In this document: one piece after another, positions 1 through 64,000 of the stretch
How positions within the stretch are numbered: the stretch's first letter is position 1
How the letters are laid out: each line of letters starts with the position of its first letter
Source: Nitrospirota bacterium
GTDB lineage: Bacteria; Nitrospirota; Nitrospiria; JACQBW01
DNA length: 64,000 bases
Direction of reading: 5' to 3'
NCBI GenBank assembly: GCA_016178585.1
Contig: JACOTA010000018.1
Location: forward strand, 34,442-98,441
Made by a program: the position numbers and the translations under genes
Notes under the pieces: model-generated
Databases searched by the model: none
The model's input: only the letters and a program-made list of their open reading frames with translations
What the model was told of the DNA's origin: nothing

Positions 1-2
1 TC

Positions 3-1322
3 TTGTTTAGTTATACCGGTTACTTTCGTGAAGAAACAGCCCTTCGGATATATACGCCGGTCGTCTTTACCAAAATCATGTCCATCGTCAGAATTGAAGC
101 GCATTATACTTTTTCTCCAAAGGTTCAGATCACGGTCATCCCCAGGATTTATTATGACCTTGCGCCCGATCTCGAACAGATTGATTCCGTCAGCAGGATT
201 ATCGGCCCGCGCACGGTTTTAACAGACAACCCTTCCGTGAGCCAGATCGCGGGGACGGAGATCGGAAACTTAAGAGGAGTCGATATTGAAAATAAAGCGG
301 CCGAGATCAGAGAAGTTTATCTGGACGCGCATCTTTCTTTTCTCGACCTCCGCGTCGGAAAACAGATCGTCCGGTGGGGAGTGGTCGAGGGAGCGAGAAT
401 CCTGGATGAAATCAATCCCCTTGATTTTAAAGAGTTTATCTTCCGTGAAGTTGCCGACCGCTATATTCCACGCTGGATGGTTAAATCCGATCTTTACCTG
501 GGTGATTATGCCGTGGAAGGGCTTTATATCCCTGATTTACAATTTCATAAGCCGGCGCCGCGGACGAGTCAGTTTGAACAGTTCCAGATTTTATCCGGGA
601 CGGTCGTTCCCGAAAGCACCCCGCAGAATGCCGACTGGGGAGTCCGGGTTTCAAAAACGGTGTTCGGCGTTGATTTATCCGCCAGCTATTATTATATGTG
701 GGATCCTTTTCCCGCCTCCTACCGGTCTGTTTTCGGATTGGGCGGTTTTGGTGTTTCTCCGACGGTCGATTTCCAGCCCCGATATACCAAAGTGCGGGTG
801 TTTGGAGGGACATTTTCAAAATCGTTGGGTTCTATTATTTTAAACGCGGAGGGGGCTTTAGTCCGGGACAAATATTTCGGGACGCGTGAGGGAACAGACC
901 CGTCGAATCCCGGTCAATTTATTTTTGGAGAACTTAAAAGGAATTATTTCAAATATGCCGCGGGAATCGATTTTACGTTTTATTCCGCCGATCTCTCTGT
1001 CCAGATGCAGCAACAGAAAATTCTCCGGTACGATTCGACGATTATTCAGAGAGAATACGATACGGTTTTGAGCTTTTTTGGAAGAAAACCTTTTTTAAAC
1101 GACCGGCTCGTTCCTTCTTTATTGGCCCTTTATTTTATGGTGGATAATGACACCCTTCTCCGGCCGAAAGTGGAATATAATCTGACGGACCATTTAAAGC
1201 TTTCTACGGGACTCGACCTGATGATCGGGGACATCGGAGGGCCCCTTCCGGGAGAATTTCATTTTGTCGGATTTTTCAAGAATGAGAGCCGTTTTGAATT
1301 TGACGTCACTTACAGTTTTTAA
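3..1322 (+). CDS. Partial (5' end off-window) probable outer-membrane beta-barrel protein, DUF1302-like; ends ...VTYSF with terminal Phe
   Basis: Long open frame running in from the window edge; C-terminal aromatic-x-Phe beta-signal; alternating hydrophobic pattern; no catalytic motifs recognised. Confidence 0.5.
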   Translation: MFSYTGYFREETALRIYTPVVFTKIMSIVRIEAHYTFSPKVQITVIPRIYYDLAPDLEQIDSVSRIIGPRTVLTDNPSVSQIAGTEIGNLRGVDIENKAAEIREVYLDAHLSFLDLRVGKQIVRWGVVEGARILDEINPLDFKEFIFREVADRYIPRWMVKSDLYLGDYAVEGLYIPDLQFHKPAPRTSQFEQFQILSGTVVPESTPQNADWGVRVSKTVFGVDLSASYYYMWDPFPASYRSVFGLGGFGVSPTVDFQPRYTKVRVFGGTFSKSLGSIILNAEGALVRDKYFGTREGTDPSNPGQFIFGELKRNYFKYAAGIDFTFYSADLSVQMQQQKILRYDSTIIQREYDTVLSFFGRKPFLNDRLVPSLLALYFMVDNDTLLRPKVEYNLTDHLKLSTGLDLMIGDIGGPLPGEFHFVGFFKNESRFEFDVTYSF

Positions 1323-1340
1323 CCGGCGGGAAACATGGGG

Positions 1341-1450
1341 TGTCATTGCGAGGAGGTTTTTTTCGACGAAGCAATCTTTTTTTCCATGCGGATGTTGTGA
1401 GATTGCTTCGCTTTGCTCGCAATGACACATTTTATCGCTGTGCTTGGAAA
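1341..1450. mobile_element. MITE-like palindromic element, family A (TGTCATTGCGAG...GAAGCAATCT / AGATTGCTTC...CTCGCAATGACA), right TIR-like end retained
   Basis: Long imperfect hairpin seen directly; near-perfect reverse complement of the copy at 5515-5603. Confidence 0.8.
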
Positions 1451-1528
1451 TCCCAATTTTCTTTGAGATTGATGGGATTTATTATAAAATGAATAAGTGA
1501 AGCCGCACGGGCCCCTGAGTATAAAAGA

Positions 1529-4500
1529 GTGACGATGAGAAGGATTTTACTGTTCATTTCTATTTTTCTGGCGGGTTGCGCCAATTCCGATTTCCCTTTT
1601 TGCTGTGGACAGGCCGGCGACAAGAACGTCCCCTATTCCACGACCTATTTGTTTAGTTTCGGCACCGGATTTACCCCGATTGTCGGGGCGAATACCTTTT
1701 TAGGGATTGTTTCACAGGGGGATCTGAATAATCTCTTTAACGCCGCTAACATTTCCAGGATCCCGGGAACCGGCACGATAAACGGAAGCGTGGTTTCCTT
1801 TTCCGGCGGTACGATCAGCAATGTCGTCCTTGAAGTCACCGACTTAAATGGGAATAAAATAGGGGATCTTTTTTACAATAGTCTGGGAGGAATTCCTGAT
1901 TTTTCAAGCACGGCAGGGACAAGTGACAACGGCGGATTTACGGTCCTGAATACGCCGCCGGGAGAAGTTTATATCAGGGCGGTGAAAGGGGGCCGGGGCA
2001 ATACGGTGGCGACCTCATTTCTGGATTCCGTTTCAACCATTTCCCTCCCGGTTCGTCCCATTGTCCCGCCCTTTTTCGGAATAACGGGCGACGTGTCAGG
2101 TTACCCGGGAAATGAAAAGATCAGCGGAGCGATTCTTTCTCCCGTCGGTTTAAAAGGCCTCTCAGTAGTTTCTTCCGGAGGGAGGTATCGATTTCCCCGG
2201 TTGGGGTCTGACAGCCAATTTTTAATTCAGGGAACGGCGTCGGGCTACCTTCCGACGTACCAGGAGATAGCAACGGACCTCAATAGTTGTATTGTTCCTC
2301 CGCCGACTTTTTGTACCGGCGCGAATTGCGCTCCGCCGTCTATTAACCTCGGTCCCTGTAATAGCGGCGGCGTCGATTTAACCCAAAATCTCTATTTTCT
2401 TTCCCGGTCTGTTTTAACCGATTATTTAGGGAATACGCGATTTCTAAAACAGACGGGCTATTCCGGTCTCGATCCCTCAGCCGGAATTCTGGTGGGATCT
2501 ATGATCGATCAGGATGACACGATCAGACAGTATCCCTATCTTCTTTTGACCAACGATTCGGGCGATCTGTTAAATTTTGATCCTGTGACCCGGGTATCGA
2601 GAATTTACTATCCGGGGACCTCTCACGATGTATCGACCGGAATCAATACCCCTACCTTTTTCTTTTTTGATTCCGATGGGACTCACGTGAGCTGGTTTGA
2701 CGCCCAGTTTAATATTCAGACCTTGCCCTGTGATCCGGCGGATACCTGTCCTTCTATTTATAGGGGAAAGACGGATGGCACCTTTGTGGTCTTTAATCTT
2801 CCCCCCGGGGTGGTTCATCTTTCTGCCACGGCAAAAGAAAAACTGGAAGATGGCCTGGATTATTTTACAGGACGGGAAACCGTTGAAATTTTCCCGGGAG
2901 GCGCGACGAAAAAAAATATTAAAATGAATAAAATAACATTAGGACAAAATTATTTTTATCAATCTGTCAGCGGAAAGGTGGTTGCCTCGGACAGTAATAT
3001 ACCCGTGAGTTTTGCGCGGACTTATGCGCTTGGCCAGTCTAACTCTTACGGGGTGGCTGATATTTCAGGGAATTTTAATTTTCCTTTGAATTCGAATGTT
3101 TTCCTGGATCAAACCCATTATACGTTGAAGGTCAGCCGGGATTTTTTTATCGATACCTACCAGAATATCAAAGTGGATTCTTCTTTTAAAAACCTGGTTC
3201 TTTTTCCGGTCACCCTTATGAGTCAATATTTGAGCGCGGCAGGCCTCCCCTCTGCCTTTGATTCCACGAGAGGGATTTTAACGGGGATTATTTATGACAA
3301 TGTCAGCCACCGCGGAACGGAGGGAATCACTCTGGAAGCAACCGATCTTTCCGGTAATGTGGTGGGGGATGTCCGTTATTTTGATTCTTTGGGTCTTCCA
3401 ACCCTCTCCCGGTTTTCATCAAAAAACGGGAGGTATATGATATTTAATCTCCCGCCGGGGTTGACTCAGATTCGAGTGGTCTCCCCGGATGATTCGGGTA
3501 ATATCTTAATGGATATGTATGCCAACGGCGTTGTTCTGTCTGACCTTCAGGTCAATAATAGCCCCCCTCCATTCATTCAGGTTTCAGGGATAACGGAAGA
3601 ACTGGACAAAACCCCGGTGGGTGGTGTGACTTTGACTGTCAGGGGAGAAAAAACCCGATTTAAGTCTGCGACGGACGGAACGTTTTCTCAGCCTTTCGAG
3701 ACGTTTAGCCGTTTTGTTGTAAAAGCAAAATCGTCACAGCCCGACGGGATTGATACGTATAGTTCAATTGAAACCATCGACGCCAATCGTTCGGATTTAC
3801 GATTAAAAACTGTTCATGCGGCGACCCTTCAGGCCCAGGCGTCAAAAGGAATTCCCCCCCTTCTCTGGGATTCGACCAATGGCACGTTGGGAGGAAAAGT
3901 CATCACTTCAGGGTTCAAACCTCCCGTTCAACTCTCCGGGTATCCCGTGTCAGGGTTTAATTCGGCTCCTCTATTGAATCTCTCTCAGCAAAGGGTGTCA
4001 ACCGGTTTATTTGACGATGATAACGAAGTGGATTTGGCTGTTATCAATAGTACCGATCAGACTTTGACCCTTCTCCTGGGAAACGGAGATGGAACATTCA
4101 CTTCGACCCCCGGATCTCCTTACTGCATGCCGACTGGCATCCGCTTACTGCCGGGGCAAAGCTGTAATACTCGCGCGACCCCTGTTTCGGTTAAGAGCGC
4201 CGATTTCAATCAAGACGGGATCCTGGATTTTGCCGTGGCGAATTTCGATGATGATTCCATTACCATCTTATTTGGGACAAAAAGGGGGGATGTTGTTCCA
4301 GGAGGCGTTATCCACCTTCTTCCGGGATCTCGTCCTGTGGCGATCTCCGTCGCGGATTTCAATAAAGACCAACAAACCGATCTGGTTGTGCTCAATTCCG
4401 GAAACCGTTTGTTGACCTGGATTCAAGGGGCAGGAACCGGGGGATTTAATCCTCCCATCTATCTTTCATTGGGGGGAATTTCACCCGGGACCATGTTGAG

Positions 4501-5494
4501 CCGGGATTTCAATGGAGATGGCAACCCTGATCTGGCCATTATCGATACGGGCGCCAATTTAGTCTCCATTTTCTTGGGATTGGGAAACGGGGGCTTTACA
4601 CCGGCTCCCAACAGCCCCATCTTTATCGGAAAATCACCCATTGCCATCGCGTCGAACGATATCAATAATGACGGAAAAGATGATCTGATTATCGCAAACC
4701 AGGGATCGAATTCTTTAAATATCCTTTTAAATAAAGGGGGAGGGATTTTTACGCCCGCGAAGAATTCTCCCATAACTTTATCCGGTTCTCCTCAATTTAT
4801 CGCGTTGAATGACATTGACTTTGACGGAAGATTAGACCTTGTCGTTTCGATCATTCCTTCCGGAATTCCCTCCGGGACAATTTCACTCCTGTCGGGCCTG
4901 GGAGACGGAACGTTTACTTCCGAAACCCCTTATTCGGCAGGACCGGGTGAAAACGCGGCGAATTTTGTACTGGCGGATTACAACGATGATCTGTATACGG
5001 ATTTGGTTGTTTTTCAAACCTCCGGAAAACTGGCGTTTTTGGCGGGGATTGAAGTTCCTTTGCCGGGGGTTCGACTGGCCGCCTCGGATTTAAACGGAAA
5101 CGGTGTGGGAGGCGTTCGATATCTGAACAGCGCCGGGAACGTGGATCCTTCCCTGTCAGTCACAGGGCCGTCGGGGGAATTTTTGGTTTTTAATGTGCCT
5201 CCGGGATTTACCAATGTTCACGCGACAGGGGGGGCTTCAGGAAACCGGTTCATGACTTCTTACGCGGGAAGCGCCACTTTTGGGAATATCTCCGCCGTTC
5301 CGCCCGATTTTCGAAAAATTCAATTTTCCGGAAAGACGATCAATCCCGTGGGAAACCAGATCGGAAGATTTGTGGAAGGGGTTTCTATTTCATTTTTGGG
5401 AACAGGCATCGGGACGTTTTCTGATCCTGTCAATGCCGGTTTTAACGTTGATATTGATGCAAAAAGCTCATTTTTGATTAAACTTCAAAAATAG
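1529..5494 (+). CDS. Very large lipoprotein (1321 aa) with FG-GAP/VCBS beta-propeller repeats and three internal carboxypeptidase-regulatory-like beta-sandwich repeats
   Basis: Lipobox LFISIFLAGCANS; repeated D-x-N/D-x-D-G-x-x-D motifs (DFNQDGILDF, DFNGDGNPDLAI, DINNDGKDDLII, DIDFDGRLDLVV); three copies of the '...GN.VGD.RY.NS.G...F.NVPPG...' module; alternative ATG at 1535. Confidence 0.8.
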   Translation: MTMRRILLFISIFLAGCANSDFPFCCGQAGDKNVPYSTTYLFSFGTGFTPIVGANTFLGIVSQGDLNNLFNAANISRIPGTGTINGSVVSFSGGTISNVVLEVTDLNGNKIGDLFYNSLGGIPDFSSTAGTSDNGGFTVLNTPPGEVYIRAVKGGRGNTVATSFLDSVSTISLPVRPIVPPFFGITGDVSGYPGNEKISGAILSPVGLKGLSVVSSGGRYRFPRLGSDSQFLIQGTASGYLPTYQEIATDLNSCIVPPPTFCTGANCAPPSINLGPCNSGGVDLTQNLYFLSRSVLTDYLGNTRFLKQTGYSGLDPSAGILVGSMIDQDDTIRQYPYLLLTNDSGDLLNFDPVTRVSRIYYPGTSHDVSTGINTPTFFFFDSDGTHVSWFDAQFNIQTLPCDPADTCPSIYRGKTDGTFVVFNLPPGVVHLSATAKEKLEDGLDYFTGRETVEIFPGGATKKNIKMNKITLGQNYFYQSVSGKVVASDSNIPVSFARTYALGQSNSYGVADISGNFNFPLNSNVFLDQTHYTLKVSRDFFIDTYQNIKVDSSFKNLVLFPVTLMSQYLSAAGLPSAFDSTRGILTGIIYDNVSHRGTEGITLEATDLSGNVVGDVRYFDSLGLPTLSRFSSKNGRYMIFNLPPGLTQIRVVSPDDSGNILMDMYANGVVLSDLQVNNSPPPFIQVSGITEELDKTPVGGVTLTVRGEKTRFKSATDGTFSQPFETFSRFVVKAKSSQPDGIDTYSSIETIDANRSDLRLKTVHAATLQAQASKGIPPLLWDSTNGTLGGKVITSGFKPPVQLSGYPVSGFNSAPLLNLSQQRVSTGLFDDDNEVDLAVINSTDQTLTLLLGNGDGTFTSTPGSPYCMPTGIRLLPGQSCNTRATPVSVKSADFNQDGILDFAVANFDDDSITILFGTKRGDVVPGGVIHLLPGSRPVAISVADFNKDQQTDLVVLNSGNRLLTWIQGAGTGGFNPPIYLSLGGISPGTMLSRDFNGDGNPDLAIIDTGANLVSIFLGLGNGGFTPAPNSPIFIGKSPIAIASNDINNDGKDDLIIANQGSNSLNILLNKGGGIFTPAKNSPITLSGSPQFIALNDIDFDGRLDLVVSIIPSGIPSGTISLLSGLGDGTFTSETPYSAGPGENAANFVLADYNDDLYTDLVVFQTSGKLAFLAGIEVPLPGVRLAASDLNGNGVGGVRYLNSAGNVDPSLSVTGPSGEFLVFNVPPGFTNVHATGGASGNRFMTSYAGSATFGNISAVPPDFRKIQFSGKTINPVGNQIGRFVEGVSISFLGTGIGTFSDPVNAGFNVDIDAKSSFLIKLQK

Positions 5495-5495
5495 C

Positions 5496-5750
5496 CCCAA
5501 GAACAACGATAAATGTGTCATTGCGAGCAAAGCGAAGCAATCTCACAACATCCGCATGGAAAAAAAGATTGCTTCGTCGAAAAAAACCTTCTCGCAATGA
5601 CACCATAGTTTGTCATTGCGAGCCGAAGGCGAAGCAATCTAGCCGTTTTGAACCGAGATCGCCACGCACCCTGCGGGTGCTCGCGATGACAGGCAAAACA
5701 AGGGATTGTAAATCCTATCTCTCTCTTGGAATAGCTTAAAACATGGAAAT
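5496..5750. mobile_element. Composite MITE locus: TIR CCCAAGAACAACGATA + element A (inverse of the 1341 copy) + a second element of the 'GCCACGCACCCTGCGGGTGCTCGCGATGACAGGCAAAACAAGG' variant + degenerate TIR
   Basis: Two abutting hairpin elements bounded by TIR-like ends; spurious 74/81-aa ORFs lie inside. Confidence 0.8.
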
Positions 5751-5765
5751 AGTTAGGAGTCATTA

Positions 5766-7283
5766 ATGCCTTCTGGTCAAAACCGCGCTGATTTTGTTTT
5801 ATTGCTGCTGACTATCTTTATTTGCGGGATGATCGTGCTTGTCCTTGAAGTGCTGGGATCACGAATCCTGAGCCCCTATTTTGGGATCTCCTTATTCATC
5901 TGGACCTCGCTCATTACGGTTACCTTGATTTCGCTCTCTCTGGGGTACTGGATTGGGGGAATTCTCTCAGACCGTTATCAAAACCGGGATCTTTTTTATC
6001 TTCTGATCCTGGTTTCGGGATTTTTTGTCATGGTGATTCCGTTGATTCAAAAGCCGGTTTCTCTCGCGATGACCTCGTTCGGCCCGCGGTTGGGATGTTT
6101 AACGACCGCTTTTACCCTTTTCACCGTTCCCCTGACCTTATTGGGAATGGTGGCCCCGTTTTCCTTAAAACTTTCTCTCAGGGAAATAGATCGGGCGGGA
6201 AAGATTGCCGGAAATTTGTATGCGCTTTCCACCCTTGGCGGGATCATGGGAACATTGTTGGTGGGTTTCTGGCTGATTCCCAATCTGGGGCTGAAAAATA
6301 TTTTATTTGTTATTTCTATTTCCCTTTCTATTTTGCCGGCAATTCACTTTATGAAAACCAAAAACTGGATGCCGGCGCTGGGCTGTCTTTCGGTCATTTT
6401 CATCAGCGGAGTCTTGATGATTTATTTTTCTCAAAGAACTCAGGCCGGGAAAATTATTTTTAAATCAGAAAGTTATTACGGCCAGTTAAAGGTTCTCAAT
6501 GATCTAAACACGCATCTGTTGATGGTCGACGGGGCGATTCAGACCGCCTATCAGATAGACCTCCATCAATCCAAAGCTCCTTACACAGCGATGATTGAAG
6601 AGGTTCTAAAAGCTTACCGGGAGCAATCGACCACCAGGTTTCTCAATGGAGCCGTCATCGGATTGGGAGGGGGGATCATTCCGGAATCGGGGTATCATTC
6701 GGGTGATTCGATTGATATTGTCGAAATCGATCCCCGAATGCCGGTCGTCGCTCAAAAATTTTTTGAATTTCATCCCGAACGGTTTAATCTCATTCTCGAA
6801 GATGCCCGTCATTTTTTAAATGGGAACAAAAAAAAATATGACTACATTGTTCTGGACGTTTTCGCGGGAGAATCGTCTCCTTTTTATTTATTGAGTCAGG
6901 AGTGTTTTGAACAGGTAAGGAACAGTTTGACGGACGACGGCATTCTGGTGATGAACACCATCGGACTTTTTACCGGCGAGGGTTCGGAGTTTACCCAATC
7001 GATTTATAAAACCCTGCAACAAAAATTTCCCCACAGAGCGCTTTTAACTGTTTCTTCCAGAGATAATTTCACGAATTATATCATGCTGGCTTCGAACCGG
7101 CCTCTGGACCCTTTGATTGCTTCCTCCGGAAAACTTTTTTCCGGAGAAGTCCATTTAAAAGATGAAGCGGGGTTAGTCCTTACCGATGATTATAATCCGG
7201 CGGATTATCTGGAACAAAAGGTTGCCCTGGAATGGCGGTTGGCGATCTGGAGGGGAACCGTCTCCGAGATTCTGCTGGATTGA
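5766..7283 (+). CDS. Fused polytopic membrane domain + spermidine/spermine synthase-like (aminopropyltransferase-fold) protein
   Basis: N-terminal ~200 aa with multiple TM helices; C-terminal methyltransferase/spermidine-synthase-like fold (VIGLGGGII..DIVEIDP...VLDVFAGE). Confidence 0.7.
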   Translation: MPSGQNRADFVLLLLTIFICGMIVLVLEVLGSRILSPYFGISLFIWTSLITVTLISLSLGYWIGGILSDRYQNRDLFYLLILVSGFFVMVIPLIQKPVSLAMTSFGPRLGCLTTAFTLFTVPLTLLGMVAPFSLKLSLREIDRAGKIAGNLYALSTLGGIMGTLLVGFWLIPNLGLKNILFVISISLSILPAIHFMKTKNWMPALGCLSVIFISGVLMIYFSQRTQAGKIIFKSESYYGQLKVLNDLNTHLLMVDGAIQTAYQIDLHQSKAPYTAMIEEVLKAYREQSTTRFLNGAVIGLGGGIIPESGYHSGDSIDIVEIDPRMPVVAQKFFEFHPERFNLILEDARHFLNGNKKKYDYIVLDVFAGESSPFYLLSQECFEQVRNSLTDDGILVMNTIGLFTGEGSEFTQSIYKTLQQKFPHRALLTVSSRDNFTNYIMLASNRPLDPLIASSGKLFSGEVHLKDEAGLVLTDDYNPADYLEQKVALEWRLAIWRGTVSEILLD

Positions 7284-7308
7284 CTCCGAAAGGCCGGGAG
7301 CGGCGCGA

Positions 7309-8019
7309 ATGATAAAATTGCCGGTTAAAGTCATATTTTTTGACGCGGCTGAAACCCTTTTTAAAACAAGGGGTTCGGTTGGAGACATCTATTTAAAGAT
7401 TGCCAGGAAATATGGGTCGCGAGCTTCAAAAGAGGCGATTGACGAGGCTTTTTTTAACGGTTTTAAAAAATCTCCTCCTGCTGTGATTTCTCAGGATATT
7501 TCCCCGTCCGAGCGAATAAAAATTGAAAAGAATTGGTGGCGCACGGTGGTCAAACAGGTCTTCACGGAAGTCGGGATGATCCCTTCTTTTGACTCTTATT
7601 TTCAGGAGGTTTACACTGTTTTTAAAGGGAGTCAGGGGTGGGAGCTTTTTCCCGAAACGATTGAAGTTTTGTCCAGTTTAAAAAAGAAAGGGTATTCGCT
7701 TGGGTTGATTACCAATTTTGACACACGGGTTTACGAAGTGACCAAAGCGTTGGGTATCGCTCATCTCCTCGATTCAATGACCCTTTCGAGTGAAACGGGC
7801 GCTCCGAAACCCCATCCGGTTATTTTTAAAAGAGCGGTAGACGCGCACCAGATCAGACCCTCTGAAGCCCTTCATGTCGGAGACAGTCTTTCGGATGACG
7901 TTGAAGGGGCATTGAAAGCAGGCCTCCAGGCCGTCCTGATTGACCGCCACCACCTCTTTAAGCCGGGAAAAGATTATATTAAAATTGAATCTCTCACCGA
8001 ATTGCTTTATGATCTGTAA
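7309..8019 (+). CDS. HAD-superfamily hydrolase (subfamily IA)
   Basis: Motif I FFDAAETL (DxD-type variant), motif III/IV K....GDSLSDDVEGA; start moved to the ATG at 7309 to clear the upstream gene. Confidence 0.75.
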   Translation: MIKLPVKVIFFDAAETLFKTRGSVGDIYLKIARKYGSRASKEAIDEAFFNGFKKSPPAVISQDISPSERIKIEKNWWRTVVKQVFTEVGMIPSFDSYFQEVYTVFKGSQGWELFPETIEVLSSLKKKGYSLGLITNFDTRVYEVTKALGIAHLLDSMTLSSETGAPKPHPVIFKRAVDAHQIRPSEALHVGDSLSDDVEGALKAGLQAVLIDRHHLFKPGKDYIKIESLTELLYDL

Positions 8020-8030
8020 AAGTGAGGGGG

Positions 8031-8143
8031 TGTCATTGCGAGGAGGATTTTTCGACGAAGTGCTGTCATTGCGAGCAAAGCGAAGCAATCTATTTTCCAT
8101 ACGGGTGTTATGAGATTGCTTCGCTGGCGCTCGCAATGACAGG
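8031..8143. mobile_element. MITE family A locus (partial left arm + complete element)
   Basis: TGTCATTGCGAGGAGGATTTTTCGACGAAG then TGTCATTGCGAGCAAAGCGAAGCAATCT...AGATTGCTTCGCTGGCGCTCGCAATGACA. Confidence 0.8.
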
Positions 8144-8179
8144 CAACGAGATTAAATACGGTTGGGGTAGTCTGCACCT

Positions 8180-8686
8180 ATGATTATTCCTTATCAGGGG
8201 ATTTGTCCAATAGTACCTTCGTCCGTTTTTATTGCCCCCGGAGCGGTTATCATCGGGGATGTGGAAATCGGAGAGAGTTCCAGCGTCTGGTTTAATACGG
8301 TGGTTCGTGGAGATGTTCATTTTATTCGTATCGGCTCCAACACCAATATCCAGGACCTGTCGATGCTCCACGTTACCCGGAAAACCCATCCTTTGAAAAT
8401 CGGAAACAATGTCACTGTTGGCCACAGGGTGATTCTTCATGGTTGTACCATCGGGAATTTATGCCTGATCGGCATGGGGGCGGTGGTGATGGATGGCGCG
8501 GTGGTGGAAGATGGCGCTTTTATCGGAGCCGGCTCTCTGGTTTCAGAGGGGAGTGTGATTCCGGCGGGGATGCTTGCATTCGGCGTGCCGGCAAAGCCGA
8601 AACGTCCGTTAACGCCGGAAGAAAAGGCCTTTCTGACCCTCTCCGCCAAAAATTATGTCGAAGACGCCCGGACATATATTACGTAG
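8180..8686 (+). CDS. Gamma-carbonic-anhydrase / left-handed beta-helix hexapeptide-repeat family protein (PaaY/CaiE/YrdA-like)
   Basis: Hexapeptide repeats (IGDVEIGESSSVWFNTVVRGD, IGNNVTVGHRVILHGCTIGN); conserved His ligands. Confidence 0.8.
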   Translation: MIIPYQGICPIVPSSVFIAPGAVIIGDVEIGESSSVWFNTVVRGDVHFIRIGSNTNIQDLSMLHVTRKTHPLKIGNNVTVGHRVILHGCTIGNLCLIGMGAVVMDGAVVEDGAFIGAGSLVSEGSVIPAGMLAFGVPAKPKRPLTPEEKAFLTLSAKNYVEDARTYIT

Positions 8687-8710
8687 GGGCAGGTCCCCGT
8701 GCCTGCCCTG
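8684..8710 (+). repeat. REP element (GTAGGGGCAGGTCCCCGTGCCTGCCCTG), immediately 5' of the RAYT gene
   Basis: Hairpin GGGCAGG-N8-CCTGCCC; identical copies elsewhere in the window. Confidence 0.85.
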
Positions 8711-8725
8711 AATACATGATTCGAT

Positions 8726-9319
8726 ATGACATATAATCCAGATATCCACAAACGCCATTCCTTAAGGTTAAAGGGATTTGATTATGCTCAAACGGGCGCT
8801 TATTTCATTACAATATGCACCCAAAATCGGGAATGTTTGTTTGGTAAGGTGGTAAATGATCAAAGACACCTTAATGATGCGGGAGAAATGATTCTGACTT
8901 CCTGGAACGAATTGCCACGGCATTATCCGGGGGTTGATGTTGACCAATTTGTGGTAATGCCCAATCACGTTCATGGCATTATTATTTTAACTGTAGGGGC
9001 AGGTCCCCGTGCCTGCCCTGAATTGCATATTAAAAAAAGGCAACCAGAGGAAATTTCTCCTGCATTATCCTTGTTATCTTTGTCGGATATAATACAACGG
9101 TTTAAATCATTGACAACGACTCATTATCTCCAGGGTGTCATACAAACCGGCTGGCCCCCTTTTCATAAAAAATTATGGCAACGAAATTACTATGAACATG
9201 TTATCCGAAATGAAGAGAGTTTAAATCGCATCCGGCAATATATCCATGATAATCCTTTAAATTGGAATATAGATGAAGAAAATCCGGAAGGGCAGGCACG
9301 GGGACCTGCCCCTACATAA
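8726..9319 (+). CDS. REP-associated tyrosine transposase (RAYT; IS200/Y1 HuH family, COG1943) carrying an in-frame internal REP and a REP-derived C-terminus
   Basis: N-terminal ...YFITICTQNRECLFG...; HuH motif VMPNHVHGIII; C-terminal helix LSDIIQRFKS...LWQRNYYEHVIRNEESLNRIRQYIHDNPLNW with catalytic Tyr; REP copies at 8993-9020 (translated TVGAGPRACPE) and 9290-9316 (translated EGQARGPAPT-stop). Confidence 0.8.
   Translation: MTYNPDIHKRHSLRLKGFDYAQTGAYFITICTQNRECLFGKVVNDQRHLNDAGEMILTSWNELPRHYPGVDVDQFVVMPNHVHGIIILTVGAGPRACPELHIKKRQPEEISPALSLLSLSDIIQRFKSLTTTHYLQGVIQTGWPPFHKKLWQRNYYEHVIRNEESLNRIRQYIHDNPLNWNIDEENPEGQARGPAPT
8993..9020 (+). repeat. REP element inside the RAYT ORF
   Basis: Same 27-mer as 8684. 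Confidence 0.85.
9290..9316 (-). repeat. REP element (inverse orientation) forming the 3' end of the RAYT ORF
   Basis: GGGCAGGCACGGGGACCTGCCCCTACA. Confidence 0.85.
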
Positions 9320-9343
9320 TATATTTTCTTTTTGATTCATTCG

Positions 9344-9370
9344 TAGGGGCAGGTCCCCGTGCCTGCCCTT
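9344..9370 (+). repeat. REP element downstream of RAYT
   Basis: GTAGGGGCAGGTCCCCGTGCCTGCCCT. Confidence 0.85.
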
Positions 9371-9386
9371 ACACGAGGGAGTCTCC

Positions 9387-10277
9387 ATGGACCTGGCACA
9401 TAAAGAATATCTGGAGGTTTCCGTCGAAGTTGACCTTAATTTTCAGGAAACCCTTTCTTCATATCTTATTGAAAGAGGTGCCTCGGGAACCTGGGTCGAT
9501 GAGAGGAAGGTCAAGGCATATTTTAATCCTTTGGTTTTTTCTCTCTCACAGGTGGAAAAACAAATCGCCATATTTTTCCTCGAATTCCGTCGGGAAGGGG
9601 TTAAGGTTGAGTCTGGAGCTGTTGTCGTCCAAACACATCCCTATGAAGACTGGAACGCCGAATGGAAAAAGTTTTTTAAACCGATCAATGTCACTCCCCG
9701 TTTAACCATTTCCCCCCCCTGGGAGTCATATACCCCAAAAACGAATGAGGAAAAGGTTATTCTCATCGATCCCGGCCTGGGTTTTGGAACCGGGACCCAT
9801 CCGACCACCCGGAACTGCCTGGTCTTTCTCGACCGGATTCTCTCCGCGCATCCTGATCCTGTTCAACTGAAAGTGTTGGACCTGGGATCCGGTTCGGGTA
9901 TTCTGGCAATTGCCGCCGCTCGTTTAGGAGCCGGCTATATTGTGGCGGCGGATATCGACGGCGACGCCGTAGAGTCGATGCGGAATTCTTTCCTTTTAAA
10001 TCAGGTCCATCGCCATATCCGAATAAGGCTGGGGTCTATTTTTCAGGCAGATCGAAACGCGTATGACTTAATCCTGGCCAATTTAACGGCGGAAGATTTA
10101 ATCCTCGTAAGCCGTGAGCTTCAGGGCGCGCTTCTTCCGGAGGGCGGGCTCATTCTTTCGGGTATTCTGGCGGAAAAAAAAGAAAAGCTTGAAAAAACCC
10201 TGCACGAGTTGATGCTTAAAAAGAGGGACGAAATTGTGGAAGGACCCTGGGTAACCCAGATGTGGCAGAACGCTTGA
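9387..10277 (+). CDS. prmA: Ribosomal protein L11 methyltransferase
   Basis: LIDPGLGFGTGTHPTTRNCL...VLDLGSGSGILAIAA...AADIDGDAV; typical PrmA length. Confidence 0.85.
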   Translation: MDLAHKEYLEVSVEVDLNFQETLSSYLIERGASGTWVDERKVKAYFNPLVFSLSQVEKQIAIFFLEFRREGVKVESGAVVVQTHPYEDWNAEWKKFFKPINVTPRLTISPPWESYTPKTNEEKVILIDPGLGFGTGTHPTTRNCLVFLDRILSAHPDPVQLKVLDLGSGSGILAIAAARLGAGYIVAADIDGDAVESMRNSFLLNQVHRHIRIRLGSIFQADRNAYDLILANLTAEDLILVSRELQGALLPEGGLILSGILAEKKEKLEKTLHELMLKKRDEIVEGPWVTQMWQNA

Positions 10278-10302
10278 GTATCATATACAATGAAATATAT
10301 TA

Positions 10303-10330
10303 CGTAGGGGCAGGTCTCCGTGCCTGCCCT
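10303..10330 (+). repeat. REP element (one mismatch: GGTCTCCG)
   Basis: TACGTAGGGGCAGGTCTCCGTGCCTGCCCT. Confidence 0.8.
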
Positions 10331-10365
10331 GCAATAGAAAGGAATGTTGTAATGAATCAAAAAGG

Positions 10366-10887
10366 ATGGATATGACTAAAAAAAAGCCGTTGGTTGCGAT
10401 TTTAATGGGAAGTCCCAATGACCTGCCCGTTATGGAAGAGGCCGCTAAAATGTTGAGCCAGTTTAACGTTCCCTATGATCTGATGGTCACCTCCGCCCAC
10501 CGTTCTCCCGAACGGACGCATCACGTTGTAAAATCAGCAAACGAGAACGGAGTCGAAGTCTTTATCGTCGGGGCGGGCGGGGCGGCCCATCTGGCCGGCG
10601 TCGTCGCTTCTTTGACCACGTTACCCGTGGTCGGTGTTCCAATCGATTCTTCCTCCCTTCAGGGAATGGATGCCCTCTTATCGACCGTCCAGATGCCGGG
10701 AGGGGTTCCGGTGGCGGCCATGGCGATTGGAAAAGCGGGAGCTAAAAACGCGGGAATTTTTGCCGCGCAAGTTCTGGCCAGAAAATATCCGGAGCTGGAA
10801 AAAAAACTGGCTCAATATAAAGAGGATATGGCCAGGGAAGTGGAACAAAAAGCCAAAATTCTTCATGACAGAAATCGTAAAAATTAA
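10366..10887 (+). CDS. purE: N5-carboxyaminoimidazole ribonucleotide mutase
   Basis: VAILMGS.ND...SAHR.P......GVEVFIVGAGGAAHLAG...T..PVVGVP; ~170 aa. Confidence 0.9.
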   Translation: MDMTKKKPLVAILMGSPNDLPVMEEAAKMLSQFNVPYDLMVTSAHRSPERTHHVVKSANENGVEVFIVGAGGAAHLAGVVASLTTLPVVGVPIDSSSLQGMDALLSTVQMPGGVPVAAMAIGKAGAKNAGIFAAQVLARKYPELEKKLAQYKEDMAREVEQKAKILHDRNRKN

Positions 10888-11479
10888 TCGGGAGGACCCC
10901 GATCCTGTTTTAAAGGAGGCCGCGCTCCGGGTCAAGGAAGGCAAAATAATCGTTTTTCCAACTGACACGCTTTACGGGATCGGCGTGGACATTTACAATG
11001 ATAGAGCAATCGATAGGGTTTTCTTGATCAAAAAAAGGGACAGCGGGAGCCCCATTTTAATACTGATCGAAAAGCCTTCTGATCTATTTCCTCTTGTTAA
11101 AAAGGTTCCCCCCGCGGGGCGAGAGCTTATCGACCGGTTCTGGCCGGGACCGCTGACGTTAATCTTCGACGCTTCGGAAAGTCTTTCCCCGCGACTGACC
11201 GGAAATACCGGAAAAATAGGAATCCGATGCCCCGATTCCAGGCTTGTCCAGCGTCTCCTCTCTTTTTTAAAAAGCCCGATTACCGCCACCAGCGCCAATC
11301 GGTCTCATGAACCTCCCTGTCAAAACGCTTCGGAAGCCGAAAAATATTTTGGGAACCAGGTCGATTTAATCCTGGATGGAGGAACTCTGGTTTCCGAACC
11401 CTCTACCGTGGCCGACGTGACCGGAGGGACCATCAAGATCATCAGGCAGGGCAAGATAAAAATAGAAAATCATACGTAG
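10865..11479 (+). CDS. tsaC: L-threonylcarbamoyladenylate synthase (Sua5/YrdC/TsaC family)
   Basis: GKIIVFPTDTLYGIGVD...ILILIE...GPLTLIF; the 281-aa track ORF begins inside purE, so the start is trimmed to ATG 10865. Confidence 0.8.
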   Translation: MTEIVKINREDPDPVLKEAALRVKEGKIIVFPTDTLYGIGVDIYNDRAIDRVFLIKKRDSGSPILILIEKPSDLFPLVKKVPPAGRELIDRFWPGPLTLIFDASESLSPRLTGNTGKIGIRCPDSRLVQRLLSFLKSPITATSANRSHEPPCQNASEAEKYFGNQVDLILDGGTLVSEPSTVADVTGGTIKIIRQGKIKIENHT

Positions 11480-11502
11480 GGGCAGGTCCCCGTGCCTGCC
11501 CT
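11474..11502 (+). repeat. REP element
   Basis: ACGTAGGGGCAGGTCCCCGTGCCTGCCCTTG. Confidence 0.85.
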
Positions 11503-11541
11503 TGTGTCGAAGCAGGATGTGCCTGCCCGATAAGGATAAAT

Positions 11542-13044
11542 TTGAAAATCAGGTTAACTTTAACGTCAAAATTAGTTCTCATCATGCTGTTTTTATCCTT
11601 TTTATCGCTGGGAGCGTCGTTTTATCTTTATGCCCGCACGGAACAGGCGCTGGTAAAAGAAATGGAAGATCATATCAACGAGTTGTCAAACGCCATTTCA
11701 GTGAGCGTGGAAGAACTGACCAGCCCGGAACGGACGACGGAGAAGCGGCTGCAGGATTACGTCAAGCGGCTCGAAAAAAGGGGTGTAAAGGAAATATCGA
11801 TTGTCAGCAACGAAAAAGAGGTCATTGCCAGTTCAAATCCAAAACGGGTGGGGGCAAAAATTGATCCCAAACGAAAGGATTTGTTGATTACCGCGAAACT
11901 GGGAGATCAGCTTCCTTCTCCCACTCAGAAGGCCTATAATCTTCTTGTCCCGATCGTGGTTGAAGGCGAACAGCTGGGGTACGCTCATATCAGCATGGTT
12001 TTTGACGATTATGAAAAGCTGATTGAATCCCACTATTTGGACCGTCTGGTGGCAACCCTGATCGTCTTTTCAGTCGGGATCATGGTTTCGATTTTTCTCT
12101 CGTGGCGCTACACCCGGCCTATTTATCAAATCATGGGAGCCGCGAAAAAAGTCGCCAGGGGCGATTTAAGCCAGACGATCCCTGTCAGAAAAGGGGATGA
12201 CGAAATCAACCAGTTAACGCACAGTTTTAACGAAATGATTGAAAAATTACGGCAGAACAGGGTCCTCGAAGAGAGGCTTCGTGAAACCGAACATTTGACG
12301 GCGCTGGGGCAATTCGCATCGGGGATCGCGCATGAGATTCGGAATCCGCTTAACTTTATTTCCCTGAGTATTGATCATCTCAAAGAAAAAATCGGTCATG
12401 CCTCTCCGGAAGAACAAAAAAAAATGGGCGACCTGATGACCAGCATCAAATCCGAAACCTTTCGTCTCAACCATATGGTCGAAAACTTTTTAAAATACGG
12501 CCGTCCATTAAAACTCGATATCAAACAGGTGAATCTGAACCTTTTGTTGAAAGAGGTGCTCAATTTAGCCAATCAAAAAGCGATTGAACAGGGAATCGAG
12601 ATCAGCTATGTTCCGGAGGACACCCCTTTGATTGACGGTGATGAAGAAAAAATTAAAACCTGCCTGATGAACGTCGTCGCGAATGGCCTTCAGGCAATGC
12701 CAACAGGTGGAACCCTGTCGATACGAATGACCGAACGACCTGAAGAGGTGATCCTCGAAATTACCGATACCGGTCAGGGGATTAGCCCGGAGAATTTAAA
12801 GAAAGTTTTCCAGCCCTATTTTACCACCAAACAACTTGGAATCGGCCTCGGGCTGGCCCTCACCAGACGCATTATTGAAGAACACCACGGCACAATAGAG
12901 ATCAGCTCAAGCCCTGAAAAAGGCACAAAAGTTTTAATGACGTTGCCATTGAATTACGAGATGGTTCCTGAAGCGGGAAGCGAGGAACTGGCTTGGCCAG
13001 GCCGAGCGAGGGGTTCGGGGGCATCGGAGGATTTTACGAAGTGA
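11542..13044 (+). CDS. Sensor histidine kinase (two TM helices flanking a periplasmic domain, HAMP, HisKA, HATPase_c)
   Basis: TM1 LVLIMLFLSFLSLG, TM2 LIVFSVGIMVSIFL; H-box SGIAHEIRNPLNFI; N/G-boxes NVVANGLQAM...DTGQGI...GLGL. Confidence 0.85.
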   Translation: MKIRLTLTSKLVLIMLFLSFLSLGASFYLYARTEQALVKEMEDHINELSNAISVSVEELTSPERTTEKRLQDYVKRLEKRGVKEISIVSNEKEVIASSNPKRVGAKIDPKRKDLLITAKLGDQLPSPTQKAYNLLVPIVVEGEQLGYAHISMVFDDYEKLIESHYLDRLVATLIVFSVGIMVSIFLSWRYTRPIYQIMGAAKKVARGDLSQTIPVRKGDDEINQLTHSFNEMIEKLRQNRVLEERLRETEHLTALGQFASGIAHEIRNPLNFISLSIDHLKEKIGHASPEEQKKMGDLMTSIKSETFRLNHMVENFLKYGRPLKLDIKQVNLNLLLKEVLNLANQKAIEQGIEISYVPEDTPLIDGDEEKIKTCLMNVVANGLQAMPTGGTLSIRMTERPEEVILEITDTGQGISPENLKKVFQPYFTTKQLGIGLGLALTRRIIEEHHGTIEISSSPEKGTKVLMTLPLNYEMVPEAGSEELAWPGRARGSGASEDFTK

Positions 13045-13067
13045 AACCGCACGGGTCCCTGAGTCGA

Positions 13068-14450
13068 ATGGCGAAAGGTGAGACGATTCTGGTCATCGAC
13101 GATGAAAAGCCTCAACGGGATATCCTGAAAATTATCCTGGAACAGGAAGGGTATAAGGTCGAGACGGCATCACACAGCCAGGAGGGTTTAAGAATTTATA
13201 AGAACGGAGAGGCCGATCTTGTTTTGACCGATTTAAAATTGCCCGATACGACGGAGTTAAGCGGCGTCGATGCTCTGTTCCGGATGAATCCGAATGCCTC
13301 CGTCATCATCATGACCGCGCACGGGACGATTGATTCCGCCGTAGAAGCGATGAAAAAAGGGGCGTTTGACTATCTGACTAAACCGCTCGATAAGACGGAG
13401 CTTCTCATTTCCATTCAAAGGGCGTTTGAGCGGATCCGTTTGTTAAGGGAAAACAAAAACCTCCGCCAGCAGTTGGGAGAAAAGTTTACGCTCCAGAATA
13501 TCATCGGAACGCACCCCGCCATGCAGGAGATATTCAAGATCGTTCAAAAGATCGCGGCCAGCAGCAGCACGATATTAATTTATGGGGAAAGCGGCACAGG
13601 CAAGGAATTGATCGCGAGGGCCATCCATTTTAACAGTACCCGGAAAAACGGGCCGTTCCGGGCCATTAATTGCGCGGCGATTCCCGAAAGCTTGATTGAA
13701 AATGAGCTGTTCGGCCACGAAAAGGGCTCTTTTACCGGCGCGGTCGGAAAAGAGATTGGTCTTTTTGAAGCGGCCGGCAAAGGGACCCTTTTCCTCGATG
13801 AAATCGGAGATTTGGGCCATCCGATCCAGGCCAAACTGCTTCGAGCTTTGCAGGAAAAGGAGATTAAGCGGATCGGTGGAAAAGAGGATGTCAAAATCGA
13901 TGTTCGCGTGATTGCCGCGACCAACAAGAATCTCCCCCAGGAAATTAAAAAAGGGGCCTTCCGGGAGGATCTTTTTTACCGGCTCAATATTATTTCGATC
14001 CATCTGCCCCCCTTAAGAGAGCGGGGTTCGGATATTCCAAAACTGGTCGAACATTTCCTCAAAAAGTTCAACAAGCAGACGGGAAAGAATATTAAAAGCC
14101 TCTCGAAGGAAGCGTTTCAAACGCTCCTGAATTATTCATGGCCCGGAAATGTAAGACAGCTGGAGGGTGTCATGGAAAGAACCATTCTCTTATGTGATTC
14201 GGAAGTCATCGGGCTCGAAGACCTTCCCCTTGAAATCAGAAGGGCCGGCCATCCCTTAAGTGAAATTGATTTTGATCTTCCTCCGGAAGGGTTTTCAATG
14301 GAAGCGTTTGAAAAACAGCTCCTGATTAAAGCGATGGAGAAAAGTGACTGGGTTATCGCGAAAGCCGCAAAAATGCTCGGACTTTCGTATAAGACCCTGC
14401 AGTACCGGCTGGACAAGTTCGATCTTAAGAAAAACGGTCGTGAGGAGTGA
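13068..14450 (+). CDS. Sigma-54-dependent response regulator (REC + AAA+ sigma54-interaction + Fis-type HTH; NtrC/ZraR/AtoC class)
   Basis: REC: ILVIDDE...DLVLTDLKLP; Walker A GESGTGKE, GAFTGA motif (SFTGA), ELFGHEKGSFTGA; C-terminal HTH AAKMLGLSYKTLQYRL. Confidence 0.9.
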   Translation: MAKGETILVIDDEKPQRDILKIILEQEGYKVETASHSQEGLRIYKNGEADLVLTDLKLPDTTELSGVDALFRMNPNASVIIMTAHGTIDSAVEAMKKGAFDYLTKPLDKTELLISIQRAFERIRLLRENKNLRQQLGEKFTLQNIIGTHPAMQEIFKIVQKIAASSSTILIYGESGTGKELIARAIHFNSTRKNGPFRAINCAAIPESLIENELFGHEKGSFTGAVGKEIGLFEAAGKGTLFLDEIGDLGHPIQAKLLRALQEKEIKRIGGKEDVKIDVRVIAATNKNLPQEIKKGAFREDLFYRLNIISIHLPPLRERGSDIPKLVEHFLKKFNKQTGKNIKSLSKEAFQTLLNYSWPGNVRQLEGVMERTILLCDSEVIGLEDLPLEIRRAGHPLSEIDFDLPPEGFSMEAFEKQLLIKAMEKSDWVIAKAAKMLGLSYKTLQYRLDKFDLKKNGREE

Positions 14451-14451
14451 C

Positions 14452-14578
14452 TCAAGAGAGATAGACGGCGCATTCATTTATTGATCATGTCATTGCGAGC
14501 ACCGAAGGGTGCGTGGCAATCTTACCGTAAAGTTTTGAGATTGCTTCACTTTGTTCGCAATGACAACTTTCTATCTCT
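14452..14578. mobile_element. MITE (variant with GCACCGAAGGGTGCGTGGCAATCTTACCG core), degenerate left TIR, right TIR CTATCTCTTGGG
   Basis: Near-identical to the copies at 33113 and (inverse) 19145/54107. Confidence 0.8.
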
Positions 14579-14729
14579 TGGGTGTGATTCCTTACAATTT
14601 TTTAAACATACCTTATTTAGGGTATAAACTACCTTATAACAGGTGTTCATAAGGACATGGCTAAGGGTTTTATTTTTATAACTATTTGAAAAATATAATA
14701 AAATTATTTTTACGATCTATTTTTTTTAA

Positions 14730-14745
14730 TGGTATTATTATTGCA
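14730..14745 (+). promoter_or_regulatory. Sigma-54 (-24/-12) promoter TGGTATTATTATTGCA, upstream of the 14801 gene
   Basis: GG at 14731-32 and GC at 14743-44 with exact 10-nt spacing (consensus TGGCAC-N5-TTGCA); AT-rich context; CCTTAT / CCTTAT / ATAAGG half-sites at 14611, 14632, 14649, about 80-120 bp upstream. Confidence 0.6.
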
Positions 14746-14800
14746 CTCATACTACTTCGAGTTTAACTAATAAAATAAACCTGGAAGGGGGTGAAAATAA

Positions 14801-15031
14801 ATGAAAAAAATCTACTCTTTGGTTATTGCCATGATGATGTTGGTTGCTTTCGGTACAGTGACCTTTGCCGCTGACGCCGCTGCTCCAGCTGCTCCGGCCG
14901 CATCAGAAACTCCTAAGGCTGAAGCTTCTTCAAAAACTGTAAAGAAAATGAAGAAGAAAAAAGCCCAAAAAAAAGCTAAAAAAGAAGAAAAGAAAGAAGA
15001 AATGAAAGAAGCTGCGCCAGCGGCGAAATAG
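14801..15031 (+). CDS. Small secreted protein (76 aa): signal peptide + Ala/Pro linker + highly lysine-rich C-terminal tail
   Basis: Strong RBS GGAAGGGGGTGAAAATAAATG; signal peptide MKKIYSLVIAMMMLVAFGTVTFA; tail KKMKKKKAQKKAKKEEKKEEMKE; sigma54 promoter upstream; terminator downstream. Confidence 0.55.
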   Translation: MKKIYSLVIAMMMLVAFGTVTFAADAAAPAAPAASETPKAEASSKTVKKMKKKKAQKKAKKEEKKEEMKEAAPAAK

Positions 15032-15039
15032 TTTTTTTG

Positions 15040-15133
15040 ACGGACTTTGGAATGGTCGTCCTTAGACCGTGACGGACTTTGGAATGGTCGTCCTTAGACC
15101 GTGACGGACTTTGGAATGGTCGTCCTTAGACCG
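15040..15133 (+). repeat. Three tandem direct copies of a 32-bp unit GACGGACTTTGGAATGGTCGTCCTTAGACCGT
   Basis: Read directly; copies abut with no spacers. Confidence 0.9.
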
Positions 15134-15160
15134 GAATGATCAAAATACAGCTTACAGCAA

Positions 15161-15193
15161 AAAAGCACGGTATCTTTACCGTGCTTTTTTTTT
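15161..15193 (+). terminator. Rho-independent terminator (GCACGGTA-TCTTT-ACCGTGC + T9)
   Basis: Perfect 8-bp stem followed by a T-run. Confidence 0.8.
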
Positions 15194-15243
15194 GACGTTG
15201 ATAAATAAATTTCTTTATGACAAAATCTAAAATAAATTATTTT

Positions 15244-15285
15244 ATGGTCTCGTAAAAAGTCGTCATTCCCGCGAAAGCGGGAATC
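15244..15285. repeat. Small repeat family D (ATGGTCTCGTAAAAAGTCGTCATTCCCGC-GAAA-GCGGGAAT hairpin)
   Basis: Second copy at 58321-58390. Confidence 0.7.
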
Positions 15286-15307
15286 TATAGCAAACGTAAT
15301 AAGTAAT

Positions 15308-15394
15308 GTGTCATTGCGAGGAGCGGAGCGACGAAGCAATCCCTTTTTTATGTCAGCTAAGCAACGAGATTGCTTCACTTCGTTCGCAATGACG
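15308..15394. mobile_element. MITE family A element
   Basis: TGTCATTGCGAGGAGCGGAGCGACGAAGCAATCC ... GAGATTGCTTCACTTCGTTCGCAATGACGA. Confidence 0.8.
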
Positions 15395-15426
15395 ACCTTT
15401 AACATGATAAGCTGTCCCTTTTTTCG

Positions 15427-15488
15427 GTCTAACTACGACCATTCCAAAGTCCGTCACGGTCTAAGGACGACCATTCCAAAGTCCGTCA
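15427..15488 (-). repeat. Two inverted copies (one degenerate) of the 32-bp unit found at 15040-15133
   Basis: ACGGTCTAAGGACGACCATTCCAAAGTCCGTC is the reverse complement of the unit. Confidence 0.85.
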
Positions 15489-15546
15489 CAGACTTTTTAA
15501 GAGACCATCATTTAAGAATCGAATATAAATAAGAAAGGTCATTTAA

Positions 15547-15876
15547 ATGAGAAAATCATCGTTCTTTTTAGTTTTATTGTTAGTCGTATTTCTTCCCTTA
15601 ATATCGGGTTGTGAATCGAAAAAGTTAAAAGAAGAAAATACAAAGCTCAAACAGCAGTTTGAAAAAATGACCGAAGAAAACAAGTCGCTTCTCAATGAAG
15701 TGGATCAATTTAAAAAAGAAAACGAACAAATCAAGGAGAAAACCGCTTCTCTTCAGAATGAAAATAGTTCTCTTAAAAAGCAGATTGAATCTCTTAAGAA
15801 AAAACCTGTAAAAAAACCGGTAAAAAAGGCGCCGGCAAAGAAGAAGAAAACAAAAAAAGGAAAACACCCGGCTTAG
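15547..15876 (+). CDS. Coiled-coil lipoprotein (109 aa) with a Lys/Pro-rich C-terminal tail
   Basis: Lipobox LPLISGCES; heptad-like KLKQQFEKMTEENKSLLNEVDQFKKENEQIKEK; tail KKKPVKKPVKKAPAKKKKTKKGK. Confidence 0.55.
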   Translation: MRKSSFFLVLLLVVFLPLISGCESKKLKEENTKLKQQFEKMTEENKSLLNEVDQFKKENEQIKEKTASLQNENSSLKKQIESLKKKPVKKPVKKAPAKKKKTKKGKHPA

Positions 15877-15886
15877 GACCCTGCGC

Positions 15887-16753
15887 GTGATTAACCTTTT
15901 TCTTTCACTCATCCTGTTTTCAGCCGTTTCCTCTGGAGCTTTTTTTTTCTGCATTAAAGCTCTCCCTTTTTATCAAAAATACCGAATGAAAGTTATAACC
16001 GAAACGGTTTCTTCTCTAGATGAACAGTTTTTGTTTCTTACCGAAAGTCAGGCGGCGGTTATTTATACCCTTTCTACCATTGGGTTTCTTTTTTTAGGTT
16101 TTTTTTTGGGAGTGAGTCTTTCATGGAGAGCCGGATTACTGGGCGCCCTCTTTTTTGGGATAGGGGGCTATCACCTGCCTAAAAAAGTCATTCGCGCTAT
16201 TTCCCAAAAAAGATTAAAGGAAATAGAACGGCAAATTCCAGATTTTCTTAAAATGATTTTGGGTGCGCTTCGCGCCGGGTTAAGCGTATCGGAGGCGATG
16301 AAAAAGGCTGTGCAGGAGATTCCGCCGCCTCTTTCGCAGGAGCTTGGTCTGGTATTAAAGAAAATTAAAATGGGAGAGAGTTTTGAAGAGAGTTTTAAAT
16401 ATTTGGACCGCCGGCTGAATTTGGAAGAGATCAGCCTGGTGGTGTCAGCTATTATTCTTTCAAATGAAGCGGGAGGATCATTAACCTCTGTTTTGGAACG
16501 GTTGGAGCGGACTATCGAGGAAAGAAAACGGTTAAAAGGAAAAATTGACGCCTTGACCGCGCAGGGGAAAATGCAGGGGTGGGTGGTCGGATGTCTCCCG
16601 TTTTTGTTAGGGGTTGTCCTGTTTCTCATTGACCCCGGGCTAATGACCCCCTTTTGGACCAGCCTGTCCGGAGGGATCGGACTTTTTGCGATTCTTCTGC
16701 TGGAAATGTCCGGATTTTTCCTGATAAAAAGAATTGTTCAGGGGGAGGCTTAA
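15887..16753 (+). CDS. tadB: Tad/Flp-pilus-type secretion platform protein TadB (T2SS-F domain)
   Basis: LRAGLSVSEAM...GGSLTSVLERLERTIEERKRLKGKIDALTAQGKMQGWVVGCLP; three or more TM segments. Confidence 0.7.
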   Translation: MINLFLSLILFSAVSSGAFFFCIKALPFYQKYRMKVITETVSSLDEQFLFLTESQAAVIYTLSTIGFLFLGFFLGVSLSWRAGLLGALFFGIGGYHLPKKVIRAISQKRLKEIERQIPDFLKMILGALRAGLSVSEAMKKAVQEIPPPLSQELGLVLKKIKMGESFEESFKYLDRRLNLEEISLVVSAIILSNEAGGSLTSVLERLERTIEERKRLKGKIDALTAQGKMQGWVVGCLPFLLGVVLFLIDPGLMTPFWTSLSGGIGLFAILLLEMSGFFLIKRIVQGEA

Positions 16754-16756
16754 ATC

Positions 16757-17590
16757 GTGTTGCCCCTTCTCCTTGATTTTTTAATTTTTATCTCCGTCGC
16801 CTGGCTGACCAATCATTTGTTTCAAGCTCAATTCAAATTTAACCTGGAGCGGATTAAAACATCCCGATTTTATTCATGGGATCCTTTTCCTCAAGTCACC
16901 CCTTATCTCGCCTATCTCCGGCGAAAGATGACGACCGCCCGATGGCGATTTGAGCCGCGGGAGTTTATATGGATTCAAGTCATCAGCGGGACTGGATTGA
17001 TAATGGCGGGAAATTTAAGCCTGGTTCTTTTATCCGGGAGCTGGCCTGATTGGAGCGGGGTTTTGTTTTACGTTTTAATCTTTTTTGGTCTGGGATTCAT
17101 TTTTCCTGTTGTGAAGTTAAACACCGCCGTTCGGTCCCGGCAAAAAAACATGGTCAGGGATTTTTCCTTTTATCTCGATTTGATGGTGCTGGGGGTGGAA
17201 GCAGGGCTCGATTATTCAGCTGTTTTACAGAAAATTCTTCAAAACTCAAAACAAGGCCCTTTAAAGGAAGAGTTGGAAACGATGCTTCAACAGGTTCAGA
17301 TGGGTAAAAGCCGTTCTGAAGCGTGGAGGGAATTTTCCGGCCGAATCGACCTTCCGGAGATTCATTCGGTGATCCTGGCATTTATTCAAACCGATCAAAC
17401 CGGAAGCCCGTTGACCAAAACCCTCCGTCAATTGTCGGATGAAATGAAAACCACCCGGTTTCAACTGGCTGAAAAACGGGCCTACCAGATGCCGGTGAAA
17501 ATGTTAATCCCTCTTCTCGGTTGTATCTTTCCCGCGGTTTTTATCCTCCTGTTTGAACCGTTGGTCTTGCGCTTTCTGCGGCTCTTGTAA
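16757..17590 (+). CDS. tadC: Tad/Flp-pilus-type secretion platform protein TadC (T2SS-F domain)
   Basis: GLDYSAVLQKI...QTGSPLTKTLRQLSDEMKTTRFQLAEKRAYQMPVKMLIPL; follows tadB with a 4-nt gap. Confidence 0.7.
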   Translation: MLPLLLDFLIFISVAWLTNHLFQAQFKFNLERIKTSRFYSWDPFPQVTPYLAYLRRKMTTARWRFEPREFIWIQVISGTGLIMAGNLSLVLLSGSWPDWSGVLFYVLIFFGLGFIFPVVKLNTAVRSRQKNMVRDFSFYLDLMVLGVEAGLDYSAVLQKILQNSKQGPLKEELETMLQQVQMGKSRSEAWREFSGRIDLPEIHSVILAFIQTDQTGSPLTKTLRQLSDEMKTTRFQLAEKRAYQMPVKMLIPLLGCIFPAVFILLFEPLVLRFLRLL

Positions 17591-19041
17591 TGCAATATCT
17601 TCAGGTGGAAGAAATCGGAAGAGGGGGTATGGGCATTGTCTATAAAGCCTATTGCCCCGATCTGAAACGGTGCGTCGTTTTAAAGAAAGTCCACCCTGCC
17701 TTGGCCGTCGATCCGGCCTATCAAAGCCAGATCAAAAAAGAGGCTCAACTCCTCTCCCGGTTGAAACATCCCAATATTGTTTCGTATATCGGCTGCGATT
17801 TAATCGAATCCAATCATCAAAAAGAATTCTGCTTAATCATGGAGTATATCGAGGGGGTAAATTTAAAAGAGTGGTTAAAACTCAGGGGTTCGCTTCCTTT
17901 TGAAAAACTTGTTCCGATGTTTTTAGATTTGTGCGGGGCCCTGGCCTACCTTCACCAGAACCGGATTTTCCATTTTGATTTAAAGCCTGAAAATATCCTC
18001 ATGACGAAAGGGGAAAAGCTTTTTTTGACCGATTTCGGGATTTCGGCAATTGAGAGCGCAAACGGGAACACCGCGCCCCTGGGTGACCCGATCGGAAGCC
18101 TTGAATATAGCGCTCCGGAACAGTTGAAGGGAGAAAAGCCAGGCGGGAGGAGCGATCTTTATTCTCTGGGAATGGTTCTCTACGCGCTTTTAAACGGTAA
18201 GGGTTTTTTTGAAGGGGCTGAAAAACAGGTCATCTGGGGAAAGCTGGTTTATGAGGCCGCTCCTTTTAACTTAACCTTTCCTGAAGAGACGCCTGGTTTT
18301 TTTCAAAACATCATTCGAAAATTAGTCAATAAAGCCGCCGGCGACCGTTATCCGGATGTGAAAACCCTCCTGCTTGAATTTCACCGGCGCTTTTCGGCCC
18401 CCGAAGCTAAAGCTCCCCCTCGCCTTTCCGATTTAAAAGCAGATCTCCCCAACCGGAAAATTTCAGAAAAATGGGTGATTCTGGCAGCGGGTGCGGTCCT
18501 GGTGTTGATTCTTTACTTGAGCGCCGGTTTCGGGCCGGAATTAGTTTCTTCTCCCTCCGCCTTCCTTCCGCCCGCAGGAAATTCAAGCAACAATGAAACT
18601 CGCGTGGACAAGCCGGAGCCTCGGACATTAAACGAATCTGTAAGCCATAACCTCGATCCCGTCATTGAAATACCTCATCTGAAAAAAGAGAAAAAAAGGG
18701 TGGAGCCGCTGAGCAATAACGCCTCGTTACGGGTGCCTGATGATGATGAACTTGAGAGTTTTTTAAATCATTTTAAGTCAAACGCTGAAATCAAGAACCT
18801 CAAAACCCTTGAGGAAACCATTCAGTTTTCGCCGGACAAACTTTCCCATTTCCAAAAGATTTTTGAGACCAATCCAAAACTCGAGGTGGCGTTCCTGCAA
18901 ATCCAACGCGAAGGGCCGACGATTACCGTTCATTATCATCTTCTTTTAAACAAGGTGAGCGGGGAATTTCCGGTTAAATCCGCGGCCATTGAAAACGAGG
19001 AAATCCTTGTATTCCAGAATGGGACCTGGCAACTCAATTGA
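17590..19041 (+). CDS. Ser/Thr protein kinase (Hanks type) with one TM helix and a C-terminal extracytoplasmic domain of unknown function
   Basis: GRGGMGIVYKA...VLKKV; HFDLKPENILM; DFGIS; APE; TM WVILAAGAVLVLILYL; start overlaps the tadC stop (TAATG). Confidence 0.85.
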   Translation: MQYLQVEEIGRGGMGIVYKAYCPDLKRCVVLKKVHPALAVDPAYQSQIKKEAQLLSRLKHPNIVSYIGCDLIESNHQKEFCLIMEYIEGVNLKEWLKLRGSLPFEKLVPMFLDLCGALAYLHQNRIFHFDLKPENILMTKGEKLFLTDFGISAIESANGNTAPLGDPIGSLEYSAPEQLKGEKPGGRSDLYSLGMVLYALLNGKGFFEGAEKQVIWGKLVYEAAPFNLTFPEETPGFFQNIIRKLVNKAAGDRYPDVKTLLLEFHRRFSAPEAKAPPRLSDLKADLPNRKISEKWVILAAGAVLVLILYLSAGFGPELVSSPSAFLPPAGNSSNNETRVDKPEPRTLNESVSHNLDPVIEIPHLKKEKKRVEPLSNNASLRVPDDDELESFLNHFKSNAEIKNLKTLEETIQFSPDKLSHFQKIFETNPKLEVAFLQIQREGPTITVHYHLLLNKVSGEFPVKSAAIENEEILVFQNGTWQLN

Positions 19042-19144
19042 TTGCAAAAAATTCTGATCATCAATGCAAACGCAGACCCCTTTTCTTTTTATTCTTCTCG
19101 CAGTGTTGTGCCAAAACGGCCAGGTCTTTACTTTTCATTCTTGA

Positions 19145-19284
19145 CCCAAGAACAGAGTTAGAAAGCTGTCATTGCGAACAAAGTGAAGCAATCTCAAGAC
19201 TTTACGATAAGATTGCCACGCACCCTTCGGTGCTCGCAATGACATGATTAATAAGTGGGTGCGAAGTCTATCGCTGATCTTGGG
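19145..19284. mobile_element. Complete MITE with 17-bp TIRs (CCCAAGAACAGAGTTAG ... CTATCGCTGATCTTGGG)
   Basis: Near-identical to 54107-54251. Confidence 0.85.
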
Positions 19285-19340
19285 CTTGACAATGACTTAG
19301 TATATTGAGTAAAATTACTTAATTTATTGAGTAAAATGTT

Positions 19341-20543
19341 ATGAAAGTTTTTAAACGCCGGGTTTACCAAACCCTTCTTTCCCGTCTTCAGGAGCCGCGC
19401 CGCTTCATTCAAATCCTGTCCGGCCCCCGGCAGACAGGGAAAACCATACTATCCCGTCAGGCGATGGAAGATCTGGCGATTTCCACACATTATGCATCGG
19501 CAGACGAGCCGACCCTGCGCGACCGGGCCTGGATCGAACAGCAATGGAATATCGGAAGATTACAGGCAAGAGAAGACCGAAAGCGCAAGGGCGCATTGAT
19601 CGTATTAGATGAGATTCAGAAGATCCCCGGCTGGTCCGGGTTGATCAAGCATTTGTGGGATCAGGATACAGCCAACAAGGTTTCTCTTAAGGTGGTTCTC
19701 CTCGGCTCCGCGCCATGGCTGATCCAAAGAGGTTTAACAGAGAGTCTGGCAGGACGTTTTGAGTTGATTCATGTGACCCACTGGTCTTTTTCGGAGATGC
19801 AAAAAGCCTTCGGGTGGAACATTGATCAATTTCTATTCTATGGGGGTTACCCCGGAGGAGTGGATTTGATAAAGGACCCCGAACGCTGGTCGCGCTATAT
19901 CGTGGATTCGCTCGTAGAAACGACCATTTCCCGGGATATTCTCCTCCTGACACGGGTTGACAAACCGGCTCTTTTTCGCCGTCTCTTTCAACTGGGGTGC
20001 GACTATTCCGGTCAAGTTCTCTCCTATCAAAAAATGATCGGGCAAATGCAGGATGCGGGAAACACGACCACGTTGGCCCATTACCTGGAACTCCTTTCAG
20101 GGGCCGGAATGTTAACCGGCCTCTCCAAGTTTGCAGGCCAGCGAGTTCGCCAACGAGGTTCTAGCCCAAAGCTTCTGGTCCTTGATACCGCTCTCCTGAC
20201 AGCCTCTTCTTCCTATACGCTTGTTCAGGCCAGGAAGGAGAGTGCCTTCTGGGGAAGAGTGGTGGAATCTGCGGTGGGGGCACATCTGGTGAATAGTGCA
20301 ATGGGAACAAAAGTCGAGGTATTCTATTGGCGAGAGCGGGGAAAGGAAGTGGATTTCATCCTCCGTTTAGGCAAGACCGTGGTGGCGATTGAAGTCAAAA
20401 GTGGCCTGAAAAAAGAGAGCCATCCCGGAATGGAATCTTTTTTACACCTTTTCAAACCGGCAAAAGCGCTTTTAGTTGGCGAACAGGGGATACCTCTTGA
20501 AGAATTCCTGTCAGCCCCCGCGGCTCATTGGGCCAGCCTGTAG
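19341..20543 (+). CDS. AAA+ ATPase of the COG1373 / DUF4143 family
   Basis: Walker A GPRQTGKT; Walker B LIVLDEIQ; C-terminal DUF4143-like region. Confidence 0.8.
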   Translation: MKVFKRRVYQTLLSRLQEPRRFIQILSGPRQTGKTILSRQAMEDLAISTHYASADEPTLRDRAWIEQQWNIGRLQAREDRKRKGALIVLDEIQKIPGWSGLIKHLWDQDTANKVSLKVVLLGSAPWLIQRGLTESLAGRFELIHVTHWSFSEMQKAFGWNIDQFLFYGGYPGGVDLIKDPERWSRYIVDSLVETTISRDILLLTRVDKPALFRRLFQLGCDYSGQVLSYQKMIGQMQDAGNTTTLAHYLELLSGAGMLTGLSKFAGQRVRQRGSSPKLLVLDTALLTASSSYTLVQARKESAFWGRVVESAVGAHLVNSAMGTKVEVFYWRERGKEVDFILRLGKTVVAIEVKSGLKKESHPGMESFLHLFKPAKALLVGEQGIPLEEFLSAPAAHWASL

Positions 20544-20638
20544 TGTTTTTCGTTTTTTAAAAATCCAATTCAACAAGACGGTTTTTTCTCTTGCATTCCG
20601 CTCTAACAAATTTATAGCAAATTTATATCAGTTCTTGA

Positions 20639-21460
20639 GTGCGGCCGGGCAAGGTCGCATCATCCAGCGGGTGAGAATCCCGTCCCGGAAGGCAGGCAAG
20701 CCACCGGGTAGCAAGTCCTTGGAGGGAGGAGGGTAACCTCTGACTTTAAGCGTAGGATAGCAAGCAAACAGGCCGGAGCCTCGAAAGTGACGCGATGGGA
20801 AGGACGACGCTGTTCAAGAAGCGGAAGTCAAAATGGATTTCTCTTCGTAACGGCCAAGAAGAGGCCACTTCCCCGGGGTCGGAGACCATGGCATGTTTGA
20901 CATCAGGATAAGGAAGCCACAAAGTGAACAGCGACATGAGGAGACACTCACCGTTCACAGAAGCGGGGAAGGGGTGGGAACGAAATTGTGTCGCATCGCG
21001 GAGAAAGCTCGAAGGGAACCGGCTTTTCGGTTCACCAGTTTATATCATCTGATGAACCGGGAATTATTACGGGAATGTTTTGAGGCGTTGCGAAAAGATG
21101 CGGCCTCAGGCATTGACGGGGTGACCAAGGAGCAGTACGGCTATAAACTGGAGGAACATCTGGAAGAGCTTGTAGAACGGCTCCACCGGATGGCTTACAG
21201 ACCGCAAGGGGTAAGAAGGGTCTATATCCCCAAGCCGGGAAGTCATAAACAACGGCCAATAGGGATACCCAGCCTTGAAGATAAACTGGTACAGGCGGGA
21301 CTGGTTTCAGCTTTTGCTCAAACGGTATCCTCATCCCCAACCTAGAATTCAGGTTAGGCTATTTTGACCTGCGAAGTGACATTTTGAGGAGCCGTGTGCG
21401 TTAATTGCGCAAGCACGGTTCTGTGAGGGGCCGGGGCCAACGGGTGTAGGGTTGAAATAC
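20639..21460 (+). mobile_element. Compact group II intron (about 0.8 kb) with internally deleted IEP: 5' GUGCG start, truncated RT ORF in domain IV, canonical domain V, short domain VI
   Basis: 5' GTGCGGCC at 20639; RT0-RT2 protein motifs; domain V 21388-21421 AGCCGTGTGCG-TTAATT-GCGCAAGCACGGTTC with AGC triad and 2-nt bulge. Confidence 0.65.
20893..21345 (+). pseudogene. Truncated group II intron-encoded reverse transcriptase (only RT0-RT2; RT3-7, X and En regions absent)
   Basis: FTSLYHLMNRELLRECFEALRKDAASGIDGVTKEQY...VRRVYIPKPGSHKQRPIGIPSLEDKLVQ; ORF stops 45 nt before domain V. Confidence 0.7.
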
Positions 21461-21509
21461 TGTGGCACCGCCGGGAAACCAGGCGGCAACGGAGAAGACG
21501 AATCTCAAC

Positions 21510-22472
21510 CTATAACACCTGAAGAAACCGGTCTACTCGACCTTTATACAACCTCATCAACTTTTGTAAAGACTGATCAGGATTTCTTCTTTCTGCCTGA
21601 CGTTGAAGGTGAGATACCCGTGAGGAAGAAATACCAAACATCTTCGCCACCTCCTTTAACCTTAAATTAACCACCTGTCTGAAGAGATACACCGTAGCAT
21701 GATACGCTTCCTGATGGTGACGTTTAAAAATATCCTTTTGACCAACCCCGTATACCTGACATATTTTGTTTAAAACTTCTTCTTTTTGGGGCCTCATGGG
21801 CTGACTCTGCTCTTTTGGTACCTCACTTAAGGAATAATGCTCAATCTGTTTTTCGCTTTCCTTTAAAAATTCTTCTTTCCCCAACCAGATTTGCCCCCGT
21901 AAATTCTCCCATGGAGAACTCATCCTTATTCCTTCTTTCACAAATCTCTGATAAGCCACTCTGGCTGATCCTTCTCCTCTTCCAAATTGACTCAATACCC
22001 ATTTTGTTTCTAACCATTCCGGTGGTTTTTCTAAACCCATTGTTGGAAGAAGACTGCTCCAGGGCCATTCTTCTATTTTCGCAACGATTCCCGCTCGAAT
22101 TGGATTGAGCACAATATACCGGCATAACTCAAGAAGATAGTTCTCTCGATCAACAATGATGCTTTTGTATCGCCCCTGGAATACATGCCCAACCATCCCA
22201 TGACGGCGGTTAAACGCTTGTGTGTAGACCCCATTGAGTCTGCGCATTCCATCCACTAAATTGCCTTCCGGAGTTTCAATCAGTATGTGATAATGATTGG
22301 TCATGAGGCAATAAGCATAGCACTTCCAGCCCTGTTGTTGAATCTCACGGCCCAGGAATTTTAAAAAAAACTCCCGATCTTGATCATCAAGATAGATGTC
22401 CTGCTGACGGTTCCCACGCGCAGTCAGATGATAGAGCGCTCCCGGATATTCTATGCGTAATGGTCTTGCCAT
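21510..22472 (-). CDS. IS200/Y1-type HuH transposase-like protein (COG1943, long form) with C-terminal DnaA-C-like HTH
   Basis: PGALYHLTARGN...CYAYCLMTNHYHILIE...GHVFQGRYKS; C-terminal QVYGVGQKDIFKRHHQEAYHATVYLFRQVVNLRLKEVAKMFGISSSRVSH. Confidence 0.8.
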   Translation of the reverse strand: MARPLRIEYPGALYHLTARGNRQQDIYLDDQDREFFLKFLGREIQQQGWKCYAYCLMTNHYHILIETPEGNLVDGMRRLNGVYTQAFNRRHGMVGHVFQGRYKSIIVDRENYLLELCRYIVLNPIRAGIVAKIEEWPWSSLLPTMGLEKPPEWLETKWVLSQFGRGEGSARVAYQRFVKEGIRMSSPWENLRGQIWLGKEEFLKESEKQIEHYSLSEVPKEQSQPMRPQKEEVLNKICQVYGVGQKDIFKRHHQEAYHATVYLFRQVVNLRLKEVAKMFGISSSRVSHLQRQAERRNPDQSLQKLMRLYKGRVDRFLQVL

Positions 22473-22670
22473 GAAGAGACTTTATATCACTAGAAGAGGA
22501 AAGTCAAGAACTGACCCTTTCTTTAGTTATCATGTAACTTATGATTAAGTAAGGAGAAATATATAAAGAAGGGGGTGACAAAAATTGACAATTGACACCC
22601 TTCGATAACTTCGCTAGGATCATCGAAATTTTTCATTCAATCCATTTTTAAACCATCACCTTAATTTTTA

Positions 22671-25358
22671 ATGATGTTGCGTTCTTTTTTTATTTTTCTA
22701 CCTCTGACTTTTTTATTATTGGCCGGATGCGCTAAAAACAACAGTAGCAGCGCACCTGATTTCTCTGTTCAAATACGGGGGAATGTGATTGACTCCCTCG
22801 TTCAGGGAGGGAATGTCACCGCTTACTCTTTTAATACAGGCCAAATAGGAGAGGTCCTGGGGTCAGCGCAAACCGACACTCAGGGGTTATACTCCTTAAC
22901 GATTAAAAGTTATTCCGGTCCGGTTTATCTTGAACTTCGGGGCGGAACTTACGTAGATGAAGCGACCGGAGCGGTCACTTCTTTGACCCGCGATCAGTTT
23001 CTTTCGGCCATTAAATATATTGAGGGGGGGAAAGATATCGGATCTTTGATGATTACCCCGCTCACCACAATCGCCGCGAAACTGGCCGGAGCCAGGATCA
23101 ATTCAGGGAAATCTATTTTTACCGCCATCGATGAAGCCAATAACGATGTCACCCATCTTTTCGGCATCAATATTTTGACAACCTACCCCCTTAATTTAAC
23201 CGGAGGGCTCACCTCTTTTTCTGATTCTGCCCATTATGGCTTAATTCTGGCAGGGTTATCTCAAATGGCCGCGCAAATTTCCGAGTTCAATGGCGTTCAG
23301 CCAGGGAATATCTACCCGTCGATTAAAGTTGCCGACGCGATGGCGATTGACGCTTCGGACGGTATCCTGGATGGAAAAGAAAATGGCCAGCAGATTTTTC
23401 TGGGGAGCTATCCGTTGGACTCTTACAGCTACCGGTCGAAATTGGGACAGGCCGCTATTCTCTTTTTATCAAACCCCAATAACCGTTCCGGATTAGGATG
23501 GAATGACGTGATTACCGCGTTAAATACGACCGCGTCGGTCACGAACATATTCCCGGCGGGTGATCTGCCGAAACCGGTCGATGAAACACCTCCAACGATT
23601 ACTCTTATCCCGCAGAACAACACAGCGGTCAATAAAACGGTTACAGTGACCGCCCATGCCGCCGACCTGTCAGGAATTGCGAGTTTAACGCTTACTCCGG
23701 GAATTTTGATCACCCCGCAATCTGAAGGCCAAAAGGGAGACATTTCAACCTATGTCTATATCTTTGACTCAACCAAGATTCCTGACGGAGACGTCACTTT
23801 CACCGCCACAGCGGCAGACCGGGCAGGGAATCAGGCACAGGCTTCAATGACGCTTCGGGTTTTTAACACTCCTCCAGTTTTAAATATGACCCTCCTGACA
23901 GGGAGCTGGGTGAATCAACCGATGTTCAATATCACCGGAACCGTGAAGGATAACTCCAATCTGGGAATGGCATCAGTCGTGGTGGGCCCCGTTACCGCGA
24001 CAGTGACCACCTCGACCCTCTCCGGTACGGCGCCGGCAACGTTTACCGCTTCTGTTCCCCTTATCCCCGGGAATAATCCGGTGGATATTGTCGCAACCGA
24101 TAAGTTAGGAAACACCACGACCATTAAAGGTTATACCCTGATCTTGGACAACACTCCGCCGACAGTATCAGTCAATCCAACTCTATATTTCGATGAAACT
24201 CAGATGACCTTTTCTTTTCAACCTCCGCAAATTAATTATTCTACAGCCGGCGCTATCCGAACAACGGTTGACGCCGCGAATGCCGTCATCAACAAAAATC
24301 AGGCACGGCTCTCCATTGGAACCGGAGGGATAAATACACTTAACTTAAATAGTATGAATCTTCCTTACTACAGTATCTCCGTCAACGATTCCGGATATCC
24401 CTCGACCCCTTTTAGCCAACTCCAGGTCTTTTATTCTTTCTCACAAAAGAAAACAAACGATTCGGCTTATGTCGTCATTAAAGATTTTTCACCGGCTGTT
24501 ATTGATTCTTCAAACACTGCCGGAAACGGCTATTTAATCCCGATTGCGGAAGAAACCCTTGATCCGATCCTGACTCAGACAGACCCTTCGACCTTAAACA
24601 GGATTCAGATTAAAGCCATTGATGGGGGAGGGAACGTCACCTATCAGGATTTAATCTTCTCAATTAATCTCTTTCCACCCCCGCTCTATCTGGCAGAAGA
24701 CCCTGCTTTTCCATCCGCCTCTGCGCAGGATAGGACATCGCTTTATTTTTATCACTTTGGTGTTCGATCTTCTCTTTATATCGCGGGGAATGTCAATGTC
24801 GGAAAAATCAACATTTCTAACTTCAGTCCGGTCAAGCTTTATCTCTCCACCTCTTTTACACAAAATACCAGTGCCTTGACTGTTGGGGTCAGCGCTATCG
24901 GAACCGGGTCTTTTAGTTGTTACCTTGGATGTTACAACATTCCGGTTAACAAATCTTACGTCTATCCTCATGCTTTAACTGTCAATAATCAGTTCTTATT
25001 CAACAGCCAGACGAATAATCCTCTTCCTCTTCAACCCAACGGATTTTACCAGATCAACCCCGGGGAAACGGTTTATTATTGGGTTCAATCGAGTTATTCG
25101 GGACCCCCTGTTTATAACGATATTCCACCTTATAATTATCCGCCGCTCAATACCTGTTACAGGACCGACACCTCTCTTAATTTCTCACATGGGGCTTTTT
25201 TAAGTATCTCTTCCATGCCGGCGCTTTTAAATAATGTCATGGGTAACAATAAAACGCTCTACAGTTTTATATTTAATCAATATCTATACTGGCCGGGGAA
25301 CCCTGATTTTTCTTCAATTCAAAACAACGGAACATACTTCACAAACTGTCTCCCTTAA
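22671..25358 (+). CDS. Large lipoprotein (895 aa) with Ig-like/Big-type beta-sandwich domains; function unknown
   Basis: Lipobox LLAGCAKNNSS; repeated TPPTIT/TPPTVS-led beta-sandwich segments; Thr/Ser/Asn-rich. Confidence 0.65.
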   Translation: MMLRSFFIFLPLTFLLLAGCAKNNSSSAPDFSVQIRGNVIDSLVQGGNVTAYSFNTGQIGEVLGSAQTDTQGLYSLTIKSYSGPVYLELRGGTYVDEATGAVTSLTRDQFLSAIKYIEGGKDIGSLMITPLTTIAAKLAGARINSGKSIFTAIDEANNDVTHLFGINILTTYPLNLTGGLTSFSDSAHYGLILAGLSQMAAQISEFNGVQPGNIYPSIKVADAMAIDASDGILDGKENGQQIFLGSYPLDSYSYRSKLGQAAILFLSNPNNRSGLGWNDVITALNTTASVTNIFPAGDLPKPVDETPPTITLIPQNNTAVNKTVTVTAHAADLSGIASLTLTPGILITPQSEGQKGDISTYVYIFDSTKIPDGDVTFTATAADRAGNQAQASMTLRVFNTPPVLNMTLLTGSWVNQPMFNITGTVKDNSNLGMASVVVGPVTATVTTSTLSGTAPATFTASVPLIPGNNPVDIVATDKLGNTTTIKGYTLILDNTPPTVSVNPTLYFDETQMTFSFQPPQINYSTAGAIRTTVDAANAVINKNQARLSIGTGGINTLNLNSMNLPYYSISVNDSGYPSTPFSQLQVFYSFSQKKTNDSAYVVIKDFSPAVIDSSNTAGNGYLIPIAEETLDPILTQTDPSTLNRIQIKAIDGGGNVTYQDLIFSINLFPPPLYLAEDPAFPSASAQDRTSLYFYHFGVRSSLYIAGNVNVGKINISNFSPVKLYLSTSFTQNTSALTVGVSAIGTGSFSCYLGCYNIPVNKSYVYPHALTVNNQFLFNSQTNNPLPLQPNGFYQINPGETVYYWVQSSYSGPPVYNDIPPYNYPPLNTCYRTDTSLNFSHGAFLSISSMPALLNNVMGNNKTLYSFIFNQYLYWPGNPDFSSIQNNGTYFTNCLP

Positions 25359-25373
25359 CCTTTAGGAACCTAT

Positions 25374-25961
25374 ATGCGAAAAGTAACGCTATTTTTATGC
25401 GGGTTTATTTCTGGGATCGTTTTTTTAGCCGGTTGCGGCAAAACCGATGTGGCTCAGAGTTTTGCCCAAGCGGTGATTAAAGCGATTGATGTTGTTTTCG
25501 ATAACCGGGGAACCCATCTCGCCTCAACAAACGTTCAAGACGTCCTGAATGAAATTAATACCAAACTCCCTAATTATGTAAAACCTGCTGATCTAAAAAA
25601 ACTCTTAGACACCAATGTCGTCTGGTATGGATCTATTCGGGATTTAACTGAAACAGGAACAGGAAGCATTCCCTTTTCCATTCAATTTTCAAACGCTACA
25701 GTCTCAAATGCAACTATCAATAATATCCTCTACGCTATGTCTTTAGATATCCCTGATGATGGAATTATCTCTTTCCTCGGTTCTGTCCCAAGTAGATTGG
25801 GAAGTTTAATTAATGTAAAACTCATTCAACGGAATGGAACAAATTACTTAACCGGCGTCACTCTTTTGAATAATACGACTCCCAATACAGCAGGTAATAT
25901 CAACCTCACCCACAACTATTTTGAATTGAAGCAATGCCCTCCAGGTCAAACGATCTGCTGA
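25374..25961 (+). CDS. Lipoprotein (195 aa), function unknown
   Basis: Lipobox FLAGCGKT; 15 nt downstream of the preceding gene; C-terminal CPPGQTIC. Confidence 0.55.
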   Translation: MRKVTLFLCGFISGIVFLAGCGKTDVAQSFAQAVIKAIDVVFDNRGTHLASTNVQDVLNEINTKLPNYVKPADLKKLLDTNVVWYGSIRDLTETGTGSIPFSIQFSNATVSNATINNILYAMSLDIPDDGIISFLGSVPSRLGSLINVKLIQRNGTNYLTGVTLLNNTTPNTAGNINLTHNYFELKQCPPGQTIC

Positions 25962-25984
25962 GTTCCCGTTGATTTTTCCCCACC

Positions 25985-26124
25985 CCCAAGAACAGCGATA
26001 GGATTTGTAACTCCTTGTTTTGCCTGTCATCGCGAGCGCCCGCAGGGTGCGTGGCGATCTCGGTTCACGATGGCGAGATTGCTTCGCTTCGCTCGCAATG
26101 ACAACTTTCTATCGCTGTTCTTGG
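25985..26124. mobile_element. Complete MITE with TIRs (CCCAAGAACAGCGATAG ... CTATCGCTGTTCTTGG), in the trpE leader
   Basis: Near-identical (about 95%) to 39935-40076. Confidence 0.85.
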
Positions 26125-27591
26125 TATTTCCCAAACTTTAAAGAATTTAAGCAAAAGGCGAAAGAGGGGAATTTAATTCCGGTTTACAAGGAAATTCTGG
26201 CCGATTTTGAAACGCCGGTAACCGCATTCCTGAAAATTGACCGGGGGGATTATTCTTTTCTGCTGGAAAGTGTCGAGCAGGGGGAGAAAATCGGCCGGTA
26301 TACCTTTATGGGGAGCCGTCCATTTTTGGTTTTTCAGAGTAAAGGTCAAACGGTGACGATCCTCCGGGAGGGGAAAAAAGAGGTCCTTCAGAATGTGCTT
26401 GACCCTTTAAAAAAACTTCAGGAGGTCATGTCCGCGTTTAAGCCGGTTGGGATTGAAGGGGTTCCTCCCTTTCATGGCGGAGCCGTCGGATATCTCAGTT
26501 ACGACGCCGTCCGTTTCATGGAAAAAATTCCGAACCGGCTCCCGGACCCCTTAAACCTTCCCGATCTTTATTTTTTAATGACCGACACGATTCTGGTCTT
26601 TGATCATATCAATCACCGGATCAAAATTATTTCCAACGCACGGGTTGAAACCAACGTCAAAAAGGCCTATGACGCGGCGGTAAAAAAGATTGATCAGATT
26701 ATTAAAATGATCAGCTCCCCTTTGAAGGCGCCAGAAAAGCTTAAGAAGAAAAGCTCTTCGAAGCTGGTTTACGAAACCTCAAAAGCGGAGTTTTTAAAGT
26801 CGGTTCATACTGCTAAAGAACATATTAAAGCGGGGGATATTTTTCAAATTCAAATCGGCCAGAGGCTCTCGAAAACGCTTGCCGTTGATCCTTTTGATCT
26901 CTATCGCGCGCTAAGGCAGGTTAACCCATCCCCTTATATGTTTTATTTGAAATTGAAAGAATTAAAAATTGTGGGTTCTTCCCCTGAACTTTTGGTTCGC
27001 TCTGTCGATGGAAAGGTCCAGACTCGTCCCATTGCCGGCACCTATAGACGGGGTAAAAACGAAGAGGAAGATCAGCAGTTGGAAAAGAAGCTTTTGGCAG
27101 ATCCCAAAGAGAGGGCCGAGCATGTCATGCTGGTCGATTTGGGGAGAAACGACCTGGGCCGGGTTTGTGATTTTAACTCGGTTCATGTCAATGAGTTTAT
27201 GATCATTGAACGGTATTCCCATGTGATGCATCTGGTCTCCAACGTTATGGGAACTTTGAAAAAAGACCAAAACGCGTTTGATGTCTTAAAGGCCTGCTTT
27301 CCGGCCGGAACGCTTACGGGGGCTCCAAAAATCAGGGCCATGGAAATAATTGAGGAGTTGGAGAAAAGCCGGCGGGGGATTTACGGCGGGGCGGTCGGAT
27401 ATTTTTCATTCTCCGGGAATTTAGATACCGCCATTGCCATTCGAACGATGGTGGTTCATCAAAATAAAGTCTATTTTCAGGCGGCGGCCGGCATTGTGGC
27501 CGATTCGGTGCCTGAAAGTGAATACGAAGAAACGATCAATAAGATGAAAGCCTTAATGAGAGCCTTAGAGCTGGCTGAAGAAGGATTATAA
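26098..27591 (+). CDS. trpE: Anthranilate synthase component I
   Basis: NLIPVY...ETP..A; LLESVE...GRYTF; C-terminal chorismate-binding GAVGYFSFSGNLDTAIAIRTMV; the first in-frame ATG is supplied by the MITE terminus (CAATGACA), so the start is uncertain. Confidence 0.85.
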   Translation: MTTFYRCSWYFPNFKEFKQKAKEGNLIPVYKEILADFETPVTAFLKIDRGDYSFLLESVEQGEKIGRYTFMGSRPFLVFQSKGQTVTILREGKKEVLQNVLDPLKKLQEVMSAFKPVGIEGVPPFHGGAVGYLSYDAVRFMEKIPNRLPDPLNLPDLYFLMTDTILVFDHINHRIKIISNARVETNVKKAYDAAVKKIDQIIKMISSPLKAPEKLKKKSSSKLVYETSKAEFLKSVHTAKEHIKAGDIFQIQIGQRLSKTLAVDPFDLYRALRQVNPSPYMFYLKLKELKIVGSSPELLVRSVDGKVQTRPIAGTYRRGKNEEEDQQLEKKLLADPKERAEHVMLVDLGRNDLGRVCDFNSVHVNEFMIIERYSHVMHLVSNVMGTLKKDQNAFDVLKACFPAGTLTGAPKIRAMEIIEELEKSRRGIYGGAVGYFSFSGNLDTAIAIRTMVVHQNKVYFQAAAGIVADSVPESEYEETINKMKALMRALELAEEGL

Positions 27592-27756
27592 AATGAGTTC
27601 AGAGTTTCGGACTGATCTGCCGGGGGACAACCCTCTCTTCGACGCCGACAAAGTTTACCCTCGATCTCTATATTTTTACATTGTGGTAGGGTATCAAACT
27701 TCGCCGAAGTCTCCGTTCGGGCAATCCCCCGACAGATCAATACACGGTCTATAAAC

Positions 27757-28338
27757 ATGATTCTAGTCATTGATAATTACGATTCCTTTACCTATAATCT
27801 CGTTCAATATCTTGGCGAACTGGGACAGGTTATGGAAGTCCGCCGAAACGACGAAATTACCCTTGCCGGGATTGAAAAGCTGAACCCTGGGCGGATTGTC
27901 ATCTCTCCGGGACCGGGCGCGCCCAAAGATGCCGGTATCTCGATCGGCCTGATCCGGCGTTTTGCGGGAAAAATTCCAATTTTAGGGGTTTGCCTGGGAC
28001 ATCAGGCGATTGGAGAGGCTTTTGGGGGGGAGGTTGTTCGTGCGAGCCGGATGATGCATGGAAAAACATCGCCAATTCTCCATGACAACAAAACCATTTT
28101 TAAAGGACTTCCGAACCCTTTCGAAGCGACCCGCTATCATTCTCTGATTATTAAGCGGGAGACCCTTCCGGACTGTCTTGAAATATCAGCCTATACCGCT
28201 GAAGACGAAATTATGGGGGTCAGGCACAAAGAATACCTGGTTGAGGGGGTTCAGTTTCATCCGGAATCGATTCTAACCCCTCATGGAAAAAAGATTTTAG
28301 ATCATTTTATTCATCTCCATCTGGAAAAAACGAAGTGA
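27757..28338 (+). CDS. trpG: Anthranilate synthase component II (glutamine amidotransferase)
   Basis: [18 protein letters not shown]; catalytic [10 protein letters not shown]; HSLI...FHPES. Confidence 0.9.
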
Positions 28339-28345
28339 ATTTAAC

Positions 28346-29356
28346 ATGATCAAGCGATCTCTGGCCAAGCTGGTCGAGAAAACCCATCTTTCAGAGGAAG
28401 AGGCTTATTCCGTTATGAAGCTGATCATGGAAGGGGGGGCAACCGAATCTCAGATTGCCGCTTATATGACCGCCCTGCGGATGAAAGGGGAAACGGTTGC
28501 TGAAATCGTCGGTTCGGCAAAGGCGATGCGGGAAAAAGCCATACGGATTACCTCAAAAGACCGGCTGATTGTCGACACCTGCGGTACCGGCGGAGATCAA
28601 AAAGGAACCTTTAATATTTCAACCACGTCGGCTTTTGTGATTGCCGGAGCCGGTCTGACGGTGGCGAAGCATGGGAATCGTTCTGTGTCATCTTCCTGCG
28701 GGAGCGCGGATGTCTTAAAATCGCTCGGGGTTAATATCGATTTGTCCCCCGAAAAGGTGGAGACACTGGTCAATACTATTGGAATCGGTTTTCTGTTTGC
28801 CCCTCTCTATCATGAATCGATGAAGCATGCGAAAAAACCGAGACAGGAGGTCGGGATCCGAACGATCTTCAACATTCTGGGACCCTTAACCAACCCGGCC
28901 TCGGCCACGATTCAGGTGCTGGGGGTCTATCAGGCGGAGTTAACGGAGCTGGCGGCGAAAGTGTTAATCAGCCTCGGAACGGAGCATTGTTTTGTCGTTC
29001 ACGGAATGGATGGGCTCGACGAGATCACCTTAACCGATAAAACTTTAATTGCGGAGGGATATCAGGGTAAGGTAAAAACGTACACGATTGCTCCGGAAGA
29101 TTTTGGTTTTAAAAGGTGCAAATTGTCAGATTTAGAAGGAGGTTCGGCTGAACTCAACGCAAAATTTTTGCTGGAGGTTTTAAAAGGGGTCAAAGGGCCA
29201 AAAAGGGATATCGTGTTGTTAAATGCCGCCCCGGCTCTGGTGGCCGCCGGAAAAGCCGGGACCTTTCAAGAGGCGATCTCTGTGGCGGCAGAATCGATCG
29301 ACTCGGGGAAAGCGTTACAGAAATTACAAAAGCTAATAGAGTGTTCAAATCAATAA
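28346..29356 (+). CDS. trpD: Anthranilate phosphoribosyltransferase
   Basis: DTCGTGGDQKGTFNISTTSAFVIAGAG..VAKHGNRS. Confidence 0.9.
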   Translation: MIKRSLAKLVEKTHLSEEEAYSVMKLIMEGGATESQIAAYMTALRMKGETVAEIVGSAKAMREKAIRITSKDRLIVDTCGTGGDQKGTFNISTTSAFVIAGAGLTVAKHGNRSVSSSCGSADVLKSLGVNIDLSPEKVETLVNTIGIGFLFAPLYHESMKHAKKPRQEVGIRTIFNILGPLTNPASATIQVLGVYQAELTELAAKVLISLGTEHCFVVHGMDGLDEITLTDKTLIAEGYQGKVKTYTIAPEDFGFKRCKLSDLEGGSAELNAKFLLEVLKGVKGPKRDIVLLNAAPALVAAGKAGTFQEAISVAAESIDSGKALQKLQKLIECSNQ

Positions 29357-29378
29357 TACAAATATGCCGTCCCTTTTT

Positions 29379-29484
29379 GTAGGGGCAGGCCCCCGTGCCT
29401 GCCCTGATTTAAAAAACATTTTTTGGTTCTCAACCTGGTGTTTTGTCAGGATTTTCTGGGCAGGCACGGGGACGTGCCCCTACA
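29379..29484. repeat. Inverted REP pair (REPIN-like doublet) between trpD and trpC
   Basis: TGTAGGGGCAGGCCCCCGTGCCTGCCCTG at 29379-29406 and GGGCAGGCACGGGGACGTGCCCCTACA at 29458-29484. Confidence 0.85.
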
Positions 29485-29508
29485 ATTGTTTACATTGATT
29501 AGGAAACG

Positions 29509-30351
29509 ATGTTTTTAAAAGAAATTGTTGACCGCAAAAAAGATGAGGTCAGAGCTAAAAAAAACAAAAAGTATCTGTCCGAGATGATTTCAAAAACTTC
29601 GCAAATGAAAAATAGATCGGCAGGGGCGTTAAAACTCTCGCCGGCTAGTTCGTTTCAGGAGACGTTATCCCGAACCGATTTTTTCCCTACTCAGACGCGA
29701 CTTCATTTAATTGCTGAAATTAAGAAAGCCTCTCCTTCAAAAGGGGTTATCCGGGAAGATTTTAACCCGGTGGAAATCGGCCAAATTTACGAAGCCTCCG
29801 GAGCTTCCGCCATTTCTGTTTTAACCGAGGAATGTTTTTTCATGGGGAGCCTCTCCATTTTAGAAGAGGTTCGGAAAAAAGTGAGCCTCCCCTTATTAAG
29901 AAAAGACTTTATCATTGACGAAATTCAGCTTATGGAATCAAGGGCTTACGGAGCGGATGCTGTTCTTTTTATTGCGGCGATTCTCGATCCCAATCAGATG
30001 ATTGAATATTTTCATCAGGCTCAGGAGATCGGGCTTGATGTTTTGACGGAAGTTCATTCCGAAAAAGAGCTTGAAAAGGTGATTGAATGGGCCCCGATCA
30101 TTGGAATTAATAATCGGGATTTGGGGACCTTTGAGGTCGATCTCAAGACGACGCGCCGGTTGAGAAGGTATATTCCTTCCAATCGAGTGATCGTGAGTGA
30201 AAGCGGGTTCAGCCGGAAAGAAGATTTATCCCCTCTCATTGAAGAGGGGATAAACGCGGTTTTAATCGGGGAGGCGTTTATGAAGGAGAAAGATATTCAG
30301 GCTTCTGTTCAAAAGCTCTTTTCGAAACTTTCTACGACTGAGGGGAAATAG
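29509..30351 (+). CDS. trpC: Indole-3-glycerol-phosphate synthase
   Basis: IAEIKKASPSKG; GADAVL; VLTEVH; IGINNRDL. Confidence 0.9.
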   Translation: MFLKEIVDRKKDEVRAKKNKKYLSEMISKTSQMKNRSAGALKLSPASSFQETLSRTDFFPTQTRLHLIAEIKKASPSKGVIREDFNPVEIGQIYEASGASAISVLTEECFFMGSLSILEEVRKKVSLPLLRKDFIIDEIQLMESRAYGADAVLFIAAILDPNQMIEYFHQAQEIGLDVLTEVHSEKELEKVIEWAPIIGINNRDLGTFEVDLKTTRRLRRYIPSNRVIVSESGFSRKEDLSPLIEEGINAVLIGEAFMKEKDIQASVQKLFSKLSTTEGK

Positions 30352-30368
30352 ACGTATCCTAAGTTCTG

Positions 30369-30440
30369 TTGTCATTGCGAGGAGGCATTTCCGACGAAGC
30401 AATCTACGGAAGAGATTGCTTCGCTATGCTCGCAATGACA
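30369..30440. mobile_element. MITE family A element between trpC and trpF
   Basis: TGTCATTGCGAGGAGGCATTTCCGACGAAGCAATCTACGGAAGAGATTGCTTCGCTATGCTCGCAATGACA. Confidence 0.85.
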
Positions 30441-30455
30441 AGATTGGATCGAAAT

Positions 30456-31070
30456 ATGGTTAGAGTTAAAATATGCGGTATGACCAGCCTGGCGGACGCC
30501 CAAACGGCGGTTTTATATGGAGCCGATGCGCTCGGCTTCATTTTTTATCAAAAGAGCCCGAGGGGTGTGTCGGTTCAGAAAGTAAAGGAAATCATTCAGG
30601 CCCTTCCTCCCTTTGTGCTGACCGTTGGGGTTTTTGTAAATGAAACCGCAGAGACGATCCGTGAAACGGTGCGGCAATGCGGGTTGTCCCTGGTTCAGCT
30701 TCACGGGGATGAATCACCTGAGTTTTGCGGCAAGCTGGATCTCAGGATCATTAAAGCCATCCGGGTTTCCCGGCTTGAAGATTTAAAACGGATAGAGGAA
30801 TATGACGTACAGGGCATCCTTTTGGATGCCTATCATCCCGATTTTTACGGGGGGACCGGGAGGACGATGGATTGGAAAGTTTTGCAGGGTATCGGGAAAG
30901 AAAAACCGATCATTTTATCCGGCGGACTGACCCCTGAAAATGTCCGGCAGGCGATTCAGACCGTTTCTCCTTACGGCCTGGATGTCTGCACCGGAGTTGA
31001 AGAAAAGCCGGGCAAAAAAGACCCGGAAAAAATTCGCCTGTTTATCAAAAAGGCAAAGGAAAAGGAATGA
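30456..31070 (+). CDS. trpF: Phosphoribosylanthranilate isomerase
   Basis: [10 protein letters not shown]; GADALGFIF; VQLHGDES; start trimmed to clear the MITE. Confidence 0.85.
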
Positions 31071-32263
31071 CGCTCCCGGATTCAAAGGGCTATTTTGGAA
31101 ATTATGGCGGCAGGTTTGTGCCTGAAACGTTAATGCCGGCCCTTGAAGAGCTGGACAAGGCCTACCGGATTGCCAAAAAAGATCGGCTCTTTCAAAAGGA
31201 AGTGAACCATTATCTGCGCCACTATGTGGGGCGTCCGACCCCTCTTTATTATGCACAACGGCTGAGCGAGGTTCTGGGTGGGGCGAAAATCTATTTAAAA
31301 CGGGAAGACCTCTGTCATACCGGAGCGCACAAGATCAACAACACCATCGGGCAGATTCTCCTGGCCAGAAAAATGGGGAAAAAAAGAATTATAGCCGAAA
31401 CGGGCGCCGGCCAGCATGGCGTCGCGACCGCCACGGTTTCAGCCCTGATGGGGTTGGAATGCGAAATTTACATGGGTGTGGAAGATATGGAACGGCAGTC
31501 TCTCAATGTCTTCCGGATGAACTTAACAGGAGCCAAAGTCGTGCCGGTCCGGATGGGGAGTAAAACTTTAAAAGACGCCATTAGCGAGGCGATGCGGGAC
31601 TGGACGACGAATGTCCGGACAACCCATTATGTCCTGGGTTCTGTGTTGGGGGCTCATCCCTATCCCATGATGATCAGAGATTTTCAATCGGTCATTGGAA
31701 AAGAGGCCAGAAAGCAGATTTTAAAAATGGAAGGGAGGTTTCCAGACTATTTAATCGCCTGTGTCGGGGGAGGGAGCAATTCCATTGGCCTTTTTTACCC
31801 TTTTATCAAAGAAAAAACGGTTAAGATGGTTGGCGTTGAAGCCGGCGGAACAGGGATTTCTGAGGGACATCACGCGGCCCGGTTTTCTGGAGGGGAAATC
31901 GGCGTGCTTCAGGGAACGAAGACCTACCTCCTTCAGGATCAAAACGGGCAGATCCAATTGACCCATTCGGTCTCAGCCGGTCTCGATTACGCGGCGGTTG
32001 GACCCGAACATAGTTTTTACCGTGATTTAAAACGGATCGAATATACCTATGTAAAAGATCATGAAGCCCTTGAGGCATTTGATTTATTAAGCCGTACGGA
32101 AGGGATTATCCCGGCGCTCGAGAGCGCCCACGCCATTGCCTGCGCGGTCAGGCTGGCTCCGAAACTTTCCAGAAAAAAGGTGATGATGGTCAACCTTTCA
32201 GGGCGGGGGGATAAGGATGTCATGCACGTGGCAAAAATGAGAGGAATTTCCCTGGATCTATGA
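31067..32263 (+). CDS. trpB: Tryptophan synthase beta chain
   Basis: HTGAHKINN (PLP lysine); [10 protein letters not shown]; [10 protein letters not shown]. Confidence 0.95.
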
Positions 32264-33069
32264 CACTTTTAACTGAAAACCGGATTGATCGTACTTTTCA
32301 ACGGTTAAGAAATAAGAAAGAAAAAGCGTTGATACCCTATATCATGGCAGGAGATCCTTCGCTGGAAATGACCGAAAAGTTCGTTTTGGCGCTTGAAACG
32401 GGGGGGGCCGACCTGGTCGAAATCGGGGTTCCTTTTACCGATCCCCTGGCGGATGGGCCTGTCATTCAAAAGGCCGCGGGCCGTGGTTTAAAAAATAAAA
32501 CAACCCTCAGCGGTATCTTTCAAACGGTAAAGCGGTTAAGGGAGCAAACCGAAATTCCAATTATTTTAATGAGTTATTATAATCCGATTTTCCGGTACGG
32601 TGAAGAAAGATTTTTGGCGCACGCGAGACAGAGCGGGGTTGATGGGGTGATTATCCCGGACCTCCCCGCGGGAGAATCGCATTCATGGGAGAGTTTCGCG
32701 AAAAAGGAAAACATCAAAACTATTTTTCTTTTAGCCCCGACAAGTTCTGAAAGCCGGATTAAAAAAGTCGCCGGGGCTTCTTCCGGGTTTATTTATTATG
32801 TCGCCCTGACAGGAATTACCGGAGCGAAGCTCACGATCGGCAAAGAGATCGAAAAAAGGATAAAAAAAATCCGAAAGCATTCCTCCCTTCCTGTCGCCGT
32901 TGGATTTGGCATTTCAAACCCCAGGGAGGCCCGCGAAATTTCCCGAAACGCCGATGGAATTATCGTCGGCTCGGCGATTGTTAAAAGGATTGAAGAGGAT
33001 ACCCACCCATCGGTCTGCTCCTCACTGACAAACTTTATCCGATCCTTAAAGAAGTCTCTCCTCAAATAA
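32260..33069 (+). CDS. trpA: Tryptophan synthase alpha chain
   Basis: [11 protein letters not shown]; [19 protein letters not shown]; GFIYYV..TGITG. Confidence 0.9.
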
Positions 33070-33112
33070 AAAAGAAAAAAACTGAAATTTACCTTTCAAT
33101 AGCCAGGTATCT

Positions 33113-33312
33113 CCCAAGACCAGCGATAGACTTCGCACTCACTTATTAATCATGTCATTGCGAGCACCGAACGGTGCGTGGCAATCTTATCGTAAAGTCT
33201 TGAGATTGCTTCACTTTGTTCGCAATGACAGCTTTCTAACTCTGTTCTTGGGTATCTCTCAAGAGAGATAAAAAGTGTCATTGCGAGCCGAAGGCGAAAC
33301 AGTCTCATAACA
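33113..33312. mobile_element. Complete MITE (TIRs CCCAAGACCAGCGATAG ... CTAACTCTGTTCTTGGG) abutting a 5' fragment of a second element
   Basis: The junction creates TATCTCTCAAGAGAGATA near-palindrome at 33252-33269. Confidence 0.8.
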
Positions 33313-33319
33313 CCTGATT

Positions 33320-36148
33320 TTATCCGGTATTCCGCATGCCCGTCGCAATGCAATTAATCGACAATAAAATCGCGTGGGTTAATTTTTCTTTTTCGACATG
33401 GGGACTCCCGGACCGAAGGAGTCTGATCAGCCTCACCTGAAGATAGTGGATGGGGTCGATGAAAGGATTTCTCAATTGAATGGAGTGCTGAAGCGCCGGG
33501 TCGTTGTCAAGAATGGACTGACTTTGGGTAATGGCCAGAATGACCCTGATCAGGCTCTCATACTCTTCGGTGAGTTTTTTAAAAATGGCGTCCCGGATGG
33601 AATCGTCAGTGACCAGGCTGGAATAAAGCCTGGCAATATGCATGTCCGTTTTGGCCAGCGTCATCTGGACATTATCGATGAGGTTGGAAAAAAAAGGCCA
33701 ACTCTGGTACATCTCTATCAATAATTCGGTGTTTTCTTTTTTATTTTTCTGAATAAACGCCGCCAGCGCCGATCCAATCGGGTACCAGGCCTGAATCAGG
33801 TGCCGGCTCTGCGTCCAGCTGAACACCCAGGGGATCGCCCGGAGGTCTTCTATCCGATGGCCCTTTCGCCGATAGGAGGGTCTTGACCCGATATTTAAGA
33901 GGCCGATTTCGTTAATCGGAGTCCCCTCGGTGAAATATTGAACCAGGGCCGGACTTTCCACCAGTTCCCGGTACCGGTGATAGGCGATCTCCGAGATGAG
34001 ATTAAAGGCCTTTTCATAAACCCTTTCCCGGGTTTGCTTTCGCCTGGACTTTAAGCTGGCCGTTATGACCCCCGCGGCCAGGAGTCCAAGGTGATGAAGC
34101 GCGGTGCCCCGATTGGCATATTTGGAGGAGATGACCTCGCCCTGTTCGGTTATTTTTGCCTGACCGTTCACGGTTCCTTCCGGCTGAGCTAAAATGGCCT
34201 TATGGGTAGGCCCCCCCCCTCTTGCGACGGTTCCCCCCCTCCCGTGAAAGAGCCTTAATTTGATTTTATATTTCCCGGACAGGGCGGTTAATTTTTTCTG
34301 GGTGAGGTAAAGCTCCCACGCGGAGGTTAAAATTCCGCCGTCTTTACTGCTGTCCGAATACCCCAGCATGATTTCCTGAATATGATGTCTCCCTTTTAAG
34401 TAAATTTTGTACGAAGGGTGCTGATAAGCCTCTTCCATAATCGAAACCGATTTTTTCAAGTCGTCAATGGTTTCAAAGAGCGGAACAATGTCTATTCGCG
34501 CCATCGGAAAATCCTGATCCCAGTTGCCGTATAATCCCGCCTCTTTGCAAAAGACCTGAACAATCAGAAGATCGCTCAGAGAAGAGGTCATGCTGGTAAT
34601 ATAACTTCCAATGGCTTCCGGCCCCAGCGTCGCCTGCGCTTTATTAATGAGATGAAACATATTCAAGACTTCTTCCGTCTCTCTTGAAAAGGTCATCCCC
34701 GCGGGAATCAAGGGGCGGACGGTTAACAACTCCTGGGAAAGAAGCGAGACCTTTTCCGTTTCAGGCAGGGTTTCAAAGGAGGGATGAAGCCGGGTTTTTA
34801 ACAAAACTTCGTGAAGCGCCTTTCGATGCTGGTCTGCTTCCTGGCGAATATCGAGATTGGCCAAATGAAATCCAAAGACCTGCACCTGGCGCATAAAGGG
34901 TTCGACCAGGCGGGTTGAAATAATTTCCCCCTTATTTTCCCGCAATGATTTTCGAAGGATCTCCAGATCGCCTAAAAGAGTTTGAGGGTTAAAATACCCC
35001 TTGAAGTTCGAAAGTTTTTCTTCGTCGAGAGGCTTTCCCTCCAAAAACCAGCGGTTATATTTTTGGGTTTCCTCCAGTTTTAATTTAATAAAAGTTAATT
35101 TTTGACGGTAGGGCTCATGGACATTCCGGTAATGCAGCGCTTCCGAAGAGATTCCGAAAAGAATTTTATCCTCTTCGAAACTTTTCGCGAGTTCCGGGGA
35201 GATCGGCACCAGATGTTTTGATTGGCTGACGCTTTCAATTAAGGCTTGGATCGACTGGAGATAAAGGGAAAGGATGAAATCTTTGTGGGTTCTTAACGTC
35301 CATTCCGTAATCTTCGACGTCACTTTAGGGTTTCCGTCCCGGTCTCCGCCGACCCAGGATCCGAATTTCAGAAAAGGAGGGATTTCAGGAAACGGGGTGG
35401 AAGGGGCAGGGGAAAATCCTTTTTTAAGATAATATTCGACTTCCTGATAAAATTGAGGAATGATCGTAAAAAAGGATTCTTTAAAATAAAAAAGAATTCC
35501 TTTGACCTCTTCATAAACCGTCGGACGCTCAAGAAAAATATCGCCGGTCTGCCAGAGGAGGGTGATTTCGGTCACGATTTCTTTTTCTAAAATTTCAAGC
35601 TCTCTCGGCGTCCAGATCGGGTTCAGTTTTTTTAAGATTAAAAGGTATATTTTCCTGTATTTTTCGAGAATCGTCTGACGCTTGGCTTCGGTTGGATGAG
35701 CGGTCATGACCGGTTCGATCCACATTTGGTTAAAAAGCTTTAAAAAGGCGGAATAGAGATGACTTTCACGGCCTAAAAGGGCGAAACTTTCCTCCAGGGG
35801 ATGGGGTTTGTATTGGGCGTCATTTCGATGCTGGTCTCGTCTTGCCTGCATGGCGAAATTTTCTTCCGCAACGTTCAACAGGTGGAACGAAATGTCAAAG
35901 GCGCGAATGACCTTCGCGGCCTCTGTCAAATCGAGTTCCTCGATCATCTGGATCAGTTTTTTTTCCTTCGGGGCCTCATACTTTAACCGGAGTTCCTTGC
36001 ACAGCTTTCTAAATTGTTCGATTTGGCGCAGAAGGTCTTTTCCCTCTTGCTGTTCGATGACCTGAGACAGCAGATTTTCAAGGTAATCAATATCCTTTTG
36101 AAGCCGTGTATCCATCAAAAAAGAATTTTTATCTGGCGCTTTCATCAT
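33320..36148 (-). CDS. ppc: Phosphoenolpyruvate carboxylase
   Basis: VPLFETIDDL; GYSDSSKDGG; FHGRGGTVARGGGP; canonical C-terminus ...MRNTG. Confidence 0.9.
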   Translation of the reverse strand: MMKAPDKNSFLMDTRLQKDIDYLENLLSQVIEQQEGKDLLRQIEQFRKLCKELRLKYEAPKEKKLIQMIEELDLTEAAKVIRAFDISFHLLNVAEENFAMQARRDQHRNDAQYKPHPLEESFALLGRESHLYSAFLKLFNQMWIEPVMTAHPTEAKRQTILEKYRKIYLLILKKLNPIWTPRELEILEKEIVTEITLLWQTGDIFLERPTVYEEVKGILFYFKESFFTIIPQFYQEVEYYLKKGFSPAPSTPFPEIPPFLKFGSWVGGDRDGNPKVTSKITEWTLRTHKDFILSLYLQSIQALIESVSQSKHLVPISPELAKSFEEDKILFGISSEALHYRNVHEPYRQKLTFIKLKLEETQKYNRWFLEGKPLDEEKLSNFKGYFNPQTLLGDLEILRKSLRENKGEIISTRLVEPFMRQVQVFGFHLANLDIRQEADQHRKALHEVLLKTRLHPSFETLPETEKVSLLSQELLTVRPLIPAGMTFSRETEEVLNMFHLINKAQATLGPEAIGSYITSMTSSLSDLLIVQVFCKEAGLYGNWDQDFPMARIDIVPLFETIDDLKKSVSIMEEAYQHPSYKIYLKGRHHIQEIMLGYSDSSKDGGILTSAWELYLTQKKLTALSGKYKIKLRLFHGRGGTVARGGGPTHKAILAQPEGTVNGQAKITEQGEVISSKYANRGTALHHLGLLAAGVITASLKSRRKQTRERVYEKAFNLISEIAYHRYRELVESPALVQYFTEGTPINEIGLLNIGSRPSYRRKGHRIEDLRAIPWVFSWTQSRHLIQAWYPIGSALAAFIQKNKKENTELLIEMYQSWPFFSNLIDNVQMTLAKTDMHIARLYSSLVTDDSIRDAIFKKLTEEYESLIRVILAITQSQSILDNDPALQHSIQLRNPFIDPIHYLQVRLIRLLRSGSPHVEKEKLTHAILLSINCIATGMRNTG

Positions 36149-36194
36149 GTCGTATTATAAGGGATTTTGGCGGATTGAGCAACATCAGATCAAC

Positions 36195-36250
36195 GTGTAG
36201 GGGCAACCCCCTGTGGTTGCCCAGGACAGGCACGGGGGCCTGCCCCTACA
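36195..36250. repeat. Composite REP doublet (variant GTAGGGGCAACCCCCTGTGGTTGCCC + AGGACAGGCACGGGGGCCTGCCCCTACA)
   Basis: Same composite at 46642-46696. Confidence 0.8.
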
Positions 36251-36328
36251 GTTGATAAACTATCATCTTATGGTACACTTTATCAAAGTACCTAAATCCC
36301 GATATTTTTTAAGTTATAGGAGTTTAAA

Positions 36329-36754
36329 ATGGAATTTCAGGGGGACAAAACGATTCTTTTAACCGGGGCAAAACAACCTGACGAAAATCAGGTCATTTGG
36401 TCAAAAGCCGATGTTGTCCGGGCCCTTTCAGGAAAAATAAAAATCATCCCGCCCGAAAAGGTCTATTCCTTTAAGATCGTGGAAGGCGCGGACAGGGGAA
36501 AGGTTTATCCCCTGGAGGAGAAAAACAGGTTTAGTCTGGGACGAAGCGGGGCCGATATTATTCTGAAAGACCCGCGGGTCTCAAAAACCCATTGCGTGGT
36601 GGAATTCTACGACGAAATCGTTGTCATCAAAGATATGAACAGCACCAACGGGAGTTTGCTCAATCAGTTTGTTCTGGCCGAAGATTTTTTAAAAAATGGC
36701 GATAAACTTCGGATTGGAAACACGGTTTTGGAATTTCAAATCAGGGCATCATGA
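36329..36754 (+). CDS. FHA-domain protein (141 aa)
   Basis: FSLGRSGADIILKDPRVSKTHCVVEF...IKDMNSTNGSLLN. Confidence 0.8.
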   Translation: MEFQGDKTILLTGAKQPDENQVIWSKADVVRALSGKIKIIPPEKVYSFKIVEGADRGKVYPLEEKNRFSLGRSGADIILKDPRVSKTHCVVEFYDEIVVIKDMNSTNGSLLNQFVLAEDFLKNGDKLRIGNTVLEFQIRAS

Positions 36755-38832
36755 ATTATTTTCACGGCCTCCTTCTTAAGGCGGCGGCTATTTATCACAC
36801 CTATCTTAACGATCATCCGGATTTTCATGATTTCATGGAGGATTTTACCCGTCAGGCCCAATTTTACTGGAATGAAATTATTCAAAACACGCCGAATTGG
36901 TTAAAACTTTCTTTGGCGGTCTTGATTGCCGGTGAAACAGTTCTGATTTTCGTGAGGATATTTATTGATTCTTCTTTGGTCGGGTGGGTTTTGAAAATTT
37001 TGCCCCGGGCGTTTTACCGAAAAACAATCATTAAGAGAGCGGAGCGTTTCGCAAAAAATCAGAAATATCTCCAGGCCGGCAAACTTTATGAAACGGTTGA
37101 AGAATATTCCCGCGCGGTTGCCATGTTTGTAAAAGGGGAAAATTACCACCGGCCGGCGTTAATCTATGTTAAATTAGGGAAATACCGTGAGGCGGCCCGG
37201 GTTTGTGAGGAGGGGAAGGAATATCGCGAAGCCGCCAGGTATTACGAAAAGGAAGGGCTTTATCTGAAGGCCGGAGAAATGTATCGCCATTTAAAGGAAT
37301 TTCTGCAGGCGGCTGAAAATTTTGAAAAGGTCGTTTCGGCTCTGGAGAACGAAACGCCTTCGGAGGAAAATACAAGGAAAATTCAGGAAATTTCAGCAAG
37401 CGCGGGAGACCTTTTCTTTAAAGCAAAGGAATACCGGAAGGCCGGATTTTTTCTGGAAAAGGCCGGCCTTTTTGAGCAGTCGGCTTTGGCCTTTTCAAAA
37501 GCAAAGAAGCCTCTTTTAACGGCAAGGTCGCTTGAGTCCGGCGGTAAATTTAAAGAGGCGGCAAAACTCTACCTGGCGGAAGGGGAGCGGGAAAACGCCG
37601 CGCTTTGTTTTGAAAAAGGGGGGGCATTTTTTGAAGCCGGGGATATTTTTAATCAAATGGGAAATACGGATCGGGCAATCAGTCTTTATCAAAAAATAAC
37701 CTCAAATTCAAAGAATTATGAACAGGCGTCTCTTCTCCTGGGCGGCTTATTCCAGAAAAAAGGGATGCTGGGCCCGGCGAGAGAAAAATATCAAAGATTA
37801 ATCGAAAGGAAATCGGTTGCCCGGGAAAACCTTGAAACCTTTTATAATTTGGCGCTGTTAACCGAAAAAATCGGAGATTTGCATGAAGCGGTTTCTCTGT
37901 ATGAAAAAATTTTAGCTGAAGATCTAAGCTATAAAGATGTTCCCGCGAGGCTTGAACAACTAGGGGAGAAAGTCAAACAGGCCTCCGCTCTAACCCCGGA
38001 GGAGACTGAGGCCCACACGGTTACCAGCCGGTATAAAATCCTCAATGAGCTGGGGAGGGGTGGAATGGGAATTGTTTACCGCGCGGAGGATACCGTCTTA
38101 AAGAGAATTGTGGCCTACAAGATTTTACCCGATTCCTTTAAGAATAACCCCCAGTTTTTGGAAAGCTTTATGCTTGAGGCGCGAACCGCGGCCGCTTTGA
38201 ATCACCCGAATATTGTGACAATTTATGATACCGGCAAAGTGGGAAGCGATTATTACATTACCATGGAATGTGTCGACGGAATGACCTTGAAAGACCTTTT
38301 GGTCAAAACCAGGGGGGGAGTTCCGATCCGCATCGTGATGGCAATTGCCAGACAGCTTTGCCTTGGGTTAGAATACGCTCACGATAAAAATGTGATTCAT
38401 CGGGACATTAAACCGGCTAATTTAATGCTCACGAAGGATAAAATGGTTAAAATTATGGATTTCGGTTTGGCGAAGCTCGTTCATGAAGGGTTGAGCGAGA
38501 AAACCACCGTAAAGGGGACTCCCTACTACATGTCGCCTGAACAGATTTTGGGAAAAAACGTGGATGCCCAAACCGATTTGTATGCCCTGGGATGCACGCT
38601 TTATCATTTATTAGCCGGCCGGCCTCCCTTTACCGAAGGGGATATTTATTATCACCATCTCCATTCGATCCCCGAGTCTCCCAAAAGATATAATGAAAAA
38701 ATCCCGGACGCCCTGGCAAATATCATTTTAAAAAGTTTGGAAAAAGATAAAACAGCCCGTTATCGTCATCCCGGGGAATTGTTGAATGCCCTGGCCCTTA
38801 TCAATGAAAATGAACCGGTAAAGGCCGTTTGA
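36751..38832 (+). CDS. Ser/Thr protein kinase with N-terminal TM helix and multiple TPR-like repeats preceding a C-terminal Hanks kinase domain
   Basis: TPR-like repeats (AGKLYE..EEYSRAVAMF, AARYYEKEGLYLKAGEMY, AAKLYLAEGERENAALCF); kinase GRGGMGIVYRA, AYKIL, HRDIKPANLML, DFGLAKL, GTPYYMSPE. Confidence 0.85.
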   Translation: MNYFHGLLLKAAAIYHTYLNDHPDFHDFMEDFTRQAQFYWNEIIQNTPNWLKLSLAVLIAGETVLIFVRIFIDSSLVGWVLKILPRAFYRKTIIKRAERFAKNQKYLQAGKLYETVEEYSRAVAMFVKGENYHRPALIYVKLGKYREAARVCEEGKEYREAARYYEKEGLYLKAGEMYRHLKEFLQAAENFEKVVSALENETPSEENTRKIQEISASAGDLFFKAKEYRKAGFFLEKAGLFEQSALAFSKAKKPLLTARSLESGGKFKEAAKLYLAEGERENAALCFEKGGAFFEAGDIFNQMGNTDRAISLYQKITSNSKNYEQASLLLGGLFQKKGMLGPAREKYQRLIERKSVARENLETFYNLALLTEKIGDLHEAVSLYEKILAEDLSYKDVPARLEQLGEKVKQASALTPEETEAHTVTSRYKILNELGRGGMGIVYRAEDTVLKRIVAYKILPDSFKNNPQFLESFMLEARTAAALNHPNIVTIYDTGKVGSDYYITMECVDGMTLKDLLVKTRGGVPIRIVMAIARQLCLGLEYAHDKNVIHRDIKPANLMLTKDKMVKIMDFGLAKLVHEGLSEKTTVKGTPYYMSPEQILGKNVDAQTDLYALGCTLYHLLAGRPPFTEGDIYYHHLHSIPESPKRYNEKIPDALANIILKSLEKDKTARYRHPGELLNALALINENEPVKAV

Positions 38833-39914
38833 TGCCGGAAATAAGCATCCCCTCCCTTAAAACATTTTTTGAAAAAAAAACCTATTCGGCGTCGTTCGTG
38901 AACACGCTCTTTCGGAAATTAAAAGAAAAAAAAGAAGAGCGTATTGATGTGATGTTCGGAGAGTCTCCCAGGAAAAAACTTTATCTGGTTGCGATGGAGG
39001 GAGAGCCTCTGGGAGCTTTTTATCTTGAAAAAAACGCTTTCCATGCCATCAGTGGCAAAGATTACTTCAATTTACTGGGGTCCCTTCCGGAAGTGAGCCT
39101 GTCTTATTACGCGGTCGATCCTGTTTTTGCGAAATGTCTTCTGATTCCGTCGCAAAATAAGCCAGCCTACCGTGGAGGGATCAATGGACAGGAGCTTAAA
39201 AAAAAGATTGATATTCTCAAGAACGATCAAAATGAAAATATGATTCTTTTAAGAAATCAAAACGAAGTCAGTTTTTTTTATTTTAAATACGGGAAAGGCG
39301 TCGAATCTTATTTTCATCACCCCGATAAAAGACCTGCCGAAAAAGAGATCGGAGATCAGTTTTTAGTCTATGTGTTAAGTCATGATCTTTCCCTCCTGAC
39401 GATGGAAATTTACCATAACGCCCGGGTGATCCCCTTGTTGGAACATCCTCTCACAAAGGATGATGTCGCGGGAGGAATTATTGAACATTTCCTGAACCAA
39501 AAGCCAAAACCGACCTCGGCCGACAAGATGGATTTCGAACCGGATTCTGCGCTTTTTTTATTTGACTCTTCACCTCCCGTGTCAGGGCAAAATAGCGCCG
39601 GGGAGTCTTTCTCCCCGAAAGGGAAAGGAAAATGGTATTTGGAGCTGGTGGGCGGCGAACAGATGGGCAGGCGGGTCGTGTTGAACAAACCCCGGCTCAC
39701 CATTGGAAGAATGAAAGCCGATCTGATGTTGGGAGACGTGAAGATTTCAAGACAGCATGCCATCATTGAATTAACCGATCAGGGATATCGTTTAACCGAT
39801 TTGGGAAGCAGTAACGGGAGTTTTGTCAATGGCCAATCGATTAAAACCCAGCTCCTCAAACCGGCTGATATCATTCGGGTGGGGGGGACACTGATTAAGA
39901 TCCTCGTTGAGTAG
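38829..39914 (+). CDS. Protein with N-terminal domain of unknown function and C-terminal FHA domain
   Basis: LTIGRMKADLMLGDVKISRQHAIIELTDQGYRLTDLGSSNGSFVNGQ; overlaps the kinase stop by 4 nt. Confidence 0.75.
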   Translation: MMPEISIPSLKTFFEKKTYSASFVNTLFRKLKEKKEERIDVMFGESPRKKLYLVAMEGEPLGAFYLEKNAFHAISGKDYFNLLGSLPEVSLSYYAVDPVFAKCLLIPSQNKPAYRGGINGQELKKKIDILKNDQNENMILLRNQNEVSFFYFKYGKGVESYFHHPDKRPAEKEIGDQFLVYVLSHDLSLLTMEIYHNARVIPLLEHPLTKDDVAGGIIEHFLNQKPKPTSADKMDFEPDSALFLFDSSPPVSGQNSAGESFSPKGKGKWYLELVGGEQMGRRVVLNKPRLTIGRMKADLMLGDVKISRQHAIIELTDQGYRLTDLGSSNGSFVNGQSIKTQLLKPADIIRVGGTLIKILVE

Positions 39915-39934
39915 TTCCTGGCCGTTGATAAGAG

Positions 39935-40076
39935 CCCAGGAACAGAGATAGGATTTGCAACTCCTTGTTTTGCCTGTCATCGCGAGCGCCCGCAGGGTGC
40001 GTGGCGATCTCGGTTCACGATGGCGAGATTGCTTCGCTTCGCTCGCAATGACAACTTTCTATTTCTGTTCTTGGGT
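39935..40076. mobile_element. Complete MITE with TIRs (CCCAGGAACAGAGATAG ... CTATTTCTGTTCTTGGG)
   Basis: About 95% identical to 25985-26124. Confidence 0.85.
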
Positions 40077-40236
40077 AAGAGGCCATCTGTTGCGTTCTCG
40101 CCTTTCGGCCTCTTCGACGCACCCAACCACGTACGCCTGCGTCGTCCTCAAGGCTGCGGCCTTACAGCTGACCTCTTCTGAACGGCCAGTGTGTTTATCC
40201 GTTGTTTTTCCCCATTTTTTATTTCTATAATAAACC

Positions 40237-42357
40237 ATGATCAATGATTCAAATACCAGGACTCTTCAGGTTGCCATTGGCAAGATGGATTGTCCGGATT
40301 GCGGCTTGAAAATTGAAAAACGGCTGCACCGGGTCAAAGGCGTCGAATCCGCCGAGGTTAATTTTTTAACCGCGCGGCTCACCGTTAAATACCAGCCCAT
40401 ACAGATCAATCCCCGTGCCATCTCGCGCGAGGTCGAAAAATTGGGCTATACCGTTAAAGACCCGGAATCCCCCGAAAAACCGGGGCCAGGGTCTTTTTTC
40501 CAAAAGCCTGTCTTTTCTACCTTCCTTTCAGGGGGGTTGACCGTCGGAGGAGTCATCTCATCTTTTTTATTTTCCTCCCAAATTTCTACGGTTTTTTATT
40601 TAATGGCGGTTTTTTTAGGCGGCTATCCTATCGCGCGAAAGGGCCTGCTTTCGCTGAAACAGCGGATCACCGACATGAACGTTCTCATGACTCTGGCTGT
40701 TTTTGGGGCGGTCCTTCTTCGCGATTATTTGGAAGGGGCATCGGTGGTTTTTCTATTTTCCCTTGCCCAGTGGCTTGAAACCCGCAGTGTTGACCGGAGT
40801 CGAAAAGCGATTGGCCGTTTGATTGACTATACGCCCGTCCGGGTAACGGTTTCCCGGGAAGGCGCGGACCAACGGGTCGATGGCGAACAGGTTAAAGCGG
40901 GGGAACGGGTCATTGTTCGTCCCGGGGAAATCCTTCCGTTTGATGGAAAAATTGTAAAAGGGATTTCAAGCGTCAATCAGGCTTCTATGACGGGAGAATC
41001 TCTGCCGGTCGATAAAAAAGAAAGAGACGAAGTTTATGCCGGGACTCTGAACCTCACCGGTGTCCTTGAAATCGAGGTGACTCATCTCTGGAAAGAAAGC
41101 CGGATGGCCCGGATTATCCACCTCGTAGAGGAATCGTCGGGGAGGAAAGCCTCCTCTCAGCGGTTCGTCGACCTCTTTTCAAAATATTACACGCCATGGG
41201 TCATTTCTTTTGCGGTTTTTATTGCTGTGGCGCCCCCTCTTTTTTTTCATGAAAACTTAAATACCTGGTTTTACAGGGCGCTGGTGCTTGTCGTCATCGC
41301 CTGTCCGTGCGCGCTCGTCATTTCAACGCCGGTGACAATTATTTCGGGTTTGTCCGCAGCCGCAAGGAAAGGGATCCTCATTAAGGGAGGTTTGTTTCTC
41401 GAAGAGTTGGGAAGGATTAAAACTTTTGTTTTTGATAAGACCGGAACCCTGACGACCGGTATTGCCGGGGTCAAAGAGGTGATTCCATTTTCCGGAACTG
41501 CCGAATCTCTGATCCGGATAGCGGCTTCACTTGAAAAACACGCAAAGCACCCCGTCGCCGGGGCCATCGTTGAATATGCCAATCGGATGGGGACGCCGGA
41601 ATTGCCGCTTAAGGATTTTCAATCTTTTCCCGGATTGGGCGCGAAGGGGGTATTGGCCGGCGAGACGTATTTTATTGGCAATCATCGGTTTTTTGAAGAA
41701 CAGGGGTTTTGTTCCGAAAAAATAGAATCTTCTCTTTTTCCTTTAGAGGCTCAGGGGAAAACCACTGTTTTAATTGGAAATGAAAGAGAGGTCCTGGGAA
41801 TCATTGCGGTTTCAGACTCCCTTAGGCCCGAGACCGCGCAAAGTTTGAGGGAACTAAGAACGGAAGGTGTAGAAAATATTTCCATGATGACAGGAGATAA
41901 TGCCGTTAATGCTTCTCTGGTCGCTTCTCGGATCGGACTGGATGAAGTTTACGCCGAAATGATGCCGGATGAAAAAGCAAATACGATCGGACAGTTAAGA
42001 AAAAAATTCGAAAAAGTAGCCATGGTAGGGGATGGGATTAATGATGCCCCGGCCCTGGCCGCCGCGACGGTTGGGATTGCCATGGGGGAGAAGGGAACGG
42101 AGGTTTCCATGGAAACGGCTGATGTGGTTTTAATGTCTGATAATCTGTTAAAACTTCCGTTTGCCGTTCGATTGGGAAAACAAACGCTTCGTCTGATCAA
42201 ACAGAATGTTGCGCTGGCCATTGGCATTAAAGCGGTTTTTCTTATTCTGGCGATAGCGGGACTTTCAACGCTCTGGATGGCGGTCGCCGCGGATATGGGC
42301 GTGTCTTTGCTGGTGATTGCGAATGGCATGAGAATCACCTTCCTCCGCCCGTCTTAG
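40237..42357 (+). CDS. Heavy-metal-translocating P1B-type ATPase (Zn/Cd/Pb-type, CPC motif)
   Basis: HMA domain GKMDCPDCGLKIE; TM CPC: IACPCALVISTP; DKTGTLT; GDGINDAPAL. Confidence 0.9.
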   Translation: MINDSNTRTLQVAIGKMDCPDCGLKIEKRLHRVKGVESAEVNFLTARLTVKYQPIQINPRAISREVEKLGYTVKDPESPEKPGPGSFFQKPVFSTFLSGGLTVGGVISSFLFSSQISTVFYLMAVFLGGYPIARKGLLSLKQRITDMNVLMTLAVFGAVLLRDYLEGASVVFLFSLAQWLETRSVDRSRKAIGRLIDYTPVRVTVSREGADQRVDGEQVKAGERVIVRPGEILPFDGKIVKGISSVNQASMTGESLPVDKKERDEVYAGTLNLTGVLEIEVTHLWKESRMARIIHLVEESSGRKASSQRFVDLFSKYYTPWVISFAVFIAVAPPLFFHENLNTWFYRALVLVVIACPCALVISTPVTIISGLSAAARKGILIKGGLFLEELGRIKTFVFDKTGTLTTGIAGVKEVIPFSGTAESLIRIAASLEKHAKHPVAGAIVEYANRMGTPELPLKDFQSFPGLGAKGVLAGETYFIGNHRFFEEQGFCSEKIESSLFPLEAQGKTTVLIGNEREVLGIIAVSDSLRPETAQSLRELRTEGVENISMMTGDNAVNASLVASRIGLDEVYAEMMPDEKANTIGQLRKKFEKVAMVGDGINDAPALAAATVGIAMGEKGTEVSMETADVVLMSDNLLKLPFAVRLGKQTLRLIKQNVALAIGIKAVFLILAIAGLSTLWMAVAADMGVSLLVIANGMRITFLRPS

Positions 42358-42380
42358 GCTGTTGAAAAAGTCCTTAAAAC

Positions 42381-42472
42381 GTCATTCTGAGTCCTCGCTT
42401 GTCATTGCGAACGAAGTGAAGCAATCTCAGTAGTGGATTACTTCGTCGCAGAAAACGCTTCTCGTAATGACA
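42381..42472. mobile_element. Diverged MITE family A element
   Basis: GTCATTCTGAGTCCTCGC + TGTCATTGCGAACGAAGTGAAGCAATCTCAG...CTTCTCGTAATGACA. Confidence 0.7.
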
Positions 42473-42519
42473 GCTCTAAGGTTTTTTCATGTTATCTGCT
42501 GATTTTTGATTGGGTTTGT

Positions 42520-43323
42520 TTACCGATTAGATTGAAGTTTTTTCTGAATAAGATCGGCTCCCTTTTTACCCGACAGAAGCATTGACCCAAACGCGGGGCC
42601 CATTCTGGGAGTTCCGAAAACAGCGGCGACAGAAAGCCCAACCAAAAAGAGGTTGGGATAAACTTCCCCTGTCTTTTCCATGATACATTCTTCTGATTTT
42701 GCGACCCACATCGGACCATTGCCGGGTACATTTTTATACAGGCCACGTTTAGCCAATAACTGAACGGCGATGGCATCGTGGCCGGTGGCATCAACCACAA
42801 TCTTGCCTTCAAGGCCTATCGGGTCGACATGAGCCGTCCCTTTTGGCATTTCATAGATCGGGGCGTAGTTGACGACGACCCCTTCCACGTTATTATTTTC
42901 TCCCCGGATGATTAAATCGCGAAGAACCGTTAAATTAAGGACTTTAATTCCGGCATCAAAGGCGCTTCCAATGAGTTTGGAGCAGGCATGAGGCGCATCG
43001 ACGATATACATCTCTTTCGTCATTTTTTTGCAGGGAACGCCGATTTTTTCAAGGATTTCCTGGGCGGGGGCGGCAATGGTTGTTTTGTTCATCAGATAGC
43101 CACCCGACCAGAACCCTCCGCCAAGATGATTGGTCTGCTCGATGATCAGGACTTTTACTCCGGAAGAAGCCAGTTCCTTTCCGCAAACCAGACCTGAAGG
43201 TCCCGCACCGATAATGATGACATCCGATTCCACCAGAGAGTCAAATTGCTGATAAAACTCTCTGGCAATAGCCCGGGTAATCTCTTTTTCATAGGTGGGT
43301 GCAATTTTGTAGGGATCAAGCAT
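42520..43323 (-). CDS. thi4: Thiazole synthase, Thi4/THI1 family
   Basis: Dinucleotide-binding fold DVIIIGAGPSGLVCGKEL; ...VVDATGHDA; length 267 aa. Confidence 0.8.
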   Translation of the reverse strand: MLDPYKIAPTYEKEITRAIAREFYQQFDSLVESDVIIIGAGPSGLVCGKELASSGVKVLIIEQTNHLGGGFWSGGYLMNKTTIAAPAQEILEKIGVPCKKMTKEMYIVDAPHACSKLIGSAFDAGIKVLNLTVLRDLIIRGENNNVEGVVVNYAPIYEMPKGTAHVDPIGLEGKIVVDATGHDAIAVQLLAKRGLYKNVPGNGPMWVAKSEECIMEKTGEVYPNLFLVGLSVAAVFGTPRMGPAFGSMLLSGKKGADLIQKKLQSNR

Positions 43324-44004
43324 GGTTTAATCCTAGCTTAGAGTCACCCGCCAAGTCAAGATTCTTGCCCACCCCCAGTTTTATCCCAAAGAACCGAGAC
43401 CAAGGCCGGGGGAGGGGGTTGGAGGAATGGGGCGTACGCCAAACAACCCTTTAAGAGACAAACGTGCCTGCCTGAAGTGCGTCTCATGAGCATTTCAGGC
43501 CATTGCAATCACGACAGAGGAGACACTAACGGGAGACGTTTTGACCCGTGACGGAAACTCCCTCCCCTGGCCTGAAAAAACGAATATTTTAAAAAACTGG
43601 GGGTGGCAAGAGCGGAGATTTATTCTTTCCCTGTTTTTTGGATTTATGGGAAACAATTTGCCACTTTCTTATCAATTTCATTAAAAAAATCAATTGATTG
43701 ACTAAAATTCTGCTCCTACTGCAATATTTTTAAATAAAATTATTAAATTTCAATGGGTTATAGGTTTGGCAAAGAAATTGCTATATACTCTCATGATAGT
43801 CTTGTGGTAATATCATTTTTATTTTTAGGGAGAGGTCATTTTGGGAGAATTATTGATTGTTTTGTCATTTTGCTTGGTTGTAACTTTACACAAATATCTT
43901 TAAGTTTTTTTAATTCACTTCCCCCCATCAATCCAGTCCAAAATAAAGACGACTGTTTTTATTTGACTTCCATTCAAACAGCATATTAAGATAAAAACCT
44001 AAAC

Positions 44005-44147
44005 ATTTCGCAAGGGGTGCCGGCGGCTGAGAGTCTTTCAAAAGAGAGGACAACCCTTTGAACCTGATCTGGATAATGCCAGCGAAGGGAAGCGGTTAAA
44101 AGAATAACGAAAACCGTGTCTCCGATGGCTGACGCGGTTTTTTTTTG
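44005..44147 (+). promoter_or_regulatory. TPP (THI-box) riboswitch with intrinsic-terminator expression platform, upstream of thiC
   Basis: GGGGTGCC...GCTGAGAG...AACCCTTTGAACCTGATCTGGATAATGCCAGCGAAGGGAA (44014-44094), then ACCGTGTC...GACGCGGT + T9 (44112-44147). Confidence 0.85.
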
Positions 44148-44242
44148 TCCTTTTGTTTATCAGGTCGCTTTAATGATTAGGTTAGGATGCGAAGATTCGG
44201 CTTTGCCGATCTGAGCGCGGGGTTCGGGGGCAGAAAAAAGAT

Positions 44243-44280
44243 AGCTTCGCTGCGGAATCGCTCGCGAGCAAGCTTTGTGG
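44243..44280. repeat. Repeat family C (AGCTTCGCTGCGGAATCGCTCGCGAGCAAGCTTTGTG) between the thiC riboswitch terminator and the thiC start
   Basis: Other copies at 61748-61785 (same orientation) and 58398-58437 (inverse). Confidence 0.75.
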
Positions 44281-44303
44281 CACAGGCCCCCGAGTAGAAT
44301 TAG

Positions 44304-46211
<1,908 letters not shown>

Positions 46212-46216
46212 TCTTT

Positions 46217-46567
46217 CTAGTTCTTCGTGTGAGACGCGGTAACGACAGTGTGGATGCCCCCTCTGACGAAAAAGTCTCCTGCCACTTTCATAAAACGGGG
46301 CTGGATCGCCTGAACGAGATCATCCAGTATTTTGTTGGTCACGGCTTCGTGAAAAGCCCCTTCATTTCGGTAAGACCATAAATAAAGTTTCAGCGATTTT
46401 AACTCGACACAAAACTGGTCTGGAATATAATTGATCCGAATGACGGCAAAGTCCGGCTGGCCGGTTCTGGGACAAAGGCAGGTAAATTCCGGGCATTCAA
46501 ATTGGATTTCATAATCCCTTTTCGGCTGAGGATTGGGGAAAACCTCGAGTTTTCCTAAATTCTTCAT
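46217..46567 (-). CDS. queF: NADPH-dependent 7-cyano-7-deazaguanine reductase
   Basis: [14 protein letters not shown]; ...ELKSLKLY; 116 aa unimodular type. Confidence 0.85.
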
Positions 46568-46641
46568 TGATTAGTTCTCCTTAAATGATGTGATTTCCCT
46601 GCAAATGAATACAAACGTAAAAATAATTGTGACATGTTTCT

Positions 46642-46696
46642 TGTAGGGGCAATCCCCCGTGGTTGCCCAGGGCAGGCACAGGGGCCTGCCCCTACG
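46642..46696. repeat. Composite REP doublet (same variant as 36195)
   Basis: TTGTAGGGGCAATCCCCCGTGGTTGCCCAGGGCAGGCACAGGGGCCTGCCCCTACGA. Confidence 0.8.
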
Positions 46697-46727
46697 ATGA
46701 AACGTAACAACATTTAATACGTTTGTA

Positions 46728-47519
46728 TTAATTTCGGTTTAAGTCAAAAATAATGCTCAGGCCTCCAAGAGTCAGGTGAGGGTGGACCTTGTCAATGGCC
46801 CTGGTTTCCGAAGCAATCAATCCGGAAAGTCCTCCCGTGGCAATGACCGTTCCGTTTTCTTTCGTTTCCTTTTTTATTTGCTGGATTAATTTTTCGACCA
46901 ATCCGACATATCCAAAAATAATTCCAGACTGCATGCTGGTGATGGTGTCCGTTCCAATCACCCGATCAGGTTTGACCAGTTCGATCCTGGGAAGTTTGGC
47001 CGCTCGCTGAAACAGCGCTTCCGCCGAGATATTTAACCCGGGAGCAATGGCCCCTCCCCGGTAGACCCCTTTTTTTGAAAGACTGCAAAAGGTGGTGGCC
47101 GTACCAAAGTCGACAATAATCAAAGGCCCCCCGTAAAAATGGAATCCGGCAACAGCGTTGACAATCCGATCAGCGCCGATCTCAGCCGGATTCTCATATT
47201 GGAAGGTCAACCCCAGTTTGATCTGCGTGGTGACAACCTTTGGATCTGTATTGAAATATTTGACGGAAATTTCTTTAAAGATCGGGGTGAGGGGCGGGAC
47301 GACCGAGGAAATGATCGCCCCTCGAATTTCTTCTGGAAGAATTTTTTTTAATGAAAAGAGGTCTTCCATCAAGATGGCGTATTCGTCAACGGTTTTATGG
47401 GGATGGGTGGAAATTCGCCACTCCCCGATTAAATGTTTTTTTTGAAACAGGCCTAAAACAATGTTGGAGTTGCCGATGTCGATGGTGAGGAGCATGCTAA
47501 TTCCTTTAGATCCGGTCAT
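46728..47519 (-). CDS. coaX: Type III pantothenate kinase
   Basis: LLTIDIGNSNIVLGLF; GADRIVN; IIVDFGTATT. Confidence 0.85.
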   Translation of the reverse strand: MTGSKGISMLLTIDIGNSNIVLGLFQKKHLIGEWRISTHPHKTVDEYAILMEDLFSLKKILPEEIRGAIISSVVPPLTPIFKEISVKYFNTDPKVVTTQIKLGLTFQYENPAEIGADRIVNAVAGFHFYGGPLIIVDFGTATTFCSLSKKGVYRGGAIAPGLNISAEALFQRAAKLPRIELVKPDRVIGTDTITSMQSGIIFGYVGLVEKLIQQIKKETKENGTVIATGGLSGLIASETRAIDKVHPHLTLGGLSIIFDLNRN

Positions 47520-48313
47520 GGGGCAATATCGCCCGCCATAATGGTCATTCTGGTGAAATCTTTTTTTTCTAAAATTAAGCCGCCGTGAGGGTCCAGATCA
47601 ATAGCCGTACCTTCTAAAATCTGACCTCCCTGGCTGATCCTGACCTTTTTTCCCAGCGTATCGGAAAGCTTTTTCCATTCTGATGAAATCATTTGATGGC
47701 CTTTTTGATAAAATTGTTCAAGTTCCTTTTCGATTTCCTGAAGAAGGTCAGTCAAAAACAGCTCCCGGCAAACAGGGTGGCCTGTCTCTTTTTTCAAAGA
47801 CGTGGCGGTCTGAGAAATGGGGGAGGGAAATCGGCTCATATTGACATTGACGCCAATCCCCAAAATGAGATATTGAACCTGATTCCCTTCGGCATGAAGT
47901 TCGGTTAAGATTCCGGCAACCTTTTTGTCGTTGATCAGAATGTCATTGGGCCATTTTATTTTAGGCAAAAGCCCTGTGTAACCCTGAATGCTTTTTGCGG
48001 TTGCGACGCCTCCCAGGAGACTCATCCAGCTTGCCGTTTGCGGCGAAATGGGAGGTCTCAGGAGAAGTGAAAAATAAAGGTTGGCAAATGCGGGAGAGAT
48101 CCAGGTTCGGCCAAGCCGTCCTTTTCCAGCGGTCTGTTTGTCTGCAATGACCAGGGTGCCGTTAGGATTCCCCTTTTTACCGAGTTGTGCGGCCTGCAAA
48201 TTGGTCGAGTCGGTCGATTCCAGGTAAATCAGGGTTTTCCCGATTTCCTTCGTCCTCAGGGACTTAATAATCTGATCGATCTGAAGATGTTTTTTTAATT
48301 TTACGTCATCCAT
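47516..48313 (-). CDS. birA: Biotin--[acetyl-CoA-carboxylase] ligase
   Basis: GKGRLGRTWISP; KWPNDILI..KKVAGILTE. Confidence 0.8.
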   Translation of the reverse strand: MDDVKLKKHLQIDQIIKSLRTKEIGKTLIYLESTDSTNLQAAQLGKKGNPNGTLVIADKQTAGKGRLGRTWISPAFANLYFSLLLRPPISPQTASWMSLLGGVATAKSIQGYTGLLPKIKWPNDILINDKKVAGILTELHAEGNQVQYLILGIGVNVNMSRFPSPISQTATSLKKETGHPVCRELFLTDLLQEIEKELEQFYQKGHQMISSEWKKLSDTLGKKVRISQGGQILEGTAIDLDPHGGLILEKKDFTRMTIMAGDIAP

Positions 48314-49151
48314 TGGGAACGATATCCATGCTCAGATCCACCGCCGGAGCCGAATGGGTTAAAGCGCCGATTGAAATGTAGTCGACGCCTGCTTCGGCGA
48401 TGTCTTTAACATTATTGAGATTGACCCCCCCGGAAGCCTCAACCAGAGCCCGGTTTCCGATTAACGATACGGCCTCTTTAATTTTGGACGGGGTCATATT
48501 ATCCAGAAGAATGATGTCGGCGCCCTCTTCTATTGCGATTCTCGCTTCTTCTTTATTTTTAACCTCCACCTCAACCGGAGAATAAGGATTAGCCCCTGAT
48601 TTGAGGGCCCTCAGCGTCTTTTTTAATCCCCCTTTTAACGTAATATGGTTATCTTTAATCAAGATGGCGTCACCGAGGTGAAAACGGTGATTCATGCCTC
48701 CCCCTTGAGACACCGCGTATCGCTCCAGCAATCGGAGGCCGGGGGTGGTTTTTCGCGTATCGAGAATTTTTGCTTTGGTCCCTTTGACCTGTTTTACAAA
48801 TTTTGCGGTTAAAGTTGCGATTCCGGATAATCTTTGCAGAAAATTAAGCGCGACCCGTTCGCCCTTCAACAAAGTTCTTCCGTCTCCCAGAAGGGTGATA
48901 AAGATCTCTCCTTTTTTAACGCTGTTTCCATCCTGGTGGTGTATCGTGATTTGAATGCCGGGGTCTAAAAGAGTAAAGAGTTCCCTTGCAACCAGGGTCC
49001 CGGCCAGGACAACTTCTTCTCTTGGAAAAATCGTCCCTTTCGCCGGGAGAAATTCCGGGAACAAAGTCTGGGTCGTCACATCTCCCCATCCCAGGTCTTC
49101 TTTGAGGGCTTCTTTAAGGAGGTCTTGAATTTGAAGAGGGGATAAAATCAT
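48306..49151 (-). CDS. nadC: Nicotinate-nucleotide pyrophosphorylase (quinolinate phosphoribosyltransferase)
   Basis: Type II PRTase signature; ILDTRKTTPGLR; LLDNM. Confidence 0.85.
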   Translation of the reverse strand: MILSPLQIQDLLKEALKEDLGWGDVTTQTLFPEFLPAKGTIFPREEVVLAGTLVARELFTLLDPGIQITIHHQDGNSVKKGEIFITLLGDGRTLLKGERVALNFLQRLSGIATLTAKFVKQVKGTKAKILDTRKTTPGLRLLERYAVSQGGGMNHRFHLGDAILIKDNHITLKGGLKKTLRALKSGANPYSPVEVEVKNKEEARIAIEEGADIILLDNMTPSKIKEAVSLIGNRALVEASGGVNLNNVKDIAEAGVDYISIGALTHSAPAVDLSMDIVPNG

Positions 49152-49176
49152 TGAATGAGACCCAGGCGGTTCGGAT

Positions 49177-51864
49177 TTAGAAAAAGGATTTCAGTTTATG
49201 AATTTCTTCTGCAAGAAAAGTTTTTTTCTCTTCGAGCGCTTTTTTTCTGATTTCTTCTTCCTTAACCACTTTTTCAGGCGCGTTTTTAGCGAAATTCGGG
49301 TTGTCGAATTTTTTCGCTATTAGCGAAAGATCCAGTTGAATTTTTTCAATTTGTTTTTCCAACCGTTTGATTTCATCTTTCGGGTCAGAAATTCCGGTCA
49401 AATCGACATAAAGGGTTCCCAGATTGCATACGTACGTCGCGCAGTAAGCCGGCTTTTCAAGTTGAGAACTGATGAAAAGATGGGAAAGCCTGGCCAGTCT
49501 CTTGATGTAGGCTTCCTGCTCAGTCAATAGGGAAACCGCCTCCTCTTTTAGAACGAGGTAAGCGTTTAATTCCTTACCCGGAGGGATATTATTCTCTCCC
49601 CGGATGCTCCTTAGCCCTTTGATAATTTCCTTGAGATTTTCCATCAGTTTGTCGATCCCTTTGTCATCAGAAAGGGGCTCGGTTTGAGGATAGGAAAGGG
49701 TTAAAATACTTCTTTTCCCGGGAGAAAGAGAGGGCCAGATGGCTTCAGAAATAAAGGGCATAAAAGGGTGAAGTAAAAGGAGAATTTCTCGAAAGGCGCT
49801 GGCCATGATGTGCCGGGTTGATTCCGCTTCTGAATCAAATAAAATCGGTTTGATAAATTCGAGGTACCAGTCGCAGTATTCATGCCAGATGAAATGATAA
49901 AGGGCGTTTGCGGCTTCATCGAAACGAAATGTCTCAAGGGACTGATTGACTTGGCGAACACACTCGTTTAATTTGATTAAAATCCATTGATCCGGGAGGG
50001 TTTCAGGGGCCGGTTTTGAACCCGGAAGATCTTCTTCATTTTTTAAATTGAGTAAAATAAAGCGGGCGGCGTTCCAGATCTTGTTACAAAAGTTTCGGTA
50101 ACCGGCAAAACGCTCTTCATCGAGCAGGATGTCCCTTCCAGGGGCGGCCATTGAGGCGAGGGTGAACCTCAGGGCATCGGTCCCATACCGGTCCATTAAA
50201 GCGATCGGATCGATCACGTTGCCTTTGGATTTGCTCATTTTTTGCCCTTCCGCGTCCCGGACCAGGGCGTGAAAATAGACCGTTTTAAACGGGACTTCTC
50301 CCCTGAATTTAAGTCCCATCATGATCATTCGGGAAACCCAGAAAAAAATGATATCGAACCCCGTTGATAAGACAGAGGTCGGATAAAATTTTTTCAAATC
50401 CTCCGTCTGGTCTGGCCATCCTAAAGTTGAAAAGGGCCAGAGCGCGGATGAAAACCAGGTATCCAGCACATCAGGGTCCTGGATAAACGCCTTGCCCCGG
50501 CATTTTTTACAGGATTCCGGTTTTGCCGCGCTGACCACAGGATCAAGGGTTTTAAAAAGAAACGGGTTCCCCTTCTTTAATTCAGGATGGCACGCCAGGC
50601 AGTACCAGGCCGGAATTTGATGTCCCCACCAGAGCTGTCGGGAAATACACCAATCTTTAATGTTCTCCATCCAGGCAAAATAGGTGTTCTCCCAAAATTC
50701 GGGAATAAATTTAATGTCTCCCTTTCGAACGGCCTCAATGGCTGGGAGGGCGAGAGGCGAGATCCGGACAAACCATTGGCTGGAAAGATAAGGTTCTACA
50801 ACGGTGTGGCAACGCTGGCACTTTCCCACCGCGTGAAGATGTTTTTTGATGTCGATTAAATATCCATCCTCTTTTAATTTCTCAACCACTTTTTGTCGTG
50901 CCGTTGGGAAATCCATTCCGGCAAATTCACCGGTTCGCGCGTTCGAAATAATTTTTCCGGCGGGGGTAAGGATGTTTTCAAGAGGGAGGTGATGCTTAAC
51001 ACCCATTTCATAGTCGTTAAAATCATGGCCAGGCGTGACCTTTACGGCCCCGGATCCAAATTCCCGGTCAACGGCGGAGTCCGAGATGACAGGAATAGGG
51101 ATGTTGGCCAGGGGGAGGAGAACTTTTTTCCCGATAAAGGTTTGATAACGCGGGTCCTCCGGATGAACGGCCACGGCGGTGTCTCCCAGCAAGGTTTCTG
51201 GCCGGGTGGTTGCGACGGGAAGGCCCTGTGCCGGATCATCTGCTAACGGGTAATGAATGTAATAAAGGGCCCCCTCAGCCTCTTCATGAATCACTTCGAT
51301 ATCTGAAAGCGCCGTCTGGCACCGGATGCACCAATTAATAAGCCGCTCACTTCTGTAGATTAACCCTTCCTGAAACAGCCGGATAAATACCTCTTCGACC
51401 GACCGGGAAAGCCCTTCATCCATCGTAAACCGCTCCCGCGTCCAATCACAGGAACTGCCCAGTCTCTGGAGTTGTTGAATGATCGTTCTGCCGGAGTGTT
51501 CTTTCCATTCCCAGACTTTTCGAATAAACGCTTCCCGTCCGATATCCTCTTTTTTCTTTTTTTCTTTAGCCAATTGTTTTTCGACGATATTTTGGGTGGC
51601 GATCCCCGCATGGTCGGTCCCTGGGACCCATAAAACATTAAAACCCCGCATCCGCTTCCACCGGGCCAGGATATCCTGCAGGGTGTTGTTTAACGCATGC
51701 CCCATATGGAGAACGCCGGTAATGTTGGGGGGAGGGATCACCATGGAAAACGGGGGAGCCGAAGAGCGGACATCGGCATGAAATAAATCTTCGTCGAGCC
51801 ATTTCTGGTATTGCAGAGGTTCGATCTCTTTGAATTCGTAAGTTTTTGAAAGTTCTTTAAACAT
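49177..51864 (-). CDS. valS: Valine--tRNA ligase
   Basis: PPNITGVLHMGHAL; KMSKSKGN; C-terminal coiled coil. Confidence 0.95.
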   Translation of the reverse strand: MFKELSKTYEFKEIEPLQYQKWLDEDLFHADVRSSAPPFSMVIPPPNITGVLHMGHALNNTLQDILARWKRMRGFNVLWVPGTDHAGIATQNIVEKQLAKEKKKKEDIGREAFIRKVWEWKEHSGRTIIQQLQRLGSSCDWTRERFTMDEGLSRSVEEVFIRLFQEGLIYRSERLINWCIRCQTALSDIEVIHEEAEGALYYIHYPLADDPAQGLPVATTRPETLLGDTAVAVHPEDPRYQTFIGKKVLLPLANIPIPVISDSAVDREFGSGAVKVTPGHDFNDYEMGVKHHLPLENILTPAGKIISNARTGEFAGMDFPTARQKVVEKLKEDGYLIDIKKHLHAVGKCQRCHTVVEPYLSSQWFVRISPLALPAIEAVRKGDIKFIPEFWENTYFAWMENIKDWCISRQLWWGHQIPAWYCLACHPELKKGNPFLFKTLDPVVSAAKPESCKKCRGKAFIQDPDVLDTWFSSALWPFSTLGWPDQTEDLKKFYPTSVLSTGFDIIFFWVSRMIMMGLKFRGEVPFKTVYFHALVRDAEGQKMSKSKGNVIDPIALMDRYGTDALRFTLASMAAPGRDILLDEERFAGYRNFCNKIWNAARFILLNLKNEEDLPGSKPAPETLPDQWILIKLNECVRQVNQSLETFRFDEAANALYHFIWHEYCDWYLEFIKPILFDSEAESTRHIMASAFREILLLLHPFMPFISEAIWPSLSPGKRSILTLSYPQTEPLSDDKGIDKLMENLKEIIKGLRSIRGENNIPPGKELNAYLVLKEEAVSLLTEQEAYIKRLARLSHLFISSQLEKPAYCATYVCNLGTLYVDLTGISDPKDEIKRLEKQIEKIQLDLSLIAKKFDNPNFAKNAPEKVVKEEEIRKKALEEKKTFLAEEIHKLKSFF

Positions 51865-51938
51865 AAGAGAAAAATAGTAACAAAAACTCAGTCTGCCTGT
51901 AAAGAACGGAATTAAGCCCTAAAACATATATGGAAAGG

Positions 51939-52103
51939 TGTCATTGCGAGCCCTTCACCTGTCATTCTGAGGCGAAGCCGAAGAATCTCAGGTTTGTTCA
52001 GGACAGGCTCCGCGAAGCAATCTTGCCATCTTGAACCGAGATCGCCACGCACCCTACGGGTGCTCGCGATGACGGGCAAAACAAGGAGTTGCTGTTCACG
52101 GGT
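51939..52103. mobile_element. MITE locus (two overlapping family-A variants, including the GCCACGCACCCTACGGGTGCTCGCGATGAC type)
   Basis: TGTCATTGCGAGCCC...GTCATTCTGAGGCGAAGCCGAAGAATCT...CGAGATCGCCACGCACCCTACGGGTGCTCGCGATGACGGGCAAAACAAGG. Confidence 0.8.
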
Positions 52104-53866
52104 TAAGCCAAAAAAGGTAAAGGAGGGGAAATATGGCTGATTTTAGACTGGTTTTTGTACCACCTGAGCCATTTTTTTTCTTCCCGGGATAAAAGGGAGT
52201 GATCGATTAACCTTTCGTCGAGGGGAGAAAAGGTGAGCGGAGTCACCGTAAGCCAGTCGGGGTATTTTGGGTGATCAATGACGGTACAAAGGTTTTCTAT
52301 TCTGACGCCTCCAAACTCGGATAAATAAATTCCCGGTTCAATTGAAAAAACATGACCTTTTTCGAGGATAGAGTCGCCCTGGGAGCTGATTCTCGGCGGA
52401 GATTCATGGACATTGATTCCTACGCCATGTCCCGTTCCGTGATTGTAATTGTAACCCGCTTTCCATAAAGGAGCCCTGACAATGGCATCTAAAGCGGCAC
52501 CCGAGGTTCCTTTAGGAAAACCCGCGTCCATTCCGGCAATGGCTCCTTTTAAGACCGTGGTGAATATTTTTTTCTGTTCTTCCGTTCCCTTTGTTTTGGA
52601 ATCTCCGACCAAAAAAGTTCTGGTCAAATCGGTCGCGTATCCCCCTTCATAATAGGCTCCGGTATCAAGAAGCATGAGCTCTCCGTTGGAGATCATACGA
52701 TCCGGATCCGGATTGGAGTAGTGAATCACGGCCCCGTTTTTTCCGGCCGCGCTGATAATATGAAAAGAAAGAGAGAAGGCGCCGGATTGTTTAAAAAGTT
52801 TGGCGACTTTTTCAGCAAACCGGGTTTCGCTTATTTTCTCACCTGAAGAAGTTTTCCTGCAAAGCCAATGTTTTGCTTTATTGACCACCTGATCGGCCTT
52901 GGCGAAGGCCTTGATCATATGGGTCAATTCTTCAGGAGTTTTGTTGGCCTTCATCGTGGCAATGGGTGACGGAAGGGGAATCGTTTTAAAGGAGTGGGAA
53001 ACCAGGATCATCCGGATGGCTTCAGTGGTGGTAGAGGGATCGTACCCGACGGTGCGGTTTTTTTCACTGTTTTTAAGAATATTTTTCCAATCGTCGATGT
53101 CAATAAGGGTTAATTCTTTTAGTTCCGGATTTTCAGCCCGTTCAGGTTCAGGAAGGGCGACGTAACAACGATCGGAAGTCACCAGAACCAGGCTTTTAAA
53201 AGTTGCCTGGTAAGGTATTTCATTTCCCCGAAGGTTTGTCATATAGGCAATTTCATCGAGTGTTTGAACAAACCAGAGATCGATGCCGTTGAATGACATA
53301 AACTCCCGGAGCCGGGCAAGTTTTTGGGCCGCCGGGAATCCGGTTAAAGAAGGGGAAATTTTCCAAATCTTGCCGGTTTTTTCTTTGATGGGACCCCGTA
53401 CCTCTTCCACCAGAGACGGGGTCAACGGAACGGTTTCAATTTTTAATTTCTCAGCGCTCTTTTTGAGTCGATCAAAAGTTTCAATGCTGAAGCGATCCGG
53501 TTCGAATCCAATGCGGGCGGGTGTAGCCGGAAAAAGATCTTTAATTTTCTGGATAAGAGCCTTTTCAAGGGAGGTTCCTAACGGAACTTTTTCGATTTTA
53601 AAAATTTTTGGGTCCACCTGGTGTTCTGCCTGGAGATGATAACGCCCATCCACGAATAAGAAAGCGTCCCGCAAGGTGATGAAAAGGTCTCCCGCGCTTC
53701 CGGAAAATCCGGAAACCCAGACTCTTGTGCTTTCGCTCTCAGGAACATATTCATTCAGGAACCTGTCGGTGCCCCGAACAATCAAACCTGACAGGTTTTT
53801 TTCAGTCATTTTGTTTCGCACGAGGCGGACTCTGAGAGAATAGTCTGGTTTTTGATCTGTTTCCAA
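52103..53866 (-). CDS. pepP: Xaa-Pro aminopeptidase (M24B, aminopeptidase P family)
   Basis: M24 metal ligands ...DTGAYYEGGYATDLTRTF...HGTGHGVGINVHE...E..; N-terminal creatinase-like domain. Confidence 0.8.
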   Translation of the reverse strand: METDQKPDYSLRVRLVRNKMTEKNLSGLIVRGTDRFLNEYVPESESTRVWVSGFSGSAGDLFITLRDAFLFVDGRYHLQAEHQVDPKIFKIEKVPLGTSLEKALIQKIKDLFPATPARIGFEPDRFSIETFDRLKKSAEKLKIETVPLTPSLVEEVRGPIKEKTGKIWKISPSLTGFPAAQKLARLREFMSFNGIDLWFVQTLDEIAYMTNLRGNEIPYQATFKSLVLVTSDRCYVALPEPERAENPELKELTLIDIDDWKNILKNSEKNRTVGYDPSTTTEAIRMILVSHSFKTIPLPSPIATMKANKTPEELTHMIKAFAKADQVVNKAKHWLCRKTSSGEKISETRFAEKVAKLFKQSGAFSLSFHIISAAGKNGAVIHYSNPDPDRMISNGELMLLDTGAYYEGGYATDLTRTFLVGDSKTKGTEEQKKIFTTVLKGAIAGMDAGFPKGTSGAALDAIVRAPLWKAGYNYNHGTGHGVGINVHESPPRISSQGDSILEKGHVFSIEPGIYLSEFGGVRIENLCTVIDHPKYPDWLTVTPLTFSPLDERLIDHSLLSREEKKWLRWYKNQSKISHISPPLPFLA

Positions 53867-53960
53867 GAATACCCCTGTCTGGTATTTTTCGGTGATGGGT
53901 TTGAATCTATAGAATTTAAAGTTTAGAGTTTTAAGCCATAAAAATCAACTCACTTAAAAC

Positions 53961-54093
53961 GCCCAAGAGATAGAATGTGTCTTTGCGAGCCGAAGGCGAA
54001 GCAATCTCGTCTTTTAAACCCGAGATCGCCACGCACCCTACGGGTGCTCGCGATGACAGGAAAAAAATTATAAACTCTATCTCTGTCCTTGGC
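53961..54093. mobile_element. Complete MITE (variant CCCAAGAGATAG TIR; GCCACGCACCCTACGGGTGCTCGCGATGACAGG core)
   Basis: TIRs CCCAAGAGATAGA ... CTATCTCTGTCCTTGG. Confidence 0.8.
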
Positions 54094-54106
54094 AAACGAA
54101 TAACTT

Positions 54107-54251
54107 TACCCAAGAACAGCGATAGAAAGTTGTCATTGCGAGCGAAGCGAAGCAATCTCAAGATTTTACGATAAGATTGCCACGCACCCTTCGGTGCTCG
54201 CAATGACATGATTAATAAGTGGGTGCGAAGTCTATCGCTGTTCTTGGGCTT
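54107..54251. mobile_element. Complete MITE with TIRs (CCCAAGAACAGCGATAG ... CTATCGCTGTTCTTGGG)
   Basis: About 97% identical to 19145-19284. Confidence 0.85.
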
Positions 54252-54277
54252 TAAATGGAGATCGTTAAGGCGGGAAT

Positions 54278-55321
54278 TTACTCAAGTTCTTCCGTGATTT
54301 TTTTGATGGCTTCTTTAACCGACTTTTCCGCAATGAAAGGGACGACCTCCCAGATCACTTTTTCGACCATCGCGGCAATGGCTTCCTTTTTTAAGGCCTG
54401 TTCCGTTAGATGCGGGACCACTTCCCAGGCGACTTTTTCGATAATCTCCTGGGTTATTTTCGTCATGTCCGCCTCTTTTCCCCCGGAAGGGATGGAAATC
54501 GGGGAGACTTCTTCAAAATTTTTAACGGGTTCCTCGATAAAGGCAGACGTCTCAAAATTTGTTGTCGTTGCTTCGAAGTCGGTTGTTATCCCCGAGGTTT
54601 CCTGCAAAGTGTCCAATTGGGTATCGGCAGAAAATGGATTCACGGTGGTATCGGAAGGAGCGGATTCTTCCATAAGTTTGGTCAAACCTGTCCCTTCGGT
54701 TTCTTCGGGAGCAGGAGAGGAAATGACCTCGGAAAACGGAGAAACCTCATCAGCCGACCATCCCAAAAGATCCTCGATATTGACTGTTTCTTCTACAGAA
54801 GCCCGTTCGGTTTTTGCTTTACCAGAGTCCATAACCGTCTTTTCAAATACGGTTTGATCGAGATTAAAGGCTTCCTCAGGTTTTTCGATCATTTCGGATC
54901 TGACGGGACTCTCCAGGGGGGGAGATAAAACGGTGTCAGAAAAATTATCTGAAAATCTCGCGAGATAGGGTTTTAAGGATTCTTTGAGTTCTTTTTCATC
55001 GAAAGGCTTTTTAAGGAAGCCGACAACGCCGGATTGCCGAAGTTTTGCTTCGTCGTAACCGTCGTTTTGCTGGACTAACAAGAATATTGGAATATGAGAC
55101 AGGAAAGTCTTCTGCCTGATTCTGGCGCAAAAGCTGTATATCATCAACCCTTCCATTCGCATATCCGCGATAATCAAATCAGGTTTTATTTTATAGGCGA
55201 GATCCAGCCCGGAAAGCGCGTCTCTGACACAGGTCACTTCAAAATTTTGGGCGATGAGTGTATTTTCAATCGTTGTTTGGATGATAGGGTTTTGATCGAC
55301 GACCAAAATTTGAGCTGGCAT
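54278..55321 (-). CDS. Single-domain response regulator (REC) with long acidic linker and duplicated C-terminal amphipathic motif
   Basis: REC: ILVVDQNPII...DLIIADMRMEG...FLLV...KLRQSGVVGFLKKPF; C-terminal EKVAWEVVPHLTEQALKKEAIAAMVEKVIWEVVPFIAEKSVKEAIKKITEE; start trimmed to ATG 55321. Confidence 0.7.
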   Translation of the reverse strand: MPAQILVVDQNPIIQTTIENTLIAQNFEVTCVRDALSGLDLAYKIKPDLIIADMRMEGLMIYSFCARIRQKTFLSHIPIFLLVQQNDGYDEAKLRQSGVVGFLKKPFDEKELKESLKPYLARFSDNFSDTVLSPPLESPVRSEMIEKPEEAFNLDQTVFEKTVMDSGKAKTERASVEETVNIEDLLGWSADEVSPFSEVISSPAPEETEGTGLTKLMEESAPSDTTVNPFSADTQLDTLQETSGITTDFEATTTNFETSAFIEEPVKNFEEVSPISIPSGGKEADMTKITQEIIEKVAWEVVPHLTEQALKKEAIAAMVEKVIWEVVPFIAEKSVKEAIKKITEELE

Positions 55322-55478
55322 AACGAAAATTCTCCAATACAATACAAAAAAGCTACCACACAAAACACCCTTTGTCAATGCAGGTTTTCTGCATTTGAAG
55401 CGCAAAAAAAACCGGGAATTGAGTCATTCAATTCCCGGAATATCGCTGTCTGTATTTTTCTGGAGGTAAATAAAAACC

Positions 55479-58196
55479 TTATGGCAAAGCAAAAATACCC
55501 GCGGTGGCTAATGTATTATTGCTTTCATTGGTCTCCGCAATTACATTTCCTGAGTCAGCAACTCCAACGATATAATAATTTCCTGCGGGAACTCCCGCAG
55601 GGATGGTAAAGATCGTTGTGGCACTGTTCGTCGCCGAAGCTCCGGCCAGAACCGGGATGGTTCTGCTTCCCAGGAGAATTTTACTTGGACCGGGCGCCGG
55701 GGTTGTGGATAAATAAAACGAAGCTGTGAATGCTCCTGCCGCGATGTTTCCGATATTCTGTTCTGTGTCGCTTATATAGAATGAATTTCCAGAACGAATC
55801 GCAGATATTTGAAATCCGGTTAAATCTGGCCCAATGGTGTAAGTTGTCGTTGTGCAAAGGATATTGTTCGCTTCGTTTGTTTCGATCACGGTGTTTGCTG
55901 AATCACTAACTGCGCAGACATAATAAACCCCGACGGGTGTATTGGAGGGAATTGGGAATACGGTTGTCGCCGAGTTTGTCGCACTTCCGCCAGCCAGATT
56001 GGTTACATTACGTGTGCCTGTTGAATATCCGGATGCAGGGGAAGAGATCGTTTGAGTAAAGTAATAAGTCACTACAAACGTCCCGGACCCTTTATTTCCC
56101 AAATTCTGTTGAGTGTCGCTGATGTAGATGCTGGTTCCTGAAAGTGAGCCAGAAATCTGATAGGTAATCAGATCCGGTCCGATTGTGTAAGTGGTTGACG
56201 TGCAAAGATTATTATTAGTTTCATGGGTCTCCGTTAAGGCACCGCCTGAATCGGTCATTGCGCAGACATGGTAGGTTCCGGCCGGCGCGGTGATGGGGAT
56301 GGCGAAGATCGTTGTTGCGGAATTGGTCGCGCTTCCGCCTGCAAGACCGGACAGACTGCGGCTGCCTATCAAGGTATCAGTTGACGGGTTGGGCGTTGTT
56401 CCCGCCGTAAAGTAAAAAGAGACGGTGAAGGGGCCCGCCGATTCGTTTCCAATGTTTTGCTGGGTATCGCTGAGATAAATGTTCGTTCCTGAAATAGTTC
56501 CTGAGATCTGGTAATTAATCAGATCGGGACCAACCAAATAGGTTCCTGTTGTTACACCCGTATTGTTAGTTTCGTCGGTTTCGATAATTTTGTGTTGATA
56601 ATCAGCCAACGTTCCAACGTAATAATTTCCTGTTGGAATGTTGCTTAAAGTGATCACCGTTGTCGCAGAACTTGATCCATTGACCGCCAGATTAGAAGCA
56701 ATCCTTTTTCCAATGAGAATATCATTGCCTGATCCTGTAATAATCGCATCGGGAGAAAGGTACAAGCCCACATCCACTGATGGGAGGTTCACCTGGCCCG
56801 AATTAAATATCGTATCACTGACAAACATGCTGCTTCCGCTTAAAGTGGCAGACAGGAAATAAGCCTTGACATCGGCGTTGATCGGGCCGACCGTGCAATT
56901 CGCTGTTCCACTAATTGTCCCTGAGGAGGCCGTAATGGCGATCGGTCCGCCTACAGATATGCCCGTTGCAAGTCCAGTCGAATCGACGGCGCAAATGGCC
57001 GGATCACTCGACGTCCAGGTAAAGGTTACTCCGGTCATCAAGGACCCCAATTGGTCGATTCCGGTTGCCGTGTACTGCCGGGGCGGCCCCGTAATGGTGG
57101 CGCTGGCCGGACTCACCGTTATCGAGGTCAACACAGGACTCGCGATATAGAGTGTGGTGTTTGTAAAGGTGCCATCGCCATTTCCCAAAAGGATCTTGGG
57201 AGTCGGATTACCTCCCGGTGTCGAAGGCGCAATCGTGACAATCAAATCCGTTCTTCCGTCACCATTCACATCCCTTGCGGTTACGGAGGTCAGCGTTTCG
57301 GAGCCTCCGCCTGTTTTGGGTACGATGAACTGTTTCGCCGCTAATCCGTTACCCCCGGTTGTTGTGGCGAAACTTCCTGCCCTGTTTCCGTAGTAAACGG
57401 ACAAATAAGTTGACCCATTCGCCGCTTTATCAAGCACAACGATATCATCAAAGGCATCTGTATTGTTGTTAAAGTTTCCTGCCGCCACTCCTTGCGGGGC
57501 GTCAGGATCACTCATTGAAAATGCGGGAACGGGTGGGGCGCCTCCGACGAAACTTCCTCCGGCAGTCATGGGGTAAAGTTGAATTTTCTTTATAGCAGCT
57601 GAAGCGATGACAAGATCGGGCACAGCGTCGGCATCAAAAAGACCGGTGGTTTCAAAATCACCTCCGCCCGTTCCACCGCCTGCAGGGGTTGTGCCAACTC
57701 CCCCTCCGCTGGTAGCGTTGATGGTAATATGCCCGATCATGCCACTTGTTGAACCTGGATTAGCATGAAGCTGGCAGTAAAATTTACAGGGATTCCCTGC
57801 CGGAGTGGCGGCAGTGAAAGCGGGGCTGGTAAAAGTACCTGAAGATACAAAACCGGAATCAAAGTTTGCTCCACTTGAACATGGGCTGGCAGAAGAAATC
57901 CCATCCGTTGTGGTGACTGTGTGAGTAGTTCCCCCGTCATTCCATGTCCAGGCAATCGTGTCTCCTTGATTAATCGTGAGGTTATTTGTTCCGATATCAG
58001 AGGCATTTAGACTGCTCTGGGTAAAATATTGGGCACCTGGACCGATATTTACGTTCCAGTTTGCTCCCTTCACAGGGGGAGGAAGAATTCCAAAAACGAT
58101 GAGCAAAATTCCCAAACAGACCGTCCATTTCGTCACGGAGTTATTAGATTGGGAAATTAATCCGGTTAAACATCTTTTTTCTTTTTTCATTTTCAT
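55479..58196 (-). CDS. Large secreted protein (905 aa): N-terminal cupredoxin-like domain, FG-GAP repeats, Big_2-like domain, four tandem CARDB-like domains
   Basis: Signal/TM LGILLIVFGILPPPVKGA; putative T1Cu ligands H(TTHTV)...C-x2-H-x8-M (CQLHANPGSTSGM); DVNGDGRTDLIV; four repeats of 'GPDL..YQISG..SG.S.Y.SDTQQN.GN...G.F......'. Confidence 0.7.
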   Translation of the reverse strand: MKMKKEKRCLTGLISQSNNSVTKWTVCLGILLIVFGILPPPVKGANWNVNIGPGAQYFTQSSLNASDIGTNNLTINQGDTIAWTWNDGGTTHTVTTTDGISSASPCSSGANFDSGFVSSGTFTSPAFTAATPAGNPCKFYCQLHANPGSTSGMIGHITINATSGGGVGTTPAGGGTGGGDFETTGLFDADAVPDLVIASAAIKKIQLYPMTAGGSFVGGAPPVPAFSMSDPDAPQGVAAGNFNNNTDAFDDIVVLDKAANGSTYLSVYYGNRAGSFATTTGGNGLAAKQFIVPKTGGGSETLTSVTARDVNGDGRTDLIVTIAPSTPGGNPTPKILLGNGDGTFTNTTLYIASPVLTSITVSPASATITGPPRQYTATGIDQLGSLMTGVTFTWTSSDPAICAVDSTGLATGISVGGPIAITASSGTISGTANCTVGPINADVKAYFLSATLSGSSMFVSDTIFNSGQVNLPSVDVGLYLSPDAIITGSGNDILIGKRIASNLAVNGSSSATTVITLSNIPTGNYYVGTLADYQHKIIETDETNNTGVTTGTYLVGPDLINYQISGTISGTNIYLSDTQQNIGNESAGPFTVSFYFTAGTTPNPSTDTLIGSRSLSGLAGGSATNSATTIFAIPITAPAGTYHVCAMTDSGGALTETHETNNNLCTSTTYTIGPDLITYQISGSLSGTSIYISDTQQNLGNKGSGTFVVTYYFTQTISSPASGYSTGTRNVTNLAGGSATNSATTVFPIPSNTPVGVYYVCAVSDSANTVIETNEANNILCTTTTYTIGPDLTGFQISAIRSGNSFYISDTEQNIGNIAAGAFTASFYLSTTPAPGPSKILLGSRTIPVLAGASATNSATTIFTIPAGVPAGNYYIVGVADSGNVIAETNESNNTLATAGIFALP

Positions 58197-58320
58197 CTAC
58201 CCCCCTGGTGAGTGTTTCCCTGAGTAATCGTTCCGGGTGTCACGTTTAAACCTTCAATAGAGTGTATTTATTCCATACTTTTCCTTTAAACCTAAAAACG
58301 GCAGTTGAATATTATATTTG

Positions 58321-58390
58321 ATGGTCTCGTTAAAAAGGCGTCATTCCCGCTAAACTTGTCCCCGTATGCTTTTAGCGGGGAGCGGGAATC
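58321..58390. repeat. Repeat family D copy (ATGGTCTCGTTAAAAAGGCGTCATTCCCGC...GCGGGGAGCGGGAATC)
   Basis: Matches 15244-15285. Confidence 0.7.
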
Positions 58391-58397
58391 CAAAGGG

Positions 58398-58437
58398 AAT
58401 CACAAAGCTTGCTCGCGAGCGGGTCCGTAGCGAGACG
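58398..58437 (-). repeat. Repeat family C copy (inverse)
   Basis: CACAAAGCTTGCTCGCGAGCGGGTCCGTAGCGAGACG. Confidence 0.7.
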
Positions 58438-58789
58438 AATCATTTATCCCGTTTACATAAAGTTTACATGTGAATGACAGAAATGTATTTTTTCAGACTG
58501 CTTACGACTGCATTAAAGGTGACAACGATTAAAAATAATGACTTTTTACAATAAAAAAATGGAATGACTCATTCTTCTAAACGGTTTAATCATATGATTG
58601 GCAGTGAATTAAGGTTGAGGATCATCAAATTTTTTAATAAGCTATATTAAAATATGTGTGTTTATTCGTTTTCTGAAAAGGGAAAACCATGGTATACTTT
58701 AAAAAAAGTATGAAAAACCAACGGGCGCTTCTTTTACAAAAACTTTAAAGGTTTGTGAAACGCTAACTCTCCTGGAGCATTTTTAAAAA

Positions 58790-59620
58790 ATGTATGATTG
58801 CAGTACGATCCTTAATATTATGCATCCTTATCTGGATGGTGAACTACCTACAAAAGAAGCGATATTGATTCAGGAGCATCTCGACACCTGTTCCAGCTGC
58901 CGGATTAAATTTCAAAAAGAAAAAGAGCTGTTAACGTTCTATAAAAGCAATTTACCCAGGGAACAGGCGCCTCATGATCTGAAAGTACGTCTAAATGAAT
59001 TGATAAAAGATAAAAGCCCTGTCTCAACAGTTCAAAAAAAGTGGTTTAAGATTTTTTATCCGGCAACGATAGGCGTTACGGTCGTTTTGCTGGGTTTAAT
59101 TTTGTTTAATCTCAAGCCTTCTGAGGTCAAATTGTCTCACCTGGTTGAAGAAGCGCTGGAATATCATGTTTCGTATCAAAATAAACCCTTTAAGCTTCAA
59201 TTTGAGAACTCAAATCCAGAAAAATTGAGGCAACTGATTAAAAGCAGAGGGGGATTTGACATTCATCTCTCTGATCCGGAAGTTTCAAAGTTAAATTTGA
59301 TTGGAGCCAATCTTCAGATGATTGAGGGGATTCCTACCGTATTGATTTTTTATAAGGATTCTGAGGGAAAAATGATAACCCTGATGGTGTCTGACTACGA
59401 CTCTTTTGTTCCATTCAAAGGGAACCCGGAGGAAATTCAGAGTCTTAAATTTTACAATTTAAACTTTCAGGGAAATCATATTACCACCTGGCAGAATAAA
59501 CCCCGGAGTTATGTCTTGATTTCAGAATCAAGAAAAGATGTCGGAAACGGATGCCATATTTGTCATGGCGGAAATAAGGAGATGGAACCTAAGATACAAT
59601 CATTTATTGATCGTATTTAA
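58790..59620 (+). CDS. Putative zinc-finger (ZAS-type) anti-sigma factor-like membrane protein, orphan (no adjacent sigma factor)
   Basis: N-terminal H-x3-C-x2-C (HLDTCSSCR); TM IFYPATIGVTVVLLGLILF; about 170-aa periplasmic domain. Confidence 0.5.
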   Translation: MYDCSTILNIMHPYLDGELPTKEAILIQEHLDTCSSCRIKFQKEKELLTFYKSNLPREQAPHDLKVRLNELIKDKSPVSTVQKKWFKIFYPATIGVTVVLLGLILFNLKPSEVKLSHLVEEALEYHVSYQNKPFKLQFENSNPEKLRQLIKSRGGFDIHLSDPEVSKLNLIGANLQMIEGIPTVLIFYKDSEGKMITLMVSDYDSFVPFKGNPEEIQSLKFYNLNFQGNHITTWQNKPRSYVLISESRKDVGNGCHICHGGNKEMEPKIQSFIDRI

Positions 59621-59653
59621 CGCATTGATATTCCAACGATAAAGAATTTAGAG

Positions 59654-59692
59654 TAAAAAAACGCGGTTTTTGTTAAAACCGCGTTTTTTTTT
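59654..59692. terminator. Bidirectional rho-independent terminator (A8-CGCGGTTTT-TGTT-AAAACCGCG-T10)
   Basis: Perfect 9-bp stem flanked by A- and T-runs. Confidence 0.8.
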
Positions 59693-59753
59693 GGAATAAT
59701 TTCACTCATTTCATGGTTTAGATTAGGAGGTTCTCTATTTTTTCATGATATGA

Positions 59754-60797
59754 ATGAAACAGTTATTTTTGATCGGTTTTTTCTTCATCTTGTTTGGGTG
59801 GTTGTATCCCTCTGCCTCCCCTTCCCCCTCTTTTGCCCAAACCATCCCAACTCAGCCCCCTCAAGATCCGGCGCCTAAGCTCAAACACTCTCGCTGGGGA
59901 GTGGAGGTCTTCTCCGGCTTTTACCGGCCTCGCTTGAAGACTTTGAACACGGTCATTTCTAATCCCCGGCTGGGTATTCTTCAAGACCCTAATTTTCTCC
60001 TCCCCGGCAATGAGCAGTTTCAATCGAATAAAAAAAATATAGTGATGGATGATTTATCCGGCAATGTCGAGTTTGGGGTTGAACTCAACTATGATCTTTC
60101 TCAAAAATCGGCATTATTTCTTTCCACCAGTTTATGGCATGGCCAGACCATTAATGGAGATATTATTCCGATCCCTATTTTTGCCAGACCCACCCCTGCG
60201 CATTTTGTTTCCTGTGTTTCCGTTCCGGTGGAATTTGATTACCGGTGTGCCTCCCGGAGCGCCCGGTATAACCTGGTTTTAGAACAGTTCTGGGCAGGCT
60301 GGCGCTATCTTCTCTATGAGGATTCAAGGCAAAGCCGGATTTATGCCGACCTCGGACTTTTTGGAATCTCCCTGGCTTTTTTAACCATGGACAGCAGTGT
60401 TAGGCTCGTCAGTGACAACCTCAATTTCGCGTCAGTGAGCTCGACGGAGGCGATGGGCTGGGGATATAGCAGCCGGGTGGGGGTTAAGGGAGAATATTTT
60501 TTATCCAAAAATTTTTCTTTCGGGGGTGGAATCCGTTATATTGTGGGAGATATTAAAAATTTAGCCGTTACCCGCTATTTTCCAGCTGGATTTCAGGAGT
60601 TTCTTTCTCCACAGGCCGGAGTTCCTAATGCCAACACGGCCCAATTTCCTCCTCCGCCTCCCAAAATCGGTGACGATATTATTTTCGGACAGGTCACCAC
60701 CACCTCCACGAATAATGATGTGACATCAAATATTGAAAAACTGGCCATTGAGGTCGATGGTTTTAGTCTGGATCTGTTTTTTAAAATCTACTTTTAG
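59754..60797 (+). CDS. Probable outer-membrane beta-barrel protein (347 aa)
   Basis: Signal peptide; Pro-rich linker; alternating amphipathic beta pattern; C-terminal ...FFKIYF. Confidence 0.5.
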   Translation: MKQLFLIGFFFILFGWLYPSASPSPSFAQTIPTQPPQDPAPKLKHSRWGVEVFSGFYRPRLKTLNTVISNPRLGILQDPNFLLPGNEQFQSNKKNIVMDDLSGNVEFGVELNYDLSQKSALFLSTSLWHGQTINGDIIPIPIFARPTPAHFVSCVSVPVEFDYRCASRSARYNLVLEQFWAGWRYLLYEDSRQSRIYADLGLFGISLAFLTMDSSVRLVSDNLNFASVSSTEAMGWGYSSRVGVKGEYFLSKNFSFGGGIRYIVGDIKNLAVTRYFPAGFQEFLSPQAGVPNANTAQFPPPPPKIGDDIIFGQVTTTSTNNDVTSNIEKLAIEVDGFSLDLFFKIYF

Positions 60798-60995
60798 GAA
60801 ATGAGGATCAGGTTTTGCCTGTCCGAGCTTGGGGTATGGGGGCATCTGGAGGCTCCGAGCTAGCTTTGGGAGCGATTCCCCAGCGTACATAAGGTTTTAA
60901 TCATTTCTCCGCACGGGTCCCCATTAAAATTAGGGAATAAATATCATCTTCCGGAGGTTTAATATGAAAGTCCTATAAAAGGGATGTAAACAAAG

Positions 60996-61676
60996 ATGAA
61001 TTCATTTAAATATTTAATAGTATTAACTTTTTCTATCGTGTTGGCTCTTTTTTCTCCCCATTGGGTGAAAGCGGGTGAAACTTTAACCTTTCATAACACC
61101 AATTTTAAAACAACCAACGATGCCGGTTTCAGGGGATTTTCACTTCCCGAAACCCCCGGGCCAATTCCCTTTCCAAACACTTCCATTCCCTGCTGTCTCC
61201 AAAATAGCACCCAATTCGGTTTTGGCGCTCCCGGTGGAAGCAGTTCAAGAGTCATTAACCAAAATTGTGATCAACTCCTGTTTGAGGCCACCAACCGGTG
61301 TGTTCCGTCGGTCTCCAGTCAAGTTTCTCAGGACGGTGTGGTTCTTCAATCGACTGCGCATGGACTGTTATCGCGGCTGCAGCTGGATGCGCCCGGTTGT
61401 AACGGCTTGGGAACGGGGTTCCGGTGCAATCAAATCGAAACTCAGTTGACCCAGACCGTTCCGGAAAACAGCCAGTCTTTTTCGTTAAAGTTTAGCGTGA
61501 TCTCATTAACCGATCCTAATGGAAATTTAACGGGGAGCGCAAAGGGAACTTTTGAACAAACGATTAATGATCCGCAAGCCACTGGCGGATTAACAAGATC
61601 CTGCCAGGGAGCCTTTACGTATGATTCTGTTAACGGATATGCGTTGACGGCGGGGCCATCAGCCGGCTGTCCCTAA
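60996..61676 (+). CDS. Secreted Cys-rich protein (226 aa), unknown function
   Basis: Signal peptide LTFSIVLALFSPHWVKA; 12 Cys. Confidence 0.5.
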   Translation: MNSFKYLIVLTFSIVLALFSPHWVKAGETLTFHNTNFKTTNDAGFRGFSLPETPGPIPFPNTSIPCCLQNSTQFGFGAPGGSSSRVINQNCDQLLFEATNRCVPSVSSQVSQDGVVLQSTAHGLLSRLQLDAPGCNGLGTGFRCNQIETQLTQTVPENSQSFSLKFSVISLTDPNGNLTGSAKGTFEQTINDPQATGGLTRSCQGAFTYDSVNGYALTAGPSAGCP

Positions 61677-61747
61677 CAGGCTGTTGAAAAAGCCTCATTT
61701 GCTTTGTTCTCGTCGCTCGGCAATCCTCACTAAAGAGGATAAAAGCA

Positions 61748-61785
61748 TAGCTTCGCTGCGGGACCGCTCGCGAGCAAGCTTTGTG
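61748..61785. repeat. Repeat family C copy
   Basis: AGCTTCGCTGCGGGACCGCTCGCGAGCAAGCTTTGTG. Confidence 0.75.
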
Positions 61786-61895
61786 TCTCCATGCGGCCTC
61801 GCGACCTACCTCCAAAAATTAAAATGGAGGAAGTCCCCGAAGGGGGCAACTAAAGCTTTTTGAACAGCCTTAATTAGCATGATCCGTTATTAAAG

Positions 61896-61928
61896 GTTTC
61901 AAAAAAAGGGAGACACCTTTTTTTGAAA
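61896..61928. terminator. Perfect 13-bp hairpin TTTCAAAAAAAGG-GAGACA-CCTTTTTTTGAAA (bidirectional terminator-like)
   Basis: Seen directly. Confidence 0.6.
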
Positions 61929-61960
61929 AATAAAAAGAGGAAGGGGGTGAAAAAATAAAA

Positions 61961-63433
61961 ATGAATAAAACGAAACAATCATTAATAACAGCAGCAGTAA
62001 CAACAATAAAGAAAGGAAAAAAAACTATGAAAATCACAAAAATGAGCCTTTTCACGCTCATCTGCGTGGTTTGTCTCACTTCAGGGCTAGCCTTTGCTGT
62101 TGACGTTAATAATGTCAACAACACGGCAAGCGCGGGGCTTCAGGGAGATACTTTTGTTCCCGGGCTTCTGAATCCTGCAAATGGTCGTTGCAATGGGACT
62201 GATTGCGCCGGTCAGGCAAATCTCGCGTTGAATGGGTGGAGAACGGGAGGATATTTCGAGCCCAGAAATGGGACCGAATTCATGCCGCCAACGGGCGACC
62301 ATCATCGCACGGGATACAGGATGATGTCGACCCTGTCGTTTGGCGCGGGACTCTGGCTAACCGGGTTTGCTCCCCTGCTTCAAGAGGGGCAGTTTACTCC
62401 CGATCTGGGGACGCCGGGTGCGTCGGAAAACGCGATTTCCATGGCGGTTTTTCTCGATCATCCCACGGCCCCCATTACGGCGGGTAAATTTCCACGGTAT
62501 ATTCCTCACGAAAGACAACGGACACCCGATGTCCTAGTGGCGAGAAATATAGCCTCCGGAACGTTGACCCAGGACTTCACCTCACAGGCCACCTTCGGTC
62601 GGGCCACAACATCGTGGACGTCCTTCACGGACCAAAACGCTGCCGACTGCGCTGGCGGACTCTGTAGCTGGACCTGGACGCCAGGTGGAAACCTGACGAT
62701 GACAGACAGTGCCGGAACACACGTCATTGGTCCCGCCACATTGGCCAATGCGCCGTTTCTCGTCGACGATCGGCTTTCTCAACAAGAGCTTTCCAGCAAC
62801 CAAAGTTTGAAAATAAACTTTACGGGTGGAAGCGGACCGAATGTTGAGGAAGAGACCTACGCGGATCCAGGCGAGTTTATTCAGTGTACGGCTACGTCTC
62901 CTTGCGGATCGAGCAATGCGCTTGATACCTATGGGAATGTCGTCATTGATCCAGCGACAGGCCTGCCCAGAAGGGTTCCGACCTATGCTCTGAATCGGAA
63001 CCTCGCCGGTCCTTCCGGAATTGCAGGTGCCTCGGATTCCCCCGCTCTAAACCCGGCAACCCGGGCTGGAGCAGATGGAGTCCTCGGGCATATCGTCAGA
63101 GGAAGTGATCCTTGCGTAGCGGCTGGAACCTGTAAGCCGGGGGATATCGTTCCCGGGGCGGACGACGTCGGCATTATCACCTGCACCGACGCGGCGCCCT
63201 GTAACGGAGGTCAATTCAAGACCCTCAGAGAGACCAACAATCCGCAGAACGAGACATTTTTGCGCATTCCGATTCTTCATAGTTTCGGAAACGCGAAGGT
63301 GATCAACCAGCTTGTTCAGCAGAATGAAGGAGGTTATCTCTATTCGTGCCTGGGTTGTGGTGTTCCTCCAGCGACACCGCATCCGCTTCCTCCGCTTTAT
63401 TATTCGGGTGGGTTAACAACACCCCTTCAATAA
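61961..63433 (+). CDS. Secreted Cys-containing protein (490 aa), unknown function
   Basis: RBS GGAAGGGGGTGAAAAAATAAAAATG nearly identical to that of the 14801 gene; signal peptide MKITKMSLFTLICVVCLTSGLAFA (alternative start 62027). Confidence 0.6.
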   Translation: MNKTKQSLITAAVTTIKKGKKTMKITKMSLFTLICVVCLTSGLAFAVDVNNVNNTASAGLQGDTFVPGLLNPANGRCNGTDCAGQANLALNGWRTGGYFEPRNGTEFMPPTGDHHRTGYRMMSTLSFGAGLWLTGFAPLLQEGQFTPDLGTPGASENAISMAVFLDHPTAPITAGKFPRYIPHERQRTPDVLVARNIASGTLTQDFTSQATFGRATTSWTSFTDQNAADCAGGLCSWTWTPGGNLTMTDSAGTHVIGPATLANAPFLVDDRLSQQELSSNQSLKINFTGGSGPNVEEETYADPGEFIQCTATSPCGSSNALDTYGNVVIDPATGLPRRVPTYALNRNLAGPSGIAGASDSPALNPATRAGADGVLGHIVRGSDPCVAAGTCKPGDIVPGADDVGIITCTDAAPCNGGQFKTLRETNNPQNETFLRIPILHSFGNAKVINQLVQQNEGGYLYSCLGCGVPPATPHPLPPLYYSGGLTTPLQ

Positions 63434-63712
63434 TTTAGCGGGAAGTCTGTGAGACCACCAGGATGAGGGGGATACATTCTTTCTCCGCCGGGTTCTGGAA
63501 TCTCAGGATGGCAGGTCGTGATGTCATTTGGAGAAGGCCCAGAGGGTCTGAGGCCTTCTCCATTTTTTTAAAAAAAAGGATAAAGGTAGACAAAAATTGT
63601 GAGCGTGAGCAGAACTCTAATTGAAGGATTTCTCATTTTATTCATTGGGTTAAGCGTGATCAATGCGCACAGGGTTTTAGGAGAAAGCTTGAATCAGTCT
63701 GATCTTCAAATC

Positions 63713-64000
63713 ATGAAAAGTTTATACCAGACAGCGGCTGAAGCCTTTCGGAAAGGGAATCTCGAAGAGAGCGAGAAAAATATTTTGTCTCTTTTAAAGA
63801 TCAACCCCAAACAGCCCTCCGGATTGTATTTATATGGGTTGATTTTAATGCAAAAGAAAGAGCGTCGCCAGGCTTTGGAAACGTTTAAAGAAATTATTGA
63901 GGTGGAGCCCTTGTTTTTCCTGGCCTATTATCAGGCCGGTCAGATTTATGAAGAGCAGGGGGAAATCGAGAAAGCGGTGAATATTTACAACACCGGTCTA
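63713..64000 (+). CDS. Partial (3' end off-window) TPR-repeat protein; possible upstream GTG start at 63599 adding a signal/TM segment
   Basis: TPR-like helices AAEAFRKGNLEESEKNILSLLKINPKQPSGLYLYGLILMQKKERRQALETFKEIIEVEP...AYYQAGQIYEEQGEIEKAVNIY. Confidence 0.5.
   Translation, partial: MKSLYQTAAEAFRKGNLEESEKNILSLLKINPKQPSGLYLYGLILMQKKERRQALETFKEIIEVEPLFFLAYYQAGQIYEEQGEIEKAVNIYNTGL

Follow-up and report, generated by a model that had tools for sequence, protein, structure and literature searches.

Classical bacterial MITEs, among them Correia/NEMIS, Nezha and ERIC, are small, non-coding, multicopy and intergenic elements that carry TIRs, are flanked by target duplications (TSDs) and fold into long hairpins. 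The CGTC-tagged REP superfamily includes the dRS3 repeats of Neisseria and the RPE-4 and RPE-6 repeats of Rickettsia (Di Nocera et al. 2013, PMC3733652). Repeat units of Neisseria and Wolbachia are bound, as ssDNA only, by single-domain GIY-YIG nucleases of ~95 amino acids (Ssn), and cleavage occurs a few nucleotides upstream of the unit (Chenal et al. 2025, PMC11893778).

Here, a repeat family is described from a Nitrospirota (class Nitrospiria) MAG, based on a single stretch of 64 kb (hereafter, the window). Assignment of the host to Nitrospirota is based on TrpB, and a cyanobacterial origin was rejected, as HIP1 sites are lacking. A seemingly lineage-private MITE, as the elements were presented in a preliminary description, is re-filed under two known repeat types, a TIR/TSD shell and a pan-bacterial REP/SRM dimer, and thus constitutes a new combination of known parts. 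The explanation that we regard as likely is a MITE shell, mobilised in trans by a DDE-type transposase, around a REP/SRM dimer whose units are likely ssDNA sites for Ssn, with copies surviving in intergenic positions.

Repeat loci, copy number and placement

Across the window, the TIR CCCAAGAACAGCGATAG was matched 14 times at ≤3 mismatches (0.16 expected) and the hairpin base TGTCATTGCGAGC 32 times at ≤2 mismatches (~1 expected), counts far above chance that bear out an abundant family of about 14 loci in 64 kb. One of the TIR matches, at 40691, falls within the ATPase gene and probably occurs by chance. The repeat loci, about 14 in number, amount to 1,935 bp (3.0% of the window), and every locus is intergenic, in agreement with the location at gene boundaries first reported. 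The features are as follows.

1341–1448, minus strand: REP/SRM head-to-head dimer of a C-type and an A-type arm, with a single degenerate TIR kept (1432–1448); 19 nt past the stop of ORF 3–1322.
5496–5729, plus strand: long composite MITE with one TIR pair around two SRM dimers (5516–5602 and 5611–5691); flanks AATAG(C) on both sides; 2 nt past the stop of ORF 1529–5494.
8031–8141, plus strand: truncated arm (8031–8062) and SRM dimer (8064–8141), with a degenerate spacer/TIR remnant at the right; 12 nt past the stop of ORF 7186–8019.
14451–14582, minus strand: subfamily-1 MITE with shortened TIRs CTCAAGAGAGATAG / CCCAAGAGATAG; flanks AGTGA / TGTGA; abuts the stop of ORF 12993–14450.
15261–15288, plus strand: single canonical NTS-like unit CGTCATTCCCGCGAAAGCGGGAATCTAT, fitting the published SRM search motif and 27/28 positions of the Neisseria NTS consensus.
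15309–15394, plus strand: SRM head-to-head dimer without TIRs.
19145–19284, plus strand: complete subfamily-1 MITE; TSD CTTGA; 97% identical to the copy at 33113.
25985–26125, minus strand: complete subfamily-2 MITE upstream of trpE; TSD CCACC, pieced together from the window and the sister MAG L348.
30370–30440, plus strand: SRM dimer without TIRs between trpC and trpF; present in L348, absent from the relative L351, where the genes abut.
33113–33252, minus strand: complete subfamily-1 MITE between the convergent trpA and ppc; TSD TATCT.
33258–33306, plus strand: truncated copy abutting the MITE at 33113, consisting of a short TIR-like CTCAAGAGAGATAA and one arm.
39935–40075, minus strand: complete subfamily-2 MITE upstream of the P-type ATPase gene; TSD (T)AAGAG; absent from L351.
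42380–42472, plus strand: partial ATTCTGAG-type unit (42380–42399) and SRM dimer (42400–42472) between the convergent ATPase and thi4 genes.
51917–52100, plus strand: old subfamily-2 copy with degenerate TIRs and a different unit, TGTCATTCTGAGGCGAAGCCGAAGAATCTC, nested in the A arm; ends 3 nt from the pepP stop.
53962–54093, plus strand: diverged MITE with TIRs CCCAAGAGATAG / GCCAAGGACAGAGATAG; TSD AAACG.
54109–54248, plus strand: reference subfamily-1 MITE with perfect 17-bp TIRs; TSD CTTTA.

The initial account of 17-bp TIRs enclosing a hairpin stands for eight copies (132–234 bp in length), while the others are TIR-less, truncated or degenerate. Subvariants are present in the form of two subfamilies, as are copies in both orientations and nested, abutting and TIR-less copies, all as originally noted. 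Within subfamilies identity ranges from 94 to 97%, and the pairs reported as >95% identical were found to be somewhat less similar (19145 vs 54109, 94%; 25985 vs 39935, 95%), with 19145 vs 33113 reaching 97%. The internal hairpin, put at ~90 nt in the preliminary description, measures 78 nt in the reference copy (54131–54208), and all hairpins in the window are head-to-head dimers.

Most loci lie 2–45 nt past a stop codon, and placement is mainly post-stop, as is usual for REPs, and is not specific to promoters or leaders, where the copies had been said to sit precisely. Intergenic-only survival, mostly 2–45 nt after stops, is consistent with purifying selection, and any effect on RNA at 3' ends would be secondary.

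The TIR-bounded shell, its target duplications and orthologous sites

A full element of ~140 bp is composed of a 17-bp TIR, a 5-nt spacer, an A-type unit, a loop of 14–17 nt, an inverted B-type unit, a 23-nt spacer, and the second TIR. Exact 5-bp duplications flank the copies at 19145, 33113, 54109, and 53962, and 6-bp duplications flank those at 5496 and 39935, though the flanks of the copy at 14451 agree at only four of five positions. By chance, identical flanks would be expected at a rate of 1.4% per element when ±1 nt of slack is allowed. Each full element is a non-autonomous transposon flanked by a TSD of 5 bp, sometimes 6 bp, and from the TIRs and target duplications together we infer the footprint of a staggered-cut, DDE-type transposase acting in trans.

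Two related MAGs were available for comparison, the sister L348 (GCA_016195515.1; 99.92% identical over 16 kb) and the more distant L351 (GCA_041486115.1; ~72% nucleotide identity, with gene order conserved). For the copy at 25985, the window retains a left flank that ends in CCACC and L348 a right flank that begins with the same five bases, a reconstruction that draws on two MAGs and in which assembly errors at repeats are possible. As the window and L348 each lack the opposite flank, the arrangement points to deletions adjacent to the MITE. No arms or TIRs were found in L351, and elements are missing at all three orthologous intergenic sites, including trpC–trpF, where the genes abut, and FHA–ATPase, where the gap is 82 nt. 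The MITE reading therefore holds for the eight TIR-bounded copies, on the basis of their TIRs, 5–6-bp TSDs, near-identical copies and empty orthologous sites in L351; the structured RNAs at conserved syntenic positions that had been named as the finding against mobility are not what the orthologous sites of L351 contain. Of the Logan short-read contigs, drawn from several sequencing runs at 3 to 5 per locus, every one ends within a MITE, which speaks for a genuine multicopy repeat and gives no information on empty sites. That the elements break short-read assemblies and accompany deletions next to trpE is relevant to MAG quality and to strain comparison in this group.

It is very unlikely that the elements are not mobile and instead represent structured RNAs or cis-regulatory sequences conserved at gene ends for their function, for example as terminators, attenuators or stabilisers of mRNA. 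Nearly all copies do lie 2–45 nt downstream of stops, the full element is predicted to fold strongly (54109–54248 as ssDNA, −40.7 kcal/mol, z = −9.1), and REPs elsewhere are described, in the parts of the literature covered, as able to affect 3' ends. However, three of three orthologous sites in L351 are empty, the copies occur in both orientations, and Ssn binds ssDNA, not RNA. Further, no Rfam family matched over any element at the gathering threshold, nor at E ≤ 1 in 53900–54300, none of the 27 terminator-like sites in 14000–33999 overlaps an element, and the stems and hairpins of all loci inspected are not followed by T-tracts. As for promoters, the single strong promoter-like site, at 19286, belongs to the native flank and not to an element, such that the terminator and promoter roles suggested earlier are unsupported by consensus scans. 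The elements, read as a mobile MITE shell around a REP/SRM dimer, may still have a secondary effect on RNA stability.

The hairpin units, GIY-YIG genes and candidate mobilisers

The internal hairpin is a head-to-head pair of units of 30–37 nt, each with the order YGTC, ATTGC, GA, a variable GC stem with a GNA loop, GAA, GCAAT, and CTC. In the fold of the unit, a 5-bp stem (ATYGC/GCRAT) leads to a GA/GAA-type internal loop and then to a variable inner stem, rich in GC and capped by a GNA loop, with a CTC tail at the end; the outer stem of the B arms is compensated (ATCGC/GCGAT). Minimal A-type arms alone are of no significant stability under a nearest-neighbour model (z = 0.44). The stems begin with ATT. 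The main arms have the 5-bp stem, internal loop and inner stem just described, while the single unit at 15261 forms an uninterrupted stem of 8 bp with a loop of 4 nt.

Using the exact pattern TGTCATTGCGAG-N4-20-GAAGCAATCT, it was possible to find the unit in at least 120 stretches of genome contigs from at least 15 phylum-level lineages and in at least 120 stretches of IMG/VR viral contigs. Among the matches listed, the 411 distinct inner segments have a mean terminal stem of 2.62 bp (0.57 in shuffles; maximum, 0.70), with 71 different inner stems of ≥4 bp and a predominance of GNA loops. Of the 442 arms listed, 389 have a T immediately before GTC and 35 have a C, and both forms occur in the window. 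These arms conserve the GTC head as well as the C that follows the palindrome, which are the positions critical for cleavage and binding in Chenal et al. 2025 (PMC11893778). Searches of the literature with the literal repeat strings returned primer noise only.

By its sequence, the hairpin is not private to the MITE but is a dimer of a pan-bacterial CGTC/TGTC-tagged REP, or Ssn-related, motif, in place of the family-private feature that it had been taken for. Because the hairpin is a REP dimer, the solo hairpin cores without TIRs, which do exist as reported, are REP dimers and not a separate kind of element; those sitting alone in the window would be either free-standing dimers or decayed MITEs, and the cargo of the full elements is the same head-to-head dimer.

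Among the genome loci listed, GIY-YIG is the only recurrent protein family adjoining the arms, with a gene in 5 of the 120 arm-selected loci. Conversely, for 80 metagenome loci encoding a related GIY-YIG protein, an arm lies within 250 nt in 77 and arms lie on both sides in 60; as these are the loci most similar to the arm-associated seeds, the proportion with an arm (96%) is valid for that subfamily only. Arm density is 5.7 per kb near the GIY-YIG gene and 0.30 per kb farther off. The arm-associated protein was confirmed as Pfam GIY-YIG, with UPF0213 proteins as the nearest solved structures, and arms on both sides of the gene reproduce the published NTS-ssnA-NTS architecture. A GIY-YIG gene was not found in the window, L348, L351 or the viral loci, and the link to Ssn therefore comes from other organisms. 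Based on the binding and cutting of ssDNA by Ssn in Neisseria and Wolbachia, the most likely role of the arms is as ssDNA targets that a nuclease of the Ssn type, encoded elsewhere in the genome, would bind and cut.

That the similarity of the arms across phyla reflects convergence or low-complexity chance, leaving the lineage-private MITE first proposed, is effectively refuted by the cross-phylum matches and the GIY-YIG association. TIRs adjoining arms were indeed found only in this lineage (the window and L348), but the 22 specified bases are exact in at least 240 stretches from many phyla and viruses, conservation extends to the head and tail as well as to the internal and GNA loops, and the arms are tightly tied to one protein family.

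The published SRM motif, HGTCWYN(0-2)YYVSBRHN(0-5)WNVSBRGN(0-2)RNCYNB, did not match the A, B or C arms and among the repeat units is matched only by 15261–15288. It is possible, if rather unlikely, that the ATTGCGAG...GAAGCAAT hairpin represents a distinct pan-bacterial and virus-carried class of Ssn target, missed by the SRM motif and captured here as cargo of a TIR/TSD transposon, with a cut-and-paste transposase spreading nuclease target sites or the two enzymes cooperating.

No transposase with matching TIRs is present in the 64-kb window, as had been stated, though the window does hold two Y1 (IS200-like) genes that had gone unmentioned. A full-length IS with the same TIRs was likewise absent from the window, and a 16-mer of the TIR gave 15 matches in IMG/VR that are single and far from arms and, as such, look like chance. 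As candidate mobilisers, both Y1 genes were rejected: the RAYT-like gene (8726–9319) is tied to a different, GTAG family of REPs (GTAGGGGCAGG...) that flanks it, and the TIRYT (21510–22472) has its own TIR, with a single occurrence in the window, and no target duplication in L351. The MITE arms have YGTC heads, not GTAG, and flank neither Y1 gene.

It is improbable that the elements are purely of the REP/BIME type, in which case an ssDNA enzyme that recognises hairpins (an Ssn GIY-YIG or a Y1 RAYT/TIRYT) would spread the entire 140-bp palindrome, “TIRs” included, and no DDE transposase would take part. The core units are REP/SRM units, and REP dimers inside longer lineage-specific palindromes have been reported in H. 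neapolitanus and A. variabilis and were also seen in two of the genome loci (L007 and L025). The two Y1 genes lie within the window, and a CAAGAAC core is common to the TIRs of the TIRYT and the MITEs. Yet single-strand transposition by Y1/HUH enzymes occurs without target duplication, with none at the TIRYT element of L351, whereas the MITEs have duplications of 5–6 bp, and the 19-bp TIR of the TIRYT, found once in the window, differs from the MITE TIR apart from CAAGAAC. In addition, the Ssn cut, as computed from NTS substrate lengths, is predicted ~3 nt upstream of YGTC, which would place it between the TIR and the arm and not at the end of the element.

Comparison with known systems

The window extends the range of the Ssn motif to Nitrospirota and also to a class of motif that differs in structure, in that its stem is interrupted and it has tandem GA pairs and a GNA loop. 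Published motif searches would undercount this class. It also offers a testable route for the spread of CGTC-type REPs. If Ssn targets do travel as transposon cargo, the “orphan” CGTC-type REPs, for which the mobiliser has been unknown since 2013, would have a definite means of spread.

The elements share with the classical MITEs the traits given for these above. The interior differs, as it is no remnant of a deleted transposase but pairs two copies of a REP unit that is widespread in its own right, and the parent IS was not found in the window.

With the CGTC-tagged REPs (PMC3733652), the units share a CGTC head that is often altered to TGTC, a stem that starts with AT and is followed by a short tail, a predominance of head-to-head dimers, often heterodimers, an extragenic location chiefly downstream of genes, the lack of a flanking tyrosine transposase, and an occasional position within longer palindromes. 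The published stems are continuous, of 8–9 bp with loops of 4–5 nt, whereas those described here are interrupted and have an inner stem of variable length. Nitrospirota is not among the five phyla listed in that study, which also does not include a target-duplication analysis of the outer palindromes.

With the NTS/SRM units (Chenal et al. 2025, PMC11893778), the present units share a layout in which the YGTC head precedes a palindrome that opens with AT and is directly followed by a conserved C, and they likewise occur in inverted pairs and clusters. Units on both sides of ~95-amino acid single-domain GIY-YIG genes are likewise common to both, seen for arms of the present type in other organisms, and the unit at 15261–15288 nearly equals the Neisseria NTS consensus. 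In contrast, the main arms, with their 5-bp outer stem, GA/GAA internal loop, variable inner stem and GNA loop, escape the published motif, the window is without an Ssn gene, and the dimers here lie within a shell of TIRs that is flanked by target duplications, an arrangement not described in that work.

The REPIN-RAYT and TIRYT systems (Bertels and Rainey 2011; Quentin et al. 2018, PMC6006769) resemble the present elements in the formation of hairpins by REP doublets and in the single-copy nuclease or transposase gene with its own repeats on the flanks. A GTAG-REP/RAYT pair and a TIRYT both occur in this window. Unlike the repeats of those systems, the arms are headed by YGTC and not GTAG and flank neither of the Y1 genes, and the protein family to which they are tied elsewhere is GIY-YIG, not HUH-Y1.

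Copies, target duplications and mobility

The preliminary description had proposed a MITE family of about 14 loci, and match counts confirm that such a family exists: the terminal inverted repeat (TIR), a 17-mer CCCAAGAACAGCGATAG, has 14 matches in the window (≤3 mismatches; 0.16 expected) and the hairpin base TGTCATTGCGAGC has 32 (≤2 mismatches; ~1 expected). One TIR match, at 40691 within the ATPase gene, is probably due to chance. Read locus by locus, the family totals 14 loci, all intergenic (14/14) and covering 1,935 bp (3.0% of the window). Eight copies are TIR-bounded, and two subfamilies, distinguished by loop and a 23-nt spacer, are each 94–97% identical internally. The inner hairpin measures 78 nt, shorter than the ~90 nt first estimated.

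Members of the family, with flanking target duplications
5496-5729, TIR-bounded copy, AATAG(C)
14451-14582, TIR-bounded copy, flanks AGTGA/TGTGA, just 4/5 matching
19145-19284, TIR-bounded copy, CTTGA
25985-26125, TIR-bounded copy, no duplication within the window
33113-33252, TIR-bounded copy, TATCT
39935-40075, TIR-bounded copy, (T)AAGAG
53962-54093, TIR-bounded copy, AAACG
54109-54248, TIR-bounded copy, CTTTA
1341-1448, TIR-less or one-TIR hairpin
8031-8141, TIR-less or one-TIR hairpin
15309-15394, TIR-less or one-TIR hairpin
30370-30440, TIR-less or one-TIR hairpin
42400-42472, TIR-less or one-TIR hairpin
33258-33306, abutting copy, truncated
51917-52100, old copy with a nested insertion

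Comparable flank identity arose in 1.4% of random-position trials, with ±1 nt slack allowed. The duplication-less copy at 25985 is explained by the sister MAG L348 (GCA_016195515.1), whose sequence on the right side of the element matches the window at 99.92% identity over 16,140 bp. On the left the window retains 91 bp with CCACC at the end, but its right flank is missing; L348 retains 76 bp of right flank, beginning with CCACC, and has lost the left. Joined, these flanks reconstruct a 5-bp duplication (CCACC), and their complementary losses point to two independent deletions beside the element. Identity (22608-26124) shifts from 96.4% left of the element to 99.92% right of it, which places either a breakpoint of recombination or a junction in the assembly at the element. 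Short-read contigs terminate within MITEs at all loci examined (the host being found in one sequencing-run series only), a behaviour attributable to a high-copy repeat breaking the assembly. The window's TrpB is 100% identical to proteins labelled "MAG: Nitrospirae bacterium", followed by Nitrospiria as next relatives, and the HIP1 motif is absent.

Had the copies been conserved structured RNAs at syntenic positions, relatives would be expected to carry them. The syntenic relative L351 (GCA_041486115.1, ~72% nucleotide identity) has no arm, that is, no single hairpin unit, and no TIR in 13.8 kb; its trpC abuts trpF and its FHA–ATPase spacer is 82 nt. The MITE interpretation thus withstands the refuting check that the preliminary description had set. 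Flank duplications, the L348 reconstruction and the element-free L351 together show that the repeats are mobile insertions, and the MITE interpretation is correct for the TIR-bounded copies.

Copies lie mostly 2–45 nt 3' of stop codons (one at 104 nt), and in two the stop codon is part of the duplicated target. A suggested terminator role found no backing: none of the terminator-like sites in 14–34 kb is overlapped by an element, no T-tract follows the element stems, and Rfam returned no match to the elements. A strong promoter-like site (19286-19315) is native flank, starting in the right target-duplication copy. The window strain lacks 76 bp 5' of trpE that L348 possesses, a deletion that could alter trpE expression.

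Structure and distribution of the arm

Both halves of the hairpin are complete units in themselves, here called arms, each composed of YGTC, ATTGC, GA, an inner stem-loop, GAA, GCAAT and CTC, with three types (A, B and C) in the window.

Arm types and variants in the window
Type A, inner segment CGAAGC
Type B, TGTCATCGCGAGCACCCGCAGGGTGCGTGGCGATCTC, outer stem compensated to ATCGC/GCGAT
Type C, inner segment GAGGATTTTTCGAC
Further variant, ATTCTGAG...GAAGAAT
15261-15288, unit nearly identical to the Neisseria NTS consensus

Among 442 distinct arms, GTC is preceded by T or C and C-T-C directly follows the palindrome; flanking sequence farther out is random. The inner segment has a mean terminal stem of 2.62 bp, compared with 0.57 when shuffled (maximum, 0.70; 200 shuffles), and stems ≥4 bp take 71 different forms, with loops chiefly GAA, GCA, GTA and GGA; inner structure is thus kept while sequence varies. 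Minimal A arms have no significant stability in a nearest-neighbour model, which is only weak negative evidence because, in our view, such a model gives no credit to sheared G-A pairs and GNA triloops. The whole MITE, folded as ssDNA, reaches -40.7 kcal/mol (z = -9.1).

Scans with the exact pattern TGTCATTGCGAG-N4-20-GAAGCAATCT matched at least 120 stretches in species-representative genomes. By record title, the matches listed include Chloroflexota, Bacteroidota, Patescibacteria, Omnitrophota, Planctomycetota, Desulfobacterota, Bacillota, Nitrospirota, Gemmatimonadota, Ignavibacteriota, Elusimicrobiota, Spirochaetota, Atribacterota, Campylobacterota, Pseudomonadota and others. Across L007 (1783-1899), L025 (3037-3113), L006 and L043, arm dimers in other phyla are enclosed by different lineage-specific 14–15-bp inverted repeats, and arms in Chloroflexus form tandem arrays (period ~50 nt). 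At least 120 stretches also matched in IMG/VR viral contigs, and among those listed (L125–L244) none adjoins a GIY-YIG gene of the arm-associated subfamily; the presence of arms on viral contigs may be relevant to horizontal spread or to the action of Ssn, a GIY-YIG ssDNA nuclease, against phage ssDNA.

The window's repeat content is unusually rich. A 32-nt unit, TGACGGACTTTGGAATGGTCGTCCTTAGACCG, occurs as three perfect tandem copies (15038-15133) and two inverted copies (15425-15488), and between the two sets lie the NTS-like unit, an arm dimer and a hairpin resembling a terminator. Upstream of these repeats is a small Lys-rich ORF (14803-15031) that encodes a signal peptide (whole region 14803-15488). 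Two more small families, one ending GGGGTTCGGGGGCA and one with GCTTCGCTGCGG..CGCTCGCGAGCAAGCTTTGTG, lie at 12976-13023, 44185-44279, 58404-58437, 60797-60844 and 61741-61785. A TPP riboswitch (44003-44107; 75.8 bits) lies upstream of an ORF (44313-46211), near thi4 (42520-43323).

Associated nucleases and candidate mobilisers

The only recurrent neighbour family among 120 arm-selected genome loci was a ~95-aa GIY-YIG ORF with arms on its flanks (L036, L066, L106, L111, L122), probably the same protein as that of Chenal et al. 2025, reached here independently from the arms. A search in the reverse direction, starting with the protein, gave 80 metagenome loci with GIY-YIG relatives at 58–73% identity, those closest to the arm-associated seeds. 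Of these, 77 had an arm ≤250 nt from the gene and 60 had arms on both sides; arm(+), ORF, arm(-) was the commonest layout (25 of 80), and arm density was 5.7 per kb close to the gene compared with 0.30 per kb farther off. The window, L348 and L351 contain no GIY-YIG gene.

TIRs adjoining arms were seen solely in the present lineage, and TIR 16-mer matches in viral contigs look like chance. The target duplications favour an enzyme of the DDE type that makes staggered cuts and acts in trans. If the NTS is a guide, Ssn would cut between TIR and arm and not at the element ends, so that the shell (TIRs and target duplication) and the dimer within it are likely handled by different enzymes. Two Y1 genes are present in the window.

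Y1 genes and associated repeats
8726-9319, RAYT-like ORF (NCBIfam REP_Tyr_transpos, 68 bits, under the cutoff of 80)
21510-22472, minus strand, TIRYT-type Y1 transposase with a DnaA_C-like HTH (region 20674-22524, with the abutting intron)
8671-9370, 10292-10331, 11464-11503, 29367-29406, 36196-36249, 46631-46695, GTAG-headed REPs

The GTAG-headed REPs (GTAGGGGCAGGTCCCCGTGCCTGCCC) are a second family, unrelated to the MITE arms; they flank the RAYT-like ORF, with one copy in frame inside it. An ORF-less group II intron (20674-21541) directly abuts one end of TIRYT. The L351 orthologue (4623-5610), an 85% identical element between trpA and ppc, has perfect 19-bp TIRs (GGGGTCAGTTCTTGACTTT) without target duplication. 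The TIRYT TIR, present once in the window, shares CAAGAAC alone with the MITE TIR.

Relation to known repeat families

CGTC-tagged REPs have a CGTC head, frequently replaced by TGTC, stems starting with A-T pairs and a short tail; they form chiefly head-to-head dimers, some inside longer palindromes, and have "no dedicated transposase". Several phyla carry them, and Neisseria dRS3 is a member, as are Rickettsia RPE-4/-6 (Di Nocera et al. 2013, PMC3733652). The 28-nt Neisseria NTS (CGTCATTCCCGCGMAVGCGGGAATCYRG) includes dRS3 and is bound solely as ssDNA by SsnA, a 94-aa single-domain GIY-YIG nuclease that cuts a few nt upstream; GTC 5' of the palindrome is important for cleavage and the C right after it for binding, and homologues in various phyla are bordered by "Ssn-related motifs" (Chenal et al. 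2025, PMC11893778). The MITE core is a dimer of this already described pan-bacterial REP/Ssn-type unit, although the A, B and C arms escape the published degenerate motif. The novelty lies in the composite architecture, in the Nitrospirota host and in a class of motif that the published search pattern does not catch.

Follow-up and report, generated by a model that had tools for sequence, protein, structure and literature searches.

The locus described here raises the question of why one RAYT subclass nearly always carries its own substrate within its gene. A single RAYT gene is found in the window, by which we mean the whole 64,000-nt stretch of DNA analyzed, and the host is represented by a Nitrospirota MAG. 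The original prediction recognized a RAYT with HuH and Tyr motifs and cognate flanking REPs, as well as one REP in frame between the two motifs and another encoding the C-terminal residues; the first part is borne out by the motifs and by exact 27-mers, and the second by the translation. Its interpretations of this arrangement, as something unusual that arose by recent self-insertion or in a recent pseudogene, fare less well.

The repeat is the 27-mer GTAGGGGCAGGTCCCCGTGCCTGCCCT: a GTAG foot and then a hairpin (-8 kcal/mol, z -2.6) whose 7-bp G+C stem, GGGCAGG/CCTGCCC, encloses an 8-nt loop. It is a canonical REP, a GTAG-footed hairpin: within the 64-kb window it is a short, G+C-rich palindrome with a 5' GTAG that is present in many copies, most of them extragenic. 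The window holds 10 type A copies at no more than 3 mismatches, against 0 expected by chance (none of 100 dinucleotide-preserving shuffles gave a copy), and also two type B copies (0 expected). All REP copies outside the RAYT gene are intergenic or abut the ends of ORFs. Exact 27/27 matches at the locus lie at 8683(+), 8993(+), 9289(-) and 9343(+), so that the four copies predicted within 8684-9370 are all real, with their positions off by one base. The locus is composed as follows.

8180 to 8686: upstream hexapeptide-repeat gene, with its stop codon supplied by REP copy 1
8683 to 8709, plus strand: REP copy 1, type A, exact 27-mer, upstream of the RAYT gene
8726 to 9319, plus strand: RAYT (TnpA_REP) gene, 197 aa, intact, fitting TnpA_Y1 subclass 2.4 (Bertels group 4)
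8993 to 9019, plus strand: REP copy 2, type A, exact 27-mer, in frame, codons V90-P98 (VGAGPRACP)
9289 to 9315, minus strand: REP copy 3, type A, inverted, exact, encoding the C-terminal GQARGPAPT
9343 to 9369, plus strand: REP copy 4, type A, exact, downstream of the RAYT gene
9289 to 9369, no strand assigned: REPIN-like perfect inverted pair of copies 3 and 4, separated by 27 nt, across the 3' end of the gene

The flanking REPs stand 17 nt upstream and 24 nt downstream of the RAYT gene. Copy 1 overlaps the upstream gene, for which the TAG of the GTAG foot (8684-8686) forms the stop codon, and prmA starts at 9387, 17 nt beyond copy 4. The inverted copy 3 encodes the final residues (E)GQARGPAPT, as predicted; the stop codon that was also attributed to it, TAA at 9317-9319, lies just past the 27-mer and outside it. 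Together with copy 4 it folds into a 28-bp stem (-39.1 kcal/mol, z -12.7). The +,+,-,+ order of the REPs was thought peculiar, but its last two members are a perfect inverted pair and the same layout is found in a Sedimenticola isolate (L007, below).

The encoded protein matches Pfam Y1_Tnp (PF01797) at 30.5 bits, above the cut-off of 23. An AF2 model has a pLDDT of 83.8 overall and above 90 in the core, and Foldseek with this model gives E. coli TnpA_REP (4ER8) as the best PDB match (E 7e-07), followed by the TnpA proteins of ISDra2 and IS608; the predicted fold is that of a Y1 HuH transposase. Three motifs were placed on it.

8966 to 8974, plus strand: HuH motif H81-V82-H83 within MPNHVHGII, aligned to the HuH strand of 4ER8
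9176 to 9208, plus strand: W151-Q152...E157-H158...R161, placed by alignment to 4ER8 and conserved in alignment A1
9239 to 9256, plus strand: Tyr motif Y172-I-H-D-N-P (family signature YIxNNP), aligned to YIYINP of 4ER8

In A1, the alignment of the 46 closest relatives, M78, P79, N80, H81, H83 and G84 are invariant, as are W151-Q152, Y172 and N176, with P177 nearly so; all 29 invariant family columns, including the HuH, WQ and Tyr motifs, are present in the window RAYT. The catalytic tyrosine had been assigned to an NYYEH helix, but the alignment with 4ER8 places the Tyr motif at YIHDNP, and we infer that Y172 is the catalytic residue, the counterpart of that in E. coli YIHYNP. The best NCBIfam match is the equivalog model NF047646 (REP_Tyr_transpos), although the 68.4 bits, obtained in two stretches split by the loop, fall below the cut-off of 80, so that by that model alone the protein would not be called an equivalog. 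The core of the gene has a GC content of 37.5% and a GC3 of 30-37%, compared with 49-52% and 51-56% in its neighbors, which could reflect either a foreign origin or relaxed constraint. A promoter and terminator scan of 8000-9600 returned nothing above shuffled expectation on the plus strand, and the RAYT ATG is preceded neither by a promoter-like site on the plus strand nor by a clear ribosome-binding site. The sub-threshold NCBIfam score, the A+T-rich core and the lack of a promoter- or RBS-like site are counted against the explanation preferred below.

TnpA_Y1 subclass 2.4, which is RAYT group 4 of Bertels et al. [quoted passage not shown] Table 1 of the same paper gives its signatures as NH[IFV]H, WQ and YIxNNP, with a median length of 194 aa. 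By its sequence the window RAYT fits this subclass: it has NHVH, WQ and YIHDNP, is 197 aa long against ~194, has no C-terminal extension domain (helix 163-182 of the model is followed by a low-confidence tail only) and contains a variable beta3-alphaC insertion of in-frame REP sequence. The surroundings agree as well, in that GT[AG]G-footed long REPs with GGG/CCC at the base of the stem flank the gene within ~1 kb and double-foot dimers lie farther away (36197 and 46643), and the subclass is patchy over many phyla, as are the relatives considered here. Since the layout was published in 2018 as the hallmark of the subclass, the locus is a typical new member and no oddity. It differs in having D175 for N in YIHDNP, in the decay of the partner REP in the loop, and in its phylum, which was not highlighted for subclass 2.4. 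It also has an extra REP that supplies the C-terminal nine residues; the available parts of that paper place insertion sites "generally" between HuH and Y and do not mention C-terminal ones.

Other systems share fewer of these features. E. coli TnpA_REP and its REPtron (group 2; 4ER8; Ton-Hoang 2012, Messing 2012, Corneloup 2021, PMC8266576) have the same Y1 HuH fold, at ~20% sequence identity in what is the best structural match, and there too GTAG-footed REP hairpins flank a single-copy gene and the W, Q, E, H and R that read GTAG are conserved. In the E. coli enzyme it is W94, Q95, E100, H101 and R104 that read the GTAG foot (PMC6006769), and W151, Q152, E157, H158 and R161 are their respective counterparts in the window. 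The HuH motif is EHMH in E. coli (4ER8 alignment) and DHLH in the signature of subclass 2.2, compared with NHVH here. In E. coli the REP stem is bulged, and the gene has neither an internal REP nor a long beta3-alphaC loop. The E. coli enzyme is active in vitro, whereas activity of the window RAYT is predicted. IS200/IS605 TnpA also has the Y1 HuH fold and single-strand hairpin recognition; in contrast, the window locus has no IS ends and no tnpB, is present as one copy in the window, has 27-nt REPs as its repeats and carries a Tyr motif of the RAYT type (YIxxNP) rather than YxENQ, and the RAYT scores 23 bits against a cut-off of 55 with the NCBIfam IS200 model NF033573. Finally, ordinary genes accommodate in-frame REPs and RPEs in surface loops or at ORF ends, where they add 9-30 residues (Di Nocera et al. 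2013, PMC3733652; Rickettsia palindromic elements); REPs there, as in the window, often abut ORF 3' ends. Here, however, the host gene is the enzyme thought to mobilize the repeat, and the site recurs across the protein family.

The REP-encoded residues of the RAYT lie in the C-terminal tail and in a loop between the HuH and Tyr motifs, which contains a second REP-like segment.

8990 to 9076, plus strand: variable loop from strand beta3 to helix alphaC, residues 89-117, holding REP-derived sequence
9038 to 9063, minus strand: decayed relic of a partner REP, type B, inverted, encoding RQPEEISPA (codons 105-113)

The relic shares 18 of 26 positions with B(-); over 128 kb of scanned sequence, 14 positions score at least 18, and those scoring at least 19 were ascribed to A/B REP copies by count rather than by matching coordinates. 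In A1, RQPEEISPA aligns with GQPQGVAPT of the relatives. The loop is an old in-frame REP pair A(+)...B(-), with one half exact and the B half decayed, and not a fresh insertion of nine residues; its REP-related part exceeds the ~9 aa originally predicted. Relatives in other phyla have VGAGPRACP at the matching position, and this recurrence, together with the relic of the partner REP, indicates that the insertion site is ancestral. Recent self-insertion was accordingly rejected as a full explanation; if anything in the pair has been recently refreshed, it is the A half. The accompanying idea that an insertion is tolerated in a loop has held up better, as residues 89-117, like 188-197, are modeled as low-confidence coil outside the confident core, which fits such tolerance, and the authors who described the feature regard the loop as tolerated and its REPs as likely neutral (PMC6006769).

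How general the internal REP is can be seen from the relatives. VGAGPRACP is nearly invariant in the 46 closest of them, at ~60% identity, but A1 overstates this conservation, as the underlying search favors from the outset proteins with exact words in common with the query, and a broader set taken from genome contigs was used as a correction. In this broader set the loop peptides differ, all being GTAGGGGC...GCCCCTAC palindromes in different frames. Among 76 relatives the loop is hypervariable in length and sequence, and a REP foot (GT[AG]GGG or CCC[CT]AC) is found in it in 69, across many phyla, a frequency at odds with the word "unusually" in the original prediction. Forward feet occur in only two frames, both of which avoid TAG (59 and 9), with 0 in the third. 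Valine in the loop is encoded by GTA in 59/68 cases (background 17%) and glycine by GGG in 60/68 (background 26%), and at identical residues the codons are also identical in 84% of cases in the A segment compared with 46% elsewhere in the gene; such codon choice implies conservation at the level of DNA. A loop 20-mer (no more than 2 mismatches) recurs outside the gene in 37 of the 76 relatives, against 4 of 76 for a control segment, and the loop of each relative genome matches that genome's own extragenic repeats. REP-derived C-terminal tails are seen in five other proteins among the 120 best matches, and in L007, an isolate of Sedimenticola hydrogenitrophicus with the same REP/RAYT arrangement as the window. 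L007 also harbors repeated units, with coordinates 1-240 and 800-950, that begin at an upstream REP, take in the start region of the RAYT and end at an A-type REP; they resemble internally deleted RAYT copies.

We consider it probable that the locus is a REPtron in which a single intact subclass 2.4 RAYT gene is surrounded and penetrated by its cognate REP. By analogy with the E. coli and Marinomonas enzymes, the RAYT would bind the folded REP on single-stranded DNA, with W151, Q152, E157, H158 and R161 reading the GTAG foot, Y172 cutting and rejoining the DNA and H81 and H83 holding the metal. Its activity would spread and homogenize REPs, most efficiently near its own gene; the activity assays in the available parts of the published work cover groups 2 and 3 only, so for subclass 2.4 both this activity and the preference for action in cis are inferred. 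REPs that land in the gene would survive only where the frame stays open and the fold intact, in the beta3-alphaC loop and the C-terminal tail. The loop, in this reading, is an ancestral in-frame pair A(+)...B(-) with a decayed B half, and gene conversion by the neighboring copies, or their re-insertion, is the simplest explanation for an A half identical to them. Given an ancestral pair, a decayed B half and an A half that matches its neighbors, the internal REP belongs to the REP population of the genome and rides in a loop that tolerates it; it neither disrupts the gene afresh nor marks it as dead.

A different possibility, to which we give a small but appreciable chance, is that the internal REP is a selected cis-acting element, either an mRNA or ssDNA hairpin through which RAYT is subject to feedback (via the RAYT protein, RNA decay or translation), or a protected "reference copy" by which enzyme and repeats remain matched. 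That 69 of 76 family members from many phyla have kept a foot in the loop would be expected on this account, as would DNA-level conservation beyond what the protein needs, although concerted evolution with a conserved REP population gives the same DNA-level signal. The loop itself varies in length, copy number and foot position, and 7 of the 76 relatives have no foot at all. In L023 and L026 the internal A/B pair is near consensus, with no REP copy found in ~20 kb of flanks, which supports such an element; L009 and the window RAYT, on the other side, have no intact partner REP in the loop. In the window the A half matches its neighbors at 27/27 despite an A+T-rich gene around it and a decayed B half, which also favors selection, but those who described the feature think it likely neutral (PMC6006769). 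In its subclass-wide form, in which nucleic-acid-level selection keeps the beta3-alphaC REP across subclass 2.4 as a site of self-recognition for sensing or limiting RAYT expression, or as a protected master copy or recombination end that matches enzyme and REPs to each other, the proposal is likewise unlikely. The repeated units of L007 are compatible with the idea of a master copy or recombination end. A purely passive passenger does not obviously explain a REP foot kept in ~90% of the family, in some members (L023, L026) with no REP detected over 20 kb of flanking DNA, and this counts against the preferred explanation.

That the gene is a decaying pseudogene, riddled by recent REP insertions and open in frame by luck, is very improbable. 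Its A+T-richness and low GC3 relative to its neighbors, the lack of a recognizable promoter or ribosome-binding site, the NCBIfam score below cut-off and the decayed B half could all be read as signs of decay. However, the 197-codon frame is uninterrupted, every one of the invariant family residues is kept, the core is predicted with pLDDT above 90, the two intragenic REPs keep the frame and occupy the positions that relatives also use, and the layout is identical in the Sedimenticola isolate; the pseudogene proposed originally was rejected on the frame, the conserved residues and the model. The notion that VGAGPRACP is a native loop selected as protein, with the REPs derived from this gene segment or resembling it by chance, finds encouragement in the near invariance of the peptide and in the fact that orthologues do share the nine residues, but it has next to no chance of being correct and was rejected, as the 46-relative set is biased by shared words, the orthologues share REP nucleotide identity along with the peptide, synonymous sites are fixed in codon choice, the broader set encodes different peptides from the same palindromes in varied frames, and the loop, predicted to be disordered, co-varies with the extragenic repeats of each genome.

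What the locus offers is mostly confirmation of a published peculiarity, now in a phylum and with a REP type not singled out before. It is a clean example of it: the internal REP is exact and its partner decayed, the C-terminus is REP-encoded, and two upstream genes have REP stop codons. Were the internal copy functional, an enzyme gene would here contain the very site its product recognizes, as an element of control or memory; such cases are rare, and this one would bear on the long-term matching of RAYTs and REPINs. The family-wide figures for foot frequency, stop-frame avoidance, codon bias and extragenic co-variation make the question testable.

The remaining REPs of the window are distributed as follows.

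10304 to 10330, plus strand: REP type A, 1 mismatch, between prmA and purE
11476 to 11502, plus strand: REP type A, exact, with its TAG forming the stop of an ORF ending at 11479
29379 to 29483, no strand assigned: intergenic inverted pair of type A REPs, 51-nt spacer, -37.2 kcal/mol, z -9.1
36197 to 36249, no strand assigned: intergenic 53-bp double-foot dimer B(+)A(-), z -3.6 (36197/36223)
46643 to 46695, no strand assigned: second intergenic double-foot dimer B(+)A(-), with the same layout as the first

Two genes that lie upstream of a REP thus draw their stop codon from it (8684-8686 and the ORF ending at 11479). The inverted pairs fold into long hairpins, with z -12.7 for 9289/9343, z -9.1 for 29379/29457 and z -3.6 for 36197/36223. 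The reverse complement of the 36197-36249 dimer translates to VGAGPRACPGQPQGVAP, which is the loop of most relatives, and the reverse strand of the 46643-46695 dimer likewise translates into the loop of relatives; both dimers speak for an ancestral pair in the RAYT gene. A local REP sub-family marked by T at position 12 was considered and set aside as a weak hint only (Fisher p ~0.03, computed by hand): T12 is present in 6/6 REP copies within 3 kb of the RAYT gene and also in 1/4 distant copies, and the T/C polymorphism recurs in other genomes.

The REP-associated tyrosine transposase (RAYT) gene at 8726..9319 is accompanied by four exact copies of a 27-mer, GTAGGGGCAGGTCCCCGTGCCTGCCCT, referred to here as the type A REP, within 8683-9369. 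The original prediction had correctly recognized a RAYT with its cognate REPs and all four copies, although its coordinates, 8684-9370, were one base off.

Type A REP copies and the stop codons derived from REPs
8683, plus strand: copy 1, exact 27-mer, overlaps the upstream gene
8684-8686: REP-derived stop TAG, ends ORF 8180..8686
8993, plus strand: copy 2, exact 27-mer, in frame inside RAYT
9289, minus strand: copy 3, exact 27-mer, encodes the RAYT C-terminal end
9343, plus strand: copy 4, exact 27-mer
11477-11479: REP-derived stop TAG, ends the ORF ending 11479

At up to 3 mismatches, ten type A copies are found in the 64-kb window and none in 100 dinucleotide-preserving shuffles of it. Folded as single-stranded DNA, each unit consists of a GTAG tetranucleotide followed by a 7-bp stem (GGGCAGG/CCTGCCC) with an 8-nt loop, and copies 3 and 4 pair with one another as a perfect 28-bp inverted repeat (-39 kcal/mol, z -12.7). 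Copy 1, predicted as simply upstream, in fact overlaps the preceding gene, which encodes a hexapeptide-repeat protein and uses the TAG of the GTAG foot as its stop; the ORF ending 11479 likewise takes its stop from the foot of a REP. The copies at 8683 and 10304 have a 5' extension, ATATATTAC, in common ahead of GTAG, where the 9289(-) copy carries ATATATTAT; with these extensions, the repeated unit is longer than 27 nt and gives the upstream gene its last codons. Among the neighboring genes, the listed ORF of a HAD-family hydrolase (7186-8019) begins around 45 codons ahead of its Pfam domain (residue 47), and its true start is probably further downstream.

The RAYT protein comprises 197 residues, of which V90-P98 (VGAGPRACP) are the in-frame translation of copy 2. 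The final residues, GQARGPAPT, are encoded by the reverse strand of copy 3, as had been proposed, but the stop, also attributed to this REP, is a TAA at 9317-9319 directly after and outside it. The protein matches Pfam Y1_Tnp with 30.5 bits against a curated cut-off of 23; its top NCBIfam match, REP_Tyr_transpos, scores 68.4 bits, below the cut-off of 80, and is broken into two by the loop. An identical protein, from a MAG, carries the name 'transposase [Nitrospirae bacterium]'. Modeled by AlphaFold from 46 relatives, the RAYT protein reaches a mean pLDDT of 83.8, with a core above 90, and the solved structure closest to the model is 4ER8, the E. coli TnpA_REP with bound REP hairpin, followed by the ISDra2 and IS608 transposases. 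In a profile alignment to 4ER8, Y172 (YIHDNP) lies opposite the E. coli catalytic-tyrosine motif and W151/Q152/E157/H158/R161 opposite the GTAG-contacting residues. The protein keeps all 29 columns that are invariant in the family alignment, including M78-P79-N80-H81-x-H83-G84 (HuH), W151-Q152-R153, R161, Y172, and N176. On these matches of domain, fold, and motif, the gene is intact, and the suggestion that it is a pseudogene, for which composition is the one point in favor, is rejected. Without its REPs, the gene (8726-9319) has a GC content of 37.5% and a GC3 of 30-37%, against 49-52% and 51-56% in the flanking housekeeping genes for the hexapeptide-repeat protein, prmA, and purE (8180-8686, 9387-10277, 10366-10887), which is compatible with either foreign origin or relaxed codon selection.

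The TnpA_Y1 superfamily has been divided into subclasses by Quentin, Siguier, Chandler and Fichant (BMC Genomics 2018; PMC6006769), and the window protein agrees with subclass 2.4 on every item: NHVH, WQ, YIHDNP, and a length of 197 aa. The in-frame REP, thought to be unusual, is thus an already-known signature of the subclass. The same authors regard the loop insertion as a peripheral extension that probably affects activity little, and the model, in which residues 89-117 and 188-197 are low-confidence coil, agrees with this view and with the earlier proposal that the insertion would be tolerated in a loop. Di Nocera et al. (2013; PMC3733652) had earlier listed REPs that sit in frame within other genes and REPs that adjoin the ends of ORFs. 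RAYT biochemistry is limited to group 2 and group 3 enzymes (PMC8266576), so activity in subclass 2.4 is presumptive.

Among the closest relatives, VGAGPRACP is nearly invariant and the majority also have GQPQGVAPT just ahead of helix alphaC, but this set is biased, as the search pre-selects proteins with exact words in common with the query. For this reason 80 loci were fetched from species-representative genomes of many phyla, yielding 76 recognizable RAYT genes. Their stretch from the HuH strand to helix alphaC is hypervariable in length and sequence, yet the loops are almost always made of peptides such as VGA..., ...APT, ...PLQ, and ...RPYG, which at the DNA level are GTAGGGGC...GCCCCTAC palindromes. 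A GT[AG]GGG or CCC[CT]AC foot lies within the loop in 69 of the 76 genes. Forward feet are distributed over the frames as 59, 9, and 0, the used frames being the two free of the TAG stop, whereas reverse feet occur in all three. A loop 20-mer recurs outside the gene (up to 2 mismatches) at 37/76 loci, compared with 4/76 for a same-gene control segment, and exact loop 14-mers do so at 30/76. In loop VGx motifs, Val is GTA in 59/68 and Gly is GGG in 60/68, as opposed to 17% and 26% elsewhere in these genes; in seven genes with a VGAGPRACP-type segment, identical residues have identical codons in 84% of cases within it and 46% in the remaining gene. These counts of feet, frames, extragenic recurrence, and codons place the conservation in the DNA and not the peptide, with each genome's loop holding its own REP. 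Tandem REP-derived or short peptide repeats are also seen in the loops of P0111, P0049, L006, L013, L026, L051, and L074 (e.g. GPCAVPK x4, GQPHPI x4), where the proteins grow to 230-276 aa with the frame kept.

A second REP, type B (GTAGGGGCAACCCCCTGTGGTTGCCC), is also present in the window, as part of two dimers.

Double-foot dimers, B fused head-to-tail with inverted A
36197-36249: intergenic, 53 bp
46643-46695: intergenic, 53 bp

The reverse-strand translation of these dimers, VGAGPRACPGQPQGVAP, matches the loop of most relatives exactly. In the window RAYT, a perfect A half is followed by an 18-nt A+T-rich spacer and then AGGCAACCAGAGGAAATTTCTCCTGC (9038-9063), which aligns with the GQPQGVAPT of relatives and is identical to B(-) at 18/26 positions; in a scan of 128 kb over both strands, 14 positions score at least 18, those scoring at least 19 being assigned to A/B REP copies by count, with coordinates unmatched. 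The loop is accordingly read from its sequence as an ancestral in-frame REP pair with a decayed B half, so that the predicted location in a variable loop holds and a recent 9-aa addition does not. The decay consists mainly of G-to-A and C-to-T changes, fitting the A+T-rich core of the gene. The A half, identical to neighboring copies at 27/27 positions and to the upstream copy at 31/31 including the following GAAT, would have been recently homogenized through gene conversion or re-insertion.

If it works as the E. coli and Marinomonas enzymes do, the protein would bind folded REPs on single-stranded DNA, read the GTAG foot, and cut and rejoin via Y172. The pattern of copies suggests that REPs build up around and within the gene, that those inside survive only in the permissive loop or tail and only in open frames, and that internal and external copies swap sequence. 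The main rival, that the internal REP is itself under selection as a regulatory or 'reference' element, would suit the retention of a foot in the loop of around 90% of relatives and the near-consensus internal pairs at loci where no REP was found in 20 kb of flanks; it is nevertheless improbable. Concerted evolution alongside a conserved population of REPs accounts for the same data with no such selection. A modest question raised is the reason for which subclass 2.4 retains its substrate within the RAYT gene itself.

The +,+,-,+ order of REPs, noted earlier as different from the simple inverted REPIN arrangement, is not peculiar and has counterparts elsewhere. In the isolate Sedimenticola hydrogenitrophicus SN1189 (L007), a REP pair lies upstream of the RAYT, an A(+) inside it and another A(+) downstream, and a B(-) encodes the C-terminal GQPRGVAPT. 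In a Thermodesulfobacteriota MAG (L006), A(+)/B(-) pairs stand before, within, and after the RAYT. REP-derived C-terminal tail peptides occur in five other proteins among the best 120 matches. Type A is common to genes of Gammaproteobacteria, Latescibacterota, and Deltaproteobacteria, and the REPs of two other Nitrospirota genes (L030, L037) differ from the window type; REP type tracks the RAYT rather than the host, in line with the published finding that the subclass is patchily distributed and spread horizontally (PMC6006769). In L007, at 1-240 and 800-950, a unit of around 150 nt is present three times, running from a B(-) REP to an A(+) REP by way of the RAYT leader, a ribosome-binding site, and a start codon with MDMTKP. 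Its short versions resemble RAYT genes deleted from the start region to the internal REP, and hint at a role of the latter as an end for processing or recombination.

Follow-up and report, generated by a model that had tools for sequence, protein, structure and literature searches.

The locus described here, in which a two-component system with an NtrC-class regulator is followed by a gene for a small secreted protein, raises the question of whether the adjacent system switches on this gene through sigma-54, and what its product may do in the cell envelope. The features of the locus within the window (i.e. the whole 64-kb stretch of DNA that was analysed) are given in Table 1. The elements listed in an earlier note on this DNA (viz. 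the sensor kinase, the REC-AAA-HTH regulator with matching Pfam domains, the MITE, the strong ribosome binding site (RBS), the 76-aa secreted ORF with its Lys/Glu tail, and the intrinsic terminator) were all recovered, confirming the observation itself; its interpretation is partly supported.

Table 1. Coordinates of the features of the locus in the window.
Feature	Position	Strand	Description and basis
Sensor histidine kinase	11542-13044	+	HAMP, HisKA, HATPase_c (Pfam)
NtrC-class response regulator/sigma-54 enhancer-binding protein	13068-14450	+	REC, AAA+, Fis-type HTH (Pfam)
MITE, 76 bp	14489-14564		GTCATTGCGA terminal inverted repeats; between regulator stop codon and upstream activator sites
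Upstream activator site 1 (predicted)	14608-14625		18-bp palindrome ATACCTTATTTAGGGTAT; unbiased motif search; 122 bp upstream of TGG
Upstream activator site 2 (predicted)	14629-14646		CTACCTTATAACAGGTGT; PWM score 12.8 on minus strand
IHF-like site	14679-14691	-	TTTCAAATAGTTA, one mismatch to WATCAANNNNTTR; A+T-rich spacer
Sigma-54 -24/-12 promoter	14730-14745	+	TGGTATTATTATTGCA; correct TGG-N8-TTGCA spacing; conservation
Shine-Dalgarno	14783-14794	+	GGAAGGGGGTGA; near-consensus, read from sequence; 6 nt before ATG
76-aa pre-protein ORF	14801-15031	+	ORF; family alignments; codon changes
Sec signal peptide (predicted)	14801-14869	+	Cleavage TFA|AD; prediction
Three perfect 32-bp tandem repeats	15038-15133	+	TRF score 192; 3' UTR, between stop codon and terminator
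Intrinsic terminator	15165-15193	+	GCACGGTA-TCTT-TACCGTGC then T9; fold; stem 15165-15184, T9 15185-15193

The domains, promoter, activator-site and IHF-like architecture, synteny, signal peptide and composition reported below are established at the level of sequence and its comparison. The kinase has a ~135-aa periplasmic domain flanked by two predicted transmembrane segments and followed by its HAMP and catalytic domains, whereas the regulator consists of Response_reg, Sigma54_activat (E=1.8e-70), AAA_lid_14, and HTH_8 domains, with a GSFTGA loop at 13725. The regulator shares 100% identity with MBI1820717.1 (annotated as 'sigma-54-dependent Fis family transcriptional regulator [Nitrospirae bacterium]') and is the sole enhancer-binding protein in the window. 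The rpoN gene was not found within these 64 kb and its presence in the source genome is therefore our assumption from knowledge of the phylum. The same domain architecture is found in AtoS/AtoC, NtrB/NtrC, and PrsK/PrsR, but the target in the window belongs to none of the ato, gln, or PEP-CTERM genes and the small protein lacks a PEP-CTERM motif. The highest NCBIfam scores (AtoC 471 bits, NtrC 450, PrsR 424, and AtoS 235) are all lower than the corresponding equivalog cut-offs (714, 558.6, 502.6, and 646, respectively). ZraS is the second-best model for the kinase, and the pair are strong yet sub-threshold matches to ZraS (200 bits, cut-off 479) and ZraR (377 bits, cut-off 760); the kinase thus lies under both the AtoS and ZraS cut-offs and the regulator under every NCBIfam equivalog cut-off.

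The -24/-12 element, which the earlier note had called perfect, has the correct spacing but reads TGGTAT-N5-TTGCA where the consensus is TGGCAC. It is separated by 56 nt from the ATG and by ~38 nt from the RBS, not by ~55 nt from the RBS as had been described; a transcription start is predicted near 14756. A lone match of this kind is no more than expected by chance in 64 kb (5 matches to TGG-N8-TTGCW in the window vs. 3.6 expected), and the element is judged to be real because it is conserved. Of 12 loci encoding homologues of the small protein that were scanned for TGG-N9-TGCW up to 100 nt ahead of the start codon, 11 carry it, at a distance of 32-59 nt (per-locus chance 0.1-0.9%), and the twelfth retains a GGG variant that has been shifted by an insertion. 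The GG and GC of the promoter are kept in L002, L006, and L046 while the spacer differs, seven distant loci share the form TGGCAY-N5-NTGCW, and TGG-N9-TGCW is also kept in GC-rich genomes that lack the A+T-rich spacer.

In each of the nine loci submitted to an unbiased motif search, an 18-bp palindrome (consensus ATRCCnnAWWTRRGGTAT) was identified 111-135 bp ahead of the TGG, with a leave-one-out score of 155.5 vs. 76 +/- 5.5 for shuffles. Its positions (-111 to -114, -122, and -133 to -135) change in ~11-bp steps, indicating that the same helix face is kept. Site 1 is the best PWM match in the whole window, and in the held-out loci the top match across 12 kb of L046 was at -130, the top match across 16 kb of L048 at -112, and a weak match in L049 at -111. 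Site 2 lies downstream, spaced 21 bp (two helical turns) from site 1; its CCT-N6-AGG core is aligned among the Nitrospiria loci, and L046 and L049 have equivalent second sites, at -109 and -90, respectively. Of the three CCTTAT/ATAAGG half-sites that had been noted previously, all are present (14611, 14632, and 14649) but the last, ATAAGG, is not conserved, and the conserved units are sites 1 and 2 instead of the CCTTAT-N11-ATAAGG dyad that had been suggested. The hexamers are not enriched across the window (32 vs. 31 expected), their three copies inside 44 bp forming a local cluster. The IHF-like site occurs with 0-1 mismatch, on the same strand, at -50 to -53 from the TGG in 5/5 Nitrospiria loci and was not found in the distant, non-Nitrospiria loci; since the spacer is A+T-rich, it is weak evidence when taken alone.

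The gene order kinase-regulator-small gene is shared by four Nitrospiria genomes (viz. the window, L005, L006, and L046/L047), with the two-component system directly upstream of the small gene in all of these loci. The regulators of the syntenic genomes are 78-90% identical to that of the window, and kinase orthologues in Nitrospiria MAGs show 74-79% identity. In the seven distant loci, which are apparently Desulfuromonadales-like, the small gene stands alone and adjoins an NtrC-like regulator in none of them, with promoter and palindrome retained. The earlier note had proposed to judge its interpretation by whether homologues are ever found beside NtrC-like regulators; they always are in Nitrospiria and never in the seven loci outside it, and because promoter and palindrome persist in the unlinked loci, adjacency is the wrong test. 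At the level of sequence, the sigma-54 promoter and the predicted activator site of the small-gene family are conserved across phyla.

The lack of linkage in 7/7 non-Nitrospiria loci means that a different enhancer-binding protein could be the activator, with the small gene sigma-54 dependent and the adjacency in Nitrospiria incidental or serving a different target. This possibility, which we regard as unlikely, also draws on L044, a more distant Nitrospirae lineage (kinase 55% and regulator 64% identical to those of the window), where the two-component system in the same position precedes a gene encoding another secreted protein, of 141 aa, and no palindrome is present, so that the pairing of regulator and target is not fixed. 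A Geobacteraceae MAG, from a lineage related to the carriers of the stand-alone gene, encodes an orthologous pair whose kinase is 44% identical end to end, periplasmic sensor domain included, and whose regulator is 60% identical; the HTH regions share merely 65% identity even though the palindrome is conserved. Against a separate activator, however, stand the Nitrospiria synteny with its closely similar regulators, the presence of this orthologous pair in another phylum, the absence of a second enhancer-binding protein in the window, and the placement of site 1, which starts ~20-30 bp past the regulator stop codon in L005 and L046 and overlaps the last codons of the regulator in L006. The adjacent kinase and regulator very probably switch on the small gene, and the regulator of the window would be the protein that binds at 14608-14646.

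The small protein is a real coding gene, as judged by the excess of synonymous over non-synonymous codon changes (9:3 vs. L005 and 7:4 vs. L046) and by a family of at least 219 clusters (50% identity), almost all of which are 65-100 aa long and match over their full length. Its 53-aa mature part (net charge +8, pI 9.9) consists of an Ala/Pro linker and a Lys/Glu block with the C-terminal end ...APAAK, and AF2 predicts a helix at 2-25, disorder at 26-39, and a low-confidence helix at 40-70, with no fold (pTM 0.25). Across the family, the mature parts are ~54 aa, disordered or single-helix, with a median net charge of +8, pI of 9.9, and 0.5% bulky hydrophobic residues. No Pfam family covers these proteins, which are named only "hypothetical" except by JGI pipelines, and they constitute a new, widespread effector family without a name.

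A comparable system is known from E. coli and Salmonella, where the NtrC-class two-component pair ZraS/ZraR activates, by way of a sigma-54 promoter, the neighbouring gene for ZraP, which is also a small periplasmic protein. The zraP gene is divergent from zraSR, whereas the small gene of the window is co-directional with and downstream of its regulator. The effector is unrelated to ZraP, Spy, and CpxP, as the earlier note had recognized, in that it has no such Pfam domain, lacks metal ligands, and is disordered rather than a folded oligomer. The regulatory logic that it had compared with ZraSR/zraP holds up in the promoter conservation, the palindrome at enhancer distance, and the Nitrospiria synteny, and our verdict is that the logic is ZraSR/ZraP-like and the effector family new. 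Studies cited in PMC6737893 (Appia-Ayme 2012, Petit-Hartlein 2015) describe ZraP as a chaperone that also represses its own two-component system.

The closest known analogue, missing from the earlier note, is Asr (NF033636), an acid-shock protein of Enterobacteria that acts as a basic, disordered chaperone in the periplasm. Its Sec signal peptide closely resembles that of the small protein, and its layout is alike, with a linker of Thr/Ala/Pro, a basic repetitive block of Lys/Ala (+/-His), and a Pro/Ala C-terminus; its pI (~10) is similar and its Ala+Pro content (38%) the same. Asr is a direct target of a two-component system, is massively induced, and feeds back on that system (PMC10746267, PMC13425233). 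Weak sub-threshold matches to the Asr model were found for 28/32 family members, but the score of 29.7 is below the curated cut-off of 50 bits, BLASTP gives E = 4.7, and the profile-profile alignment is confined to the signal peptide (residues 1-31); the likeness is thus limited to signal peptide, composition, and architecture. Asr is also longer (81 vs. ~54 aa mature), more basic (+14 vs. +8), and without a Glu-rich segment, and asr is driven by RstA and PhoB, both of the OmpR family, with sigma-70 holoenzyme, not sigma-54 (PMC13425233).

Somewhat less likely than a separate activator is that the mature protein serves mainly as a metal/proton buffer or metallochaperone of the SilE/PcoE/ZraP type, with the two-component system acting as a metal/pH sensor. 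In favour of this, the linker of many members of the family contains an M/L-PAGHPP motif, and there are His-rich blocks such as KHHKKHKRHHKKHKK; JGI pipelines call some members 'Ni/Co efflux regulator RcnB', Asr is also His-rich and acid-induced (PMC10746267), and the rank of ZraS among the kinase models points the same way. However, the mature parts contain no His in the window protein and its Nitrospiria relatives L002, L005, and L006 and a single His in L046, all without PAGHPP, and the features that stay constant across the family are its Lys block and net charge rather than metal ligands. The JGI names are automatic and inconsistent with one another, others being ('nitrate reductase cytochrome c-type subunit' and 'TIM-barrel hydrolase').

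It is very improbable that the -24/-12 match arose by chance and that the small gene is transcribed from a sigma-70 promoter located within the A+T-rich spacer. Besides the chance-level frequency of single matches, this reading has in its favour TTTATA-18-TAAAAT (14675-14704), TTTACG-18-TATTAT (14709-14738, overlapping the -24/-12 element and not retained in L002 or L006), and a perfect TATAAT at ~14694 within a block conserved with L002. The sigma-70-like matches, however, score 9/12, exceed shuffles by no wide margin (5 vs. 2.6), and are not conserved in L006 or the distant loci, whereas TGG-N9-TGCW is kept as described above.

We consider it probable that the locus is a dedicated signal-to-envelope module. 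The membrane kinase would sense, through its periplasmic domain, what we infer to be a periplasmic or envelope cue and phosphorylate the regulator, which would bind the two dyad sites ~100-120 bp upstream of -24 and, by bending of the A+T-rich spacer, probably aided by the IHF-like site, meet the sigma-54 holoenzyme at the promoter and open it by ATP hydrolysis. A short monocistronic mRNA with a near-consensus RBS (GGGGGTGAAA in L002, L005, and L046; GGAGGTGAAA in L006) and its own terminator would allow a high translation rate, and after Sec export and cleavage following TFA the mature product, essentially without a hydrophobic core, would build up in the periplasm and act there, much as E. 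coli Asr does, as a disordered polycation. By this analogy its activity may be that of a shield or chaperone for envelope components, or polyanion binding, so that an envelope-stress or polyanion-binding function is plausible, and it may possibly feed back on its own kinase.

The MITE lies outside the regulatory mechanism: L005, L006, and L046 lack it at the corresponding place, and its repeat has 39 matches in the window vs. 3.7 expected. The terminator was not picked up by a simple terminator scan; the 3' region containing it has a fold z of -5.2, it is conserved in L002, L005, L006, and L046, and distant homologues likewise finish in a hairpin and T-run. The 32-bp tandem repeats are a lineage-specific insertion, with two copies in the 3' UTR of L046, a single unrelated hairpin instead in the other orthologues, and two inverted copies further downstream in the window at 15425-15489.

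Our analyses have located all of the elements that the earlier note had described in this region, viz. a sensor kinase, an NtrC-class regulator, a MITE, a -24/-12 element, a ribosome-binding site (RBS), an ORF for a 76 amino acid (aa) secreted protein (hereafter the small gene and small protein), and a terminator, the last of which was overlooked by a simple terminator scan and was seen on folding. The regulator combines a REC domain, an AAA+ sigma-54 interaction domain and a Fis-type HTH (Pfam), the architecture of the NtrC class. Its sigma-54-contacting loop reads GSFTGA and it is the sole such protein within the 64-kb window, where neither an RpoN box nor rpoN was found. The periplasmic part of the kinase has a weak Cache-like match (Pfam). 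No NCBIfam equivalog cut-off is reached by either protein (bits vs. cut-off for the regulator: AtoC 471/714, NtrC 450/559, PrsR 424/503, and ZraR 377/760; for the kinase: AtoS 235/646 and ZraS 200/479), and a metagenome scan with the kinase alignment returned only matches that are 22–33% identical and no further orthologous loci.

Features of the window and -24/-12 elements of loci with small-protein homologues
Locus	Feature	Position	Strand	Sequence, domains or basis
Window	Sensor histidine kinase	11542-13044	+	HAMP, HisKA, HATPase_c (ORF listing, Pfam)
Window	Response regulator	13068-14450	+	Response_reg PF00072, Sigma54_activat PF00158 (236 bits, E=1.8e-70), AAA_lid_14 PF25601, HTH_8 PF02954
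Window	76-bp MITE	14489-14564		Terminal inverted repeats GTCATTGCGA...TCGCAATGAC
Window	-24/-12 element	14730-14745		TGGTATTATTATTGCA; TGG-N8-TTGCA spacing as required
Window	Shine-Dalgarno, near-consensus	14783-14794		
Window	76-aa ORF	14801-15031	+	
Window	Three perfect 32-bp tandem repeats, 3' UTR of the small gene	15038-15133	+	Unit TGACGGACTTTGGAATGGTCGTCCTTAGACCG
Window	Terminator	15165-15193		Strong hairpin and T9 run (folding)
L002	-24/-12 element			TGGTACCGATATTGCA
L006	-24/-12 element			TGGCACCATACTTGCA
L046	-24/-12 element			TGGCATCTTTGTTGCA
L001	-24/-12 element			TGGCACGCTGCCTGCT
L003	-24/-12 element			TGGCACGGCACCTGCA
L026	-24/-12 element			TGGCACAACACATGCT
L027	-24/-12 element			TGGCATGGCCTATGCT
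L028	-24/-12 element			TGGCACGTTTGATGCT
L048	-24/-12 element			TGGCATCATATATGCT
L049	-24/-12 element			TGGCACGGTCCCTGCT

Judged by comparison with other Nitrospiria loci, the small gene is a real coding sequence, with synonymous to non-synonymous differences over its first 26 codons of 9:3 (L005), 7:4 (L046), and 7:8 (L006). An Rfam search of 14300-15700 gave no match at the gathering score (best E 0.14–0.59, terminator-driven). The exact 76 aa product has no record in the gene-call collection, though the neighbouring regulator has one (MBI1820717.1), and hence the public MAG seemingly lacks an annotation for the small gene; several homologues of the small protein in NCBI assemblies are likewise without an accession.

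The -24/-12 element of the window (TGGTAT-TATTA-TTGCA) agrees with TGGCAC-N5-TTGCW at 13 of 16 positions, TGG and TTGCA being exact and CAC being replaced by TAT, and its GG and GC are separated by exactly 10 bp, the spacing of the sigma-54 class. A single match of this kind in the window is no more than chance would provide (TGG-N8-TTGCW is observed 5 times vs. 3.6 expected, and the off-spacing control TGG-N9-TTGCW 6 times), and the case rests on the comparison of loci. This comparison covered 12 loci with homologues of the small protein, viz. 5 from Nitrospiria (the window, L002, L005, L006, and L046) and 7 distant ones that are mostly GC-rich (L001, L003, L026, L027, L028, L048, and L049). 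The pattern TGG-N9-TGCW is present within 100 nt of the ATG, and in fact 32–59 nt 5' of it, in 11 of the 12 loci, with a chance of 0.1–0.9% per locus; the per-locus values multiply to ~4e-28, a product in which the five Nitrospiria loci are not independent. The twelfth locus, L005, retains GGGTTCTTTTTTTGCA and has a ~190-bp repeat element inserted between GGGTTCTTTTTTTGCA and the RBS, an insertion that makes the MAFFT alignment of its intergenic region misleading. Across the loci the GG and GC are invariant and the spacer between them drifts, as is characteristic of -24/-12 elements that are functional. The A+T-rich spacer also contains sigma-70-like hexamers, and these are not conserved among the loci. 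The sigma-54 promoter that the earlier note had read 5' of the small gene is thus borne out both in its position and by its retention in homologous loci, and expression of the small gene is very likely to be sigma-54 dependent.

An unbiased search for 18-mer motifs in positions -200 to -21 of nine loci has identified one palindrome that is present in all nine (consensus ATRCCnnAWWTRRGGTAT), with a leave-one-out score of 155.5 vs. 76 ± 5.5 for shuffles (maximum 90.5). Measured from the TGG, this palindrome is located at -111, -111, -111, -112, and -114 in distant loci, at -122 in the window, and at -133, -134, and -135 in other Nitrospiria, steps of ~11 bp by which the same helix face would be kept. 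When a position weight matrix (PWM) built from the nine sites was applied to three held-out loci, the top match of the entire 12-kb L046 locus was found at -130 and that of the 16-kb L048 locus at -112, and in L049 a weak match, ranked second in 8.4 kb, falls exactly at -111. A second, weaker site is present 21 bp 3' of the first in the window (14629-14646, -101 from TGG), L046 (-109), and L049 (-90). The window carries tandem dyads at -122 and -101, within the ~80–150 bp expected of enhancer sites, together with the GSFTGA loop in the adjacent regulator. The CCTTAT hexamers that had been proposed as activator half-sites are real and locally clustered, and two of them each form the left half of a conserved site, but the proposed CCTTAT-N11-ATAAGG dyad is not conserved. 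A site resembling the IHF consensus (0–1 mismatch) occurs at -50 to -53 on the same strand in all 5 Nitrospiria loci, which is weak evidence by itself because the spacer is A+T-rich. The second-best PWM match in the window (GTACCTCACTTAAGGAAT, 21818-21835, score 15.7) lies inside the span of a 320-aa ORF on the minus strand (21510-22472), has no correctly spaced -24/-12 element near it, and is probably fortuitous.

The order purE-sua5-kinase-regulator-small gene is shared by the window, L005, and the Nitrospiria locus L046/L047, and L006 carries kinase-regulator-small gene; the regulators of these Nitrospiria loci are 78–90% identical to that of the window. The palindrome starts ~20–30 bp past the regulator stop in L005 and L046 and overlaps the last codons of the regulator in L006, and in the window the MITE separates the two. 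In all 7 distant loci the small gene is monocistronic and situated amid unrelated housekeeping genes, with no NtrC-type system found within 5–8 kb of it. The earlier note had held that homologues never adjoining NtrC-like regulators would speak against its proposal, and this is literally the situation in the distant loci, but the promoter and palindrome persist there. A Geobacteraceae MAG possesses an orthologous pair (kinase 44% identical over its full length including the periplasmic sensor domain, regulator 60%), and this pair is likewise unlinked to the small gene. These observations fit with one conserved system that would act in cis in Nitrospiria and in trans elsewhere, and activation of the small gene by the adjacent regulator appears likely. 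In a more distant Nitrospirae lineage (L044/L045), the purE-sua5-kinase-regulator synteny is also found with a regulator that is 64% identical, and the downstream gene there encodes a different, 141-aa secreted Lys-rich protein; the 18-bp palindrome has no match at L044. The gene for this 141-aa protein (L044 7577-8002, also in L045) is preceded by a TGGCATAGGGATTGCT element of its own, 68 nt from the ATG, and the L044 protein gives weak CusF/TOBE/OB-like matches (E about 0.01–0.2).

A profile search (HMMER) of 1.84 billion representative proteins has identified 219 clusters at E <= 1e-3, 20 of them at E <= 1e-10, and the family of the small protein thus comprises at least 219 clusters at the 50% identity level, nearly all of them 65–100 aa in length and matched end to end. 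A single-sequence word-index search gave 3 matches only, because Lys-rich words swamp its candidate list, and a metagenome scan with the small-protein alignment, the patterns of which are too degenerate, found nothing. The members share a Sec signal peptide of unusually high conservation (MKKVLSTIVAALVAVSFAG.VFA, then AE), an Ala/Pro (or Thr) linker that often contains PAGHPP, a Lys block (KKxKKxKKAKKxxKKEE) that is His-rich in some members, and a C-terminus ...APAAK in which the final Lys is invariant. The linker motif (M/L)PAGHPP(V/I) or His-rich blocks such as KHHKKHKRHHKKHKK are seen in many members. Medians for the mature parts are 54 aa in length, +8 in net charge (+5 to +11 overall), and 9.9 in pI, and F, W, Y, L or I account for only 0.5% of their residues. 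For the window's protein, AlphaFold2 (35-sequence alignment, pTM 0.25) predicts no folded domain: the signal peptide is helical, the linker is disordered (pLDDT < 50), and there is a single charged helix of low confidence. What selection seems to maintain is the net charge (~+8), the absence of structure, and the invariant C-terminal Lys, and not the sequence itself. Pfam contains no family matching the window's protein at E <= 0.01, and a Pfam scan of 32 members identified no family that is matched by more than one of them and none that is CpxP, Spy, or ZraP. Publicly, the members are named 'hypothetical protein' or bear inconsistent automatic labels, and the NCBI names of other members point to Desulfuromonadales, Desulfuromonadaceae, and 'Deltaproteobacteria'. 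The model NF040942 ('selenite/tellurite reduction operon protein ExtJ') is matched by 3 of the 32 members (E = 3e-6), and some members carry a precomputed Pfam tag, PF28279, an entry absent from the local Pfam copy.

The arrangement in the window is similar to ZraSR-ZraP in consisting of an NtrC-class two-component system, a sigma-54 promoter, and a small periplasmic protein; ZraP also represses its own system, according to references cited in PMC6737893. It differs from ZraSR-ZraP in that the ZraR and ZraS cut-offs are failed and that the effector has no CpxP/Spy/ZraP domain. The likeness of the circuit, to which the earlier note had drawn attention, therefore stands, and its description of the effector as unrelated to ZraP/Spy/CpxP agrees with the Pfam results; weak matches to the NCBIfam Spy model occur in 10 of the 32 members (best E = 1.7e-5; the window's protein is not among them). 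Among known proteins the effector is most like Asr, an intrinsically disordered chaperone of the periplasm that is among the most strongly acid-induced proteins (PMC10746267). Asr is directly controlled by the RstBA two-component system and in turn feeds back positively on it (PMC13425233). Asr of E. coli has the same layout of Sec signal, low-complexity linker, and repetitive basic segment (export of the family being predicted from its signal peptide), with a pI of 10.5 and the same Ala+Pro content as the family (38%). The Asr model NF033636 has weak matches in 28 of the 32 members (best E = 3.2e-8), with the window's protein scoring 29.7 bits and so missing the curated cut-off of 50. However, when the family profile was compared with E. 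coli Asr by hhalign, only residues 1–31, the signal peptide, could be aligned, leaving the mature basic region unaligned, BLASTP against Asr was not significant (E = 4.7), and asr differs in its use of sigma-70 and OmpR-family regulators. For these reasons the small protein is not filed as a member of the Asr family, and it may be regarded as an analogue of Asr, homology being unproven.

By reasoning from this analogy, we advance tentatively the possibility that the small protein works in the periplasm as an Asr-like polycation. A more far-reaching reading, in our estimation rather unlikely, is that a dedicated sigma-54 two-component system present in at least two phyla has the small protein as its only conserved target, and that this protein, a 'periplasmic polycation' made on induction, resets the electrostatics of the envelope. 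On that reading it might bind LPS, phospholipid, eDNA or polyphosphate, or alternatively it might be joined covalently to peptidoglycan via its terminal Lys, as Braun's lipoprotein is; feedback from it to its own kinase is also conceivable. Other identities were rejected, viz. a Flp/Tad pilin (tadB and tadC lie downstream, but the protein has no Flp motif, the gene has its own terminator, and no tad genes follow it in L006), a PEP-CTERM protein (motif absent), a lipoprotein (no lipobox Cys), and a bacteriocin (weak 'ocin' model matches in 5 of the 32 members, E >= 0.002, but no immunity or export gene, and Sec export, which in diderms ends in the periplasm).

This kind of circuit is already known from ZraPSR, and what is new is an undescribed, widespread effector family and a cis-regulatory signature that crosses phyla. 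A family that has no Pfam or curated name gains a signature (sigma-54 promoter plus 18-bp palindrome) and a candidate cognate two-component system, and a second kind of effector would be added to the circuit in which an NtrC-type system controls a small periplasmic protein. The results also suggest that protection of the envelope by Asr-like disordered polycations recurs outside Enterobacteria. Nitrospirota and Desulfuromonadales-like genomes share the palindrome and its helical phasing, and this provides a ready motif for regulon prediction and a simple reporter for the cue of the kinase in slow-growing or uncultured nitrifier relatives, and the module is compact enough for reconstitution in a heterologous host. 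The family appears to be frequent among Desulfuromonadales-like bacteria, a group that takes in Geobacter species amenable to genetics, and the proposals are directly testable if a cultured strain carries it.

Several repeats are present around these genes. The MITE terminal repeat GTCATTGCGA has 39 matches in the window vs. 3.7 expected, and ~15 further copies of the MITE are found (e.g., 1342-1426, 5517-5601, 8065-8140, 15310-15393, and 19168-19243); one other TGG-N8-TTGCW match of the window (8084) falls inside a MITE copy. The unit of the 3' UTR tandem repeats recurs in the window only as 2 inverted copies ~300 bp downstream (15425-15489); the 3' UTR of L046, the closest relative, carries 2 copies in the corresponding position, where other orthologues have a single unrelated hairpin, and the repeat could be a REP-like or mRNA-stabilising element. 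A second repeat family occupies the kinase-regulator junction of the window (12979-13062), where it supplies the C-terminal tail of the kinase (...SEDFTK*) and keeps apart the kinase and regulator genes, which share 4 nt in L046 and L044; the ~190-bp insertion in the L005 5' UTR (L005 9141-9345) also belongs to this family, and a piece of the repeat is read through inside the L005 kinase ORF (L005 7375-7421). In the block 15547-19041 downstream, the gene for a 109-aa lipoprotein (lipobox LISGC), which has a coiled coil and a Lys-rich tail of its own (KKPVKKPVKKAPAKKKKTKKGK), is followed by a pair of T2SSF (TadB/TadC-like) genes and one for a Ser/Thr protein kinase. The occurrence of a second Lys-tailed envelope protein directly beside the small gene is curious. 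L005 and L046 keep the block and L006 does not, and it is probably a separate unit since the terminator lies between it and the small gene.
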